Shown here: positions 1 through 64,000 of the stretch, piece by piece
How the letters are laid out: every line of letters starts with the position of its first letter
Position numbering within the stretch: position 1 is the first letter of the stretch
Notes under the pieces: model-generated
What the model saw: the letters and a program-made list of their open reading frames with translations, nothing else
Told to the model about the DNA's origin: nothing
Databases searched by the model: none
Made by a program: the position numbers and the translations under genes
Assembly (NCBI GenBank): GCA_963760795.1
Contig: CAVXEP010000003.1
Span: forward strand, 160,001 to 224,000
Reading direction: 5' to 3'
DNA: 64,000 nucleotides
Origin: an uncultured delta proteobacterium
Lineage (GTDB): Bacteria > Desulfobacterota > Binatia > UBA9968

Positions 1-2
1 CC

Positions 3-140
3 AAGAACGGCACGCCGGACGTTGAGTTGACTGAAGCTCTCCCGGTGGCGGAGAATTTGGAATTCTTCCGCGCCATGGATGTTTTGGATGAATTGGAACT
101 GCTCGAAGTCATGGACATCCAAGGCAACACCGCCGCCTAG
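3..140 (+). CDS. 3' end of a gene running in from the left edge; acidic C-terminus resembles anti-sigma/DUF3619-like partners found upstream of DUF3106 genes
   Basis: Frame reads KNGTPDVELTEALPVAENLEFFRAMDVLDELELLEVMDIQGNTAA* (TAG ending 140); the product is inferred from context. Confidence 0.45.
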   Translation, partial: KNGTPDVELTEALPVAENLEFFRAMDVLDELELLEVMDIQGNTAA

Positions 141-152
141 GGAAATCGGCGC

Positions 153-404
153 ATGAATCACCGCACCTGGTTGCCTTTGACGCTATTGCTGGCGGCCGCT
201 CAGCCGGCACTGGGGGCGACCAAGGAAACCCAGCTGCCGGACAAGGAGATGCTCCAGATCATGGAGTTTTTGCGCGAAATGGAAATGATCAAGCAGATGG
301 AAATGATGCGCGAATTGAACCATGTCGAGTCGGTCGGCGAACAGGCCAAAAATAGCGTGCCGCCAAAACCGTCGCCGGTGAAAAAGAAGGAGCCCCCCAA
401 GTGA
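153..404 (+). CDS. Small secreted hypothetical protein
   Basis: 83 aa with a signal-peptide-like N-terminus (MNHRTWLPLTLLLAAAQPALG); stop overlaps the next GTG start (GTGA). Confidence 0.65.
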   Translation: MNHRTWLPLTLLLAAAQPALGATKETQLPDKEMLQIMEFLREMEMIKQMEMMRELNHVESVGEQAKNSVPPKPSPVKKKEPPK

Positions 405-1039
405 AGCTCATTGGCAAAGCAGCGATCGCACTTGGGCTTGCGGCAGCCCTGCTAACCCCGCGGGCATCGAGCCAAGCCGCTCAACCTAGCGCGATGGCCG
501 CTCAAAGCGAACAGGAATCTGGCGAGCGCTGGGAGAAAATGTCGCCGCAAGAAAAACAAGAAATGCGCGAGCGCTTCCAGCGCTGGAAAAACCTCGATCC
601 CAAGGAAAAAGCCGACCTACAAGATAAGTTCGACAACTGGCGCAAACTCCCGTCCGACGAGCGGGCCGCCGCCCGGAGAAATTTCGAGCGTTTTCAGAAA
701 CTCACGCCGGAAGAACGCGAGCGCTTACAAAAACGCTGGGAAGAGTATCGCAAGCTGCCGCCCGAACGGCGTGAAGAGATCAAACGTCGCATGCAGGCAT
801 TGCGCGACATGTCGCCGGAGAAGCGCCAGGAACTGCGCCAAAAGCTGATGGAGCGGCGCGACCAGCGCGTAGAGGAGAAGTTGGAGCGGCGCGAGAAGAT
901 GCGCGAGAATTTCGACAAGATGTCGCCCCATGAAAAGCAGGAGCTAAGGGAAAAATTTCGCGAGCGTAAAGACCAGAGCAGGTTCGAAGAAAAGCGGCGC
1001 TTCCGCGAGAAAATGCAAAGTGGCCGCGACAAGGAGTAG
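401..1039 (+). CDS. DUF3106-like periplasmic helical repeat protein
   Basis: Signal peptide followed by ~18-aa repeats W/F-x-x-L/M-S/P-P-E-E-R/K (WEKMSPQEKQ, WKNLDPKEK, WRKLPSDER, FQKLTPEER, YRKLPPERR). Confidence 0.75.
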   Translation: MKLIGKAAIALGLAAALLTPRASSQAAQPSAMAAQSEQESGERWEKMSPQEKQEMRERFQRWKNLDPKEKADLQDKFDNWRKLPSDERAAARRNFERFQKLTPEERERLQKRWEEYRKLPPERREEIKRRMQALRDMSPEKRQELRQKLMERRDQRVEEKLERREKMRENFDKMSPHEKQELREKFRERKDQSRFEEKRRFREKMQSGRDKE

Positions 1040-1041
1040 CC

Positions 1042-2469
1042 GTGAGCACGCCCCTCAGCCAAGAGCAAAAGATTATCCATTTCCTAAACCGCACGAGCTT
1101 CGGCCCAACTCAGGAAGCTGTCCAAAGGGCCGGCCGAATCGGCATCCGCGCCTATCTTGACGAACAGCTCACGCCGGAACGGATAACGGACAATACCGCC
1201 GACGAAAAAGTCGCGGGGTTGAAAACCATGCGGCTTAACAGCCGCGAGCTGATCGAACTCTATCCACCGCCAAGATTACAAAGGCAGCAAGCCGACCAGC
1301 AGGTCGGAATGGCCATGGAGTCCATGGAAGGCCCTCGCGTCGTCATCCTCGAACTGCAACAGGCCAAGCTTTTGCGCGCGCTTTACAGCAACCGTCAGCT
1401 CTTTGAAGTCATGGTGGATTTCTGGAGCAATCACTTCAACATCTACATCGCCAAGGGCGCCAACCGCTGGCTGACGACAGCCTATGATCGCGATACGATC
1501 CGGCCGCTGGCTTTAGGTAAATTTAAGGATTTGTTGGTGGCAACGGCAAAAAGCCCGGCGATGCTCTTTTACTTGGACAACTGGATGAGCGCCAGTCCGG
1601 ATTCGCCCGGCGCCCAAATGGGCGGGCCGAACAATCGGCGCCGCGGCTTGAACGAGAACTACGCGCGCGAGCTGATGGAGCTCCATACCTTGGGCGTCGA
1701 CGGCGGTTACACGCAAAAAGACGTTCAGGAGGTCGCCCGCTGTTTTACCGGCTGGACGATTGTCCAGCCGCGGGGCCAGGGTGTGTTTCGTTTCGAGCCA
1801 CGCATCCATGACAACGGCGAAAAGACCGTCCTGGGCCAACGCATTCCACGCGGCGGCGGCATGGACGATGGTCTGCGCGTCATCGACATACTGGTCAAGC
1901 ACCCGTCAACGGCGCAGTTCATCGCGACGAAGTTGGTCCGCCGCTTCAGCGCCGACGATCCTCCGCCGGCGATCGTCAACAAAGCCGTCGAGGCGTTTCG
2001 CCAGAGTGACGGCAATATCCCGGCGGTCCTGCGCGCCATCGTCGACGCGCCGGAGTTTTTCGCCCGCGACCTTTATCAGGCCAAGATGAAAAATCCCTTC
2101 GAGTTCGTCGCTAGCGCCCTACGGATTACCGGCAGCGAAGCGCAGGTAACGCACCAACTGCTGCGCTACTTGGGGCGCATGGGCGAACCGCTATTCCTAG
2201 CCCAAGCACCCACCGGCTACCCCGACATCGCGGCCTCGTGGGTCAGCGCCGATATGTTGCTGACGCGCATGAACTTCGTCACCGATCTGGTCGCCAACCG
2301 ATTACCCGGAGCCAAAGTGCCGGCGGAAACGCTGAACAATCGCGACGGGCTGATCCGCCGCATCGCGCCGGATTCGCTATCGCCGGCGACTCAAACTGCT
2401 CTGGCCGAGACCGACGGCAATCAAGCTATTGCGCTGTTGCTAGCGGCGCCGGAATTTCAAAGGAGGTAG
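1042..2469 (+). CDS. DUF1800 domain protein
   Basis: Motifs HFLNRTSFG, FWSNHF, SPAMLFYLDN, NENYARELMELHTLG and terminal PEFQRR. Confidence 0.9.
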   Translation: MSTPLSQEQKIIHFLNRTSFGPTQEAVQRAGRIGIRAYLDEQLTPERITDNTADEKVAGLKTMRLNSRELIELYPPPRLQRQQADQQVGMAMESMEGPRVVILELQQAKLLRALYSNRQLFEVMVDFWSNHFNIYIAKGANRWLTTAYDRDTIRPLALGKFKDLLVATAKSPAMLFYLDNWMSASPDSPGAQMGGPNNRRRGLNENYARELMELHTLGVDGGYTQKDVQEVARCFTGWTIVQPRGQGVFRFEPRIHDNGEKTVLGQRIPRGGGMDDGLRVIDILVKHPSTAQFIATKLVRRFSADDPPPAIVNKAVEAFRQSDGNIPAVLRAIVDAPEFFARDLYQAKMKNPFEFVASALRITGSEAQVTHQLLRYLGRMGEPLFLAQAPTGYPDIAASWVSADMLLTRMNFVTDLVANRLPGAKVPAETLNNRDGLIRRIAPDSLSPATQTALAETDGNQAIALLLAAPEFQRR

Positions 2470-2471
2470 AA

Positions 2472-3689
2472 ATGAACTCCTCGCGCCGCCATTTTTTACA
2501 ATCCACCGGTTTGGGCTTTCTTGCCCTGGGCTTACCACCGGCGTTTCTCGTCCGCACTGCGCAAGCACAGTCGGCAAAGAACAAATCTCTCGTCGTGGTG
2601 TTTCAGCGCGGCGCCATGGATGGCTTGAACGTGGTCATTCCGTTCAAGGATCCGGCCTATTACCAACTCCGCCCGAGTATCGCCGTGCGCGAACCTGGAT
2701 CGAATGATGAAAGCGCCATCGATCTCGACGGCTTTTATGGAATGCATCCGGCGTTGGCGTCGCTAAAAAGCATCTATGACAAAGGCCATTTGGGTTTTAT
2801 TCAGGCGACCGGTTCGCCCGATAACACGCGTTCCCATTTCGACGCCCAGGACTACATGGAGATCGGCACGCCGGGCATCAAAAGCACGCCGGACGGCTGG
2901 CTCAACCGCTGTTTACTGGAAAGCAGAAAAAACCAATCGCACTTTCGCGGCATCGCCGTTACCGCACAGCTACCACGCATGTTGTCAGGCCGAGCGCCGG
3001 CGCTAACGCTGTCGTCCATCGAGGAGTTTCGCTTCCGCAATGAAGCCCTGGGCAAGGCTTTGCAGAAACTCTACGCCAACACCCAGGACCGCGAGCTCCG
3101 CTTCGGCGCCGAGAGTCTCTTTGGCGCGATGACTGAGCTCAAACGACTCGATGCCAAAATACCGCTCTCGGCGGAACGCTACCCGGCGGGCCGATTTGGC
3201 ACCGGCCTGGCCCAGATCGCCCGCTTGATCAAAGCCGATGTCGGTTTGGAACTCGCTTTCACCGAGATCGGCGGCTGGGATACCCACGCCAACGAGGGTG
3301 GCGCCACCGGCCAGCTGGCCAATCGGCTGAAAGAATTGGCCGAAGGGCTCGCGGCATTTTACCGCGACCTCGGCGACCGCATGGACGATGTCGTGCTGCT
3401 GACGATGTCGGAGTTCGGCCGCACCGCGCGGGAGAATGGCAATCGCGGCACCGACCACGGCCACGCCAACGTGATGTTTGCCATGGGCAGCCGCGTGCGC
3501 GGCGGCAAAGTCTACGGCCGCTGGCCCGGCCTCGCGCCGGAAATCCTTAACGAAGGAAGAGACCTCGCTCTCACCACGGACTTCCGCACGGTCTGCGGCG
3601 AAGTGCTGACACGCCATCTTGGCCAGAAAGACCTGAGCAAAATTTTCCCAGGTTTTAGCGCGAGTACAAAATTGGGATTACTAACCTAG
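2472..3689 (+). CDS. DUF1501 domain protein with Tat signal
   Basis: RBS AGGAGG before ATG 2472; SSRRHFLQ Tat motif; GAMDGLN, RSHFDAQ, GGWDTH and SEFGRT...GTDHG motifs; typical DUF1800 partner. Confidence 0.9.
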   Translation: MNSSRRHFLQSTGLGFLALGLPPAFLVRTAQAQSAKNKSLVVVFQRGAMDGLNVVIPFKDPAYYQLRPSIAVREPGSNDESAIDLDGFYGMHPALASLKSIYDKGHLGFIQATGSPDNTRSHFDAQDYMEIGTPGIKSTPDGWLNRCLLESRKNQSHFRGIAVTAQLPRMLSGRAPALTLSSIEEFRFRNEALGKALQKLYANTQDRELRFGAESLFGAMTELKRLDAKIPLSAERYPAGRFGTGLAQIARLIKADVGLELAFTEIGGWDTHANEGGATGQLANRLKELAEGLAAFYRDLGDRMDDVVLLTMSEFGRTARENGNRGTDHGHANVMFAMGSRVRGGKVYGRWPGLAPEILNEGRDLALTTDFRTVCGEVLTRHLGQKDLSKIFPGFSASTKLGLLT

Positions 3690-3714
3690 GGGCGCAAGGT
3701 CTTGCGGCGTTTCG

Positions 3715-5534
3715 TCACCCCGGCGCGACGGCGGCAGCCGCCACCGCCGTATCGCGTTCCTGAAAACGATACTGCAAATCGTATAAACGCGCATACAAGC
3801 CGCCGCGCGCCAACAACTCCTCGTGATTGCCCTCTTCCCTGATCTCACCGTTGTGAACGACGAGAATCCGGTTGGCGTGTTTGATCGTCGACAGCCGGTG
3901 CGCGACGATCAGTGCCGTGCGATTTTTCAGCAGTTCGCTCAGCGCTTCTTGAATCAACCCTTCCGTCTGCGTGTCCACCGAGCTTGTCGCCTCGTCGAGA
4001 ATGAGAATTTTCGGGTCGAAGGCGAGCGCTCTGGCGAAAGACAATAACTGGCGCTGCCCCTGCGACAAAGTCGAACCGCGCTCTTGGACTTCTTCATGGA
4101 AGCGCTTGGGCAGCTTGTCGATGAACCGGCGTGATCTGCGCCCGTGCCGCCGCTTCGACCATGGTCTGTTCGCTAATCCGCGGGTCACCCAGTGTAATGT
4201 TGGTCGCGATGTCGCCGGAAAAGAGAAACACATCCTGCAACACCAGACCTAAATGGCGGCGCAGCTCCTGCTTGTTCCACTCCCGGACATCGATGCCGTC
4301 TACGAGAATCTGCCCGCTGTCGACATCGTAGAAGCGGCAGAGGGCGGAGATGATCGACGTCTTGCCGCCGCCGGTGGCGCCCACCAGTGCGATTTTTTCA
4401 CCCGGCCGCACCCGAAAAGAAATATTTCTTCAGCACCGGATCGCCCGGCTGGTAAGAGAGCTGGACGTTTTTGAATTCGACCGCGCCGGCGAACTTTTCA
4501 GCGCGCTTGGGTTGTCCTGGGTTCTTGACCGTCTCCGGTTGATCGAGCAACAGAAAAATCCGTTCCGACGAGGCCATGGCGGCTTGCATGATGTTGTATT
4601 TCTCGGCCAGGTCGCGGATCGGTTGGTACATGCGCTGAATGTACTGGAGGAACGCCACCAGCACGCCGGCTTCGACGGCATGGCCCAAAACCTGAAATCC
4701 GCCGTACCAGAGCAGCAAGCCGACGGAAATCGCGCTGAACACTTCGATGATCGGAAAGAACACGGCGTTGTTGCGAATGCTCTGCAACAAGACATCGCGA
4801 TAGTTGAGGTTGATCTGTTGAAAGCGCCGGTACATCCGCTCCTCTTGGCCGAACGCTTGCACCGTCGCCACGCCGGCGATGTTTTCCTGCAAGCCGGCGT
4901 TGAGCCGGCCAAGAATCAGCCGGCTCTGGCGATAGACCTCGCGGGCGCGCCGGCGATAGAAGCGGCTGAGAAAAATAATCACCGGAAACGCCGCCAGGCA
5001 GACCAGCGCCAGTTGCCAGTTGAGCCAAAGCATCACCGCCGCGATCCCGAAAACGATCGAGACATCGCCGAGAAGACCGACGACGCCGGTGCTGAATAGT
5101 TCGTTCAGCGTCTCGACATCGTTGATCGTCCGGGTCATCAGCCGGCCAACGGCGTTGCGATCGAAATAGGCCAGGTCCTGCTTTTGTAAATGGCTGAAGA
5201 TCTCCAGACGCAGATCATGCATCGCGCGCTGGCCGATATACTCGGTGGTGTAGGTCTGGATAAACAACACGACAAAGCCGCACAGGACGACCCCGAGATA
5301 GGCCAACGCCATCAAATCGAGGCCGGGAATATCTCCGGTGGCGACATACCGGTCGATGGCAATCTTGGTGATATAGGGACCGAGTAGCTGCGTGCCGGTC
5401 TGCAGCAACAAAAAGACAAACGCCACCGCGAGTAGCTTCCAGTAGGGCCGCAGGTAGCGCAGGATGCGCGCCATCAAGCGCGCGTCGTAGGCCTTGCCGA
5501 GAATCTCCTCATCGGGAAGCTGCGCGCCGATCAT
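3715..5534 (-). CDS. ABC exporter permease/ATP-binding subunit (MdlB/TmrB-like), split by two apparent frameshifts
   Basis: TM domain in 4398-5534; Walker A GATGGGKT in 4094-4411; LSQGQRQ and ILILDEATS in 3715-4233. Confidence 0.85.
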
Positions 5535-7306
5535 CGCTGCCCATCCTCAAGCATCAAGCTGGCGACTTCCCGTTCCAAGCTCTGGCGCCGGTACAAGCTG
5601 AAATAAGCGCCGCGCTGCGCCAGGAGTTCGTCATGAGTACCCTGCTCGATGATCTCACCGCCGCGCAGGTAGATGATCATGTCGGCGTCGCGCACCGTCG
5701 AGATCCGGTGGGAAATCAAAAGTGTGGTCCGGCCGCGCATGAACTGTTTGAGCTCGCGCAGAATCTCTTCTTCAGTCTCGACATCGACGCTGGAAAAAGC
5801 GTCGTCAAGAATCAGAATCGGCGGATTTTTGATCAACGCCCGCGCCAGCGCGGTGCGCTGCTTCTGTCCGCCCGACAGGCGCACGCCGCGCTCGCCGATG
5901 ATGGTGTCGAAGCCGGCGCCAAAAGACTCGATGGCCGGCAGCAATTGGGCGATCCGCGACGCCTCTTCGACGCGCGCCAACGCGCCATTCTCGACGCCCA
6001 GTAAAATATTTTCCCGCACCGATCCCGAGAAAAGAAAAATATCCTGCGAGACGTAGCCGACGGCGTCCTCCAGCTGGCGTAACGGCATCTGGCGAATATC
6101 GATACCATCGATGAGAATCGAATTCTCTGCCGGCTCATAAAGCCGCAGCATAAGATTGACCAGCGTGCTCTTGCCCGATCCGGTCTCGCCGATGATGCCG
6201 CAGACCTTGCCGGCGGCAACATGCAAATTAATATTGCGCAGCTCCGCCGCTTGGCCGGTGCCGTAGGCGAAAGTCAAATTGCGCAACTCAATATCGCCAC
6301 GCACGGCCGGTGGCGTCGCGAAACTCGCGGGACTGGCATAGCGCGCGCCGACCGGCGTATCCAGAACTTCGGCAATGCGCGTCAACGCCGCTGTGCCGCG
6401 CTGATATTGATTGGCGGTATAGCCGATCGCCATGAGCGGCCAGGTAAGCATCGCCAGATAGCCGTTGAAAGCGACGTATTCGCCCAGGCTCATGGTTCCC
6501 GCCAATACTTGGCGCCCGCCGAGCCAGAGCACGATGGTCGCGGCGATGCCGGCGTGGACCTGCATGAGCGGCCAGAATATCCCCCACAGCGTCGCCAGCC
6601 ACATGGTCTTCTTCCGGTACTCGGAGCTGATGCGATCAAAGCCGCGGATTTGATTTTCTTCCTGAGCGTAAGCTTGAACGACCCGGATGCCGGAAAAGTT
6701 CTCCAGCGTGTAGGCGCTCATCTCGCTCAGTTGATCCTGGGTCGCGCGCGACCAGCGGAAAATATGCCGGCCGAAGAAGCGCACGACGATCGGTATGAAC
6801 GGCATCGCCATCATCGACCACAAGGTCAACCAAGGATCGATGGCGATCATCAGCGTCAAACTGAAAAAAATCACCACCAGCGCATCGACGATCGCCAGCG
6901 AGCCGAATCCCATGAGCTCGCGCACCGCATGGATGTCGTTGGTCAGGCGCGACATCAGGTCGCCGATCTTGTTGTACTGAAAATAACTGAGCGGCAGCTT
7001 CTGCAGATGGGCAAACACCACATCGCGCAAATCGGCCTCGCAGCGGCGCGAGAAGCCATGAATATTGATGCGCCAACAGTAGCGGAAAAACCCTTGCAGC
7101 GAAGCCGCGCCAAGTATCAGCAGCGGGTAACTCAGCAGCGAAACGTTGCCATCCTTGGCGCGCAACGCCGTGTCGATGCCGCCCTTGATCAACCACGGCA
7201 AGGCGATGCCGGCAAGATCGGTGGCGATCAGGGAAACAACGCCGAGCAGGAGCAGCCGGCGGTAGCGGTCAACGAGAAACTTGACCCGGTGGTAGTAGCG
7301 AAGAAT
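5531..7306 (-). CDS. ABC exporter permease/ATP-binding subunit (MdlA/TmrA-like); start uncertain
   Basis: GETGSGKS, LSGGQKQR and the degenerate Walker B ILILDDAFS; frame stays open upstream of 7201 (ILRYYHRVKFLVDRYRRLLLLGVV); coupled to the partner gene. Confidence 0.85.
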   Translation of the reverse strand: MLRYYHRVKFLVDRYRRLLLLGVVSLIATDLAGIALPWLIKGGIDTALRAKDGNVSLLSYPLLILGAASLQGFFRYCWRINIHGFSRRCEADLRDVVFAHLQKLPLSYFQYNKIGDLMSRLTNDIHAVRELMGFGSLAIVDALVVIFFSLTLMIAIDPWLTLWSMMAMPFIPIVVRFFGRHIFRWSRATQDQLSEMSAYTLENFSGIRVVQAYAQEENQIRGFDRISSEYRKKTMWLATLWGIFWPLMQVHAGIAATIVLWLGGRQVLAGTMSLGEYVAFNGYLAMLTWPLMAIGYTANQYQRGTAALTRIAEVLDTPVGARYASPASFATPPAVRGDIELRNLTFAYGTGQAAELRNINLHVAAGKVCGIIGETGSGKSTLVNLMLRLYEPAENSILIDGIDIRQMPLRQLEDAVGYVSQDIFLFSGSVRENILLGVENGALARVEEASRIAQLLPAIESFGAGFDTIIGERGVRLSGGQKQRTALARALIKNPPILILDDAFSSVDVETEEEILRELKQFMRGRTTLLISHRISTVRDADMIIYLRGGEIIEQGTHDELLAQRGAYFSLYRRQSLEREVASLMLEDGQR

Positions 7307-7348
7307 CTCTCTATCCTTTGGTTCGCGGTCTGCGTGCGCAAACGAAGA

Positions 7349-7373
7349 GGGCGGGTTTCAAACCCGCCCCTAC
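7349..7373 (-). repeat. GTAG-type REP palindrome, possibly acting as a terminator after glyQS
   Basis: Reverse strand reads GTAG GGGCGGGTTT GA AACCCGCCC; next to it are the 9-mer repeats ctctgcgcc/ctttgcgct/ctttgcgac at 7383-7409. Confidence 0.65.
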
Positions 7374-7447
7374 GAATCCCAACTCTGCGCCCTTTGCGCT
7401 CTTTGCGACCATTCTTCTTTTCGGTTGCACCTATGTCGCGCTAGGTT

Positions 7448-8833
7448 TTAATCTCGCGTGACGCCAAGCTCGCCATGCACGCTCGCCCACCCGCCGTCCA
7501 TGAGTTTTTCCATGACTGCGGTCAGTGACGCAAGCGCCACGCGAATCTGCTGCATGTTGTCGCGGTCGCGAATCGTTACTTTGCCGTCGGCGGCGGCCTT
7601 GTCATCGCCGACGGTTTGGACGTCGACGGTGACGCAGAACGGCGTGCCGACTTCGTCTTGGCGGCGGTAGAGTCTGCCGATGGATGCCGTGTCGTCGTAC
7701 ACCGAATGCCAACGCTTGCGCAGATCGGCGCACAGCTTATGCGCGGTCTCGACGATCTGTGGGTTCTTCTTCAAGAGCGGCAGAACCGCGATTTTGATCG
7801 GCGCCAGCTCGGGATGAAAGTTCAGAACCACGCGCTTCTCCCCCTTCACTTCGTCCTCGCGATAAGCATCGACGAGGAACGCCAAGGTGCCGCGGTCGGC
7901 GCCAGCCGACGGCTCGATGACGAAGGGAACTATTTTTTGCTTGCTCTCTTCGTCGAAGTATTCCAGCGTCTTGCCGCTGAACTGGGCGTGCTGCTTCAAG
8001 TCGAAGTCGGTGCGGTTGGCGACTCCCTCCAGTTCGCTCCAACCCATTGGGAAAAGATATTCGATGTCGGCTGTGCGTTTGGCGTAATGCGCCAGCTCAT
8101 CTTTCTCATGTTCGCGCAGCCGTAAGTTCTCCTTGCGAATGCCGTACTTCGGATACCAGGCGAAGCGCTCGTCGAGCCAGCGCTGGTGCCAGTCTTCGTC
8201 GGTCCCCGGCATGACGAAAAATTCAATTTCCATCTGCTCGAACTCGCGGGTGCGAAAAGTAAAATTGCCGGGCGTGATCTCGTTGCGGAAGGACTTACCG
8301 ATCTGGGCGATGCCGAAGGGCAGCTTCAAACGCATCGATTGCTGGACATTTTCAAAATTGACGAAAATCCCCTGGGCGGTCTCCGGCCGCAGATAGGCGA
8401 CCGCGGCATCATCCTCCACCGGCCCCATGAAAGTCTTGAACATTAAATTGAACATGCGCGGTTCGGTGAGCTGGCAAGCGTCGTGCTGCCCTGGCTGTTT
8501 CGACGGCTTTTGCGGGCAACGCGCGTCCTCAAGTTTATCGGCACGAAAGCGCCCTTTGCAAAGTTTGCAGTCGACCATCGGATCGGTGAAGTGCTCCAAA
8601 TGGCCGCTCGCCTGCCAGACCCGCGGATGCATTAGAATCGACGCATCGAGCCCGACCATGTCGCCGCGGCTGTGCACGCAATCGCGCCACCAAGCGCGCT
8701 TGACGTTGTTCTTGAGCTCGACTCCGAGCGGCCCATAGTCCCAACAAGAGCCGGTGCCGCCATAAATCTCACTCGACTGAAAAATAAACCCGCGCCGCTT
8801 GCACAGCGACACGATCTTGTCCATTTCGACCAT
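7448..8833 (-). CDS. glyQS: Glycine--tRNA ligase, homodimeric alpha2 type
   Basis: [38 protein letters not shown] and VIEPSAG motifs. Confidence 0.95.
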
Positions 8834-8864
8834 TAAAAAATCCTATCTAGAGATGAATGGTATT

Positions 8865-8893
8865 ACTCTAAGGGATGCAACAAAGAGAGTCAA
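8865..8893 (-). promoter_or_regulatory. Putative sigma70 promoter of glyQS
   Basis: Minus strand TTGACT-17 nt-TAGAGT, about 30 nt upstream of the ATG. Confidence 0.55.
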
Positions 8894-8958
8894 AAAGCGG
8901 CAAAAACCGGTTCGTGGGGGTTAATACTGCGCAATCGTGATACCGCAGCCGCTGCGAA

Positions 8959-9762
8959 CTACCAGCTCAGCATATCCTGCATCCCGTACAATCCGGGCTT
9001 TTGCCGCGCCAACCATTGCGCCGCGCGGATGGCGCCGTGGGCGAAGGTGTCGCGGCTGTGGGCGCGATGGATAAATTCAAGCCGCTCGCCGATACCGCCA
9101 AAAATAACCGTATGCTCGCCGACGATATCACCGGCGCGAACCGACAAGAGAGCTATTTCTTTTTTGCCGCGCGCGCCGACCATGCCCTTGCGGCCGTTGA
9201 TGCCGACTTTGTTCAATTCGCGATTGAGCGCATTGGCGACCGAGCGGCCGAGCGCCAAGGCCGTGCCGCTGGGCGCGTCTTTCTTGAAGCGGTGATGCGC
9301 TTCGACGATCTCCACGTCATAGTCGTCGCCAAGCATCTTCGCGGCTTTGCCTAAAAGCGCAACCAAGACATTCACACCCAAACTGGTGTTCGCCGACAAT
9401 AATGTCGGAGTTCGCTGGGCAAGCCGCTTGATAGCTCCCAACTGTTTGGCATCGAAGCCGGTGGTCGCTATGACAATGGGGATGTGTAGCTTCGCCGCGG
9501 CTTTTAGATAACCGAGGGAAGCTTCCGGATTGGTGAAATCGATGATCACTGAGTTGGGTTTGAGCGCAGGTGCAATCTGTTCGCTGACGGTCACGCCAAG
9601 CTTGCTAATACCGGAGATTTCCCCGGCATCCTTGCCGATGCGCTTGCTCTTAGGTCTATCGATGGCGGCAACGACTTCGATTTCAGCGGACTGCTGCGCC
9701 GCGCGGATCACCGCGCCGCCCATGCGCCCGCCGACTCCACAGACGATAATTCCCAGTGCCAT
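8959..9762 (-). CDS. dapB: 4-hydroxy-tetrahydrodipicolinate reductase
   Basis: GVGGRMG, IDFT, EAHHRFKKDAPSGTA and RAGDIVGEH. Confidence 0.95.
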   Translation of the reverse strand: MALGIIVCGVGGRMGGAVIRAAQQSAEIEVVAAIDRPKSKRIGKDAGEISGISKLGVTVSEQIAPALKPNSVIIDFTNPEASLGYLKAAAKLHIPIVIATTGFDAKQLGAIKRLAQRTPTLLSANTSLGVNVLVALLGKAAKMLGDDYDVEIVEAHHRFKKDAPSGTALALGRSVANALNRELNKVGINGRKGMVGARGKKEIALLSVRAGDIVGEHTVIFGGIGERLEFIHRAHSRDTFAHGAIRAAQWLARQKPGLYGMQDMLSW

Positions 9763-10641
9763 CTAGTTTTGCAGCAGCCCGAAATCGCCGAGGGCTACTC
9801 TTAGGCGCTGCAAATTGCTCTCAGCCATCGGCGTCATCGGCAAACGCAGTTCGCCGCTGCATTTACCCATCAACGCAAGCGCGGTCTTCGCCGGGATCGG
9901 GTTGGTTTCGATGAACAGGCTGCGGATCAGCGGAATCAGTTGGAATTGCATCTTGCGCGCCTCGTCCCATCTGCCTGCCAGACAAGCTTGGGCAAGCTGC
10001 GCGGTCTGCTTCGGTGCGACGTTGGCGACCGTCGAGATCACCCCTTTGCCGCCGAGAGACATGAGCGAGTAAATCAACGAATCTTCGCCCGAGTAGACCG
10101 CCAGACGGTCGCCGCACAGGCGAATCACGTCGATGGCTTGGTCCACCGAGCCGGTGGCTTCCTTGACGCCGGCAACGTTCGTGATTTCGGCAAGACGCGC
10201 CAAAGTCTCAGGTTCGATCTTAGAACCGGTGCGGCCCGGAATGTTGTAGACGATCAGCGGGATACCGACTGCCGAGGCGACCTTTTTATAATGTTGATAG
10301 ATGCCTTCCTGGGTCGGCCGGTTGTAATAGGGCGAGATCATCAACGCGCCGTCGGCGCCGGATCTTTCCGCTTCTTGGGTTAAGCGCACCGCCTCATCCG
10401 TGGAATTGGACCCCGTGCCGGCGATCACCGGCACGCGTTTATTGACGGTCTTGATGACAATGCGAATGACTTCGTCATGCTCGGCGTGACTGAGGGTCGC
10501 CGACTCGCCGGTGGTGCCGCAAGGAACAATGCCGTTGGTGCCGTTTTCCAGGTGAAACTCGACCAGCGCCTCAAGACTGGGCCAGTCGACCTGGCCGTTT
10601 TTGAATGGCGTCACCAGCGCAACCATCGAACCGCTAAACAT
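9763..10641 (-). CDS. dapA: 4-hydroxy-tetrahydrodipicolinate synthase
   Basis: GTTGES, YNIPGRTG, Schiff-base GVKEATG and ETNPIP. Confidence 0.95.
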   Translation of the reverse strand: MFSGSMVALVTPFKNGQVDWPSLEALVEFHLENGTNGIVPCGTTGESATLSHAEHDEVIRIVIKTVNKRVPVIAGTGSNSTDEAVRLTQEAERSGADGALMISPYYNRPTQEGIYQHYKKVASAVGIPLIVYNIPGRTGSKIEPETLARLAEITNVAGVKEATGSVDQAIDVIRLCGDRLAVYSGEDSLIYSLMSLGGKGVISTVANVAPKQTAQLAQACLAGRWDEARKMQFQLIPLIRSLFIETNPIPAKTALALMGKCSGELRLPMTPMAESNLQRLRVALGDFGLLQN

Positions 10642-10653
10642 AATCTTAAACTC

Positions 10654-11475
10654 CTATGCGAGCAGAACCGTGCCGTGAAACACTTCCGTCGCCCCGCCGG
10701 TCATATAGACGCGATTGTTGTCGCGCCATTCAATCACCAAATCGCCGCCCTTGAGATGGACCGTAACTTTCCGTGCCGTGCGGCCGGTGATCACGCCGGC
10801 AACGCCGACGGCGCTGGCGCCGGTGCCGCAAGCCCAGGTTTCTCCGGCGCCGCGCTCCCAGGTCCGCTGGCGGACTTCCGTCCGACTGATGATCTTGACG
10901 AACTCGGTGTTCACCCGCTTGGGAAAAAACGGATGATGCTCGAAATCGGGACCGATCTTTTGCAGATCCAAAGAATCGATATCGTCGAGATAAATCACCG
11001 AGTGAGGGTTGCCCATCGACACGCAGGTGATTTCGTAAGTTTTACCCTGCACCGTGAGCGGTCGATTTTTAATCTCGCCGTCGGCATCGACAGGAATTTT
11101 ACGCCCATCGAGAATCGGCTCGCCCATATCGACCTCTACTAGATCGCCGACGATCTTCGGCCGGATGATGCCGGCTAGAGTCTCCACTTCGAGAGTGCGT
11201 TTCTCCGTAATGCCATGATCGTAGACATATTTGGCGAAGCAGCGGATGCCGTTGCCGCACATCTCCACCTGGCTGCCGTCGGCGTTGTAGATCTCCATTT
11301 TGAAATCGGCGACTACCGATGGATGCACGGTGAGCAATTGATCAGCGCCGATGCCAAAGCGCCGGTCGCAGAGCTGCCTGGCCACGGCTTCAAGGTTTTC
11401 GATATTGTTTTTCAAACAATCAAGAAAGACGAAATCGTTGCCCGCCCCATGCATCTTGGTAAATTGCAATTCCAT
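10654..11475 (-). CDS. dapF: Diaminopimelate epimerase
   Basis: KMHGAGNDF, EMCGNG, SMGNPH and ERGAGETWACGTG. Confidence 0.95.
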   Translation of the reverse strand: MELQFTKMHGAGNDFVFLDCLKNNIENLEAVARQLCDRRFGIGADQLLTVHPSVVADFKMEIYNADGSQVEMCGNGIRCFAKYVYDHGITEKRTLEVETLAGIIRPKIVGDLVEVDMGEPILDGRKIPVDADGEIKNRPLTVQGKTYEITCVSMGNPHSVIYLDDIDSLDLQKIGPDFEHHPFFPKRVNTEFVKIISRTEVRQRTWERGAGETWACGTGASAVGVAGVITGRTARKVTVHLKGGDLVIEWRDNNRVYMTGGATEVFHGTVLLA

Positions 11476-11513
11476 ACTCTTGAACTCTTGAACCGTGGAA
11501 GGTTTTAACGAAA

Positions 11514-12785
11514 TTATTGCAACGAAGCGGGTATCACCTCGCCGTTGATCAAATCTTCGAAGCTCTCGCGCTTGCGCACAACATAATACTTATCGCCGTC
11601 GACCAGGATCTCGGGCGGCTTGGGATGCGAATTGTAGTTCGACGCCATGGTAAAACCGTAGGCGCCGGCGCTCATCACCGCCAGCAAATCGCCGCGCTTG
11701 GGCCGGGCGATGTCGCGGTCCTTGGCGAAGAAGTCGCCGCTCTCGCAGATCGGCCCGACCACATCGGCGTTGATGACTTCGGCCTTGGTCTCGACAATCG
11801 GCCGAATCGCTTGGTACGAGCCGTAGAGCGCCGGGCGGATAAGGTCGTTCATGCCGCCGTCGACGATGACGAATTTTTTCGTGTCGGTCTCCTTGATGTA
11901 CTGCACTTCGGTCATGAGAATGCCGGCGTTGCCGACGATCACCCGGCCCGGTTCGAGAATCAGCGTTACGTCCAGCCCCTCCAGACCTTTAATGATCGCC
12001 TTGGCATAGGCATCGGGCAGGGGCGGATTCTCATCGTTATAGTTGATGCCCAAACCACCGCCGAGATCGAGATAGCGAATCTGCGCGCCTTCTTTTCTCA
12101 TCTCGCCGAGCAATACCCGGTCGAGGTACTCGCGCACCTTGGCGAGGGCGTCGACGAATGGCGTCAAGGACGTCAGTTGCGAGCCGATATGGCAGTCGAC
12201 GCCGACGACTTCGAGGTGCTTAAGCGATACCGCGCGCTTGTAGGCTTCGATGGAGCGCTTGATATCGACGCCGAACTTGGCCTTTTTCATGCCGGTGGAA
12301 ATATAAGGATGGGTCTGCGGATCGACGTCGGGATTGACGCGCAAACTGATCGGCGCTTTTTTGCCGATACCGGCGGCGATTTCGTTCAAAGCGGTCAACT
12401 CCTCTTCGGACTCGACGTTGAACATCAAGATGCCCGAGTTGAGCGCATACTCGACTTCGTCCTTCTTTTTGCCGACGCCGGAAAAAACGATGCGCTTGGG
12501 ATCGGCGCCGACTTTTAGAGCGCGGAACAGCTCGCCGCCCGAGACGATATCGAAACCGCTGCCCTGTTTGGCGAAGGAGCGCAGCAGTGCCAGATTGGAA
12601 TTGGCTTTCACCGAAAAGCACACGATGTGCGGCACCTTGGCAAAGGCTTGGTCGAAGACGCTGTAGTGGCGCGTCAAGGTCGCGAGACTATAAACATAAG
12701 CCGGCGTGCCGACTTCCTGAGCGATGCGCTTGAGCGCAACGTCCTCCGCATACATTTCACCGTTGCGATATTCAAAATGATTCAT
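11514..12785 (-). CDS. lysA: Diaminopimelate decarboxylase
   Basis: SVKAN (PLP lysine), HIGSQ, DLGGG, EPGR and GPICESGD. Confidence 0.95.
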   Translation of the reverse strand: MNHFEYRNGEMYAEDVALKRIAQEVGTPAYVYSLATLTRHYSVFDQAFAKVPHIVCFSVKANSNLALLRSFAKQGSGFDIVSGGELFRALKVGADPKRIVFSGVGKKKDEVEYALNSGILMFNVESEEELTALNEIAAGIGKKAPISLRVNPDVDPQTHPYISTGMKKAKFGVDIKRSIEAYKRAVSLKHLEVVGVDCHIGSQLTSLTPFVDALAKVREYLDRVLLGEMRKEGAQIRYLDLGGGLGINYNDENPPLPDAYAKAIIKGLEGLDVTLILEPGRVIVGNAGILMTEVQYIKETDTKKFVIVDGGMNDLIRPALYGSYQAIRPIVETKAEVINADVVGPICESGDFFAKDRDIARPKRGDLLAVMSAGAYGFTMASNYNSHPKPPEILVDGDKYYVVRKRESFEDLINGEVIPASLQ

Positions 12786-12795
12786 GGCTGACCTC

Positions 12796-13230
12796 TTAGC
12801 GGGTGATTTCGACTTCGTTGGACGGTCCGCTCAGGGAGCCGTCGAAAAGTTGCGACGACACACGGTAGCGATAGATCGTATTGGCACGTACTTCGCGGTC
12901 GTCGTAACGATACTGTTTGAGACGCACGAATTTCTCCCGATCCTCGACATTGACCGTGGTCAATTGCCGGTACGGCACCGGGCAATCCAGGCAGCTCTGG
13001 GAAATTTCCTTGCGGAAGATGACAAAGCTGGCCAAGTCCTTGAGCTCGCTGCCGTCGACATACTCGGTCGGCCGGTTCCAGGTCAGGGCGACACTATCGG
13101 CGGCCGATTTTGCCGCTAAATTAGTAATCACCTTCGGCGTCACTAACTCGGGCGCGCGCGGATCGCCCTTCTTGCCACACGCGCTGCCCGACACCACCAA
13201 CATCAATACCAGCAGCCATGCGTGTTTCAT
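12796..13230 (-). CDS. Lipoprotein with LptM-like N-terminus and a fibronectin-III-like domain
   Basis: Lipobox GSA-C then CGKKGDP; LTW...YRYRV FN3 pattern; located upstream of lysA. Confidence 0.7.
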   Translation of the reverse strand: MKHAWLLVLMLVVSGSACGKKGDPRAPELVTPKVITNLAAKSAADSVALTWNRPTEYVDGSELKDLASFVIFRKEISQSCLDCPVPYRQLTTVNVEDREKFVRLKQYRYDDREVRANTIYRYRVSSQLFDGSLSGPSNEVEITR

Positions 13231-14607
13231 TAAATCCTCAATTCTTTCAGCCGGCGCACGACATTGCTTCTCGACGTGCCGCCCAGCGCACGCCGGCGCC
13301 CGACCACCGACGCCGGAGACAGGTAGTTGTAGATGTCCTTTTCGATCTTATTGGAAAATCCTCGCAGCTCCACCAGCGACAACTCTTCGATGCGCTTGCC
13401 GACGCCAATACAGCGCTGCACGACCTTGCCCGCCACCTCATGGGCCTGGCGGAACGGCATAGCGCGCTCGACTAAATAGTCGGCCAAATCCGTCGCGTTC
13501 ATATAGCCATCTTGGGCGGCGGCCAACATGCGCTCGCGCCGGACTTTCAACCCGCGGACGATCTCGCCGATGATTTTCACGCTCGCTTTGACCGTATCGG
13601 CGCTGTCGAACAGCGGCACTTTATCTTCTTGCAGATCGCGATTATAGGCAAGCGGCAACCCTTTCATGATGGTCAACAGCGCCAGCAGATGGCCGAACAC
13701 CCGGCCGGTCTTGCCGCGGATCAGCTCCGGCACGTCGGGGTTTTTTTTCTGCGGCATCATCGAGCTGCCGGTGCAATAACCGTCCGGCAATTCGACGAAG
13801 GCGAACTCTTGGCTCGACCACAATACCAATTCGTCGGCCAACCGGCTCAAATGGACAAACAGAATCGACGAAGCAGCAAGAAACTCTAGCAAGAAATCGC
13901 GATCGCTCACCGCATCGATGCTATTCTTTGAAATCCGCGGAAAACCCAAGAGCTTGGCGACATAAACTCTATCGATGGGAAAAGTCGTGCCGGCAATGGC
14001 GCCGGAGCCCAACGGTAGAACGTTGATCCGCTCCAAACAACCGGCATAGCGCTCGCAGTCGCGCTCGAACATGTCGTAGTAAGCCAGCAAATGATGCGAC
14101 AAGAGCACCGGCTGCGCCCGTTGCAAATGGGTGTAGCCAGGCATGATGACGTCGAGGTGTTTCTTGGCTCGCCTTGGCAAGCTCCCGTTGCAGAGTTTTG
14201 AGCAGAAGTAGAATTGCCGCCACTTCGTCGCGCAAATAGAGCCGCATATCCAAGGCGACCTGGTCGTTGCGGCTGCGCGCCGTGTGCAGCTTGGCGCCGG
14301 CGCTGCCGATCTTCTCGGTGAGCCGGCGCTCGATGTTCATGTGAATGTCTTCATCCGCCGGCGAGAACTCGAACTTGCCGCTGGCGATCTCGCGCTCGAT
14401 GGCCGCCAAGCCGCGGACAATTTTCTGCGCATCCCGCAGGGGAATAATCCGCTGCTTGCCGAGCATCTTGGCATGGGCGATGCTGCCCATGATGTCATGG
14501 CGGTACAGACGCGAATCGATGGCGATGGACGCGGTAAAGGCCTCGACGGAATCGGCGGTGCCACCGCTGAACCGGCCGCCCCAGAGTTTTTTTTTCGGCT
14601 TATCCAC
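13230..14607 (-). CDS. argH: Argininosuccinate lyase (one apparent frameshift near 14175; start may be 14622)
   Basis: [25 protein letters not shown] and [12 protein letters not shown] across two frames. Confidence 0.92.
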
Positions 14608-14619
14608 GATAACCTGAGA

Positions 14620-14695
14620 CAATGGAAAATTGATAATGGATAGTTGAAAATGATCGAGTCCTAAATTATCAATTCTCCATTTTCCATTCGCAATT
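14620..14695. repeat. Inverted heptamer tandem-repeat cassette between argG and argH
   Basis: AATGGAA AATTGAT AATGGAT AGTTGAA ... ATCAATT CTCCATT TTCCATT CGCAATT. Confidence 0.75.
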
Positions 14696-15895
14696 CACTT
14701 CGCCTTTGCTAGTTTACGCAGCCGCAGCCGCAACGCATTCAATCGAATAAAGCCTTCAGCATCGGCCTGGCGATAAACTTGATCGGCCTCGAAGGTCGCC
14801 ACGTTGGCATCGTAGAGCGAGGCGTCGGACTTGCGGCCGACCACCATGACGTTGCCTTTGTATAATTTCACGCGCACCCGGCCGGTGACGTTGGCCTGGG
14901 CGGCGTCGATGGTTTTTTGCAGCACTTCGCGCTCCGGCGCGAACCAGTAGCCGTAATAAATCATCTCGGCGTAGCGCGGGATCAGCGAATCGCGCAAGCG
15001 CAGCACTTCGCGGTCCATGGTAATCGACTCGATGCCGCGATGCGCTCCATGGAGAATTGTCCCGCCCGGGAGTTTCGTAAACACCGCGCGACTTCATGCC
15101 GACATAGCGGTTTTCGACCACGTCGACCCGGCCGATGCCATGCTTGGCGCCGATGTCGTTCAAGCGCGCCAACAGATTCGCCGGCGAGAGCTTTTTGCCG
15201 TTCAATGCCACCGGATCGCCGCGCAGATAATCGATTTCGATATATTCGGCGCGGTTGGGCGCCTTCTCCACCGGCCGGCACCAGACGAACATATCCGCCG
15301 GCGCTTCCTTCCACGGATCTTCGAGGACGCCGCCTTCGTAACTGATGTGAAACAAGTTGCGATCGGTGCTGTAGGGTTTGGCCTTGGTGACCGGCACCGG
15401 GATGCCATGCTTGCGCGCATAGTCGATCAAGGTCGAGCGCGCGTTTAAATTCCATTCGCGCCAGGGAGCGATGACTTTGATGCCCGGCTTGAGCGCATAG
15501 TAAGTCAGCTCGAAGCGCACTTGATCGTTGCCCTTGCCCGTGGCGCCATGAGAAACCGCGTCGGCTTTTTCTTGCACGGCGACGTCGATCTGCCCCTTGG
15601 CGATCAACGGCCGGGCGATGGATGTGCCGAGCAAATACGATCCTTCGTAAACCGCGTTGGCGCGCAGCATCGGGAAGACGTAATTTTTGACGAACTCTTC
15701 GCGCAGATCGCCGATCACGACTTTGCTTGCGCCCGTCTGCAGCGCTTTTTTCTTGACCGCCTGAAGATCTTCGCCCTGCCCCAGGTCGGCGCAGAAGGCT
15801 ATGACTTCGCAGCCATATTCTTCTTTGAGCCAGCGTAAAATGACCGACGTATCCAAACCGCCCGAGTAAGCCAATACTACTTTCTTGACGTTCAT
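14695..15895 (-). CDS. argG: Argininosuccinate synthase (one apparent frameshift near 15070)
   Basis: [27 protein letters not shown] and [13 protein letters not shown]. Confidence 0.92.
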
Positions 15896-16872
15896 CTGGA
15901 TTTCTTCAAACCTTTGCTTACGGTTTTCTTCATTGAACCTTGAACCCTTGAACCTTTGAACCCTTTTAAAAGCCAGACCATCACCGCCTTTTGCGCATGC
16001 AGGCGATTCTCCGCCTGATCGAAGGCGACACACTGCGGACTTTCCAGCACTTCGTGGGTGATCTCCTCGCCGCGGTGCGCCGGTAGGCAATGCATCACCA
16101 CCGCATCCGGTTTCGCCATGGCGACGACTTGGCTATTGACCTGGTAGGCGCGAAACGCTCGCAAGCGGTCTTGCACCTCTTTTTCCTGGCCCATGCTGGT
16201 CCAGACATCGGTATAGATCCCATCGGCGCCGGCCACCGCTTCTCTGACCGAATGAGTGATCGTGATCTTCGCCCCTTGGCTGCGCGCCTTTTGCAAAATC
16301 GCGGCGTCAGGTTCGTAACCCTTGGGACAGGCCAAGGCGAACGCAAACGGCACGATGGCGGCGGCTTCCAACCACGAATGAACCATGTTGTTGCCGTCGC
16401 CGACGAAAGCGATCTTCAAACCTTCGAGCTTGCCCTTATGCTCGATCAAGGTTTGGCAATCGGCGAGCACCTGGCACGGATGGTAGCCATCGGTGAGCGC
16501 GTTGATCACCGGCACCGCGGCATATTCGGCCAACTCTTCGATGATCTTGTGGCCGAAGGTGCGTACCGTGATCAGATCGAACCAGCGGTCAAGATTGCGC
16601 GCACAGTCCGCCGGAGTTTCCCGCGTGCCCAAGCCAACCTCGGCGGGCCCCAAGTAAACCGCGCTGCCGCCCAACTGGATCATGCCGACGTTAAAGGTCG
16701 CGCGCGTGCGCAGACTGGGCTTTTCAAATACCATTGCGAGCTGCTTGCCGGCCAACCAAGCATGCGCGATGCCGCGCAGCTGTTTGCGCTTCAACTCGTC
16801 GGCGAGTTGCAATAGGCCGTCGAACTCCCGGCGGCTCATGCCGGCGAAATTGAGCAAATCGCGTTTGTTCAT
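15892..16872 (-). CDS. argF: Ornithine carbamoyltransferase
   Basis: [18 protein letters not shown] and DQAENRLH; the C-terminal tail runs through a tandem repeat. Confidence 0.93.
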
Positions 16873-16892
16873 CGAATTTATGATGCTGATGG

Positions 16893-18976
<2,084 letters not shown>

Positions 18977-19009
18977 TTACAGGTTATTTCGGGTTTGCCG
19001 TGAAGATGG

Positions 19010-19105
19010 TTTCACCACGAAGGTTCATTGTCGCAGGCGAAAAATCTTTCACCCCTACCTAAATCATCCGAACCCGTCGTGTCCGTCGTGTCCTTCGTGA
19101 TGAAA
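19010..19105. repeat. CACGAA-type inverted repeat element between hslU and argB
   Basis: tttcaccacgaagg ... cgtcgtgtc cgtcgtgtc cttcgtgatgaaa; same family as the repeat at 53180-53470. Confidence 0.65.
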
Positions 19106-19202
19106 ACTCTTTCCCATTTGCGCTGCGACTCGCTACGCTCGTCGTGGCACACAACCCAAACGGAACGCGACGCATTATCCGCAAAATGGCTGAAGAACCA
19201 AT

Positions 19203-20582
19203 TTACAAGATATAGCGCGACAAATCTTCGCTCTTCAAGATCGGCGCCAGCCGCTCGCGCACATAGGCCGCGTCGATGGCGACTTCCTGGCCGTGCATCT
19301 CCGGCGCGGCGAAAGAAACTTCGTCGAGCAGCCTTTCCAAGATCGTGTGCAGCCGGCGCGCGCCGATGTTTTCCATGCGCTCGTTGACGTCGGCAGCGAT
19401 GGCGGCGATCTCCTGCACCGCGTCATCGGCAAACTTGAGATGGACGCCCTCGGTCTCGAGCAGCGCTTCATATTGTTTGATCAGCGCGTTCTTCGGTTCG
19501 GTGAGAATGCGCACGAAGTCGTCTTTGCCGAGGGAACTCAGCTCAACGCGAATCGGGAAGCGCCCCTGGAATTCGGGGATCAAGTCCGACGGCTTGGCCG
19601 TATGAAACGCCCCGGAAGCGACGAACAGAATATGATCGGTGCGCACCATGCCGTACTTGGTATTGACGGTGCAGCCTTCGACGATCGGCAAGAGATCGCG
19701 CTGCACCCCCTGGCGCGAGACATCCGGCCCATGCGCGGACTCGCGGCCGGCGATCTTGTCGATTTCGTCGAGAAAGACGATGCCCGACTGCTCGACACGT
19801 CGGGTAGCCTCGCCGGTGACTTTGTCCATGTCGACCAGCTTCCCCGCTTCTTCCTGGGTGAGAATCTCCAGCGCCTCGGGGATCTTGACGGTCTTCTTCT
19901 TGGTCTTCTTGGGCATCATGTTGGAAAACATGTCTTTGAGATTGAACTCCATGCCTTCCATGCCCTGGGGCGTCAGCACTTCGATCATCGGCATCATCGA
20001 CTGCGACATCTCGATCTCGACGAAGCGGTCGTCCATCTTGCCGTCGCGGAGCATTTTCTTGAGCTTATCGCGGGTCCCCTGCAGCCGCGCCGCGTCGACC
20101 GCTTCGGCGTCAACCACCTCACCGGCAGGCAGCAACAAATCGAGCACCCGCTCCTCGGCCACTTCGCGCGCCCGGATCTCGACCTTCTGCTTTTCTTCCT
20201 CTTTGACCATGTTGACGGCGAGATCGGTCAGATCGCGGATGATCGACTCGACATCGCGGCCGACATAACCGACCTCGGTGAACTTCGAGGCTTCGACCTT
20301 GATAAACGGCGCCTGGGCGAGCTTGGCCAAGCGCCGGGAGATTTCCGTCTTGCCGACGCCGGTGGGACCGATCATGATGATATTTTTCGGCGCGATCTCG
20401 TCGCGCAGATCGTCCGGCACCAACTGGCGCCGCCAGCGGTTGCGCAGCGCGATGGCCACCGCCCGTTTGGCGTCCTTTTGCCCGACGATATAACGGTCGA
20501 GTTCCGAGACGATCTCGCGCGGCGTCATCACCGGCGCCGGCGAAGTCCCGGCGTCATTGAGTGTTTTTGCAACGTCTGTCAT
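19203..20582 (-). CDS. hslU: ATP-dependent protease ATPase subunit HslU
   Basis: [26 protein letters not shown]-like [22 protein letters not shown] and terminal RYIL; RBS AGGAG before 20582. Confidence 0.95.
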
Positions 20583-20728
20583 GGGAATTAACACTCCTAA
20601 CAATTCCGCCAGGAAATGCAATGATTTCCCCGCGAGTAGCCAGGCGAGCGATGCACCGTTGCCCGCGTCCCCGCTCTGTAATTTGGAAGTTGTAATCTGG
20701 AATCCGCAGTGCCGCGCCCAGCGCGGCA

Positions 20729-21259
20729 CTACGGAAGCTCTTCAAAGGTCAGCTGCTCGTTGGTGTAAACGCAGATGCCGGCGGCCACCCGCATGGCTTC
20801 TTCGGCGATCACGCGGGCGTCGAGCTGGGTGTGTTTGACCAGCACCCGCGCCGCCGCCAGGGCATAGTTACCGCCCGAGCCGATGGCGATGACGCCGTCA
20901 TCCGGTTCGATGACATCGCCGGCGCCGGAAATGACCAGCAGATCGGTCACGTCGGCGATGATCAGCAACGCCTCCAACCGCCGCAGGATGCGATCCGTGC
21001 GCCAATCCTTGGCCAGCTCCACCGCGGCGCGCTTGAGATTGCCGTTGAATTGTTCGAGCTTGGCTTCGAACTTCTCGAATAGCGTAAAGGCATCCGCCGT
21101 CGCGCCGGCGAAACCGGCGATCACCTTGTCATGATGCAGCTTGCGCACCTTGCGCGCGCTATGCTTCATCACCGTCTGCCCCAAGCTCACCTGGCCATCG
21201 CCGACCATGACCACTTTGCCGCCATGGCGTATCGCTAAAATTGTCGTTCCTTCAAACAT
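20729..21259 (-). CDS. hslV: ATP-dependent protease subunit HslV
   Basis: GTTI N-terminal Thr, [14 protein letters not shown] and IGSGG. Confidence 0.95.
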
Positions 21260-21273
21260 AATTAATTTCGGGT

Positions 21274-21333
21274 CGAAGATAGCGGATCGAGAATTGAGAA
21301 TCGCGATCTTCTATCCTCCATCTTCCATCCTCG
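21274..21333. repeat. Inverted heptamer tandem-repeat cassette between xerC and hslV
   Basis: CGAAGAT AGCGGAT CGAGAAT TGAGAAT CGCG ATCTTCT ATCCTCC ATCTTCC ATCCTCG. Confidence 0.75.
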
Positions 21334-21344
21334 ACTTTCCAATT

Positions 21345-22255
21345 TCACGCCCGCGGATGCGCCTTGTCGTACACCGCGGTCAGTTGATCCAAGTTCAAAT
21401 GGGTATAGCGCTGGGTCGTCGATAGGCTGACATGGCCGAGCAGCTCCTGAATCACTCTCAGGTCGGCGCCGCTGTTGAGCAAGTGAGTGGCAAAGCTATG
21501 GCGCAAACCATGGGGACCCATTTTGATCTGGATGCCCGCCAGCCGCAAATGTTTCTCGACGATGCGCGCGACGCTGCGCGTGGTGATGCGCCGGCCGCGA
21601 TGATTGAGAAACACCGGCGTTGCGCCGCGGCAAGCGACCTGCCACTGCAGATCGGACCGAGTCGGCGTAGGACTCTAGCGCCTTCAGCGCCACCGCGCCG
21701 ATCGGCACGATGCGTTCCTTGGCACCCTTGCCGACCACGCGAATGATGCCCAATTGGACGTCAATATCAGACCAGTGAAGCCCGACCAACTCGCTGACGC
21801 GAATCCCCGTGGAATAGAACACTTCCAACACGGCGCGATCGCGCTGGTCGAGGCCGCTCTCAAGCTTGATCGTATCCAACAAGTGAAACGCGTCGTCGAC
21901 GGTAAGAAACTTGGGCAGCGGCTTTTCCTGCTTGGGCGAGTTGATCAACAGCAGCGGATCTTTGCCGAGCCGCTTGGTCGTCACCAAATAGCGAAAGAAC
22001 CCTTTCAGCGCCGCCAGCTTGCGCCCGATCGAACTCTTCTTGCGGTCCGGCGCTAAAGACGCCAGATAAGCCCGCACCACATGAATGTCGACTTTGCCGG
22101 CATCCACCCCGCCGTCACCATCCAGCGCCTGCTCCCGCGCCACAAGAAAATTTTGAAACTGCGCCAAGTCGCTTAGATAATTGCGCAGCGTGTGCGGCGA
22201 CACATTGCGCTCGTTGCGCAGGTGTGCCGGCATATTGTTGGATTAGCGATTCCAC
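21345..22255 (-). CDS. xerC: Tyrosine recombinase XerC (apparent frameshifts)
   Basis: [35 protein letters not shown] and [14 protein letters not shown]; xerC-hslVU synteny. Confidence 0.88.
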
Positions 22256-22364
22256 GGTCGGGCTTTCAACTCGTTGAGAATACCACCAACCGGAGTTGAA
22301 CTCTACCAAATGATTAGTAAACCTCGGTTTCACGTCGATTTCGATTCATGTTAATCGTACCCCT

Positions 22365-23121
22365 GTGGCGATCGAAGAAGACCTCTCATTTCGCACTGCC
22401 AACGGCGATACTCTCAGTGCAGTTCTGCACCATCCAAAGCGTTCGCCCCACGGCGCGAGCGATCCTTTGCCATGGCATGGAGTCGGCGAAGCATAGCGAA
22501 AAATTGATCTTCTTGGCTCAAGCGCTGGCGGAGCGCGGAATCTTAGCGCTGCGCTTCGACTTCCGTTACGTCGGCGAGTCCAGCGGCAAGTTCGCCGACA
22601 TTACTTACAGCGGCGAGGTGGAGGATCTGCAGGCGGCATATGAATCGATTCAAAGCCGACAGCCCGGCAAGACCGCCATCTTTGGCTCCAGCATGGGCGG
22701 CACAGTGGCGTTGCTCTTCGCCGCCGAGGAACCGGAAGTCGCCGCAGTCACCACCCTAGCGGCGCCAATGCATCCGGAAAATTTTCCAAAGCGCATGCTC
22801 ACACCCTTACAGCTACAGCATTGGCGCGAACGCGGCTACACCAGCTACAACGGCCAGCGCTTGAATGTTTCCTTGCTCGACGACTTAGAGAGACTCAACG
22901 TGCCAGAGGCCGTGCGGCGAATCCGCTGCCCGGTGCTAATCCTTCATGGCGACGCCGATGAAGTCGTGCCGGTTGCCGAAGCCTATGAACTGCACGAATC
23001 TCTAAACAGCGCCAAACGGCTGGCGATCTTCAATAACACGGATCATCGCTTCTCGAATCCAGAGGTCATGCAGGGCGCCATGACCGAAGCGCTGGATTGG
23101 CTGACGGAACATGTTAGATAA
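22365..23121 (+). CDS. Alpha/beta hydrolase (apparent frameshift near the N-terminus)
   Basis: ILCHG, GSSMGG nucleophile, HGDADEVVP and DHRF; GTG 22365 gives MAIEEDLSFRTANGDTLSAVLHHP. Confidence 0.85.
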
Positions 23122-23130
23122 AGTGCAACG

Positions 23131-23538
23131 ATGATAACAAAACTACAGATGGTCGTTCGAGCTGTCGCTATGGCTTTGTTCCTAACCGCCTGCGGCCATG
23201 ATTTAAACACCGCTCAAGGCGTAGCCGAGGAATTTGTCGATCATCACTATGTCAAGATCGATTTGCAAAAGGCCAAGCAGTTCACGGTAAGCGTCGCCCA
23301 AGCCAAGATCGACGAGGAGATCCGCCTGACTAGCGGGCAAACCATCGATGCCTCGACGCAAAAGCCGCGGGTGAATTACGCGCTATTGGAAAAGAATGAA
23401 GGCGAGCAGCGGTCGACGTTTTTGTTCGAAGGCAAGATTCAATCCGACGACGGCACGTCGTTTACCCGCAAGTGGTCCATCGCCACGCGCAAGGAAAGCA
23501 ATGGCTGGCGGGTCTCAAACTTCACCGAATCGGAGTAG
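23131..23538 (+). CDS. Hypothetical lipoprotein
   Basis: Lipobox LTA-C; C-terminal GWRVSNF suggests an NTF2-like fold. Confidence 0.7.
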   Translation: MITKLQMVVRAVAMALFLTACGHDLNTAQGVAEEFVDHHYVKIDLQKAKQFTVSVAQAKIDEEIRLTSGQTIDASTQKPRVNYALLEKNEGEQRSTFLFEGKIQSDDGTSFTRKWSIATRKESNGWRVSNFTESE

Positions 23539-23612
23539 ACAGAATCGAGATTCGAGACCAAGAGCGCCCCTCAGGTATCGCTATATCAAATCAGATATCC
23601 GGCTCTTGTCCG

Positions 23613-24935
23613 CTAAGCTTGTGCCGGCTGCGCACCCACCGGTGGTGGCGCAGCTACACTGGGCTTGGATTTGATCTGCAGTGCCAATCCGGCGGCGATC
23701 ATTGCGATAAACCCGCCCGCCATGAAGGCCACGTTATACTCGCCGAGATAGTCGCGCACCGCGCCGGCTGCCGACGCCATGATCGCGGCGCCGATCTGAT
23801 GGGACATAAAAATCCAGCCGTATACTTTGCCGACATTTTGCCGGCCGAAGGTATCGGCGGTGATCGCCATCGACGGCGGCACGGTGGCAAACCAGTCCAA
23901 TCCGTAAATAATCGCAAAGATGACCAAGCCGGTAAAGCTCGTAACGAACGGCAAGATGAGTAACGACAGGCCGCGCAAGGCGTAAACCAGCGCCAACCAT
24001 TTATGCGGCGATACCTTATCGACCATCCAGCCGGAAAAGGTCGTGCCGACGATGTTGAGCGTGCCCATGATGCCGACCAAAGATGCGGCGGCGATCTGCG
24101 GGATGCCGATCTCGATTTCATGCGGGATCAAATGCGTGCCGATCAAACCATTGGCCGTGCCGCCGCAGACAAAGAAGGTGCTGCACAATAGCCAAAAGGT
24201 CGGGTTGGTGACGACTTCGCGCGCCGTGATCGTGGCATTCTTCGAGGACATGCCGCGCAGCGAGGCCGCGCCACCGCCGACATTGGTCTGTCCGGCGCCG
24301 TAGGGCTCCAAGCCGACATCGGCAGGATCGTCGCGCATGAAGAGATACAGTAGCGGCAACAAAAGGATCGCGAGAATGATCAAAACCGTCGAACCGATGC
24401 GCCATCCGGAGTTGGCGATCATCCACATGAAGAACGGCAGAAATATCAGTTGACCCGTCGAACTGGCGCTGCCGAGAATTCCCAGCGCCAGCCCGCGCCG
24501 CGCGACAAACCAGCGATTTCCCACCGTGGCGGTCAACACCGAGCCGACGCCGCCAGCGCCCAGACCTACGATGACGCCCCAAACCAAAAAAAATTGCCAG
24601 AACTCGGTCATGGCAACCGTGCCGCTGACCCCAGTGATCAAAAGAATCAGGCTGCCGAGCATGACCTTGCGCGGCCCGAAGCGGTCGATCAGCCAGCCAC
24701 TAATCGGCGCGGCCACGCCGAAGAGCAGCAGATTCATGCTGATCCCCGAAGCGATCAGTGCCCGGCTCCAGCCGAACTCCAGCTGCAACGGAAGAATCAA
24801 GACTTGCGGCGACGAGCGCACGCCTGCGCTCGTTAGAGTGGTCAAAAAACACAACGACACAATGAACCAACCATAATAAAAAGGCAGTGAGATCGGCGGA
24901 CGCTTCTTGGGAGTGCCAGCGCTGTCGTGTTCCAT
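23613..24935 (-). CDS. MFS transporter
   Basis: YYGW N-terminus, GWLIDRFGPR motif A and multiple hydrophobic helices. Confidence 0.88.
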   Translation of the reverse strand: MEHDSAGTPKKRPPISLPFYYGWFIVSLCFLTTLTSAGVRSSPQVLILPLQLEFGWSRALIASGISMNLLLFGVAAPISGWLIDRFGPRKVMLGSLILLITGVSGTVAMTEFWQFFLVWGVIVGLGAGGVGSVLTATVGNRWFVARRGLALGILGSASSTGQLIFLPFFMWMIANSGWRIGSTVLIILAILLLPLLYLFMRDDPADVGLEPYGAGQTNVGGGAASLRGMSSKNATITAREVVTNPTFWLLCSTFFVCGGTANGLIGTHLIPHEIEIGIPQIAAASLVGIMGTLNIVGTTFSGWMVDKVSPHKWLALVYALRGLSLLILPFVTSFTGLVIFAIIYGLDWFATVPPSMAITADTFGRQNVGKVYGWIFMSHQIGAAIMASAAGAVRDYLGEYNVAFMAGGFIAMIAAGLALQIKSKPSVAAPPPVGAQPAQA

Positions 24936-25011
24936 CTCTTCATATAGACTGAATTCAGCGACAATCACAACCAGGATTGTCCCAGCCAGGCAAGAAGCCA
25001 AAGCGAGTAAA

Positions 25012-25041
25012 TTGACAGCCCGGCGCGCGATCAGGTAGTAA
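25012..25041 (+). promoter_or_regulatory. Possible sigma70 promoter for the methyltransferase
   Basis: TTGACA-18 nt-TAGTAA upstream of ATG 25095. Confidence 0.35.
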
Positions 25042-25094
25042 TTGCCAATACGCCAAGTTATTCAATCAAACTGTGACAGGAACAAAGTAGCTGA

Positions 25095-25679
25095 ATGAGA
25101 TTCTCCCAACGTAACCTTGCCGCCATTCTTGCCGCGCTCGCTCTGTCGCTGATAGCGATTACCCACACGGCCGCCGACTTTCCCGAAGAAATTCCCTTCG
25201 TGCCGACACCGATGGACGTCGTCGACAAAATGCTTGAGCTGGCGGAAGTCAAAAAAGGCGATGTGGTCTATGATCTCGGCAGCGGCGACGGCCGCATCGT
25301 CATCCGCGCCGCGAAAAAATATGGTGTCCGTGCGGTGGGCATCGAAATGGACCGGCTACTGCTCGACAAAGCTCGTAAAGACGCCAAAGCCGCCGGGGTC
25401 AGCCACCTGGTCGAATTCCGCGCCGAAGACGCCATGAAAGTCGATCTCACCAAAGCCAGCGTGGTCACGCTTTACATGCTGCCCTGGTTCAACGAAGCGA
25501 TGAAACCAAGCTTCAAGAAATATTTGAAACCCGGCGCCCGCATCGTCGCCCATGATTTTGGCATTGAAGGCTGGGAACCGGACAAGACCGTTAAGCTGCC
25601 CGACCCCGAGAAAAAAGTCGGCGGGTTGATCCACTATCACACGTTGTTTTTGTGGCGAATTGGCAAGGGTGGGAAGTAA
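25095..25679 (+). CDS. SAM-dependent methyltransferase with an N-terminal signal/TM segment
   Basis: PFVPTP, YDLGSGDGRI and LKPGARIVAHDF. Confidence 0.88.
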   Translation: MRFSQRNLAAILAALALSLIAITHTAADFPEEIPFVPTPMDVVDKMLELAEVKKGDVVYDLGSGDGRIVIRAAKKYGVRAVGIEMDRLLLDKARKDAKAAGVSHLVEFRAEDAMKVDLTKASVVTLYMLPWFNEAMKPSFKKYLKPGARIVAHDFGIEGWEPDKTVKLPDPEKKVGGLIHYHTLFLWRIGKGGK

Positions 25680-25781
25680 CCGCGCAACTGCCTGGTTACC
25701 GACTTAGGGCTGGTAGCCATTGGCTTCACGACACCGGCATTGCGCCTCGCCTTACGCCAAGTTAAGCCGCGGCATAGCGGG

Positions 25782-26229
25782 TCACTCTGCGGCGATCTTG
25801 ACCAGGTCGCCGCGCAATATGGCATGGGCGGCGGCCCCGGCGTGACACTCGAACTCGCTCGGACTCGCCATCTCGACATTGTTACAATAGCTGACGATGT
25901 TGATCACGCCATTGGCGCCCGCCTGCTTGGCGCGTTTTTGAAGTTCGACCAGCGCCGCCAGGAACGCTGGCGTTGCACGCTTTGACATCGTCAGTACGGC
26001 GCGTGCTCGCTTTGCCGTGAGGGGTAGCATTCCCCAAGTTGGTGACGATCGCCAGAGTCGGCTGCTTGCCGAAGAAAAACTTAACAGACCCGTCGGGTTT
26101 TTCACGAGCCTCAGACGATTCCAGAGCCGCTTTGATCAGCAGCAGATATCTATCGTTCCTGGCCTGGGCGGAGCAGACGACGGCGAGTGATACCGCCAGC
26201 CCAATGGTTGAGAAGCGAACCGATTTCAG
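25782..26229 (-). pseudogene. Frameshifted paralog of the adjacent secreted YbjQ-like ('excinuclease'-annotated) protein
   Basis: Reconstructed ...SAQARNDRYLLLIKAALE...KPDGSVKFFFG...ACN/AFLAALVELQKRAKQAGANGVINIVSY...EFECHAG; one frameshift, no ATG start. Confidence 0.65.
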
Positions 26230-26339
26230 CGCCTTGCCCTACGTTTGGTTGAAACCTGACTGCGCGGACCGCTCCGATGACCGCCAACTTCGGTGCTCGA
26301 AAAATCTTTACCTAAGAACTTCCCGACGCCAGCAATGCA

Positions 26340-26786
26340 CTATTCCGCGATCTTGACAAATTCCCCCCTCAAAGCGACGCCGACGACGATGTTACCGGCG
26401 TGGCACTCAAACTCCGTCGGGCTTGACATGACATTCTTCTGATAATAGCTGACGATATTGACGACGGCATTGGCGCCCAATTGTTTGGCGCGCTTATCGA
26501 GTTGAATCATTGCCGACAGAAACACCCAGTTGCACGCCCTTTCATCGGACTTACCGACGCTATTGGTCTTTTGATTGGTCGAATCGGTGCCGAGCTTGGT
26601 GAGAATTTTTGGCGTCTCCTGGTTGCCGAAATAGAACTTCACCGAGCCGTCAAGCTTCTCTTTGGCATCTTTGGCTTCCAGGGCGGGTGCGACCGGAAAC
26701 ATAAGTTTAGTATCGCGCGCGTGCGCCGGCCAAACAGCGCCCAAGGTTAACGCGGCGACAATCGTCAATTGAGAAATTCTTTTCAT
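26340..26786 (-). CDS. Secreted YbjQ-like protein of the family usually found at the end of aryl-polyene operons (often mis-annotated 'excinuclease ATPase subunit')
   Basis: RBS AGGAGG; signal peptide; ACNWVFLSA...GANAVVNIVSYY...ECHAG. Confidence 0.75.
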   Translation of the reverse strand: MKRISQLTIVAALTLGAVWPAHARDTKLMFPVAPALEAKDAKEKLDGSVKFYFGNQETPKILTKLGTDSTNQKTNSVGKSDERACNWVFLSAMIQLDKRAKQLGANAVVNIVSYYQKNVMSSPTEFECHAGNIVVGVALRGEFVKIAE

Positions 26787-26950
26787 CGATCTCCTCCTTC
26801 TGGGGTTTAGGCTTAGAACTATAAACTCTCTACGACCCGAACGGCAACTCCTTTGATTCAACGATCTTCACTAAGTCTGCCTTTCAGCCATACTGTCACG
26901 ATGATCTTAGATTAGCGATTTCATCCTGACAACCTCTGGAAAAATTTTTC

Positions 26951-27949
26951 CTAAGCCATCCGCCGGAAGATCAACGAGGTGTTGATGCCGCCGAAGGCGA
27001 AGTTATTCGACATGACGTACTCGCACTCGAGCACGCGGCCTTGGTTGACGATGTAACCGAGCTCGGCGCAGGCGGGATCCACGCTTGCCAGATTGATCGT
27101 CGGGGCGAACCAACCGCTGCGCATCATTTCGATCGACATCCACGCTTCCAGCGCGCCGCAGGCGCCGAGGGCGTGCCCCATGTAACTCTTGAGCGAGCTC
27201 ACCGGCACCTGGTTGCCGAACAGTTTGCCCGTCGCCAGCGATTCGGCGACATCGCCATGCTGCGTGCCCGTGCCATGAGCATTGACGTAACCGATCGCCG
27301 ACGGCGGTAAATTGGCATCGGCGAGCGCCAGCTCCATCGCCACTTGCATGGTTTTGGCGTTGGGCTGCGTGACATGACAGCCGTCGCTGTTGGTGCCGAA
27401 ACCGACGATCTCGGCATACACCGGCGCGCCGCGCGCTTGCGCATGCTCGAACTCTTCGAGAATCAGCGTACCGGCGCCCTCGCCGAGGACCAAACCATCG
27501 CGATCGATGTCGAAGGGGCGCGGCGTGGTATCGGCGGCATCGTTGCGCACGCTAGTAGCGAACAGCGTATCGAAGACCGCCACCTCGGTGACGCATAACT
27601 CTTCGGCGCCGCCGGCGATCATCGCCCGCTGTTGGCCGGCGCGAATCGTCTCATAGCCATAGCCAATGCCCTGGCTGCCCGAGGTGCAAGCGCTCGAAGT
27701 CGTAATGATCCGCCCAGTGACGCCGAGAAATACCCCGAGGTTGACCGGCGCGGTATGGCCCATCATTTTGATGTAAGTGGTGGCATTGATGCCCTTGGTG
27801 CTTTTCTCGCTAATCATCAAGCCGAAATCGCAAATCGCTTTCGGCGTCCCGGTTGAGGAACCGTAAGCGATTCCGAGCCGTCCACTCTTAACTAAAGGAT
27901 CGTCCAACAGGCCGGCATCGAGAAGAGCGAGCTCGCTGGCGCGCGTCGC
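26951..27949 (-). pseudogene. apeR: 5'-truncated beta-ketoacyl-ACP synthase (ApeR-like)
   Basis: Begins at ATRASELAL; has SSACTSG, NAHGT, KSYMGHALG and NNFAFGG; about the first 80 aa are replaced by transposase sequence. Confidence 0.8.
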
Positions 27950-28720
27950 TGCATCAACTGCTGCCCGCGCTCGCCCCGGATGCGCCGCCGATTGGCATAC
28001 ACCGCGTCGCGCTAAGCGTGCTGATCGGTCCAGTGCTGCCGACCACGATCCGGTTCGCTGATGTAGGTACACAGTCCCAGGCTCTGCATATCGAGCACGG
28101 TTTCCTTGCTGTGATAACCCGTGTCGGTGACCACTTCCCCCACCGTCTTTACCTTTTCGTTGATCGCGGCTACAGCTTCGAGCTGTTCGACCGCTTCGGG
28201 TAGCGTCGTCTGAATCGCGGTCGTGTCGCCTTGATCAGCTTCTTGCAACGTGACGGCCACGGGGTCATGCGGCGGATGCGTCCAGTCCTGGTTGGACCCT
28301 TTGTTCTTGCGCTTGCGATCGAGCTTTGCCAGATCCTCCCGCGTCGGGGTCTCAATGCCAGAGGCCTGGGCCAGCTTGGTCAAAAAGTCGTTTATATGTC
28401 TCTCCGGTGTCGCGGCGCACGATGCTGCGCAGGGCCGCGTTCGCTTCGAGCGTGGTGGAGTCTAGCAATCGTTTTTCCCTTGATCAGCCGGGCGATGCCC
28501 AGACACTGAAGCACCCACGTGAATACCGTCCGATGGGTGTCCAAATCGATCAATCGCCGCGTCCGCGATATCGTGGAGTGATCCCGGCGCAGCCTCTGTC
28601 AGCGCCAGTCCGAGAAACGCGGCAGCTCGTCTGCGAGCATATTGCTGCGACGGTGGCACACTTCAAGGCGAAAATTCCTTTGCCCAACCCCCCGCCCTGC
28701 ACCGATTTAGCCACTCTCAA
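27950..28720 (-). mobile_element. Degenerate DDE transposase remnant (IS1182/IS5-like)
   Basis: Fragments APDHSTISRTRRLID, DSTTLEANAALRSIVRRDTG, PTREDLAKLDRKRKNKGSN, DTGYHS and RDAVYANRRRIRGERG, with stops and deletions. Confidence 0.75.
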
Positions 28721-28901
28721 CTGATTTTTTTAGGTTTATCGGTTTTCGACTTTGACGGGACCGTGAGCACTAGTGATGCCCCATCTCCAAAGTCTCGTCG
28801 CCGCCGCAGCATTCGATTTCAGATCATCTTCTTGCTTTCTCGGTCAGTGAGAGTGCTTACAACACACGCGCAGACTTTGGTGACCCCGGTTAAGCGCATC
28901 C

Positions 28902-29344
28902 GTGCTGGCGCCCAACGCCAAGTTGCGCGGCGAAATCATTCCCAGTCCGCCAGAGCAGGAAACCGAGCCCTCAAAGGATGCCGCGCGCGGCACGCCGGCG
29001 CGCATGAGCTGGGCTCGACTGCTCAAACGGGTATTCGACTTTGACATCGAGCGCTGCGCCAACTGCGGCGGCGATTTGAAGATCATCGCTGCGATCGAAG
29101 ATCTGCCGGTGATCGACAGGATCCTCAGCCATCTGGGCTTGCCAACGCGAGCCGACGGCGCTGCTCGCTCTGAGTTCGAGCGAGCGGCGCGAAAAGGAAC
29201 ATTTCGCGCGCCTGCGACCGGTTCGCCGCCGGAGCCGACCCAGGCAAAAGCGCAAATTTCACTAATCGCTCCGACGATTGACACCCTCGCTTGTTCAGCG
29301 ATATAGATTCGGTCAGAAACAAGGTGGTTTAAAAATACTATTCA
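28902..29344 (+). mobile_element. IS91/ISCR transposase C-terminal remnant with putative oriIS
   Basis: VLAPNAKLR...MSWARLLKRVFDFDIERCANCGGDLKIIAAIED...ILSHLGLP; downstream AAGGTGGTTTAAAAATACTATTC at 29321-29343 resembles ISCR oriIS ends. Confidence 0.75.
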
Positions 29345-29884
29345 TCTACGGTCGAAATTTTCACAACGGAGCATCTACTTTGGTAAGGAATAACTTCAGA
29401 TCCAAGTTTTCGTGTTTAACTCCGGGATCGTTCGCGATAGCTTGTTGGTTATGATGAGCCGTGAAGAGTGGGAGAGCGCGATCTCGACCAACCTTAACGG
29501 ATTTCATAATATTATGCATGTGGTTTTATTTCCAATGCTCCGTGAAAAAAGGGAACACATCGTGGTGGTCTCATCCACTTCCGGACAAATAGGACAGGCC
29601 GGGCAGGTTAATTACTCAGCTTCAAAGGCAGGATTGATTGGCGCGGCGAAAGCCTTGGCGCACGAAGTTGGTAAAAAAACATTCTTGTCAACGTTGTTGC
29701 TCCCGGCCTGATTGAAACGGATATGACTGAAGGGTTTCCCGCAGATCAAATTATGCGCCTGATTCCTCTGAGGCGCCTTGGCAGAGTGGAAGATGTTTCT
29801 TCGGTGATTCATTTTCTGTGCACAGACAAGTTCACGTATATCCATGGACAGGTGATTGGCATTAACGGAGGTTTGGCAACGTGA
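29345..29884 (+). pseudogene. 5'-truncated, frameshifted 3-oxoacyl-ACP reductase (FabG-like)
   Basis: FNSGIVRD, GQVNYSASKAG, then PGLIETDM...GQVIGINGG in the next frame; the Rossmann N-terminus is missing. Confidence 0.8.
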
Positions 29885-31419
29885 GTCAATCCTCTGTGAA
29901 GCACTACGATAATATCGTCGTTGGAAGCGGAGCGAGCGGCTTATCGTTAGCCCAGCTGCTCGCATTGAGTGGCAAGAAAGTGCTGCTCATTGAAAAAGGG
30001 TGGTATTTGGGCGGGAGCCTGACGCGTTTTAAAAAGAAGGGGATTCCCTTTGATACCGGTTTTCATTTTACTGGTGGTTTTACCGATGGCGGGGTTCTCG
30101 ACGAAATGCTTAGAGCGCTGGGTATTCGTAATAGCATTGAACCGATTTTTTTGGATGATCCCGGATCGAATCGCTACGTCTTTGAAGGGGACGGCAAAGC
30201 TTATGACTTTCCCCGAGGCGTTGAGGCTTTTAAGGCCAGCTTGAAAGGTTATTTCCCCAATGAGACACAAGGCATTGACCGTTATTTCGAGATGAGTGAG
30301 AGGTGTTACCGGGAAACGCCCTCGCTTGATCTTCGAAGAATCACGGACACACCCAATGTGCTTGAAGAGGATTATAAAACACTCGCTAGTGTGCTTGATG
30401 AATTGTTTCAAAGTAAACACATTAAAGGTGTGCTTTCCACTTATTGTATGTGTTACGGAGTAAAACCGTCAGAGGTTTCCTTTGCGAATCATGCGCGTGT
30501 GGCATACGCACTTTATGAAGCAGTGGCGCGTGTGAAAGGCGGCGGCGACGCTTTTGTAAACGCGTTTGAGAAGGCGTTTGAATCATTGGAGGTCGACATC
30601 CGGCTGCGAACTTATATCACCTCCTGTGAAGATATTCAAAACCGTGCGGTGGGGCGATTTGTTTTGAATACCGGCGAGCAAGTCTCTTGTGATCAGTGTA
30701 TCTTTACGATTCATCCCTATTCCATTCTTGAAACGCTTCCGCGGGAACATTTGAATAAAGCGTTTATAGAGCGCGTTCGGAACTTTGAGCCGTCGCTAGG
30801 TTTTTTTTCTTTATACTGCGAACTCAAAACGGATAACCCCGATGAACCGATTAGCCCAACCATCACCACCCTGCTTCCCGTGTCTGATGTTAATACTTTG
30901 ATGGATCCTGAAAACGCGGGCCCAACGGCGGTTGTTGTGTTGACTAGTAATGAAGAAGTGAAGGGAAAGCTTCGGAAAGTTATGACAGTGCTAGAGCCGT
31001 CGTTTTTGCGAGATGTGGAGGATTGGAAAGATACTTCCCTGAAAAGACGACCTAAATCTTATTCGCTGTATAAACAGGATCGTGTGGATAAGATTTTGAA
31101 ACGCATAACTGATTCTTGTCCGGAATTTAGAGGGCGTATCGAAGTGGTTGAAGTGGCTTCGATGCTTAGTTATCGGTTCTTTTTGCATTCGCCGGACGGA
31201 TCGGCATACGGTGTAAAACAGAAAATTGGTCAAATTAATTTATTTGGAAGGCTCCCTTTTCGGAATTGCTATGCTTGTGGGCAAAGTGCCATCCTTCCTG
31301 GTATTGTCGGTGCGATGATGTCTTCTTTTATTGTTTCGAGGGCCATTTTAGGCCGCGACGAATACGATAAATTCATGCAGGAGAGACTCCCCCGTGAAAC
31401 GTGTGGTTATTACCGGTAG
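29881..31419 (+). CDS. Phytoene desaturase / retinol-saturase family FAD oxidoreductase
   Basis: VVGSGASG, FDTGFHF, GSAYG and CGQS..PGIVGAMMS. Confidence 0.8.
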   Translation: MSQSSVKHYDNIVVGSGASGLSLAQLLALSGKKVLLIEKGWYLGGSLTRFKKKGIPFDTGFHFTGGFTDGGVLDEMLRALGIRNSIEPIFLDDPGSNRYVFEGDGKAYDFPRGVEAFKASLKGYFPNETQGIDRYFEMSERCYRETPSLDLRRITDTPNVLEEDYKTLASVLDELFQSKHIKGVLSTYCMCYGVKPSEVSFANHARVAYALYEAVARVKGGGDAFVNAFEKAFESLEVDIRLRTYITSCEDIQNRAVGRFVLNTGEQVSCDQCIFTIHPYSILETLPREHLNKAFIERVRNFEPSLGFFSLYCELKTDNPDEPISPTITTLLPVSDVNTLMDPENAGPTAVVVLTSNEEVKGKLRKVMTVLEPSFLRDVEDWKDTSLKRRPKSYSLYKQDRVDKILKRITDSCPEFRGRIEVVEVASMLSYRFFLHSPDGSAYGVKQKIGQINLFGRLPFRNCYACGQSAILPGIVGAMMSSFIVSRAILGRDEYDKFMQERLPRETCGYYR

Positions 31420-32626
31420 AGGCGTCGTTAGTCCTTTCGGCAGCAACCTGACTTCTCTGATGGATGGTTTGGAGAAGTCAAAAAGTGGGGTGCTACGAAT
31501 GCCTGGTTGGGAGGAATATAAAGGGCTCAATAGTCTTGTTGGCGCACCGGCGGAATTGAAAGGTGAGAATGCGTTCCCGCGAAAAATTCGCCGATCCATG
31601 GGGCGCTTGAGTGTTTTTGCTGCCTTGGCGGCAAAACAGGCAGCTGAAGAATCGAAGATCGAGGAAGGCCTTTTGAAATCGCGGCGTTTGGGCTGCATTA
31701 TGGGGTCCACCATGGGGAGTGCGGAGGCGCTGAATGAAGCTTTCGAAATTATGCTGCCGAACCACGATTTGTCTCAACTGTCTTCCATGGGTTTTTTTAA
31801 ATGCGTGTCACATACGGCGGCCATGAATGTCGCCCAGGCCCTGGGTGTTAGAGGGTATGTGATGGCTCCCTCTGCCGCTTGTGCCTCGTCATTACAGGCG
31901 CTTGGGTTAGGCTATGAGCTGATTCGAAGCGGAAGGCAGGATGTTTTGCTTTGTGGCGGCGCCGAGGAGCTTCATCCAATTGTGACCGGTATTTTTGAGA
32001 TTCTTTTTGCAACGTCGACTCATTTTAACGATAACGCCTGGTTGACCCCGCGGCCTTTTGATGCGAGACGAGACGGACTTGTCTGCGGCGAAGGTGCCGG
32101 TGTGCTCGTGCTGGAAGATTATGAACACGCCCGTCAGCGCGGCGCGGATATTTACGGCGAGATTGCAGGCTATTCAACTTGTGCAAGCGGAACTCATGTC
32201 AGTGAATCGAGCCGTGAAGGAATGAGGGATTGCATGGACAATGCCATCCAGGACTCGGGCCTCAAGCCGGAGCAAGTGGATTACATCAGCGCACACGCGA
32301 CGGCGACTATTCAGGGCGATCAGGCTGAAGCCGAGGCCATTCGTGATATTTTCGGTGATCGTGTCCCGGTAAGCGGAATGAAAGGGTATATCGGGCACAC
32401 ACTGGGTGCTTCCGGGGCGATTGAATTAGCAGCCTGTTTGGAGATGATGTCCCGGGGAATAATTTACCCGACTTTAAATTTAGAAGACGTCGATGCCAGT
32501 TGCAGTGGAATTGCACACGTGCAAACGCCGTTAGAAAAAGAGATTAAAGTTGTAGTAAAAAATTCGTTCGCCTTTGGCGGTATCAATACGGTGTTGGTTT
32601 GCAAAAAGCTTGACGCTTATCAGTGA
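31394..32626 (+). CDS. Beta-ketoacyl-ACP synthase (FabF/ApeR-like)
   Basis: KRVVITG, AACASS, SAHAT, KGYIGHTLG and NSFAFGG; Cys-His-His triad intact. Confidence 0.9.
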   Translation: MKRVVITGRGVVSPFGSNLTSLMDGLEKSKSGVLRMPGWEEYKGLNSLVGAPAELKGENAFPRKIRRSMGRLSVFAALAAKQAAEESKIEEGLLKSRRLGCIMGSTMGSAEALNEAFEIMLPNHDLSQLSSMGFFKCVSHTAAMNVAQALGVRGYVMAPSAACASSLQALGLGYELIRSGRQDVLLCGGAEELHPIVTGIFEILFATSTHFNDNAWLTPRPFDARRDGLVCGEGAGVLVLEDYEHARQRGADIYGEIAGYSTCASGTHVSESSREGMRDCMDNAIQDSGLKPEQVDYISAHATATIQGDQAEAEAIRDIFGDRVPVSGMKGYIGHTLGASGAIELAACLEMMSRGIIYPTLNLEDVDASCSGIAHVQTPLEKEIKVVVKNSFAFGGINTVLVCKKLDAYQ

Positions 32627-32643
32627 GAGGAGATCCGGGACGA

Positions 32644-32910
32644 ATGGACGAAGTTGAAATTAAAAAACTTGTGGATGAAGTTTTCGTCGAGGCTTTTGAA
32701 ATTGAGCCGGCGCGACTAAGATCGGAAATGAGAATATTTGAGGACCTGGGTATCGACAGTCTTGACATTGTTGATTTGGTGGTAGCTTTGCAGAAGAAAT
32801 TTAAGATTCAGATTCGCGACGATGAGCGCGTTCGAAAGATTCGGACTCTAGGGGATATTTATGATTTCATCCTCACACTGAAAAGCGAAACGCATATTTC
32901 TGAGGCTTGA
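32644..32910 (+). CDS. Acyl carrier protein (ApeF-like)
   Basis: DLGIDSLDIVDL phosphopantetheine site. Confidence 0.88.
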   Translation: MDEVEIKKLVDEVFVEAFEIEPARLRSEMRIFEDLGIDSLDIVDLVVALQKKFKIQIRDDERVRKIRTLGDIYDFILTLKSETHISEA

Positions 32911-33668
32911 GCCGTGAAGGAATCCTTCCTTTGAAAAAGATACTCCTAAATCTGATCTTTTATCCGTCATTTGTGTTGGTCACCGTGCTGATGCCTGCGA
33001 TCACTCTTTTTCCGATGGTTCTATTTCGGCTCACCTTAGGAACCCGCAAAACACTTTATATTTTAAGGGCGTTGATTCGCTGCTATGGCTCCATCGTAGT
33101 TCGAATTCTGCCTTTTCCTTTCGTGCGAGTAGAGTATCAGGACTTCGAAAGAGACAAAAATCGCGGCGCATGTGTCTTTGTTTGTAATCACCGGTCGAGT
33201 TCCGATGCGTTTTTGATGGGATGTTTGCACCGGGAAGTGGTTCAGGTGGTGAACAACTGGCCTTTTAAGATCCCGGTGATCGGAATGATCGGACGTCTGG
33301 CAGGATATCTAAGTGTGCGCACAATGCCATTCGAGGAGTTTCGACGGACTAGCTGCAAGCTCTTGCGAGAAGGGGTTTCGGTGGTGGCTTTTCCAGAAGG
33401 TTCAAGATCAAGGGACAAAACCTTGCATCAATTCAACGGTGCTGTGTTTCGGGTGGCTCAATCGGCGAGGGTTCCGATCATTCCAATTTGTCTCAGTGGC
33501 AATCAGGATATCCCGCCTAAAGGCTCTGGCGTTTTAAATCCGGGAACTATTAAGATGCATAAATTGCCTGCGCTTGAATGGGAATCGTTTAAAGATCTAA
33601 CGCCCTTTGTGGTCAAGAACAAAGTGCGTGCTGTCATACAAGAAGAACTTGAACGGTTGGAGGCATGA
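32907..33668 (+). CDS. Lysophospholipid (PlsC-like) acyltransferase
   Basis: NHRSSSD (NHxxxxD) and FPEGSRS. Confidence 0.85.
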   Translation: MSREGILPLKKILLNLIFYPSFVLVTVLMPAITLFPMVLFRLTLGTRKTLYILRALIRCYGSIVVRILPFPFVRVEYQDFERDKNRGACVFVCNHRSSSDAFLMGCLHREVVQVVNNWPFKIPVIGMIGRLAGYLSVRTMPFEEFRRTSCKLLREGVSVVAFPEGSRSRDKTLHQFNGAVFRVAQSARVPIIPICLSGNQDIPPKGSGVLNPGTIKMHKLPALEWESFKDLTPFVVKNKVRAVIQEELERLEA

Positions 33669-33698
33669 CGTATCGATCAAAGAAGAAATGAAAGCCCT

Positions 33699-34181
33699 TT
33701 GTTGGAGCCGGTGAAGGACGGGCGTGGTCAAGTGGGGGATTTGCCGGTTAAAGCGAGTGTTTATATTCCTCACTGCAGGGAAATGTGTGTCATAGATGAT
33801 TTAGTCGAGGTGTGTGATAGATCGGCGCAGGCGGAAGTTGCGGTCCGAGGAGACAGTCCATTCGTACGCTTGGACGGGAGTGTGGAGGAATGTCTTTTCG
33901 TTGAAATGATTGCACAGACGATTGCGGCAGCGTCGGGATTTGAGCTGCCCACAGCGGAACGTAAGACGCTTGAAGGATATTTGCTGGGGGTTCGCGCTTT
34001 GAAGATCTCGTGCGCCGCCCGTGTCGGTGATGTTTTACGTATTAAAGCGTATAAGTCGGCAGAGTTTGGCGATTTCAGCGTGATTGAAGGCAGCGTGAGC
34101 CGAGGATCTCAGGTGCTAGCGCAGGGAGAAATCAAAGTGTTTCAAAGAAGTATAAAGGACACTGGCACAAGACATGCCTAA
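33699..34181 (+). CDS. Hotdog-fold dehydratase (ApeP-like); start uncertain
   Basis: IPHCREMCVID, EMIAQTIAA and GYLLGVR. Confidence 0.75.
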   Translation: MLEPVKDGRGQVGDLPVKASVYIPHCREMCVIDDLVEVCDRSAQAEVAVRGDSPFVRLDGSVEECLFVEMIAQTIAAASGFELPTAERKTLEGYLLGVRALKISCAARVGDVLRIKAYKSAEFGDFSVIEGSVSRGSQVLAQGEIKVFQRSIKDTGTRHA

Positions 34182-34217
34182 GCATACGAAGACACCGGTC
34201 TATGAAGAAATATTTAG

Positions 34218-34595
34218 ATGAGCCGCTTGCAGCAAGAAATAAGCAACGCCATGCTGCAGTTAACGTTGTTGGATAAGAATAATGCGCGCGCGTGGTTCCT
34301 ATTCCCAAGGGAGTTTGTGGGGTTTCAAGGTCATTTTGTGGACAGGCCTGTGCTTCCCGGGATCTGCAAACTTCACGCGGCGCAGCTGGTGGTTGAAGCG
34401 GCGCAGCGAAAATCGTTTCGATTAAAAGAAGTGAGTATGGCAAAGTTTATCGCCCCCGTGACTTGCGATGAGGAGATTGTGATCGACTGTAGGTGGAAAA
34501 ACAATAGCGACGGTTCATTGGATGTAAAAGCGTCTATAAAACGAGAGGAAGCAAAAATTGCAGTGCTTCAACTGGTGCTCGGGAATCCAGACTAA
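34218..34595 (+). CDS. FabZ/ApeI-like hotdog dehydratase
   Basis: FQGHFVDRPVLPG and AKFIAPV. Confidence 0.75.
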   Translation: MSRLQQEISNAMLQLTLLDKNNARAWFLFPREFVGFQGHFVDRPVLPGICKLHAAQLVVEAAQRKSFRLKEVSMAKFIAPVTCDEEIVIDCRWKNNSDGSLDVKASIKREEAKIAVLQLVLGNPD

Positions 34596-34599
34596 CAAA

Positions 34600-35086
34600 A
34601 AGATTGATGTTCCGGAGACAACACCGCGGATATTTTGAAACGGACGAATCCGCTCCTCCACCGCTGAAAGTCCGTATCCAAAGTGTGTCAATTTTAGTGA
34701 AGTGGCTGCAATGGGCATTGTGTGGCACGGGAATTACCGAAATACTTTGAGGCAGCTTCCGCTGAGTTGGGCCGCCAGTGTGGGCTTTCTTATCGCGATT
34801 ATTACCGGGAACAGTGCATGCCCCTATTGTGCAATTGCATGCAGACTATCACCGGCCTGTCGTTTTAGAAGAGATAATTGACCTTGAGGCTCGTTATATA
34901 TGGAGCGAAGGATCGGGAATTTACACCGAGTTTGTCGTCTACGGTGCGACTGAACGTATTGCTGTGACGGGTTATACTATTCGAATGTTTATAGATTCCT
35001 TGTCAAGGGAGCCGCTTTTGACATCGCCGAAGATCTTTGAAAAATGCCGAAAACGCGGGAATGCAAGTGAATTTCACTCGGGATAG
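34600..35086 (+). pseudogene. Acyl-ACP thioesterase (4HBT/ApeK-like), multiply frameshifted; its 3' end abuts the intron remnant
   Basis: Fragments FSEVAAMGIVWHGNY and APIVQLHADYHRPV in different frames. Confidence 0.65.
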
Positions 35087-35269
35087 GAAGCAGCCTCACG
35101 GCTCTTCCCTGCCACACCACCGTGCGTACGGGTCCGTACACTGCGGTTCGGCACGGTTAAATGTTTTGGCCTCGCTCCAATCTCGGAAGTCCGATCGAGT
35201 CAAAAAAGCGGTTAAGTAAGGCGAGCCGGACACCAGGGGTGCGACAAACATTCCGCGGCTCCTGACTAA
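35078..35269 (-). mobile_element. Group IIC intron remnant: maturase C-terminus plus ribozyme domains V-VI
   Basis: Minus strand GAACCGCAGTGTACGGACCCGTACGCACGGTGGTGT...CCTATCCCGA, preceded by RTPGVRLALLNRFFDSIGLPRL...*. Confidence 0.8.
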
Positions 35270-36733
35270 TACTACTGTGTTATTAATGTCTATTCATGAC
35301 CCCGCAGTGCGGACATCGATCGAATTGGCTTATGATCTCGCACGCCAGCAGATAGCGCAGGGTCGCGATGGAATCGGGCACGTGGCGTTGGGCGCGTTGG
35401 GCTGCCGCGCGGGGTGTAATCTTTGGGTAGGCCAGGCGCTTTTGATCGAGAGGAGTTTTTTTTAAAGCCGCCATGTTTAAGACGATCTGCCAGCAAGAAG
35501 CCGTAGGCTGCAATGCACAAGGTGGCGTGATGATTAAAACCGCGCCAGCCCCGTCCCTCGTAGTGGCTCAGGCCGAACTCCTGGCTTGAGGTCTTGATAA
35601 TCCCGTTCAATGCGCCAGCGCATCTTGGCGGTCTTGACCAAATTTACAAGCGTTGTTTTGGCGGGCAAGGTCGACAACCAGTACTTGGTCGGTTCGGCTT
35701 GATCGACAGGCCATTCAATCAACAACCATTGTTCGCTACGTGGAGCGCGAAGCCCCTCTTCGTCGCGATGCGCCGCCCGCACTCGCACCGCGGCGAAGCG
35801 CGACGACAATGGCTCGTTGGTTCCCTCGCGCCACTCCACCGTGCGCCAGCAGCGCCCTTTCAAGGATTCGGCCATCCCCTTCACGCTGAGCGGTGTGGTG
35901 CCCGGCACACGCTGCCACCGTGTGGCAGGACGGCCGATTTTCTTGTTAGCCTTGGGAGGCACAGGCCCCGTGCCAGCCGCCCACACGGTGGTGACCGATT
36001 GTATCCCCACGCAATACTCCAACTCCATCTCGTCGAGCGCTTCACGCCACGCCGTTTCATTGCCATAGCCTGCGTCGGCCAGCACAATGCCGATGGCAAC
36101 CCCCCGCGGCCTTGGCCGCTCGGATTTGCTCGAGCGCAATGTCGGGCTTGATCTGAAACTTAACTGCCGTAGGCACACCGGCTTTTTCCCGCCGCTGCCG
36201 ATCCTTGGCCCATTGCTCCGGCAGGTACAGCCGCCAAGCGATCGGCACACTGCCACGCTCAGTGGCCAACGACACACTGACCGCCACCTGGCAATTATCC
36301 TGCTTGCCCAATTGCCCGCAGTACTGGCGCGCCACTCCCACCGAGTGGATTCCTTTCTTGGGAAATCCGGTATCGTCCACGATCCAATAAAACTGGCGCT
36401 TGCGCCCAAGCTCGGGCATCGCCCAATCGCGCACACGCCCCAGAACCGCTACGTCGGACCACTCCGAGTCGGCCACCAAGTGGTGCAACGATTGATGTTT
36501 TGCGCTGACGTGCCCCGGATCGATGTGCGCCGCCAACGGTTCCACGCTCTTGCGCCCAATCGGCAGCATCAATCCTAGGCTGTAATCCGAAAACCCCATA
36601 TGGCGGTCCTGGTGCCCCAAGGCTTCGCACAGATACTTCATGTACCGTTCGTATTCAGCCAGCTTGCCATGGTCGTCCTCCTCCTGTATGAACTACCATA
36701 ACATAAACCCATTTTATTTATAACACAGTAGTA
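35270..36733 (-). mobile_element. IS701-family insertion sequence with a frameshifted transposase
   Basis: 14-bp perfect TIR TACTACTGTGTTAT (35270-35283 / 36720-36733); CTAA duplicated at 35266-35269 and 36734-36737; RKSVEP, VDDTGFPKKG.HSVGVARQYCG, ADAGYG and RWRIERDYQ. Confidence 0.92.
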
Positions 36734-36759
36734 CTAACAGCCTGGTGAAAAAGGATTCT

Positions 36760-36837
36760 TCATGCTTCGACGGGTTCGGCATGAACGGAAAATCATCATT
36801 GGAAACTCCTGCCCCGTTTGCCTTGAGCACGTGGAAA
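36760..36837. repeat. Degenerate REP-like palindrome
   Basis: catgcttcgacgggttcggcatgaacgg ... ccgtttgccttgagcacgtggaa form imperfect inverted arms. Confidence 0.45.
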
Positions 36838-36859
36838 AGTAAGAGGTGAGTCATTCAGG

Positions 36860-37375
36860 TGGTAATGCATTTGGGGCATTTGAGAAAAGATGTATCTTAA
36901 GTCATGCGCCCGGAGGATAATCCGGCGGTGCGCGAATGTCTGCGTTTAGGAAGCCATGAGGCCAAACCCGTCAAAATGATTGACCCTCAACAGCATCTTG
37001 GCGGTGCGCTCGAGATTGTGCAAGCTCTCAATGAAGGCAATATTGTCTGCATGATGGGAGACCGCAGTTACGGGTTGATACCTTGGAGGTTCCTTTCCTG
37101 GGAAAACCCGCCTATTTTCCGTATGGCGCGCTTGCGGTTGCAGCGGCGACCGAGTCGCCTGTGGTAGTGTTACTAACGCATAAAGTTTTAGAGCGGGAAT
37201 ACATTGCAGATGTTTCTAATATGTGGCGACCAATCGGCGACCAATCTATGAGGACGGGCAGAAAAAAAAGAACAACTAAGAGGCTGGCTAAACAATTATA
37301 TCGCGCTCTTAGAATAATTCGTGGAAGAACATCCCTATGAATGTTTCTTATTGCATAATGTGTGGGGTTCAACTA
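36860..37375 (+). pseudogene. 5'-deleted LpxL-like (lipid A-type) acyltransferase remnant
   Basis: EIVQALNEGNIVCMMGDR, then EVPFLGKPAYFPYGA...SPVV in shifted frames. Confidence 0.7.
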
Positions 37376-37388
37376 AAGGGAGTGTCCG

Positions 37389-37682
37389 ATGACGGCAAGT
37401 AAGGAAGAAGAGCTAGTAGCAATTCGGCGAGAGCTGAAGGAGCTGCTTGTGAGCATGTTGGCAGGTCTGGAAGAGATTGATCCGGCAGATATTAAAGACG
37501 ATGAAATGTTGTTCGAAGAAGGGCTGGGCCTGGATTCGCTTGATGCGGTGGAGATTGTGGCCTTGCTTCAAAGACATTTTGGATTACACGTTAAAGATAT
37601 GAAAGAGGGTCGGGAAATTTTTAAGTCAATTGATACGCTGTCTCGATATATTTATGATAATAGGTCCAAGGAAAATAAATGA
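37389..37682 (+). CDS. Acyl carrier protein (ApeE-like)
   Basis: LFEEGLGLDSLDAVEI; RBS AGGGAG. Confidence 0.88.
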   Translation: MTASKEEELVAIRRELKELLVSMLAGLEEIDPADIKDDEMLFEEGLGLDSLDAVEIVALLQRHFGLHVKDMKEGREIFKSIDTLSRYIYDNRSKENK

Positions 37683-38866
37683 CAATATTCGTAACGGGTG
37701 TAGGCATTATTTCCGCTGCGGGTAAGGGTGAAAAGGAAACATTAGAGTGTTTTTATGAGGGGCGTCGCAACGCCGGCCCCGTGTCTCTTTTTGCGTCAGA
37801 CATTAAATCCCCTGCTTACGAAGTCAGGGACTTGTTCTGTGGTCATTTTCCCGAACGGCTTCGGACATTGAACTTGTGTCTCGCAGCAATTGATGATGCG
37901 CTCGAAGGTAACTGCCGTGTGACCCGGGCTGGGCTCAAAGGAAAGCGTATCGGTGTGGCAATCGGGACGACGGTGGGAAGTACTTTAAACGATCTGGACT
38001 TTTACCGAGAATACCGGAAAACGGGTAAGGCGTCGATGGTGGCTGTGGATCATTATCTACAAGGGGACTTGGCGTCGGCTGTTCATTCGTTTTTGGAAAC
38101 TCATGGGCCCTCCGTAACGGTTGTTAATGCGTGTACGTCCGGTGCTGACGCCATAGGCATGGCTATGTCGTGGATCAAAGCGGGGCTGTGTGAGATAGCA
38201 ATTGCAGGAGGATCTGACGAAATGAGTCAGGTTCCTCTCAGTGGTTTTCGTTCACTCGGCATTCTTAGCGACTCACTTTGTGCCCCCTTTGATCGCAACC
38301 GCAATGGGTTAAACTTGGGTGAAGGCGCCGCCGTGCTGATCCTAGAGAATGAAACAAGTTTGCGACAACGTGGACAACGCGCGAGAGCAATCATTCGGGG
38401 GTACGGATCTTCGAACGACGCGCACCATTTAACGGCGCCAGATCCTGACGGGCAAGGACTTGAGCGTGCGGTGACGACCGCGCTTAAAGCAGCCGCCATC
38501 CGCCCTGATCAAATCTCTTTTATTAATGCACACGGAACGGCAACACGAGATAATGATTGTGTCGAAGGACTCGTATTGAGCCGTTTGTTTGGTCGTCAAG
38601 CCAAGTTTTTATCCACTAAAGGATACACGGGACATACGCTCGGCGCGGCAGGCGTTTTGGAGGCGTCTTTTAGCCTTCTGGCTTTGGAACAGGAGTGGAT
38701 ACCCCAAAGCGCCGGGTTTAGCGAAGAAGACCCGACCATTGGGATATCTCCGGTCAAAGAACGCACTTCAATCGAGGGACAACTTGCGCTTTCGACCTCA
38801 CTTGGTTTTGGCGGTTGTGATGCGGCATTGGTGATTGAACGGCCTAAAGAGGAGTTTCTTTTTTGA
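37679..38866 (+). CDS. Beta-ketoacyl-ACP synthase (ApeO-like KS)
   Basis: NACTSG, NAHGTAT, KGYTGHTLG and SLGFGG. Confidence 0.9.
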   Translation: MTIFVTGVGIISAAGKGEKETLECFYEGRRNAGPVSLFASDIKSPAYEVRDLFCGHFPERLRTLNLCLAAIDDALEGNCRVTRAGLKGKRIGVAIGTTVGSTLNDLDFYREYRKTGKASMVAVDHYLQGDLASAVHSFLETHGPSVTVVNACTSGADAIGMAMSWIKAGLCEIAIAGGSDEMSQVPLSGFRSLGILSDSLCAPFDRNRNGLNLGEGAAVLILENETSLRQRGQRARAIIRGYGSSNDAHHLTAPDPDGQGLERAVTTALKAAAIRPDQISFINAHGTATRDNDCVEGLVLSRLFGRQAKFLSTKGYTGHTLGAAGVLEASFSLLALEQEWIPQSAGFSEEDPTIGISPVKERTSIEGQLALSTSLGFGGCDAALVIERPKEEFLF

Positions 38867-39927
38867 TGAAGCCTCTTTCAATCGAAGGGCTCGGCATTCT
38901 TTGCGCGTGCGGGCGGGGTATAGAAAAGTTTGAATGCGCTTTAAGGGCGGGCTGGGTTGCACCGCAATTTTCTGCCGATGGCCGACCGGCTTACCGGGTG
39001 AATACTCATGATTTAGTGGACCGGGAAGTCTTAAAGAAGGCCCGCCGGGCGGACCGGATTTCCAAGATGACCGTATTGGCAGCGCACGATGCAATGGTCG
39101 ATAGCAGTCTGCCAATCGAGGAGATTCGCGAGACAGGGGTCATTCTTGCGACGGCTTTTGGGGCTCATTCCTCCATTTTTCGTTTTTTGGATAATATTAT
39201 CGATTACGGTGAGTTGAATGTATCCCCCACCACATTTGCGCATACGCTTCATAATGCAGCGGCCTCCTATTTGGCCGGTGTCTTGGGCTGTCGAGGTCCT
39301 ACGCTGACGATTACGCAATTTTGTTTTGTATTTCATCAGGCGCTCCAGCTGGCGTACTCATGGCTTTTGGAGGGCCGTGTCGAACGAGTTCTCGTAGGCG
39401 TTGCCGACGAGCTTTCAAAGACTATGGAATATATCTGTGATGAAATACTTTCGCTTGCCTACGACGGAAGAATGCAGCCTTTGAGCTGCCTGAAAAGGCC
39501 CAAAGTGGTTCCCGGGGAAGGTAGTGCTTTCTTTCTTCTTTCGTTAGACCCTGCAAGAAAGAGATACGGAAGTATCTGTGAAATTGAAATCGGGCCGAGC
39601 CGCGCAGCGCCAGAGGATGTTGATCTTTCGGTCATTGGAGCCAATGCCATGGCCGGAAGTGAAAAGCTATATAGAAGGACGCTCAAAGATGGTTTAGACG
39701 TGGCTGCCTATACACACATCTATGGGGGTTTGATGACCGGTGCCGGTTTTGAGTGTGTTGCAAGTGCCTTAATGCTAAAGAACCAAGTCAGATATGCAAG
39801 TTCACCTTTTGCCAAACCTAAAGGATGGAAAGTGACCGAAACGACCGTGCCTAAAGAGCTGAACACGATTCGCTGTATCGCCCATAGCTGCGACGGTGAA
39901 TTAGCGTTCCTCAAAATGGAGAAGTAG
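38863..39927 (+). CDS. Ketosynthase chain-length-factor-like protein
   Basis: KARRADRISKM and SPTTFAHTLHNAAAS; lacks the KS Cys-His-His motifs; coupled to the KS. Confidence 0.8.
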   Translation: MMKPLSIEGLGILCACGRGIEKFECALRAGWVAPQFSADGRPAYRVNTHDLVDREVLKKARRADRISKMTVLAAHDAMVDSSLPIEEIRETGVILATAFGAHSSIFRFLDNIIDYGELNVSPTTFAHTLHNAAASYLAGVLGCRGPTLTITQFCFVFHQALQLAYSWLLEGRVERVLVGVADELSKTMEYICDEILSLAYDGRMQPLSCLKRPKVVPGEGSAFFLLSLDPARKRYGSICEIEIGPSRAAPEDVDLSVIGANAMAGSEKLYRRTLKDGLDVAAYTHIYGGLMTGAGFECVASALMLKNQVRYASSPFAKPKGWKVTETTVPKELNTIRCIAHSCDGELAFLKMEK

Positions 39928-39989
39928 CAAATGGAACGATTTGACAAAAGCCGTGCACTAACCGCACGGTCAACACGACCTAAAACGCT

Positions 39990-40247
39990 ATGAATTCAAA
40001 ATCTACGGATGAGATATTGGAGGTATTACTGAGGGAAAGCGCCGCGATTTTATCTGTCGATCGCGGTGCATTTAGTGCGGATACTCCTTTATCGGCACTG
40101 GGTTTTGATTCGATGCGCTTTGTCGAGCTATTGGTTGCAATCGAAATACATTTGAAGGTTAAGCTGATCGAAATCATTCAACAGGAAGACCTGAAAACTC
40201 TTCGAACCTTGGCTAGTTGCATAAATCGGGTAGGTTGCAATCTGTGA
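39990..40247 (+). CDS. Stand-alone carrier protein (ACP/PCP)
   Basis: ALGFDSMRFVELL phosphopantetheine motif. Confidence 0.8.
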   Translation: MNSKSTDEILEVLLRESAAILSVDRGAFSADTPLSALGFDSMRFVELLVAIEIHLKVKLIEIIQQEDLKTLRTLASCINRVGCNL

Positions 40248-41554
40248 AAGTGACGCTTCCGTCATCTCCGTTGAGATACTATCTTTCGGGCATGGATTGG
40301 GTTGTGCATGCCATTGATCACACATCCAAGAAGGTTCTTGGCTGCGGTCTACTCTTTCAAATCGTAGTTGAGTTGGCGGGGACGCTTGAGAAAGAGTCCT
40401 TCAGGGGCTCTTTGGCGAGGTATTGTGAATGCTTTCCTCATCTTTGGGGTAGCGCTCGCAGGGACTTCATCAATCTAGCGCCTTACTGGCGGACTAATCG
40501 AGGTGAATCCAAAGTTGATATTGTATTTCGACAGGCGGTCGATTTTGAGGAGGCATTAAATCTGTTGTCCGCGGAACTCAACACGCCTCTTGAGACGGAG
40601 GAGATCTATTTTAAGGTGTTTGGTGTTACGGTCTCGGACAAGACGTTGATTGGGTGCACTTTTGATCACCGGCTTTTTGACGCCCGCGGCGCAGAGTCAT
40701 TTTTGCAGGGATTTCATGATTTTTGCGCACATGGTTTGTCACAAGAGTTTCAGGTGCAGAACGCAGACGCGGGTTTGGATCATTGGCGGGAAAAGTTCGA
40801 GGCCGGTAGGAAGGTGAAGCGGGCTGGCGTTGCTTCCGGCGAAAACTCCATGGTAAGGCGTTTTACGGATGGAAAATCACCAAAAAAAGGAAGAAATCGG
40901 TTCAAAATTAAACATTTCGATCAGATCGCGACGCAGTCCATTTTTGAGCGGGCAGAGAAACAAGCCGGCTTATTCATGTTTTTACCTTACTCATTAGCCA
41001 TAAGTATTCAGATGATCCATTCCTTGTTTGTGCGCCGTGGGCAAAGGGAGGGTGATTTCGTCATTTCGGTTACGCGTGATATGCGCGTAAAAGGCAGCGC
41101 TAAGGTGCCGATACTTTTTAATCATTTCTCTGTCATCAATTTTAGGGTAAGTGCGCCGGAGATCGACGACTTTCAGATGCTGGTGGGTCTTCTAAAACAG
41201 CAACTTTACGAGCAAGTCAAGAATAAACTTCCTGAGGCATTGTCCGAGTCGAGCATGCTTATTCGGATCGTCCCCAGGTCTGTACTCTCTTACGGATTTG
41301 AATCTCTTGTGCCAACCCCCATGCCTACTTTTGTGTTTGGATTCCTTGGGGAGAGCGCCTACCAAAGTGATGAGTTTGCGGGACTTGGAGTCCTAAATAT
41401 GTATCATTTTCCACGCATACCACCTTCACCTGGGCTTGGTATTTTCTTCTCGCAGTACCACAAAAGGCTGACTATGACGCTTTCTTACATTGAAGATACC
41501 GTTGGTGAAGAAGAAGCTGAAGACTTGATCCTTACGGTGGCGGAGCAGCTATGA
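40244..41554 (+). CDS. Free-standing condensation-domain-like / CoA-dependent acyltransferase
   Basis: ~435 aa with FDHRLFDARG (HxxxD) at the position expected for C-domain/PapA5-type enzymes; C-terminal KRLTMTLSY. Confidence 0.6.
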   Translation: MKVTLPSSPLRYYLSGMDWVVHAIDHTSKKVLGCGLLFQIVVELAGTLEKESFRGSLARYCECFPHLWGSARRDFINLAPYWRTNRGESKVDIVFRQAVDFEEALNLLSAELNTPLETEEIYFKVFGVTVSDKTLIGCTFDHRLFDARGAESFLQGFHDFCAHGLSQEFQVQNADAGLDHWREKFEAGRKVKRAGVASGENSMVRRFTDGKSPKKGRNRFKIKHFDQIATQSIFERAEKQAGLFMFLPYSLAISIQMIHSLFVRRGQREGDFVISVTRDMRVKGSAKVPILFNHFSVINFRVSAPEIDDFQMLVGLLKQQLYEQVKNKLPEALSESSMLIRIVPRSVLSYGFESLVPTPMPTFVFGFLGESAYQSDEFAGLGVLNMYHFPRIPPSPGLGIFFSQYHKRLTMTLSYIEDTVGEEEAEDLILTVAEQL

Positions 41555-42783
41555 GCTTTGCAACTCAAGTTTATGATGGGTGTGTGGTCGGAGCTGGTTT
41601 CGCGGGGATTGCCGCAGCCATTCAATCGGCTCGCCTGGGACTTAAGACCCTTTTAATTGAAAAAAGCGCTGCCTTAGGCGGAGTGGCTCATACAGGGATG
41701 CATCAACAGCTGTGCGGTCTATACCTGAATACGGACACTTCGCCGAAAGAAACATTGAATGGGGGTCTTTCGCGCGAAGTAGCGGAAGGTTTGTTGGCGA
41801 GAAAGGGTTCGAGAGCATTGAATATGGGCAAACTGGCAGTCCTGCAATATGATCCTCAGCAATTGAACCATTTGCTTTCTGACCTGGTGAAAATGGAAAC
41901 AAATCTTGAGATTTTGTTTGAATCTAGAGTCGAGGCCGTTCAAGTGGAGAACCAAACCATTAAACAAATCTGCATTCGAACCAAAGAGGAAAAAACATCG
42001 CTTCATGTTCGGGCGCTGATTGATGGCAGCGCAGGTGAAGTGGTTCGTTTGAGCGGCGCATCGTATGAATTAGCTCGGAAAGGAGAGCGCCAACTAGCCG
42101 CCTATGCGGTTGAGATTGAGGACACAACAGGCGATCCTCACATGATGAACTTGAAGGTTGCCTATCATCTCGCAAGGGCTGCCGAAAGCGGTGAGATAGG
42201 ACGGAGCCTTCGCTACAGCGTCTGGCTGAGTGGACGAAATAATCACAACGGTGTTTTAAGAATAAGCGTTCTCCCAAGTGATGGCACATATGATATCGAA
42301 GCAATTAGGAATAAGGCCATAAGAGTTCATGAAGTGCTTAAAAAGAATATCAGCGAATTCAGGGGCTCCAGAATCGCAGGCATGGCTCCCGGGGTTTCCG
42401 AGCGCGAGGGGATCAGAATGACAGGCCGTTATCGATTAACCGAAAAAGATGTTTTGGAGGGGAGAAAGTTTGAAGACGGGCATGTTAAGAGTGCATGGCC
42501 GATTGAGTTTTGGGATCAGCGTAAGGGGCCGCAGTATCACTATATTCCTGATGGAGACTATTATGAGATTCCGACTCGGTCTTTGCGGTCGAGGGATATT
42601 ACCAATTTATTCGCCGCAGGGCGGTGTATTTCGACGGATTCCAAAGCTTTAGCGTCTGTTCGAGTCACGGGAACGTGCCTCGCTTTGGGGGAACAAAGTG
42701 CAAGGGCGATGTGTTCTTATCTCGCGGCCACCCCTGGCGATAACAGCGAACATCCGAGGTTTTCGGCTAATGAACATCGTTGA
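41551..42783 (+). CDS. FAD-dependent oxidoreductase (FAD_oxidored family)
   Basis: VVGAGFAGIAAA, REGIR, YYEIPTRSL, NLFAAGRCIS and RVTGTC. Confidence 0.85.
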   Translation: MSFATQVYDGCVVGAGFAGIAAAIQSARLGLKTLLIEKSAALGGVAHTGMHQQLCGLYLNTDTSPKETLNGGLSREVAEGLLARKGSRALNMGKLAVLQYDPQQLNHLLSDLVKMETNLEILFESRVEAVQVENQTIKQICIRTKEEKTSLHVRALIDGSAGEVVRLSGASYELARKGERQLAAYAVEIEDTTGDPHMMNLKVAYHLARAAESGEIGRSLRYSVWLSGRNNHNGVLRISVLPSDGTYDIEAIRNKAIRVHEVLKKNISEFRGSRIAGMAPGVSEREGIRMTGRYRLTEKDVLEGRKFEDGHVKSAWPIEFWDQRKGPQYHYIPDGDYYEIPTRSLRSRDITNLFAAGRCISTDSKALASVRVTGTCLALGEQSARAMCSYLAATPGDNSEHPRFSANEHR

Positions 42784-44221
42784 CCTTCTTCGTGAAGAAA
42801 CAGCGCAGAAGCGTAACAAGGTGGCTTTGCGACAAGGGAAAGTCCGTGTGACTTATGGGGAGCTTTTTGACAGAACGGAAAATATGGCCAATCATTTGCA
42901 AAGACTGGGCATCGACAAATTTGCCCGTGTCGGCCTATTCGTGCCGGAAGGAATCGACTATGTTGTTCTCAACCTGGCTATTCTGTCGCTCCCTGCGGTA
43001 GTGGTTCCCGTTCCTTTAGGTGCCTCTGAAGAAGAGGTTAATAGTCTTATTCAGGAGATGAAAATCAATTTCCTGATTGGCCCCCGAAGTTTTTGTCGAT
43101 CAGCGGCGGAGTCTTATGAATTGACCGCGCTGACAGCGTCGCCGCTATTAAGCGTCTCTCGATTTGCATCAGTTATGCCTGAGCAGAATGAATTCAAATC
43201 GGTTAATCCGGCGTTTATACGTTTCACCTCCGGAACAACCGGCAAAAGCAAAGGGGTGGTGATCTCCCACGAGGCGATTCGGGCACGGACCGAGGCCGCG
43301 GATCATGCGCTTAAGATGACAGAGCAAGATGTGGTGATTTGGGTGCTTTCGATGTCCTTTCATTTCGTAGTGACCATTCTGCTCTTTCTCAGACGAGCGT
43401 CCGAGATTGTTTTGTGCGATCACGAGTTGCCCAGGGGTATCGCGGAGGGCCTCGAAGCGAACGACGCGACGTTTATCTATGCCTCACCATTGCATTACAA
43501 TGCGATGGTTAATTCTCAGCGAATAACGACTTCGTTATGCCGTCATCTTCGCATGGCGGTCTCGACTACGGTGTCGCTTGATGAATCAACGGCAGAATCC
43601 TTTGCTGCAAAATTTGGTCTTGAACTTACCGAGGCCTACGGCATTATTGAGGTTGGATTGCCGTTTGTGAATTTGACGGGCGATGCACGGCGCCCGCGTT
43701 CCGTGGGGCGAGTGCTCCCGGCCTACCAGTGCTATTTGCGAGCCCCGGATGATGACGGTGTTGGAATCGTGAATGTAAAAGGGCCGGGGATGTTCGACGC
43801 CTACCTTAGTCCCTGGCGAACAAGAGAGCAGGTGACAAAGGATGGTTGGTTTGAAACGGACGATCTGGGTCGATTCGATGAACAAGGGTTCCTTTATCTT
43901 CTCGGAAGACAGCAAAATGTCATTAATTTTATGGGAATGAAGATTTTTCCGGCGGAAGTCGAGCGTGTCATAAATCAACATCCTGCCGTTAAAGAATCGT
44001 GTGTTTATGGGGTGCCGCATGAGCAACTTGGGCAGATACCCTATGCTAGAGTTGTTTTGACCGACGAAAGCGCTAATTTCGATCCAAACGAGCTTCGCCG
44101 GTTTTGCTACCAGTATTTGGCGGCGTACAAAGTTCCCAAACAAGTCGAGCAGGTTATCGAGTTGGAGAAAACATTGAGCGGTAAAACGGTGGCAAAATCG
44201 CGAGCTCAACTAAATGACTAA
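42770..44221 (+). CDS. Adenylate-forming acyl-CoA/acyl-ACP ligase
   Basis: FTSGTTGKSKG, EAYGIIE, WFETDDLG, KIFPAEVE and YKVP..KTLSGK. Confidence 0.88.
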   Translation: MNIVDLLREETAQKRNKVALRQGKVRVTYGELFDRTENMANHLQRLGIDKFARVGLFVPEGIDYVVLNLAILSLPAVVVPVPLGASEEEVNSLIQEMKINFLIGPRSFCRSAAESYELTALTASPLLSVSRFASVMPEQNEFKSVNPAFIRFTSGTTGKSKGVVISHEAIRARTEAADHALKMTEQDVVIWVLSMSFHFVVTILLFLRRASEIVLCDHELPRGIAEGLEANDATFIYASPLHYNAMVNSQRITTSLCRHLRMAVSTTVSLDESTAESFAAKFGLELTEAYGIIEVGLPFVNLTGDARRPRSVGRVLPAYQCYLRAPDDDGVGIVNVKGPGMFDAYLSPWRTREQVTKDGWFETDDLGRFDEQGFLYLLGRQQNVINFMGMKIFPAEVERVINQHPAVKESCVYGVPHEQLGQIPYARVVLTDESANFDPNELRRFCYQYLAAYKVPKQVEQVIELEKTLSGKTVAKSRAQLND

Positions 44222-44250
44222 GTAAAAATAGACGAAGGTTGCGCACGAAC

Positions 44251-45327
44251 ATGGCAATAGATTTTTATGCAAAAGAAAGACATACACCCGGTGAAGCAAG
44301 GTTTGAAGCTCAGAAAATCGCGTTTGCCCCGTTTGTCTTTCAAGCGGCACTCGCTTTGAGAGACCTGGGGGTTTTAGCAACAGTCGAAAAATACGGTGAT
44401 GAGGGTGTAGGCATTGAGAATCTAACGGAGCAGCTGCATTTACCCCATTACGGAATGCAGGTGCTCCTCGAAGCTGGGTTAGGGATCAACCTGCTGCTTT
44501 ATAAAGAAAAGAAATATTCATTGACCAACACAGGTTACTTCATCCTTCATGACACCATGACGCAAGTCAATATGGACTTCGTCCAGGATGTCAATTATCA
44601 GGGAATTTTTCATTTAAAAGAAGCGATCAAAACGGGTCAGCCAGAAGGCCTCAAGGTGTTTGGGCGGTGGCCCACAATTTATCAGGGCTTGTATTCACTG
44701 CCGGCTAAAGTGCAAAAAAGTTGGTTTGCCTTCGATCACTTTTATTCTGATCTCGCCTTCAGAAGTGCGCTGCCAATTGTGTTTAAGGAAAAACCTTCCA
44801 AGTTAATGGATGTCGGCGGCAATACTGGGAAATGGGCGTTGGAATGTCTGAAATATGACAAGAGTGTTCATGTGACGATTGCTGATTTACCCGGGCAATT
44901 ACGCATGGCTGAAAGAAACCTCGGAAAGGAAGGCGCCCCCGAAAGGGTGTCTTATTACACAATCGATGTACTTAATCCCGCGGAAAAGTTCCCAGACGGC
45001 TACGATGCGATTTGGATGAGTCAGTTTTTAGATTGTTTTTCACACGAGGAGACTGTTTCCATTCTCCGAAGAGTGGCAGAAGGAATGGGAAGTGCCGACA
45101 AACTTTATATTTTAGAGAGTTTCCGGGATAGACAGCAAAATGAGGCAGCTTGTTTTTGTCTTCAACACATATCTCTTTATTTTGCTTGTATGGCGAACGG
45201 TAACAGCCAAATGTTTCATTCGGATGATTTGAAGGTATGTTTAGACGCGGCGGGGTTAGAAGTGATTGAAGATACGGATAAATGCGGCATAAGCCATACG
45301 CTTTTTAAATGTATGAGAAAGAAATAA
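44251..45327 (+). CDS. SAM-dependent O-methyltransferase (ApeB-like)
   Basis: AQKIAFAPFVFQ, WFAFDHFYSD, MDVGGNTGKWA, WMSQFLDCFS and YFACMANGNS. Confidence 0.88.
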   Translation: MAIDFYAKERHTPGEARFEAQKIAFAPFVFQAALALRDLGVLATVEKYGDEGVGIENLTEQLHLPHYGMQVLLEAGLGINLLLYKEKKYSLTNTGYFILHDTMTQVNMDFVQDVNYQGIFHLKEAIKTGQPEGLKVFGRWPTIYQGLYSLPAKVQKSWFAFDHFYSDLAFRSALPIVFKEKPSKLMDVGGNTGKWALECLKYDKSVHVTIADLPGQLRMAERNLGKEGAPERVSYYTIDVLNPAEKFPDGYDAIWMSQFLDCFSHEETVSILRRVAEGMGSADKLYILESFRDRQQNEAACFCLQHISLYFACMANGNSQMFHSDDLKVCLDAAGLEVIEDTDKCGISHTLFKCMRKK

Positions 45328-45329
45328 TA

Positions 45330-45481
45330 GTGCATCGCGTTGATTCCGTTGGTGCTCTTATCGTCGAGCATTTTGCCGAAATCGCTGATCGCTTTCGGTG
45401 TCCCGGCAGAGGAACCGTAAGCAATTCATAGCCGAGCGGGCTGATCCCAGGCATGCCGGTTACCGCCACGCGCCGGTTCAT
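45330..45481 (-). pseudogene. apeR: 5' remnant of the ApeR-like ketosynthase, internally deleted
   Basis: ATG overlaps the apeQ stop (ATGA); MNRRVAVTGMPGISPLG joined directly to IAYGSSAGTPKAISDFGKMLDDKSTNGINA. Confidence 0.75.
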
Positions 45482-46203
45482 GCCAAGCCTCCGTTGACCG
45501 AGATCACTTGGCGCGTGATATACGCGGCATCCCCCGACATCAAGAAACTCACCGCCGCGGCAACTTCTTCAGGCTTACCGACGCGCCGCAGAGGAATCAG
45601 TTTGAGCGCCTCTTCCATCGGCACGGCGGCGATCATGTCGGTTTCAATCAGTCCAGGAGCCACGCAGTTCACAGTGATTTCTCGTTTCGCTAGTTCAAGC
45701 GCCAGTGCTTTTGTCGCGCCGATTATGCCGGCTTTGGCGGCGCTGTAGTTCACTTGGCCGCGGTTGCCGATCACACCGGCAACCGATGATAACGTCACGA
45801 TGCGGCCCGGCGCACGCCGCCGCACCAACGGCATAATCAGCGGATTAAGCACATTGTAAAAGCCATCCAGATTGGTTTGCAGCACGATGTCCCAATCCTC
45901 CCCGCTCATCGCCGGAAACACGTTGTCGCGAACCACGCCGGCGTTACAAACCACGCCGTAGTAACAACCATGCTGGGCGATGTCGGCTGCAAGAGCGGCG
46001 GCGACCGCGGCGCGGACAGCGACATCGAACTGTAAGACGCGCGCTTGCCTTCCCATGGCGGCAATTGCTTCGGCCACATCGTCGGCCTCGGCGCGCCGGC
46101 TGTGACAGTGCACGACGACATCGAAACCATCGCGCGCCAAGCGCAAGGCAATGGCTTTCCCGATGCCCCGGCTCGAGCCGGTGACTAATACAGTGCCGCT
46201 CAC
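45478..46203 (-). CDS. apeQ: 3-oxoacyl-ACP reductase (ApeQ-like)
   Basis: VTGSSRGIG, NAG, GQVNYSAAKAG and RQVISVNGG. Confidence 0.88.
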   Translation of the reverse strand: MSGTVLVTGSSRGIGKAIALRLARDGFDVVVHCHSRRAEADDVAEAIAAMGRQARVLQFDVAVRAAVAAALAADIAQHGCYYGVVCNAGVVRDNVFPAMSGEDWDIVLQTNLDGFYNVLNPLIMPLVRRRAPGRIVTLSSVAGVIGNRGQVNYSAAKAGIIGATKALALELAKREITVNCVAPGLIETDMIAAVPMEEALKLIPLRRVGKPEEVAAAVSFLMSGDAAYITRQVISVNGGLA

Positions 46204-46654
46204 GACGAACTCCTGGCGAGAAATTCCTCGACATCGGGCGGTTGAAAGACCGTCAGCGTTGCCGTAGCCACCGGCCCGCGCCCGATATCGACAATCTCGC
46301 AGTCAAAAGATGACAAACCGTTTTCCCCTTCCAACACGCGCGTTGCCACGATGCTTAGAACACTGCCGACGGGAAACATTGGCCAGTTGCACTGATAACG
46401 CCGCGTGCCAAGTATGAAGCCAAGCCGAATCGGCTCGCCGCGCAGGCGCGCCCGGTAACCCGCGTAGGCGCCGATCGCCTGCGCCAAGTACTCGATGCCG
46501 ACCAGGCACCAACCCCATCGGCGCGGCAGAACAGACTGTCTGGCCGAATCATCACTTCCGCGGTGACACTCTCCTCATCGGCGGCAACCAGCCGGTCGAG
46601 CAGTACCATTGGCCCCGCGTGGGGCAGCAAAGATCGGATGTCAGCCATTTCCAT
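46200..46654 (-). CDS. apeP: Hotdog dehydratase (ApeP-like; one apparent frameshift)
   Basis: LLPHAGPMVLLD, then EYLAQAIGA...LGFILGTR. Confidence 0.8.
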
Positions 46655-46656
46655 CG

Positions 46657-47844
46657 CTATTCACGCGCTAAAACTAATACGGCATTGGCACCGCCGAATG
46701 CAAAGGAATTACTGACCGCCCGGCGCAGCGGCCGGCCGAGGCCATACCCCGGCTCAGCTACATTGAGCGTTGGCAACTCCGGATCAGCATCACCATCCCA
46801 CAAATGCGGCGGCAGCTTGCCGTTGGGATTATCATCCTGCATCGCCAGCCAACACAACCCCGCTTCAATCGCCCCCGCTGCTCCTAAAGCGTGTCCCGTC
46901 ATGGGTTTTGTCGAACTGACCGGCTGTTCGTTGCCAAATAGGGTGGCCACGACGCGCGCTTCCATGGCGTCGTTTTGGATCGTCCCTGTGCCGTGCAGAT
47001 TCACGTAATCGATGTCTCGCGGGCCCATGCCCGCGCGCGCCAAGGCGCGTTCGATGGCCAGTTGCGCGCCAGTGCCGGCTGGATCGGGCGCCGAGATATG
47101 GTAGCCATCGGAGGACTCGCCCCAACCGCGCAGGGCAACCGTCGACGGATCTTCGCTCATGAGAAACAGCGCCGCTCCTTCCCCGATATTCATGCCATTT
47201 CGATTGCGGCTGAGCGGATTACACCGCGCCTCGCTCATCGATTCCAAGGCGCAGAATCCGGCAACTGTAAATTGGCATAGTGAATCGACCCCTCCCGCCA
47301 ATACCGCATCGCAAAGTCCCATGCGAATCAAACGCGCCGCGCTGGCTAGCGCCTTGGCGCTCGAAGCGCAGGCACTAGAGGCAACACAGGCGGGACCGCT
47401 AACGCCAAGCTTGGCAGCCAACATGGCCGCAGCGGAGCTCAGTTCTTGCTGGCCGTAATGAAATTGCGTCGGCAGTTTTCCGGTAACGACATGCTCGTGC
47501 AAAGCCGCTTCCCCCTCACCGATTCCTGAGGTGCTGGTGCCGATCACCACTCCGCAACGCTGGGCGCCGTATCTTTCGATGGCGGCATCGACCGCGGTGC
47601 GGATCTGCGCCAGTGCGGCCAGGGCTAATTGATTGTTATGGCTTCGTTGACTCACCGGCAAGTCATCAACCGCCGGCAGTAGCGCCGCCACGCGGCCGAC
47701 CGGCAGCGACCGCCCCGGCGAAAATAGCTCGCTGCTGGCCACTCCGCTCTGCGCCAGATCGAGTGAATTGCGCTTAATCTCGCCCCGGTTCGCGCCCAAC
47801 GAACAGATCATGCCCAAAGCATTTAGGTAACAAGTCTTCATCAC
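46657..47844 (-). CDS. apeO: Beta-ketoacyl-ACP synthase (ApeO-like)
   Basis: SACASSAKA, NLHGTGT, KPMTGHALG and NSFAFGG. Confidence 0.88.
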   Translation of the reverse strand: MMKTCYLNALGMICSLGANRGEIKRNSLDLAQSGVASSELFSPGRSLPVGRVAALLPAVDDLPVSQRSHNNQLALAALAQIRTAVDAAIERYGAQRCGVVIGTSTSGIGEGEAALHEHVVTGKLPTQFHYGQQELSSAAAMLAAKLGVSGPACVASSACASSAKALASAARLIRMGLCDAVLAGGVDSLCQFTVAGFCALESMSEARCNPLSRNRNGMNIGEGAALFLMSEDPSTVALRGWGESSDGYHISAPDPAGTGAQLAIERALARAGMGPRDIDYVNLHGTGTIQNDAMEARVVATLFGNEQPVSSTKPMTGHALGAAGAIEAGLCWLAMQDDNPNGKLPPHLWDGDADPELPTLNVAEPGYGLGRPLRRAVSNSFAFGGANAVLVLARE

Positions 47845-48404
47845 GGGTTTGTCACGGACTCAATCGTTATTCGGTAGCCGTAGCGTAGATTGGTCAGTTC
47901 CACGCTGCTGCCCCAGCGCAATGGCCCGCCATAGTTGATCACAATAACCGGCGCCGTGTCGAACCACAGGACACGGCGCAAGCCGCGCTCCTCGATATGC
48001 CACTGCGCCGGCAACGCGCTACGAATCGCATCCGCCGGCCATAACGTCAGCTGCAAATCTTCAAGCACATCTTCGGCGCGCAATTGACTCGGCACCCCCG
48101 GGTGCCGCCAGGTTTGCACCGCTTGGCCGTCGAAAACCAGTGACAGCATGCGTTGGCCAAGCATCAAGATAATCAGATGGACGCTCTGTTCGTCAACTTC
48201 CAGCGCGGCATCGAGCTGGTCGATGCGGCCGTCGCGCTGAACGGTCAAACGCTGTTGCAAACTGATCGATTCGCCAAGCGATGCGGGCGAAAGCTTGAGA
48301 CCCAGGCGCAGCGCAGCCGGCGCGGCGCAGCCGGTTATTAAATACCCGAGCAGGACCAGCCAGCAAAGATTCCCGGCGCGGCCGCTTAAAGCGACAAAGC
48401 GCAA
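47841..48404 (-). CDS. apeN: DUF3261 lipoprotein (ApeN-like)
   Basis: Lipobox ITG-C; DLQLTLWP; terminal YRITIE; position in the ape operon. Confidence 0.75.
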   Translation of the reverse strand: MRFVALSGRAGNLCWLVLLGYLITGCAAPAALRLGLKLSPASLGESISLQQRLTVQRDGRIDQLDAALEVDEQSVHLIILMLGQRMLSLVFDGQAVQTWRHPGVPSQLRAEDVLEDLQLTLWPADAIRSALPAQWHIEERGLRRVLWFDTAPVIVINYGGPLRWGSSVELTNLRYGYRITIESVTNP

Positions 48405-49615
48405 AATTCCTCCAATGCGGCTAAACGCCGCTTGGGCTCGCGCACATACGGGTTGGTTTCATCCCATGCGTAGCCGGCAAGGATCGCGGTAATCATACGC
48501 CGAACATCAGGCGGCGCGGCATCAAAAAAAATATTTTCTGAAACTCGCCAGCGTACCACGAGTCGACGTAAGCGCGAAAAGTATCGACACCGACTTTAAG
48601 CGGCTGGGCGAAATCGTTGTCCCAATCGACACACTCGCCCGACAGTTGGCGTCTCAGGGCGCGCGCGGCCAGACTCGCCGATTTGAAGGCGATGGTGACA
48701 CCGGAGGAGAAAATCGGGTCGAGAAACTCGCCGGCATTGCCGAGGAGCGCGAAGCCTTTGCCCCAGAGCGATTTAACGTTGGCGGCATAGCCGACAAGAT
48801 GGCGCGCCGGCGTGTCCCAACGCGCCTGTTCGACTAGATCGCCAAGGGTCGGCGCGGTGCGGACCAAGGCCTGCAATCGTTCCCTGTCGGTACCCGAATA
48901 GTCTCGACTAAAAAATCGATTTCTGCCGACGACGCCGATGGAACAACGGCCATCGGCAAAGGGAATAAGCCAGTACCATACGTCGTCGCGGTCGGGATGA
49001 ACCGTGATGAGGATCTTGTTGCGATCGAAGCCGTCGTCATCGATACCATCCTCGATATGGGTAAAAATCGCGCCGCGCACGGGAAAATTTGATGGCGCCT
49101 CCAAGTCGAGCAGACGGGGCAACACCCGGCCAAAACCGCTGGCATCGAGCAGGAAGTTGGCTTCGATTGTATAAACTTGGCCCTGCGGATCTCGCACCGT
49201 TAGCTGCGGCTTATCACGCTCCACATCCACCGCCAGCACTTCATGGCGGTAGCGCACCTCCGCGCCCTGGGCTTCGGCTTGCAGGGCAAGTAAATGATCG
49301 AAGCGCGCCCGCTGCACTTGGAAAGTCGTGCTCCATCCGGGCGTAGATTTATCGTGAAAATCGAACTGGGTGCGCTTGTCGCCATGGACAAAAACCGCGC
49401 CATTTTTTAATTGAAATCCACCCTGCTGCACCGCACCCAGCATGCCGGCCTCTTCTAAATACTGCATGCTTTGCGGCAACAAACTCTCGCCGATGCTAAA
49501 GCGCGGGAACTGTTCGCGCTCGAGCACCAACACGCGCCTGCCCTGTTTGCGCAGACAGCGCTGCAGCGACCGCGCCGGCGGGGCCAGCACCGATAATCAA
49601 AACCTCCGGGTTCAT
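48386..49615 (-). CDS. Flavin-dependent halogenase-like oxidoreductase (apparent frameshifts at both ends)
   Basis: IIGAGPAG, FPRFSIGESLLP, QLKNGA, WYWLIP, GEFLDPIFSSG, and ILAGYAWDETNPY in a shifted frame. Confidence 0.8.
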
Positions 49616-49662
49616 GAAACTCCACCCACAACGCAACCCCCGCAACAAAGCAATTCGGATGA

Positions 49663-49765
49663 TTCACCGCCGAGACGCTGAGACCGCAAAGTTCGGAGAA
49701 GAGAGATGGTCGAAGAAAAACGAATCAAGATCCGACCTCTGCGTCCTCCGCGCCTCTGCGGTGCA
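49663..49765. repeat. Inverted 8/9-mer repeat element overlapping the MMPL C-terminus
   Basis: ttcaccgccgagacgctgagaccgcaaag ... ctctgcgtc ctccgcgc ctctgcggtgcaa. Confidence 0.65.
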
Positions 49766-52121
49766 ATTTCCGAGATCCTCTTCGCCCCCGCTCCACCGCG
49801 AAACAAGGCACTATCAGCGCGACAGTCGCAATGCCAATCAACATGGTCAGGCCAAACGCGCGCAGCGCCGGTGTCTGGCTCAATCCCAACAAGCCAAAGG
49901 AAAGCTGCGTGCTGAGCGCCGATAAAACAGTGGCCAACCAAGCCGTCGGGTCACCCCGCAGCGGGTGTTCCTGAAAAAAGATTCCATAATCGACACCTAT
50001 ACCAAGCAGCAGCATGAGAGCCAAAACATGAAACAGCTGCAAACTGACCCCCGCGGCGCCGAACAAAGCGAGGGTCGCAACGCTGGCCAAACCGATGGGC
50101 GCTACGGCGCGCCAAGCGCGGCCGCGGTAACGCGGGAAGAGCAAAAGATACACGCCGAGATAGGAAACTAGCACAACCCAACTCATATAACGGCGGTAAT
50201 CTGCCAACAAGGATGAAATCTCACCGACCTTGTCAACCCATTCGACTCCCTGCAACCCGGTCGCTGCCGCACGCAACGCCGGCAGCGTTGCCGGTGTCAC
50301 ATTACGCACGGCCACCACACTGGCGTAATTGTTGTCGATCTTGCCGATCCATAGGTGGCGCCAGGGTTCGCTCGCGGGAGATTGCAGAAATAGCTCGGGG
50401 GTCAGCGGCGGGCGCGGCGCGAGCAAACGTTCGCGCGTGGCGGCAACCCACCTGTCGGCCTCGCCGAGCTGTGAGGCCAGAGTCTTTAGCGGCCCGTTTT
50501 TGACGAACAACGTCCGCTCAACGGCAGCACGACGACGCTCTTGAGCCTCGAGCGATGGCACCCAGTTGGAAATCGCCTGATAACCACCGAACACTTTTTT
50601 CTCAATTAAAAGATCGAGTCGTTGTCGCAAAGTTTCTTCAGCGCGCAGGACCATCTCGGAAGTCGGTCCACGCACCAGATAAAATTGCACCGGCGACGGC
50701 GCATCGAGGAGCTGGCTTAACTTTATCTGTTCGGCCACCAGCCGCTTGGGCGGGTTTTGCAGCAGTCGGATATCATCTTGAACGCTTAAGTTCGACACTC
50801 CATAAGCGGCAAATACCGCGAAGGCCGCGGCCCATAATAAAGTCCTCCCATCCGCCCGGACCAAAGGCCAAGCGCCGAGGCTTCGTGCCAGCCAAGGCAG
50901 CAGCCGCGCGGCTTTGACCGACCCCAACGGCACGAGTGCGGGGAACCAAAATACCACAGTCAACCAAGCGCAAATAAGACCCACAGCGGAGAATAAGGCC
51001 ATTTGTTGCAAGCCCGGAAACGGCGTCAGGAGCAGAGCCAAATAACCGATCAAGGTGGTTATCCCCGTCAGCAGCATTGCCGGCAATAATTTCCGTAACA
51101 AGCTTTCGGAATCGACTGTTTCATTGGCGCAGCGATGGCACCAATAGTAAATCCCGTAATCCTGCGCCACGCCGATCAAACTCGCGCCGAATACCAACGT
51201 CAACATGTGGATGCGCTCGAAAATCAGCACGCAAATAGAAACTGCGCCCAGACAGCCGACGGCGACCGAGAGCATGACCCACAGAACAGGCTTCAAGGAA
51301 CGAAAAGTGAACCAGATCAACAACACAATACCGATCGTTGAGCCAGCGCCGATGGCCGACATTTCTGCCTGGGCTTTAGTGCTGGCCGCCGCTGCATGCA
51401 GCACCACACCGGCCGAGATAACTTCGCTACCCGAAACTGCTTTGCGCGCCGCGCGGCGCGCCTGGTTTAACAAAGGGACAACAGCTTTCTGGGTCGCCAC
51501 GGCAAAGGCTGAAGAGCGCAACGTCATCGGCAGCACGACATATTGGCGCTGGCCATCGCTGACGAAAAGTTTGCCATCGCGCGGCCGCACCGGAGTTTCC
51601 TGGGCGCGCGCTTGCAGCCATTCACCGAACAAACCGAACGGATCGTCCTGCCACGAAACGGCTTTGGGTCCGCTGAACGGACGATACAATTGGCGCGCCG
51701 CGCTTTCCACCCAATAGGAGGCCGGTTGATTGGCCAGTGCCACTTCGGCGTCTCGGGTTATCAGGGCGATGCGGTAGGGCTGAAACTGCGCCAACCAATC
51801 GGCCTTATTCTCCAAGCGCCCTAGATCGGCCACCTGAAGAAGGTGGCCGTGCGGCTTCAGCACTGCCAGATAGCTATCGGCGGCACGGCTGGCGCGCCCC
51901 CAATCGTCGGAACCAATCAAAACCACGACCCGCTGCTGAGCGGTGTCAACCATGCGGCCAAAGGCGGCGCTCAAGAGTGGATCCTGGCGATCGACGGGCA
52001 TGAGCGCGAGGATATCGGTGTCGGGAACCAAGCGCTGGCCGAACCACAGATAGCCGTTGTGCGCCAGGAACAAACTCACGAATATCGCCCAGAGCCGCGT
52101 CATCGAGCGCCCCCGGCTCAA
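49725..52121 (-). CDS. apeM: MMPL/RND-family exporter (ApeM-like)
   Basis: DPFGL, FGASLIGVAQDY, LGIGVDY and TPALRAFG; two TM bundles. Confidence 0.85.
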   Translation of the reverse strand: MSRGRSMTRLWAIFVSLFLAHNGYLWFGQRLVPDTDILALMPVDRQDPLLSAAFGRMVDTAQQRVVVLIGSDDWGRASRAADSYLAVLKPHGHLLQVADLGRLENKADWLAQFQPYRIALITRDAEVALANQPASYWVESAARQLYRPFSGPKAVSWQDDPFGLFGEWLQARAQETPVRPRDGKLFVSDGQRQYVVLPMTLRSSAFAVATQKAVVPLLNQARRAARKAVSGSEVISAGVVLHAAAASTKAQAEMSAIGAGSTIGIVLLIWFTFRSLKPVLWVMLSVAVGCLGAVSICVLIFERIHMLTLVFGASLIGVAQDYGIYYWCHRCANETVDSESLLRKLLPAMLLTGITTLIGYLALLLTPFPGLQQMALFSAVGLICAWLTVVFWFPALVPLGSVKAARLLPWLARSLGAWPLVRADGRTLLWAAAFAVFAAYGVSNLSVQDDIRLLQNPPKRLVAEQIKLSQLLDAPSPVQFYLVRGPTSEMVLRAEETLRQRLDLLIEKKVFGGYQAISNWVPSLEAQERRRAAVERTLFVKNGPLKTLASQLGEADRWVAATRERLLAPRPPLTPELFLQSPASEPWRHLWIGKIDNNYASVVAVRNVTPATLPALRAAATGLQGVEWVDKVGEISSLLADYRRYMSWVVLVSYLGVYLLLFPRYRGRAWRAVAPIGLASVATLALFGAAGVSLQLFHVLALMLLLGIGVDYGIFFQEHPLRGDPTAWLATVLSALSTQLSFGLLGLSQTPALRAFGLTMLIGIATVALIVPCFAVERGRRGSRKLHRRGAEDAEVGS

Positions 52122-52720
52122 AAGAGCGCCGCTTCATCGGCGCTCATGGCGTCCGCGCCGCTTTGGATCGTCGTAAAAACGATCTGGGTACGATCGCCGT
52201 TGGCTTCTTGCAGAGCGATCTTGTTCACATAGACGCCGCCCTCGATCAAAATGCTGTCAATCACCTTAGCTAAACCCGGCTCGCGCGCTTTCAACGTCAC
52301 GCTCCAATTGTTTTGTTGAATCGTCCCATCCGCATCGAACAGTTTCTCCAGTGGGCCGAAATCGCCGGCGAGCAGCGCGAACATGACGCTATTGATCGTT
52401 CTTATCGTCGGCTCTTGCTTGGCGTCGAGGCGTTGCGTGATGCGCTCGCCTTGCATCATGACGATCTCGTCGCGGGAGAGCTTCACCGTATTGGGAAATG
52501 GCGCCAGCGTGCGCCAGAGCACGCCTTTTTCGGCCAGCACGCAGAACCGGCCATTGGAAAGCACCGGCCGCTTCAACCCGACCAGCTGCTTGCTTTGTTC
52601 GAAGCGGCCGCAAAGAATCTTGGGCTTCGCCAATATCGCTTGTATTTTTGCCACCGGTGCGGCGCCCAGCGCCAGCAACGCAGCCCAGACAACAGCACTC
52701 GCCAACCCCAATCGTTTCAT
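52118..52720 (-). CDS. apeL: LolA-like lipoprotein carrier (ApeL-like)
   Basis: Signal peptide; GRFEQSKQL, SNGRF, GVLW and EANGDRTQI. Confidence 0.82.
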   Translation of the reverse strand: MKRLGLASAVVWAALLALGAAPVAKIQAILAKPKILCGRFEQSKQLVGLKRPVLSNGRFCVLAEKGVLWRTLAPFPNTVKLSRDEIVMMQGERITQRLDAKQEPTIRTINSVMFALLAGDFGPLEKLFDADGTIQQNNWSVTLKAREPGLAKVIDSILIEGGVYVNKIALQEANGDRTQIVFTTIQSGADAMSADEAALF

Positions 52721-53145
52721 GGCGGCGACACTCCCAATTTCTCGAACAGCACCGGCGGTGAGACAAAACACATCTCGCCACTCGTCCCGTCGACGGCGAC
52801 TTGCGTAGTAGTAGCGCGCGAGAGCCGGCGCCCCGTCATCGCGTCGTTGATCAAATACTGAATCTTGAGACGATTTTGCCACTCGACAATTTCAGCGCGC
52901 AATTTCAGCCGCTGCCCAAAGGTTGCCGGGCTAGCGTAACGAATATGCATATCGATCACCGGCCAAGCATAGCCGGATGCTTTCATCTGCTGGTAGTTGT
53001 AGCCGATCCGATCGAGCAACGCGCAACGTGCGATTTCTAAATACTTGACATAGTGGCCGTGCCATACGACCTCCATGGGATCGAGATCGAAAAATTGCAC
53101 CTGGGTCTCTATTTCAGCAACCCAACGGCTGGGAGTTTTACTCAT
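52717..53145 (-). CDS. apeK: Acyl-CoA/ACP thioesterase (ApeK-like)
   Basis: FFDLDPMEVVWHGHYVKYLE and WPVID. Confidence 0.85.
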   Translation of the reverse strand: MSKTPSRWVAEIETQVQFFDLDPMEVVWHGHYVKYLEIARCALLDRIGYNYQQMKASGYAWPVIDMHIRYASPATFGQRLKLRAEIVEWQNRLKIQYLINDAMTGRRLSRATTTQVAVDGTSGEMCFVSPPVLFEKLGVSPP

Positions 53146-53179
53146 AAGTGTTTCAGGCTTTGTCTGGATGGAGAAAAGA

Positions 53180-53470
53180 AATTTCACCACGAAGTGTTTC
53201 ATGAGCTTGCGCTCGTCTACAGATCATGAAAATACCGGAAGCCCCCTCCCGAGGGTTCATTCCTTAGACTCGTCATGCCGGCGCAGGCCGGCATCCAGGG
53301 GCGGGAGGGGGGATGGATACCGGCCTGCGCCGGTATGACGGACAGAGAGTCGTTATCGACGCGCAGATCATCGCTGCACGTGAATTTTCGAAGGAGGCAC
53401 GAAGGACACGAACGTTTCAGATGACCAAAGCTCCGAACTTCGTGGTCTTCGTGTCCTTCGTGGTGAAAAT
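53180..53470. repeat. Composite intergenic repeat: CACGAA-type elements surrounding a CGTC-type REP palindrome
   Basis: 27-bp arms 53271-53297 CGTCATGCCGGCGCAGGCCGGCATCCA and 53314-53340 TGGATACCGGCCTGCGCCGGTATGACG; flanked by ttcaccacgaag and cttcgtggtcttcgtgtccttcgtggtgaaa. Confidence 0.8.
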
Positions 53471-53495
53471 ATCTTCGCATTAAACCAGGAATAAC

Positions 53496-55053
53496 CTACT
53501 GATAAATCTTCCATGCCCGGCTGCGCATCCGGTCGAGCAGCAGCCTTAGGTCGGGTTCCAAACGGCGATCCTCCTCAATCACAGCGATGTCGCCACTGAG
53601 CGCATCGATCATGGTTTGGAGCGCCGGGCTTGGCGCCAAAGCTGGATTCAAACGACAGCGCAACCAAGCGGCCTGGCGCACCGTGATCAACAATCCAGCG
53701 GCCACCTGTTCGGTCAATTCCAACACCCGCGTGCAGTCGCGCGCCGCGATGGTGCCCATGCTGACCTTGTCTTGGTTGTGGCATTCGGTGGAGCGGGAAA
53801 ACACCGACGGCCGGCATAGTCAGCTTAAGCGCTTCCGCGGTCCACGCCGAGACGCTGATCTGCAGCGCCTTGAGACCATGATTGATCGCCGCGCGCGGGC
53901 CAGTGACGCCGGAGAGATTGGCCGGCAAGCCGTTGCTGTAGCGGCTGTCGACTAACAAGGCCATTTGCCGGTCGAGTAAATCGGCTAGGTTGGCCACGGC
54001 GTTTTTCATGCTGTCCATGGCGAAGGCGATATGGCCGCCGTAAAAATGGCCGCCATGCAGCACCCGTTCGCTCGCGGCGTCGATGATCGGATTGTCATTG
54101 GCGCTGTTCAGTTCATTTTCGATGTACGAGCGCAGCCACGGCAGCGCATCGGCGAGCACGCCGATGACATGGGGCGCGCAGCGAATCGAATAGCGGTCCT
54201 GCAGCCGTTTGCCGTCGTCGGCGGATAGTTGAACCGGTAAATCTTGGCGCAGCCAGCCAGCCACCGATTGTTGGCCGGGATGGGGTTTGACCGAAAATAA
54301 CGTCGCGTCAAAATGCTCGGCGTTACCGTCGAGAGCGAAGGACGCCAGCGCGCTGATGCGGGTTGTCAGCCGGGTGAGGTATTCGGCACGCACATAGTTC
54401 AAGCAGGCCAGACCGGTCATCACCGCCGTGCCGTTCATGATCGCCAGCGCTTCCTTCGGCCGCAGACGCAGCGGCGTAATGCCAGCCTCGGATAATACCG
54501 CAGCCGCAGGGACAGTCGCGCCGCCGCGCAACACTTCGCCTTCGCCGCACATGACCGCGGCGAGATAGGACAGTGGCGTCAGATCGCCGCTGGCGCCCAC
54601 CGAACCTTCGCAAGGAATCGCCGGCACGACATCATGCCTGAGCAAATTGACTAGCTGCTCCAACAAGCCGACGCTGACGCCGGAAAACCCCTTGCACAGC
54701 GAGGTCAAACGGGTGGTGATCGCCGCGCGGGTTTCGCTTGGCGTGAAGTGGGCGCCGAGACCGCAACCGTGAAAGATGTAGAGATGGCGCGGCAGCTCCG
54801 CGATCAGCGCCGGCTCTATCGCGACGGTGCAGGAATCGCCGAAGCCGGTGGTGACACCGTAAATCACGCCATCTGCGGCGAGCCGGCGGTCGAGAAAGTC
54901 TGCGCCGCGGGCAATCGCGGCGCGAAACTCCGGCGCCGTAGATAAACTCGCCGCCGCCGCTTTTTCAGCGATGGCGACGATCTCTTCGATATCGCGCCAA
55001 CCGGAGTCGAAGCACACCATGGGCGAGGAAGTTATAACTTTAGCGGGCTGCAT
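53496..55053 (-). CDS. Aromatic amino acid ammonia-lyase (HAL/PAL/TAL family; frameshift near 53805)
   Basis: IYGVTTGFG, MIO-forming GASGDL, QDRYSIRC, GGHFYG and ECHNQDKVSMG. Confidence 0.88.
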
Positions 55054-56023
55054 GATCGTCGTTCAGAGGACCTACTTGCCAAAAGTCATAAAAGTTAAAC
55101 CATTGCAACGGCTCTTGCCGGCAGTAAGCCGCGAGCCGAGCCGCGTAGGCGGCAGCCAGGGCATCGAGCGCAGCCGGGCGATCTTTGCGCGGCAAGCGGA
55201 TCGACTGGCGGAATAGCTCGATGTGAATTTCCCAACCGCGGCGGCTGCGCAGTGAAAACAGCAGATAGACCGGACACTGAAACAAGCTCGCAAGCACATA
55301 GGGCCCGATGGGAAACGGCGCCGGCGCGCCGAGAAAAAGCGCCAGAGCGACCCTGCCGTTGAGCGACACCGGAATACGGTCGCCGGCGATGGCGATAAAT
55401 TCGCCCCGCGCAACTTTTGCCGCTAGCACCATGGCCGTGGCCGGTGTGATCTCGGTAACCTGGAGCAGATTGATTTCGCTTTGTGGATCAAGCCGCGCCA
55501 ACAAACGATTGAATTTTTCGGCGTGTAAAGTATGCGTCAACACGGTCAGCTTTAGCCCTGGCTGGCGTCTCGACATCACCCGGCATAACTCTAGATTACC
55601 GAAATGGGCGCAGATGAAAATGCCGCCGCGCCGCGCGGCAATTTGACCGGCTATCACATCGCCACCGTCGAGCCTGACCTGCTCCTCGTCGAACCAACCT
55701 CCCCACAAGAGCATTTTATCAAGGAGAGTCTCCCCGAAGGCCGCGAAATGGCGCGCAACATCGATCAGGTTCGGTGCGCTTGCGCGCTGGCCACGCCAGG
55801 CAGCGAGTCGGCTCAGATAGCCGCGCGACGATTGCCGCGCTGCGCGCTGGGTCGTCAGATACCAGAACACCACCGGGCAAAGCAGCGCACGGAACGGCCA
55901 GCGACCCAAACAACGATAAAGCCAGAGCAGCAGGCGCATGCCCGCAACAAAGCTGAACTCATCGAGCTCCGCCCAGTGCGGCGCGCGAGCTTGGGATAAG
56001 GGCCGCGTCAACGCAGGCTCCAT
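55040..56023 (-). CDS. LpxL-like acyltransferase (ApeJ C-terminal-like)
   Basis: AHFGNLE, AIAGDR, FPIGP and QWFNFYDFW. Confidence 0.85.
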   Translation of the reverse strand: MEPALTRPLSQARAPHWAELDEFSFVAGMRLLLWLYRCLGRWPFRALLCPVVFWYLTTQRAARQSSRGYLSRLAAWRGQRASAPNLIDVARHFAAFGETLLDKMLLWGGWFDEEQVRLDGGDVIAGQIAARRGGIFICAHFGNLELCRVMSRRQPGLKLTVLTHTLHAEKFNRLLARLDPQSEINLLQVTEITPATAMVLAAKVARGEFIAIAGDRIPVSLNGRVALALFLGAPAPFPIGPYVLASLFQCPVYLLFSLRSRRGWEIHIELFRQSIRLPRKDRPAALDALAAAYAARLAAYCRQEPLQWFNFYDFWQVGPLNDDHAAR

Positions 56024-56751
56024 TTGCGCATAATCAACATCGGCAGTCGCAGCAACATGCCGCAGAACAACCTGGCGTGCAAGTGCGCAATAAGTATGTT
56101 GTCCCACAATCCGCGAAAATGCGAACGCCCGTCTTTGGGATAACTCACGGTGGTGGGTAGGTTGACAATCTCCACCCCGTCCCAGTAGAGCCGCACCAAT
56201 ACTTCTATATCAAAATCCATACGCTGGCCGAGTTTTTGCCGCTGATCTAAGGCGATAAGTGGCGGCAACGGATAGACGCGAAAACCGCACATGGAATCCT
56301 TGATTTGCAACGACAGAGTATGGACCCACACCCAGACATGGGTCAGATAGCGCGCGCAAAGCCGCAACCATGGCACCGTTGCATCATACTTTGAATAGCC
56401 AACGATAAGCGCCTCGGGATGAAGACGTGCCCGCTCGACAAAGCGGGGAATATCGGCGGACCGGTGTTGACCATCCGCATCGATCTGGAGCACATGGCTG
56501 TAGCCCAGTTGCGCAGCATGCCGCGCGCCCAACAACACGGCCCCTCCCTTTCCACGATTGACCGCGTGGCGTAACACGGTAAGTCGGCCCGGTCGCGCCG
56601 CGGCCATCACATCAAGAAGGCGCGCGCACTCCGCGGAGCTGGCGTCGTCCACCAGTATGCACGGCAAGTTCTGCGCAACCACGGCATCCACAACCGCGCC
56701 GACTGCGCGTTCGTGGTTGTACACGGGAATCACGGCGCAGGGTTTAAACAT
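56008..56751 (-). CDS. Glycosyltransferase family 2 (ApeJ N-terminal-like)
   Basis: VIPVYNH, VDDAS, NRGKG, QIDADGQH and DSMCGFRVYP. Confidence 0.88.
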   Translation of the reverse strand: MFKPCAVIPVYNHERAVGAVVDAVVAQNLPCILVDDASSAECARLLDVMAAARPGRLTVLRHAVNRGKGGAVLLGARHAAQLGYSHVLQIDADGQHRSADIPRFVERARLHPEALIVGYSKYDATVPWLRLCARYLTHVWVWVHTLSLQIKDSMCGFRVYPLPPLIALDQRQKLGQRMDFDIEVLVRLYWDGVEIVNLPTTVSYPKDGRSHFRGLWDNILIAHLHARLFCGMLLRLPMLIMRKWSLR

Positions 56752-58471
56752 CCGCCGCTCCAAATATGACACGACCGCTGGCATGCGATCCAAGAGGTGA
56801 GCTGATTTTAAAGAACAAGGAGGATTGGGCAGGCTCATGCACCAGTTCGAGGGTAAAGGGCATCTCCGGAGGAATGATCCGCTGGAACTTGAGCGCGTGG
56901 ATGGCGCGGAAAAGAGGCGGTAAATCGAAGCACTGACGCCCGAAATAAATGACCCACTCGACCTGGACCACGCCCGCTAGAATCGGCCCGGCTGAAAAAT
57001 GGCCGTCAAAATATAGTAAATCGCGCGGCGCGGTTAACTCGAATACGGCATGGCGCGCATCCTTCGCGATCAAGCGCTGAAGTGGCAGCGTCGGGCGGGA
57101 AGGCACGTGCCCCACCAATGCGGCCAACTCGGCATAGGTCGTTTTGCCCTGGGAATTGACCGGCAAAGCGTCAAGATAACGCCAAACTCGCGGCAAACCA
57201 ACGGGCTCGACGGACTCCGTGAGGAGAATGCGCAGCATGCGATTGAAAACGAGTTTGCCGACCTCAACCAATTTGCGACGCCCATCAACCGACAGCACGA
57301 CGAATGCCGCAATCCGCTGGCGGCGCCCCTCTATGACATGCACCCGAGCATCGCTCACTAACGGCGATGCCATGAGCCGAGCTTCGATGGCGCTCAGTGA
57401 AATCCGCTTTCCCTCGACTTTGGCGATCTTATCGATTCGCCCCTTGAGCAGAAAACGATTTTCGCCCAGTTCCAACACCTGGTCGGCCGTGCGAAACCAT
57501 TCTTCATTGGCTAAATGCGGCGAGCGGATTTCCAGTACGTCGGCTTGCGGATCGACACGCCACGTAACGCCGGGCAAAGGGGTCCACACCGCATCCGCGC
57601 TCGCACGTTGTTGGCGCCAGGCGATGCCACCGGTTTCAGAGCTGCCATAGACCTCGATCGGTATCCGATCAAGCAAACGATCAGTCTGATGAGCAACCTC
57701 GAGCGGCAACGGCCCACCAGACGAGAACACCGCTCTTAACCGATTCGATGTTTTCGCCCACGCCGGAGTTTCCGGCAAGCGTTTCAGATGCGCCGGACTC
57801 GATATCAACACCCAATCGCGTTCGGGAAGCGCTGCGGTCAGTTCTTCAAAAAACGAAAAGCTCCGCGCATAAATGGCGCGCGCGGCGGTCAGCGGCCACA
57901 AAACCTGAAAGAGTAAACCATAGATATGTTGATGAGAAACCGTTGCAAAAATGTCGGCAGCGCCAAGCAATTTTCCAAACTGACTTTCAAGCGTTGCCAC
58001 CTCTCGGGACAACTGGAAGAGTTTTTTCGGTATGGCTTGGGCCACGCCGGTGCTGCCAGAAGTATAAAGCACGACTCCGGCAAATTCAGGATCCAGGCGA
58101 TTCCAATCATCCTCGTGGACTGCCAAATCCTGCGCCATCGGCACTATTGGCTGCCATACGGATTCGAACTCGCCCAAGTAGCCATCGACATTTTGGCGCA
58201 AATCGGCGCAGGTGCCGGGCAGCCGATCGCCCGGCAGGTAAATCGTTTTGCCAGCCTGCCAAGCCCCGAACAGCGCGGCGGCAAACTCGATGCCATCATC
58301 GATGTAGAGCGCAAATCGCCGGCCGGACTCAGCGCGCAAAAGCGCGCGCCACGCGCGTGTCCGCGCGAGGAATTTTTCCCAGCTCACGGACTTGTCGCCG
58401 CGCCACCCGACGGTCGAACCGGCCGGCCGCGGCGCCGCAAGTAGATCGAGCATGTCCGCGGATTCAAGCAT
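56744..58471 (-). CDS. Acyl-ACP synthetase (ApeH-like) fused to a C-terminal ApeI-like dehydratase
   Basis: YTSGSTG, HQHIYG, YGSSETGG and NSQGK; C-terminal FDGHFSAGPILAGVVQ...LKFQ. Confidence 0.85.
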   Translation of the reverse strand: MLESADMLDLLAAPRPAGSTVGWRGDKSVSWEKFLARTRAWRALLRAESGRRFALYIDDGIEFAAALFGAWQAGKTIYLPGDRLPGTCADLRQNVDGYLGEFESVWQPIVPMAQDLAVHEDDWNRLDPEFAGVVLYTSGSTGVAQAIPKKLFQLSREVATLESQFGKLLGAADIFATVSHQHIYGLLFQVLWPLTAARAIYARSFSFFEELTAALPERDWVLISSPAHLKRLPETPAWAKTSNRLRAVFSSGGPLPLEVAHQTDRLLDRIPIEVYGSSETGGIAWRQQRASADAVWTPLPGVTWRVDPQADVLEIRSPHLANEEWFRTADQVLELGENRFLLKGRIDKIAKVEGKRISLSAIEARLMASPLVSDARVHVIEGRRQRIAAFVVLSVDGRRKLVEVGKLVFNRMLRILLTESVEPVGLPRVWRYLDALPVNSQGKTTYAELAALVGHVPSRPTLPLQRLIAKDARHAVFELTAPRDLLYFDGHFSAGPILAGVVQVEWVIYFGRQCFDLPPLFRAIHALKFQRIIPPEMPFTLELVHEPAQSSLFFKISSPLGSHASGRVIFGAADV

Positions 58472-59006
58472 TGAACCGCCTCTTGAATCGGCAACGCATA
58501 AAATACTCGCCGGCAAATAGCAAGCCCATGAGCAGATAAGCAACCACGCCGTTGTAAAGCGACCAGACGGCGGGCGGGGCCCAGAGCGCTGTCGACAGCG
58601 CGACGGCGCCGTTAACTGCGAAAAACACGCACCAGACCTGCGTAACGCGTTTCATGTAGCCCACCGATTGGGCGGGCAGGTCCGGCTCCCGCATGCGCGC
58701 GAAACGCTCGGCCATCGAAGGAGGAAAAATAAGACTGTAACCGAATGCGCCCAACATTGCCGCATTCACTAGCACCGGATAAAGCTTTAACGGAAGCAGC
58801 GCGTTGCTCCACACGGCAAGTGTCAAAAGCACCAGCACTCCACCCAACCACCAATATCCAGCCTTGTTAGATTTCAGGACGTGCAGCCGCGTCAATGCGA
58901 GAAGCAACAAGAGCGCGGCAAGAAAGCGCGGTTTGAACTGCCCTTGGCCAAACCAGATCGCCAGCGGGTAAAGCAACGTGAGGATAATCATCAATACAGT
59001 TGACAC
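58464..59006 (-). CDS. apeG: COG4648 membrane protein (ApeG-like)
   Basis: LYPVLVN, YMKRVTQVW, WSLYNG and LFAGE. Confidence 0.82.
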   Translation of the reverse strand: MSTVLMIILTLLYPLAIWFGQGQFKPRFLAALLLLLALTRLHVLKSNKAGYWWLGGVLVLLTLAVWSNALLPLKLYPVLVNAAMLGAFGYSLIFPPSMAERFARMREPDLPAQSVGYMKRVTQVWCVFFAVNGAVALSTALWAPPAVWSLYNGVVAYLLMGLLFAGEYFMRCRFKRRFNA

Positions 59007-59017
59007 GATTCCCCTTG

Positions 59018-59281
59018 CTACGGCACGAGCAGCGCGGCCAGCGCTGTCACGACATCCTGGATGGTGCGCACGCTCTTGAACACTTCCGGCTGCAGCCTCT
59101 TGTCCGTCATATCTTTGAGCTTGACGGCGAGGTCCACCCCATCGATGCTGTCGATATCGGGGTCGGTATAAAGATTTGCCGCCGGCGTGATCTTGGCCTT
59201 ATCCAGCTCGAGCATTTCGTGCAACGTATCAACCACCAATAAATAAATCTCTTCCTTGCTCATTGAACTTGGCAGAGCCAT
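59018..59281 (-). CDS. apeF: Acyl carrier protein (ApeF-like)
   Basis: DIDSIDGVDL and FKSVRTIQDVV. Confidence 0.82.
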   Translation of the reverse strand: MALPSSMSKEEIYLLVVDTLHEMLELDKAKITPAANLYTDPDIDSIDGVDLAVKLKDMTDKRLQPEVFKSVRTIQDVVTALAALLVP

Positions 59282-59294
59282 GGATATTACCCCC

Positions 59295-59555
59295 TCACTC
59301 CTTCCGATTGCGATCAATCAGAGCGCCGAGAGTACGAACCGATGCAAAATGGCGGCGGGTCTCCTCCGAGTCTGACGAAAGGGTGATCCCGTAACGCTTG
59401 TAGATGGCCACGCCCAGTTCAAGCGCGTCGATGGAGTCCAAACCCAATCCCTCAACAAACAGCGGCGCTTCGCTGTCGATATCCGCGGGCGTCAAGTCTT
59501 CAAGCTGCAAGACATCGATGATCATCTGTTTAATCTCGTCTTCAAGCGATTGCAT
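59295..59555 (-). CDS. apeE: Acyl carrier protein (ApeE-like)
   Basis: LFVEGLGLDSIDALELG. Confidence 0.88.
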   Translation of the reverse strand: MQSLEDEIKQMIIDVLQLEDLTPADIDSEAPLFVEGLGLDSIDALELGVAIYKRYGITLSSDSEETRRHFASVRTLGALIDRNRKE

Positions 59556-60206
59556 GAAAGTGACTTTCCTTTGTAAAGAAATCGCGCAGGTAGTCGGTCA
59601 GATGCCGTGCCGCCAAATTCTCAATAGACGCTTGGCTGATAAATTGTTGAATGTCGATATCGCTTTGTACCTCAATGCTGAATTGCGGCCGGCTCGCCGG
59701 CAGCGTGACGTTGCAGCGGGCGCGCATCGCGACATGGGCGGCGCCCCGTTGGAGCTTAAAGCTCCCGTCCGAAGCTGTGCGCGTCCCCTCAGGGAAAATG
59801 ATCAGGTTCTCGCCCCGTTCAAGCGCCGCCACGCAATCCGTCAAAAGCTGTTCGCCCTCATCGTTGCGAATATAGTTGGCAGCCACCACCGGGGCATGAA
59901 AAACGGATTGCGCCACGATATCGAGAAACGTCGGATGATTGGCGACGATGAGCAAGCCGCGCCGGTTGAGTTTCTCGGCGCCGATAACTTTATAGTCCAA
60001 GAGCCGCGAAAAACGCAAAAAGCCAATCAAAGAAGCAAAACTCCAGGCGATGAAATCCCGGGCCAGATTCGTGCGCACGCGGAAATCCCGAACCAAAACA
60101 TTAAGCATCGGAAAAACAATCAGTTGGATCAACCCGCCGATACCAAACGCAACAAAGCCCAGAGCGACAAAAAAACCTGCGACCAACGGGCGGCTTCTTT
60201 AAACAT
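59542..60206 (-). pseudogene. apeD: PlsC-like acyltransferase (ApeD-like) with apparent internal deletions
   Basis: ANHPTFLD and IFPEGTRT present; segments after HPTFLDI and after RCNVT look missing; frameshift in a T7 run near 60170. Confidence 0.6.
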
Positions 60207-60945
60207 CGCTCGACCAAACCCAGCGCCGACCGTCACAGCGGCGCTCCAAACTGTGCTCGCGGCGGAGATAGAAGCGCCAGATCTCAAGACCGCCGGGCAA
60301 CGCGGCAGTGTCCGATGGCGCAGAACTCTCGATTGGCGACCAAGCAAGGGTCATGCGCCGCGCGCCATTCGGTTCCATCAACCAGGCCCAAGCGAACGGC
60401 TGCTCGTGGCAGTCTTCAAAGGCACGGTACACAGGCGGCAGCGGACAGTCATAGACCACCAACAGGACCGCGGGTTCGCCGTCGGCCAATAGAGTGCCGG
60501 CCTCGATCACACCATGTTCGACGCTGCTTTGGCCAGCAGCGAGAGCGACGTGGTGCGCACGGTCCGCCCGCGCTATGGAAAAAAGCCCGCCCACCGCGTT
60601 GTGCACCGACATACCAAACGCAGTCGGCGAAAGCGGCTGACCCTTGGCCAACTCGGACAACATCGAAACCGAACGGTCCACTTCGCCGTGACGCGAGCAA
60701 AAGACGATCGGCACATCGCGGCGGTCGCCAAGACATCGGTAGGCGACTTCGAGCGCCATCCGGTCAAGAAATCCGGCGCGCCGGCGCAGCATCGGCGCCA
60801 TTGCGCGCACCGCCGGCTCGGTCTCACCCGTGATCTCCCGACGACCCAATGACCAGTCGAGCCAATCCTCCGGCGTTTCTACCCCCGGTGCCCAGGCAGC
60901 GGAGGCGGTGATGGAAAATTTAATCCCACTGTCTGGCACGACCAC
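60199..60945 (-). CDS. apeC: Ketosynthase chain-length factor (ApeC-like)
   Basis: PMLRRR, SRHGE, LSPTAFGMSVHNA and LLVVYD.PLP. Confidence 0.85.
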   Translation of the reverse strand: MVVPDSGIKFSITASAAWAPGVETPEDWLDWSLGRREITGETEPAVRAMAPMLRRRAGFLDRMALEVAYRCLGDRRDVPIVFCSRHGEVDRSVSMLSELAKGQPLSPTAFGMSVHNAVGGLFSIARADRAHHVALAAGQSSVEHGVIEAGTLLADGEPAVLLVVYDCPLPPVYRAFEDCHEQPFAWAWLMEPNGARRMTLAWSPIESSAPSDTAALPGGLEIWRFYLRREHSLERRCDGRRWVWSSDV

Positions 60946-61005
60946 TAAATTCCTAATGTCGCGGCAACCATTGTAATTTTGGACTGCAACGCACCGAGAC
61001 GTTGT

Positions 61006-61389
61006 TCATAGCGTCGTCCAGTAACCGTTCATCGCATAGCGTTCCGGCTGCCCCGGCCAGGCTTCCATGGCGGCGCAAGATTTTCCCTTGGCGACTTCCC
61101 GTAGGTAAATATTGCGGTCGAGTAAGGCATTAGCCTCATTGCCATCCGGATTTTTCAGTTCGAATAGCCCCGGCCACACGAAAATTCCCAAAAACAATTC
61201 GAGCCGATCGTTCGCCCGGTTCGTGGTGATTTTATGCTGCGCCACTTCGGTGTTCGATTTGAACTCTATGGCGATCTGCTCGCAAGTCAGAGCGCCATCA
61301 CCGGCTTGCTTCATGGCGAGCAGTTGCGGATCGCGCGCTTGGACGCATCCGCCGAGAATCAGCAATGACAAGATAAGTAGAATTTTCAT
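61006..61389 (-). CDS. Hypothetical lipoprotein
   Basis: RBS AGGAGG; lipobox LGG-C; LTCEQI. Confidence 0.7.
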   Translation of the reverse strand: MKILLILSLLILGGCVQARDPQLLAMKQAGDGALTCEQIAIEFKSNTEVAQHKITTNRANDRLELFLGIFVWPGLFELKNPDGNEANALLDRNIYLREVAKGKSCAAMEAWPGQPERYAMNGYWTTL

Positions 61390-61808
61390 GGTTCCTCCTA
61401 GGTCATGGAAGTATTTTTACTGCTCCGCGCTTACAAGTTCAACCACACATCGAAATCGCGCATCCCGTCAAGCTATACGCCACCCATCTCACGACGAAAC
61501 GCTGCCAGCGAAACATTGTAAGTTTCGAGTTGTGCATCGGCCAGCGACGATGTTATCAAAGGCTAAAATAGGCTGCGCCAACACCTTATGCGGTCGCGCG
61601 ACAGAAGACATAGGAGAATCGTCCTGAGAATCAGTCCCTTGCAATTGCTGCTGGTATTCCTGGCACTAGGGCATCCGGCTGTAGCAATCGAGCGACGGCC
61701 ACTGAAGGCGCGGCAAGAAGCAATATTGCTCAGGCGCTCGGGAAACTATCGAAACTCAACCTCTAAACTAACGCGACGGATCCCATTTGGCCAGGTGGCA
61801 AACAGCCA

Positions 61809-62531
61809 TTACGCGGTCAAGCTCACCGCGTCTTTGTATTTGAACGATCCATTATAGAGTGCGCGGCCGACCACGACGCCTTCCACGCCATCTTTTTCTA
61901 GTGGCAACAGCTTGCGAATATCGTCGAGCGTGGCGACGCCGCCCGAGGCGAGGGTCGGAATCTTCACGGCGCGGGCAATCTTCAGCGTCTCATCTAGATT
62001 CACGCCAGCGCGGGTGCCATCGCGGCTGATGTCGGTGTAGATAATTCGCGAGACGCCGTCGCCTTCACAGCGCTTGGCCAGCTCGACGGCTTCCAACGCG
62101 GTGGTTTCCTTCCAACCTTTAACTGCAACCTTGCCCTGACGCGCATCGATGCCGACGACGATCTTGCCGGGAAACTTCTTGCACAAAGTCTGGAGCAACT
62201 CGACGTTGTCGTAGGCGACCGTGCCGATGACCACGCGAGACACACCCAAGTCCAACGCCGTTTGCACGGCGTCGACGGATCGCAGCCCGCCGCCCAGTTC
62301 CACCGACAGTCCGGCGACACCCGAGACAGCGGCGACTTCTTTAGTGTGCACCGGCCGGCCTTCCACCGCGCCGTTCAAGTCGACGATGTGAAGAAAGGTC
62401 GCGCCCTCGGCTACCCAATGCCTAGCCGCGGCGACCGGATCTTCGAAGTAAACCGTCTCTTGATTCATGTCGCCCTGGAATAAGCGGACGCAGCGGCCGT
62501 CCTTCAAATCGATGGCGGGAATGATCAGCAT
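61809..62531 (-). CDS. hisA: ProFAR isomerase
   Basis: IIPAIDLKDGRCVRL, HIVDLNGA, GGGLR, TDISRDG and SGGV. Confidence 0.95.
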   Translation of the reverse strand: MLIIPAIDLKDGRCVRLFQGDMNQETVYFEDPVAAARHWVAEGATFLHIVDLNGAVEGRPVHTKEVAAVSGVAGLSVELGGGLRSVDAVQTALDLGVSRVVIGTVAYDNVELLQTLCKKFPGKIVVGIDARQGKVAVKGWKETTALEAVELAKRCEGDGVSRIIYTDISRDGTRAGVNLDETLKIARAVKIPTLASGGVATLDDIRKLLPLEKDGVEGVVVGRALYNGSFKYKDAVSLTA

Positions 62532-62548
62532 ATAGTTCAAGGCCTAAG

Positions 62549-62623
62549 GCAAAACGAAGAATGCAAAATTGATGCGGTGCTCTGTGGGTCGCGAATTTTC
62601 ATTTTACATTTTTCATTTTGCAT
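62549..62623. repeat. Inverted heptamer repeat cassette between hisH and hisA
   Basis: GCAAAAC GAAGAAT GCAAAAT ... CATTTTA CATTTTT CATTTTG. Confidence 0.7.
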
Positions 62624-62627
62624 AGCT

Positions 62628-63245
62628 CTAGTTCCGCTCGACGAACCCGCCGAAATTCGCCAGTATGCGCAGCCCAAGCTCCTGGCTCTTCTCAGGATGA
62701 AATTGGCAGGCGAACAGCCGCTCGGTAGCGATACTCGAAACGAACGACTGGCCGTAATCGGTAGTGGTGGCGACGATCGTTGGATCTTGCGGCGCGACAT
62801 AAAACGAGTGGACGAAATAAACATAGTCGCCGGTCGAGATGCCGTCGAGAAACGGCGAGTCCTGCGCCTTGGCAATGCGGTTCCAGCCCATGTGCGGCAC
62901 TTTCAATTGTGCTTTTGCGTGAAAACCGACCACCTTGCCGGGGAAAAGATCGAGCCCTTGCTGCTTGCCGAATTCTTCGCTTTCGGAGAACAACAATTGA
63001 AATCCCAGGCAAATTCCCAGAAACGGTTTTTGCCGCCGGACAATCTCACGGATCGGTTCGATCAGGCCAAACTTGCCAAGGTTCTCCATGCAAGCACTAA
63101 ACGCGCCGACCCCCGGCAACACGACACCGCGCGCCGACTGAATCTGACCGACATCGCGGGTGACAAGCGCGTCGAAGCCGACCCGCTCCAGCCCTTTTTG
63201 CACGCTGCGCAGATTGCCCATCCCGTAATCGATAATCGCAATCAT
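62628..63245 (-). CDS. hisH: Imidazole glycerol phosphate synthase glutaminase subunit
   Basis: DYGMGNLRS, PGVGAF, GICLG, PHMGWN and QFHPEKS. Confidence 0.95.
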   Translation of the reverse strand: MIAIIDYGMGNLRSVQKGLERVGFDALVTRDVGQIQSARGVVLPGVGAFSACMENLGKFGLIEPIREIVRRQKPFLGICLGFQLLFSESEEFGKQQGLDLFPGKVVGFHAKAQLKVPHMGWNRIAKAQDSPFLDGISTGDYVYFVHSFYVAPQDPTIVATTTDYGQSFVSSIATERLFACQFHPEKSQELGLRILANFGGFVERN

Positions 63246-63298
63246 ACTTTTTTAAAATGGAACGATTGGAACCCCTGGACCATTTGGCACCAGTCCGC

Positions 63299-63886
63299 TT
63301 ATAAACTCCCCTTGGTCGACAACACGCCCTGCACCCGCGGGTCTACCTGAGTAGCGAAGTCCATCGCCCGGGCGAACGCCTTGAAGCAAGCTTCGATAAT
63401 ATGGTGCGGATTCTCGCCGCGCGGCACATCGATATGCAGGTTCATGCCCAACTGATTAGCAAACGCGGCGAAAAATTCATGGGGCAAGTCGGTGTCGAAG
63501 TCGCCGACGCGGCCTGGGCGAATCTTGACGTTGTACAAGAGATAGGGCCGGCCGCTCAGATCGACCACCACCTTGGCCAGTGTCTCATCGAGCGGACAGC
63601 TGGCTTCGCCGAAGCGGCGGATACCCGCCTTGTCGCCGAGGGCGTCCTTGAACGCCTGCCCCAACACCAACCCGACATCTTCCACCGTGTGGTGATAGTC
63701 GACTTCCAAGTCGCCCTTGGCCTGGATGGCGATATTGAAAAAACCATGGCGGCTAAAGGCGTCGAGCATATGGTTGAAAAACGGCATGCCGGTTTCGATA
63801 CTCGCTTGGCCGCTGCCGTCGACATCCAGATTGATCGTGATGTCGGTCTCTTTAGTTTTTCGCGCCACCGTCGCTGTCCGTCCCAT
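63299..63886 (-). CDS. hisB: Imidazoleglycerol-phosphate dehydratase
   Basis: [21 protein letters not shown] and terminal STKGSL. Confidence 0.95.
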
Positions 63887-63942
63887 GATTATCTCCCAAG
63901 TTTAAATCGCCTTCACGGCGTGTTCGAAGCCAAAACCTGAAA

Positions 63943-64000
63943 CTAGGCACTCTTCTCGAAGCGCACTTCCACCGAGCGCGCGTGATCGTCCAACCCTTCC
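63943..64000 (-). CDS. hisD: Histidinol dehydrogenase, 3' end (partial)
   Basis: EGLDDHARSVEVRFEKSA* matches the HisD C-terminus; lies upstream of hisB. Confidence 0.75.
   Translation of the reverse strand, partial: EGLDDHARSVEVRFEKSA

Follow-up and report, generated by a model that had tools for sequence, protein, structure and literature searches.

Probable scar of horizontally acquired, IS-associated DNA at the 3' end of an aryl-polyene operon

A 64,000-nucleotide stretch of DNA from an uncultured delta proteobacterium, referred to in its entirety as the window, carries two gene clusters of the aryl-polyene (APE) family on opposite strands, one lying at the broken terminal ketosynthase (KS) gene, apeR, of the other. 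This raises the question of how the arrangement came about and whether the two clusters work together. According to the original prediction, the second cluster is nested inside the terminal KS gene and the two halves look complementary, being either one hybrid pathway to a new aryl-polyene-like lipid or two clusters in joint decay.

The outer operon occupies 45478-60945 of the minus strand. Using Pfam and NCBIfam profiles, we identified, in canonical order, an ApeC-type chain length factor (CLF, 60199-60945), an LPLAT acyltransferase (59542-60186), two ACPs (59295-59555 and 59018-59317), a COG4648 protein (58464-59006, 51% identical to an E. coli protein with that annotation), a fused ligase-ApeI dehydratase (56744-58543), a GT2 (56008-56838), an LpxL-like protein (55040-56107), an aromatic ammonia-lyase (53575-55053), a 4HBT thioesterase (52717-53202), LolA (52118-52882), MMPL (49725-52121), a halogenase-like flavoenzyme (48493-49590), DUF3261 (47841-48404), an ApeO-type KS (46657-47844; PRK09185, 473.9 bits, cut-off 407; Ketoacyl-synt_2, E 4e-68), the ApeP dehydratase (46200-46654) and the FabG2 KR, ApeQ (45478-46203; 392.8 bits, cut-off 338.85). 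Tandem ACPs, a FabG2-type KR, ApeI and ApeP dehydratases and an adenylating enzyme are present as in the APE family, LPLAT, GT2, LolA, MMPL, DUF3261 and COG4648 are all in place, and the ApeO-type KS has its Cys-His-His residues and its CLF partner in the same operon. The predicted gene set and canonical ape order are therefore confirmed.

From CLF to ApeQ the order is that of the annotated E. coli cluster (E. coli/Xenorhabdus, apeA-apeR), with COG4648, two ACPs, ApeI, GT2, thioesterase, LolA, MMPL, DUF3261, KS, hotdog and FabG2 proteins in common. It differs from the E. coli cluster by lacking ApeA (no alignment) and ApeB, by carrying the LpxL-like acyltransferase, the ammonia-lyase and the halogenase-like flavoenzyme as extra genes, by the fusion of its ligase to ApeI and by its destroyed apeR. 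On the chromid of Cupriavidus campinensis MJ1 (NZ_CP043441.1) the outer-operon genes, including those for the LpxL-like protein, flavoenzyme and ligase-dehydratase, follow one another in this order from CLF through ApeR-type KS and small lipoprotein at 29-74% protein identity. This cluster contains neither an ammonia-lyase nor an island; its KR, the intact ApeR-type KS directly after it and the small lipoprotein gene are contiguous. No match to an ApeB-type methyltransferase was found within the 26 kb examined. Going by family knowledge, provision and loading of the starter would fall to the outer ammonia-lyase and ligase, chain extension to ApeO-CLF with ApeQ and ApeI/ApeP, anchoring of the product to the acyltransferases and GT2, and its export to LolA, MMPL and DUF3261. 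The predicted product is a tyrosine-derived aryl-polyene lipid, possibly halogenated.

The operon breaks off within apeR, whose start codon lies at 45481, as predicted, and overlaps the KR stop. More than this start codon is left, however: tblastn with the orthologue P0122 and translations define a minus-strand stub (45327-45481) holding codons 1-17 (45481-45431) and, in another frame, codons 104 to ~137 (45425 to ~45327). It is devoid of codons 18-103 and is cut off beside the stop of the island methyltransferase gene at 45327. A block of 17.4 kb (27947-45336) separates the stub from a 5'-truncated ApeR-type KS gene on the same strand (26954-27946; NCBIfam PRK09116, 580.7 bits, profile positions 76-407 of 408). 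This 27-kb copy corresponds to residues 79-409 of the 409-residue P0122 at 94.6% identity, and its frame is open with the catalytic Cys and first His present. An intact FabB-like homodimeric ApeR of the outer operon was not found beyond these two pieces, and the operon is indeed without intact ApeR and ApeB. Two tandem small lipoprotein genes, of the type that usually comes after apeR and closes such operons, follow (25782-26861, minus strand), forming a 73% direct repeat, the second of them (25782-26340) frameshifted at ~25967; a 53% identical homologue comes directly after the ApeR-type KS in Cupriavidus. The KS copy and both lipoprotein genes thus sit 17.4 kb beyond the KR gene, on its strand.

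Although apeR sequence does resume near 27.9 kb as predicted, it does not belong to the same gene as the stub. The two pieces, in direct orientation on either side of the insert, have ~33 codons in common and reach no more than 80% identity across the 98 nt compared, which does not fit one apeR gene split into two halves. In the shared codons 104-133, 19 of 90 nt differ (dN/dS 0.18, dS ~0.8; Sd 9.8 over 20 sites, Nd 9.2 over 70 sites). Since these differences are mostly synonymous, we regard the pieces as two different, once-functional apeR alleles. Their mean identity to 119 orthologues is 30.5/34 for the 27-kb copy and 26.7/34 for the stub. The nesting inside the terminal KS gene accordingly holds in outline, with KS and lipoprotein sequence beyond the insert, but involves two alleles instead of one interrupted gene.

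The 17.4-kb block comprises IS5-like debris, ISCR/IS91-like debris and a 15.9-kb island with a second, divergent APE-family cluster, located on the plus strand as had been foreseen. The GC content between the apeR pieces is 0.46-0.53 as compared with 0.55-0.63 elsewhere, and a GC3 of 0.49 in each island block contrasts with 0.67 for the outer operon, 0.72 for the KS copy and lipoprotein genes and 0.75 for housekeeping genes. The composition of the island is foreign. Its left block (29407-35266) encodes a 5'-truncated, frameshifted KR pseudogene (29412-29880), a CrtI-like flavoenzyme (29881-31419), an ApeR-like KS with Cys-His-His kept (31394-32626; PRK09116, 426.5 bits, below cut-off), an ACP (32623-32910), an acyltransferase (32907-33668), ApeP-like (33699-34181) and ApeI-like (34218-34595) dehydratases assigned by Pfam, and a thioesterase pseudogene in three frames (~34640-35086; a weak match, E 2.9e-4, below the Pfam cut-off). 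The right block (36737-45327) starts with an LpxL-like remnant (~36901-37337; weak, E 0.005, below the Pfam cut-off), followed by an ACP (37389-37682), an ApeO-like KS (37679-38866; PRK09185, 300.8 bits, below cut-off), a CLF (38863-39927), a further ACP (39990-40247), an HxxxD (condensation-like) acyltransferase (40217-41554), an FAD oxidoreductase (41551-42783), an AMP ligase (42698-44221) and an ApeB/FlxJ-type O-methyltransferase (44239-45327) that shares 47% identity (E 3e-122) with the methyltransferase found at the ApeB position in E. coli. The ApeE-type ACP of the island scores 68.5 bits on PRK09184 (cut-off 70). With an ApeR-like KS, an ApeO-like KS plus CLF, ACP, ApeP/ApeI-like dehydratases and an ApeB-type methyltransferase, the island holds an APE-family set, and the intact ApeR-like KS, the ApeB-like methyltransferase and the five carrier proteins across both clusters (all with the serine motif) were correctly anticipated. 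Own intact KR, thioesterase and export genes were not found in the island. Of the lesions predicted for it, the KR truncation and frameshift are clear, while thioesterase and LpxL-like genes are recognizable as weak remnants.

Remnants of three IS families lie within 9 kb. Abutting the truncated KS is an IS5-like transposase fragment (28021-28650, minus strand) with broken frames and without its C-terminal part, recognized by tblastn against annotated transposases of 11 plasmid records (best E 4e-14) and by weak NCBIfam IS5/IS1182 matches (E 0.008-0.01), its extent beyond 28428 being taken from translations only. A C-terminal fragment of an ISCR/IS91-family transposase with its downstream end (28884-29406, plus strand; NCBIfam ISCR clade Ia, E 3.9e-14, profile positions 398-489 of 509) abuts and truncates the island KR. 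An IS701-family element (35267-36736, minus strand; NCBIfam IS701, 223.6 and 137.1 bits) with 21-nt terminal inverted repeats, its transposase in two frames and a host-like GC content of 0.61, separates the two island blocks; no target duplication was found around it, and the LpxL-like remnant adjoins its insertion. Neither the IS debris at 28.0-29.4 kb nor the IS701 copy had been mentioned in the original prediction. Features by which genomic islands or integrative elements are recognized, namely an integrase, a tRNA target and flanking direct repeats, were not seen: the window has no tRNA, the island no integrase, and no repeats flank it apart from the 98-nt apeR segment.

A second metagenome-assembled genome has a sister copy of the island, L001, the only locus confirmed out of 28 pattern matches in a genome-contig scan. 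Homology of the window to L001 begins at 29407-29410, the left flank of L001 differs from that of the window, and the L001 contig ends at window-equivalent 42629, short of the right junction and the apeR context. A weak excisionase-like HTH (E 0.002-0.005) lies upstream in L001. The left block is 96.8% identical to L001 (3.2% divergence) and the right block 99.6% up to 42629 (0.2% divergence), a gap which marks the island as a recombinant mosaic. L001 lacks window positions 34751-36557 yet shares the IS701 end at 36558-36736. It keeps the 5' part of the KR gene (adh_short positions 3-47, E 2.9e-7), yet with an own stop and a 5-nt deletion, and a LolA fragment (E 2.2e-8) that is deleted in the window. 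KR, thioesterase and LolA decayed independently in L001, the other island genes being intact there. The predicted lack of an exporter holds insofar as MMPL is absent, but the LolA fragment argues against an island that is exporter-free by design, and its gaps come from decay. The dN/dS comparison that had been suggested for the intact island genes gave 0.13-0.45 for left-block genes (pooled ~0.26 for six intact genes), and 6 indels separate the two copies within 1441 nt of pseudogene and IS sequence, as against none within the 9920 nt that intact genes cover, a split with a probability of ~4e-6 if events were random. The intact island genes are, on these sequence comparisons, under purifying selection and may remain functional with the help of host enzymes in trans. 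The C-like acyltransferase gene belongs to a 20-member cluster at >=90% identity on large contigs; together with the purifying selection this is consistent with genes being kept for a function and speaks against mere junk DNA.

The most probable explanation of the locus, in our judgement, is an ordinary APE operon struck at the 3' end by IS-associated DNA of horizontal origin, and the arrangement looks like the scar of horizontal gene transfer. The island itself is a shortened, in part decayed remainder of a larger mobile region, with its KR truncated, thioesterase a pseudogene, LolA deleted and LpxL-like gene a remnant. As the stub and the 27-kb copy differ as alleles, more than one clean insertion must be assumed. 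We favor a scenario in which the resident operon gave way to a diverged ape operon with the island already in it, the left end of the newcomer joining illegitimately inside the resident apeR. We infer this order of events from topology and divergence alone, and an empty-site genome was not seen. Campbell-type single-crossover integration leaves a duplicated target fragment on either side of the insert, and such a crossover through an apeR fragment would yield the same topology. Here, the 5' copy ends at ~codon 137, the 3' copy starts at codon 79 and both share direct orientation; in contrast to that model, the copies have no long identical run and the 5' copy misses an internal part, and neither a circular form nor a recombinase was seen. 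The arrangement was presumably tolerated since, of all genes in the pathway, apeR seems to be needed least. E. coli deleted for apeR continues to produce the main APE lipid (PMC8253772), and in vitro the full polyene is obtained with ApeO-ApeC alone (PMC8358021). This E. coli and Acinetobacter work, on operon types other than the present one, suggests by analogy that apeR is largely dispensable, so that the outer operon would need no rescue. The same findings and the Cupriavidus cluster, likewise devoid of ApeB in the part examined, speak against a need of the outer operon for the island.

It is nevertheless conceivable, if unlikely, that both clusters form a working hybrid pathway, in which the intact island genes (ligase, ACPs, KS/CLF, dehydratases, HxxxD acyltransferase, flavoenzymes and ApeB-type methyltransferase) are expressed and rely on the neighboring operon for KR, thioesterase, lipid anchoring and export, giving a predicted methylated or otherwise modified aryl-polyene-like lipid. 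This would agree with the selection and indel data, the occurrence of the C-like gene in 20 sequences, the invariant HxxxD motif of the acyltransferase family, the intact active-site motifs in both island KSs and all three island ACPs, and a methyltransferase ORF that is complete up to the junction. Further, KR is the only chain-extension step without an intact island gene, and ApeQ next door is ~50% identical to the island KR. However, the selection signal may predate decay or stem from the donor lineage given the mosaic nature of the island, the different lesions of KR and thioesterase in L001 and the LolA fragment left there are what the loss of a module would produce, the outer operon requires no rescue, and the clusters are convergent and thus not co-transcribed.

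An assembly chimera, with the contig switching between two related populations at 28.0-29.4 kb, appears similarly improbable; the truncated apeR and lipoprotein genes and the island-bearing operon would then not be neighbors in one genome. IS debris is a typical spot for an assembly mis-join, and the left junction sits in fragments of two IS families. The apeR pieces are different alleles, the L001 left flank is different, and GC3 is 0.77 in the KS copy as compared with 0.66-0.69 in neighboring outer genes. Within one protein cluster, moreover, orthologues match the KS copy at 91.5-95.2% identity and the reductases listed there match the outer ApeQ at only 87.5-88.4%, although these reductases and orthologues need not share genomes. 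On the other hand, the displaced piece is just the one expected after apeQ and is correctly oriented, housekeeping genes to the left and right have similar GC3 (0.754 and 0.743), and the island would still abut the apeR stub at 45.33 kb even in a chimeric contig.

The outer operon is not flawless: single frameshifts occur at ~46502 in ApeP, at ~53807 in the ammonia-lyase (its C-terminus being ORF 53496-53804) and at ~49555-49575 at the N-terminus of the flavoenzyme, and could be a sign that this operon is also dying. In the window, argH, xerC and an ABC transporter gene each carry a comparable frameshift, so that assembly error or genome-wide decay could account for them. That both clusters are dying together in a genome losing genes at large, which the outer, housekeeping and lipoprotein frameshifts (none within a long homopolymer) and the IS remnants would fit, is the least probable reading, as a similar density in core and accessory genes is also expected from technical indel error, each affected gene has one lesion in otherwise conserved sequence, and the intact island genes show no indels relative to L001.

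As for relatives of the island, the flexirubin cluster flxA-flxY of Chitinophaga pinensis is described as a type II FAS-like polyene assembly system with several KSs, CoA ligase, methyltransferase, LolA and exporter (PMC3992019). The island methyltransferase reaches 511 bits on the FlxJ model (cut-off 560), the island KR fragment 102 bits on FlxB (cut-off 340) and the outer lyase 276 bits on FlxA (cut-off 700). DarA/DarB resorcinol genes were absent among the ORFs scanned, bar a weak DarB match to the KS copy (20.4 bits), and the sole lyase belongs to the outer operon, so the island does not show the in-cluster darA/darB plus tyrosine ammonia-lyase combination of flexirubin clusters. Relative to these, the HxxxD acyltransferase and two flavoenzymes are presumably additions. 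In the HxxxD family D150, H151, D155, A156 and G158 are invariant in 24 sequences; PDB profile matches of the window protein cover the motif only (E 0.02 or weaker), and while it matches none of the respective domain models, Condensation is matched by four of the 24 sequences, WS_DGAT_C by two and PapA_C by one.

The locus is a foreign, partly decayed island of the aryl polyene (APE) family, associated with insertion sequences (IS) and located in an ordinary APE operon, at its apeR end. The original prediction stands in outline as an observation and only in part as an interpretation. Its gene map was confirmed via ORF listing, composition, and Pfam and NCBIfam scans. The outer operon runs on the minus strand from 60945 to 45478, beginning with a chain length factor (CLF), an LPLAT-type acyltransferase and two ACPs. 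These are followed by a COG4648 membrane protein (51% identity to its annotated E. coli counterpart), a fusion of ligase and ApeI dehydratase, a GT2, an LpxL-like acyltransferase, an aromatic ammonia-lyase, a 4HBT thioesterase, LolA, MMPL, a halogenase-like flavoenzyme and DUF3261. An ApeO-type ketosynthase (KS; PRK09185, 473.9 bits, above cut-off), an ApeP dehydratase (Pfam/NCBIfam) and a FabG2-type KR (392.8 bits, above cut-off) complete the series, the KR being the last gene before the apeR start. This gene order is shared by the ape cluster annotated in RefSeq for E. coli, and a Cupriavidus campinensis chromid cluster matches gene for gene, including the LpxL-like, flavoenzyme and fused ligase genes, with only the ammonia-lyase absent. 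The outer operon thus belongs to a known architecture. Two minus-strand ORFs were without family match, namely an 87-aa ORF between lyase and thioesterase (53217-53480) and a 127-aa lipoprotein-like ORF 5' of the CLF (61006-61389). The latter did not align with ApeA and was rejected as such.

In Cupriavidus, the ApeR-type KS begins within 6 nt of the KR and a small lipoprotein gene comes next. In the window, an apeR frame begins with the ATG at 45481, which overlaps the stop codon of the KR. Codons 1-17 of a 409-aa ApeR orthologue (P0122) matched 45481-45431 while codons 104 to ~137 matched 45425 to ~45327 in a different frame. Besides this 5' stub, a 5'-truncated copy was found near 27 kb, where 27946-26954 matched residues 79-409 of the orthologue at 94.6% identity (PRK09116: 580.7 bits, profile positions 76-407 of 408). 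The small lipoprotein gene comes after it in two tandem copies (25782-26861), so that the natural operon end lies 17.4 kb downstream on the same strand. Based on this distant end and the Cupriavidus gene order, the proposed break of the operon at apeR by a nested cluster holds in outline. However, the two pieces do not stem from a single split apeR gene, since codons 104-133 are common to both, with 80% identity over 98 nt. The small lipoprotein family (window 25782-26861; L003 22468-22926) is found immediately 3' of the ApeR-type KS. Its homologues occur in 117 plasmid or chromid records (Ralstonia, Cupriavidus, Acinetobacter, Pseudoalteromonas), mostly without annotation, the few annotated ones being named 'excinuclease'.

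The 30 shared codons contain 19 differences (synonymous: 9.8 of 20 sites, non-synonymous: 9.2 of 70 sites), corresponding to a dN/dS of 0.18 and a dS of ~0.8 for this short stretch. Judged from these substitutions, stub and 27-kb copy diverged as two functional apeR alleles, a pattern not expected of a decayed recent duplicate. The stub segment has a host-like GC3 of 0.67. Over 34 positions, mean identity to 119 orthologues was 30.5/34 for the 27-kb copy and 26.7/34 for the stub. Chimerism inside the 27-kb copy was also rejected, as every 25-residue window from residue 80 onwards showed ordinary identity to 102 orthologues; its nearest relatives carry the name Candidatus Binatia bacterium. The copy was 91.5-95.2% identical to the synthases of its protein cluster and the outer ApeQ 87.5-88.4% identical to the 241-aa reductases of the same cluster, which hints at different recent histories for the outer operon and the 27-kb KS copy.

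The predicted lower-GC insert on the opposite strand was borne out as a plus-strand island at 29407-45327, with a GC content of 0.48 and a GC3 of 0.49 in both of its blocks. Elsewhere, GC3 was 0.67 (outer operon), 0.72 (27-kb KS copy plus lipoprotein) and 0.75 (housekeeping genes). An IS5-like transposase fragment on the minus strand adjoins the truncated KS (11 plasmid records, best E 4e-14; weak NCBIfam support), followed by a plus-strand C-terminal fragment of an ISCR/IS91-family transposase (E 3.9e-14, profile positions 398-489 of 509). An IS701 element of host-like GC content interrupts the island at 35267-36736, carrying 21-nt inverted repeats but no target duplication at its ends. No repeats flank the island apart from the 98-nt apeR segment, and integration as a composite transposon or by site-specific recombination was dropped. 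The history of the locus is more complex than a single insertion. It fits a single crossover integrating a circular element with an apeR fragment; the 5' copy would then end near codon 137 and the 3' copy start near codon 79, and both are observed. It also fits operon replacement, where an island-bearing diverged ape operon displaced the resident one and was joined illegitimately at its left end within the resident apeR, and an assembly chimera in which the contig switches between two populations inside IS debris. A tRNA scan found none, and Rfam gave no match at gathering scores. Between 27.8 and 46.3 kb, the promoter scan yielded 19 hits (15.6 +/- 3.7 expected) and the terminator scan 18 (24.2 +/- 5.1 expected), neither count being informative.

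The left block of the island (29407-35266, plus strand) starts with a KR pseudogene, which begins at SDR profile position 84 and has a frameshift at ~29678. The plus-strand genes of the island further comprise, by Pfam/NCBIfam, a CrtI-like flavoenzyme, an ACP, an LPLAT acyltransferase, ApeP-like and ApeI-like dehydratases, an ApeE-type ACP, an ApeO-like KS with CLF and a third ACP, as well as an ApeR-like KS (PRK09116, 426.5 bits, below cut-off). KS and ACP catalytic motifs are present. A 445-aa protein with an HxxxD motif (40217-41554), a PF12831 flavoenzyme and an AMP ligase follow in the right block (36737-45327), whose 3' end is formed by a methyltransferase (FlxJ model, 511 bits; cut-off 560) with 47% identity to the E. 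coli methyltransferase in the ApeB position. Of the three island genes proposed to be broken, the KR and the thioesterase (spread over three frames; E 2.9e-4, below cut-off) are indeed pseudogenes, while the LpxL-like remnant, with frame changes and a stop, is a tentative assignment (E 0.005). In tblastn searches, the outer thioesterase, LpxL-like protein and LolA aligned with the island remnants over no more than 17 residues, so the outer paralogues are too distant for mapping the lesions. A Bacteroidota donor, considered in view of the FlxJ-like methyltransferase, was rejected on the taxonomy of named homologues. Those of the 445-aa protein belong to Desulfobacteraceae, Deltaproteobacteria and Thermodesulfovibrionales metagenome-assembled genomes (~35% identity), and those of the methyltransferase are spread over several phyla.

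A scan of genome contigs with the 445-aa protein as query returned one related locus, L001, a sister copy of the island in another metagenome-assembled genome (contig CAWFJP010000004.1), which ends at window-equivalent 42629. Identity to the window was 96.8% over 29410-34182, 95.6% over 34202-34750 and 99.6% over 36558-42629. Divergence drops from ~3.2% (L001 707-6352) to ~0.2% (L001 6352-12413) at the IS701 remnant, so the island is a mosaic of two blocks with different histories whose variants have recombined. L001 lacks window 34751-36557 yet retains an IS701 end, which dates the IS701 insertion before the split of the two copies. It also extends leftward beyond the window junction, with the 5' part of the KR and a weak excisionase-like HTH; the left end of the window island is thus a secondary truncation. 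The lesions of the L001 KR are its own, namely a stop and a 5-nt deletion, without the 1-nt deletion of the window, and LolA persists as a 107-aa fragment where the window has a 307-nt deletion. Six indels separate the copies within pseudogene and IS sequence (1441 nt) and none within intact genes (9920 nt), a placement with a random probability of ~4e-6 by our own arithmetic. The KR, thioesterase and LolA lesions are accordingly real and independent. For the six intact left-block genes, dN/dS was 0.13-0.45 (pooled ~0.26), the right block holding too few differences to judge. Together with the absence of indels, this shows that the remaining island genes were held under constraint during at least part of the divergence. 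The two independently decaying copies thereby reveal which genes are being lost and which kept. One in-frame TGA (33666-33668) parts the acyltransferase from the ApeP-like dehydratase in the window (32907-34181), where L001 reads through as a single 424-aa ORF (4200-5474). A nonsense mutation in a fused gene was rejected, and the TGA was not counted as a lesion because fused and stand-alone forms (~250 aa) both occur among relatives.

The island draws attention to a putative, uncharacterised HxxxD acyltransferase. Among 6787 candidates, 307 homologues of the 445-aa protein were found at E <= 0.001, a few of them annotated or scored as condensation-like. This mostly metagenomic family of ~440 aa has no Pfam or NCBIfam model. 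The DHxxxDAxG motif is invariant across 24 aligned members, of which four matched Condensation, two WS_DGAT_C and one PapA_C; the window protein itself matched no model. Its PDB matches are confined to the motif, and tblastn against plasmids gave no match. We infer an HxxxD acyltransferase that could off-load the chain. Its 90%-identity cluster comprises 20 sequences, several on contigs of 100-590 kb. Distant homologues of this gene and of the ApeB/FlxJ-type methyltransferase gene had identical longest-contig sizes in 8 cases, where the two genes appear to share contigs. These matching sizes, rather than observed adjacency, suggest a conserved cluster type.

It had been proposed that outer operon and island are complementary halves. 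Indeed, ApeR and ApeB are missing from the outer operon but present in the island, and the intact island genes are under purifying selection. The KR is the only chain-extension enzyme absent from the island, and the outer ApeQ, ~50% identical to the island KR, lies next to the island. However, ApeR appears largely dispensable in other bacteria: according to passages of an E. coli study, an apeR deletion still gives the main APE lipid and every gene except perhaps apeR seems required (PMC8253772), and an Acinetobacter study describes full polyene formation in vitro from ApeO-ApeC alone, with ApeR increasing throughput (PMC8358021). Further, the Cupriavidus cluster has no ApeB-type gene within the 26 kb examined, and L001 shows that the functions absent from the island, including the exporter, were lost through decay and not by design. 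The complementarity is consequently not compelling, and a hybrid pathway of island and outer-operon enzymes seems unlikely. We regard it as very unlikely that APE clusters move by homing on apeR and then combine with the host operon. Here, the island would carry a foreign apeR allele piece as homology anchor and would lodge in the only gene that the host operon can do without. The island genes that survive (ligase, KS/CLF, HxxxD acyltransferase, two flavoenzymes, ApeB-type methyltransferase) would be kept by selection, borrowing host KR, anchoring enzymes and exporter, and this natural combination of two same-family clusters would yield a modified outer-membrane polyene lipid.

APE clusters are described, in a preprint, as the most widespread BGC family in Gram-negative bacteria (bioRxiv 10.1101/2020.12.19.423268). 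We found no literature on Binatota with aryl polyene, and the terms polyene, flexirubin, arylpolyene and xanthomonadin are all absent from the text of a Binatota pigment paper (PMC8262859). The locus does not overturn current understanding but is an annotated gene-transfer scar in a metagenome-assembled genome and a natural case of a large insertion in apeR, the one gene reported dispensable. Provided that the junctions are genuine, the locus illustrates how two clusters of the same family can be united by IS elements and a conserved ketosynthase gene.

Single frameshifts were seen in the outer operon in ApeP (~46502), the ammonia-lyase (~53807) and the flavoenzyme (~49555-49575), and elsewhere in argH, xerC, an ABC transporter gene and the second lipoprotein gene (~25967). 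They are about as dense in accessory as in core genes, which points to technical or assembly indels or to genome-wide decay, and none lies at a long homopolymer. As these two causes are indistinguishable, the outer-operon frameshifts were not taken as a sign of a dead operon. The ABC transporter, argH and xerC genes are otherwise conserved, with one frame change each (~4105-4153, ~14142-14196 and ~21594-21681). The window opens with a DUF3106 gene and a DUF1800/DUF1501 gene pair (401-3689), followed by two ABC transporter genes, proS-like, dapB, dapA, dapF, lysA, argH, argG, argF, argD, argB, hslU, hslV and xerC. Plus-strand AT skew was strongly positive (0.14-0.31) over minus-coding regions (1-1000, 23001-25000, 48001-52000 and 55001-61000) and was much weaker over the arg, lys and dap genes, which are likewise on the minus strand.
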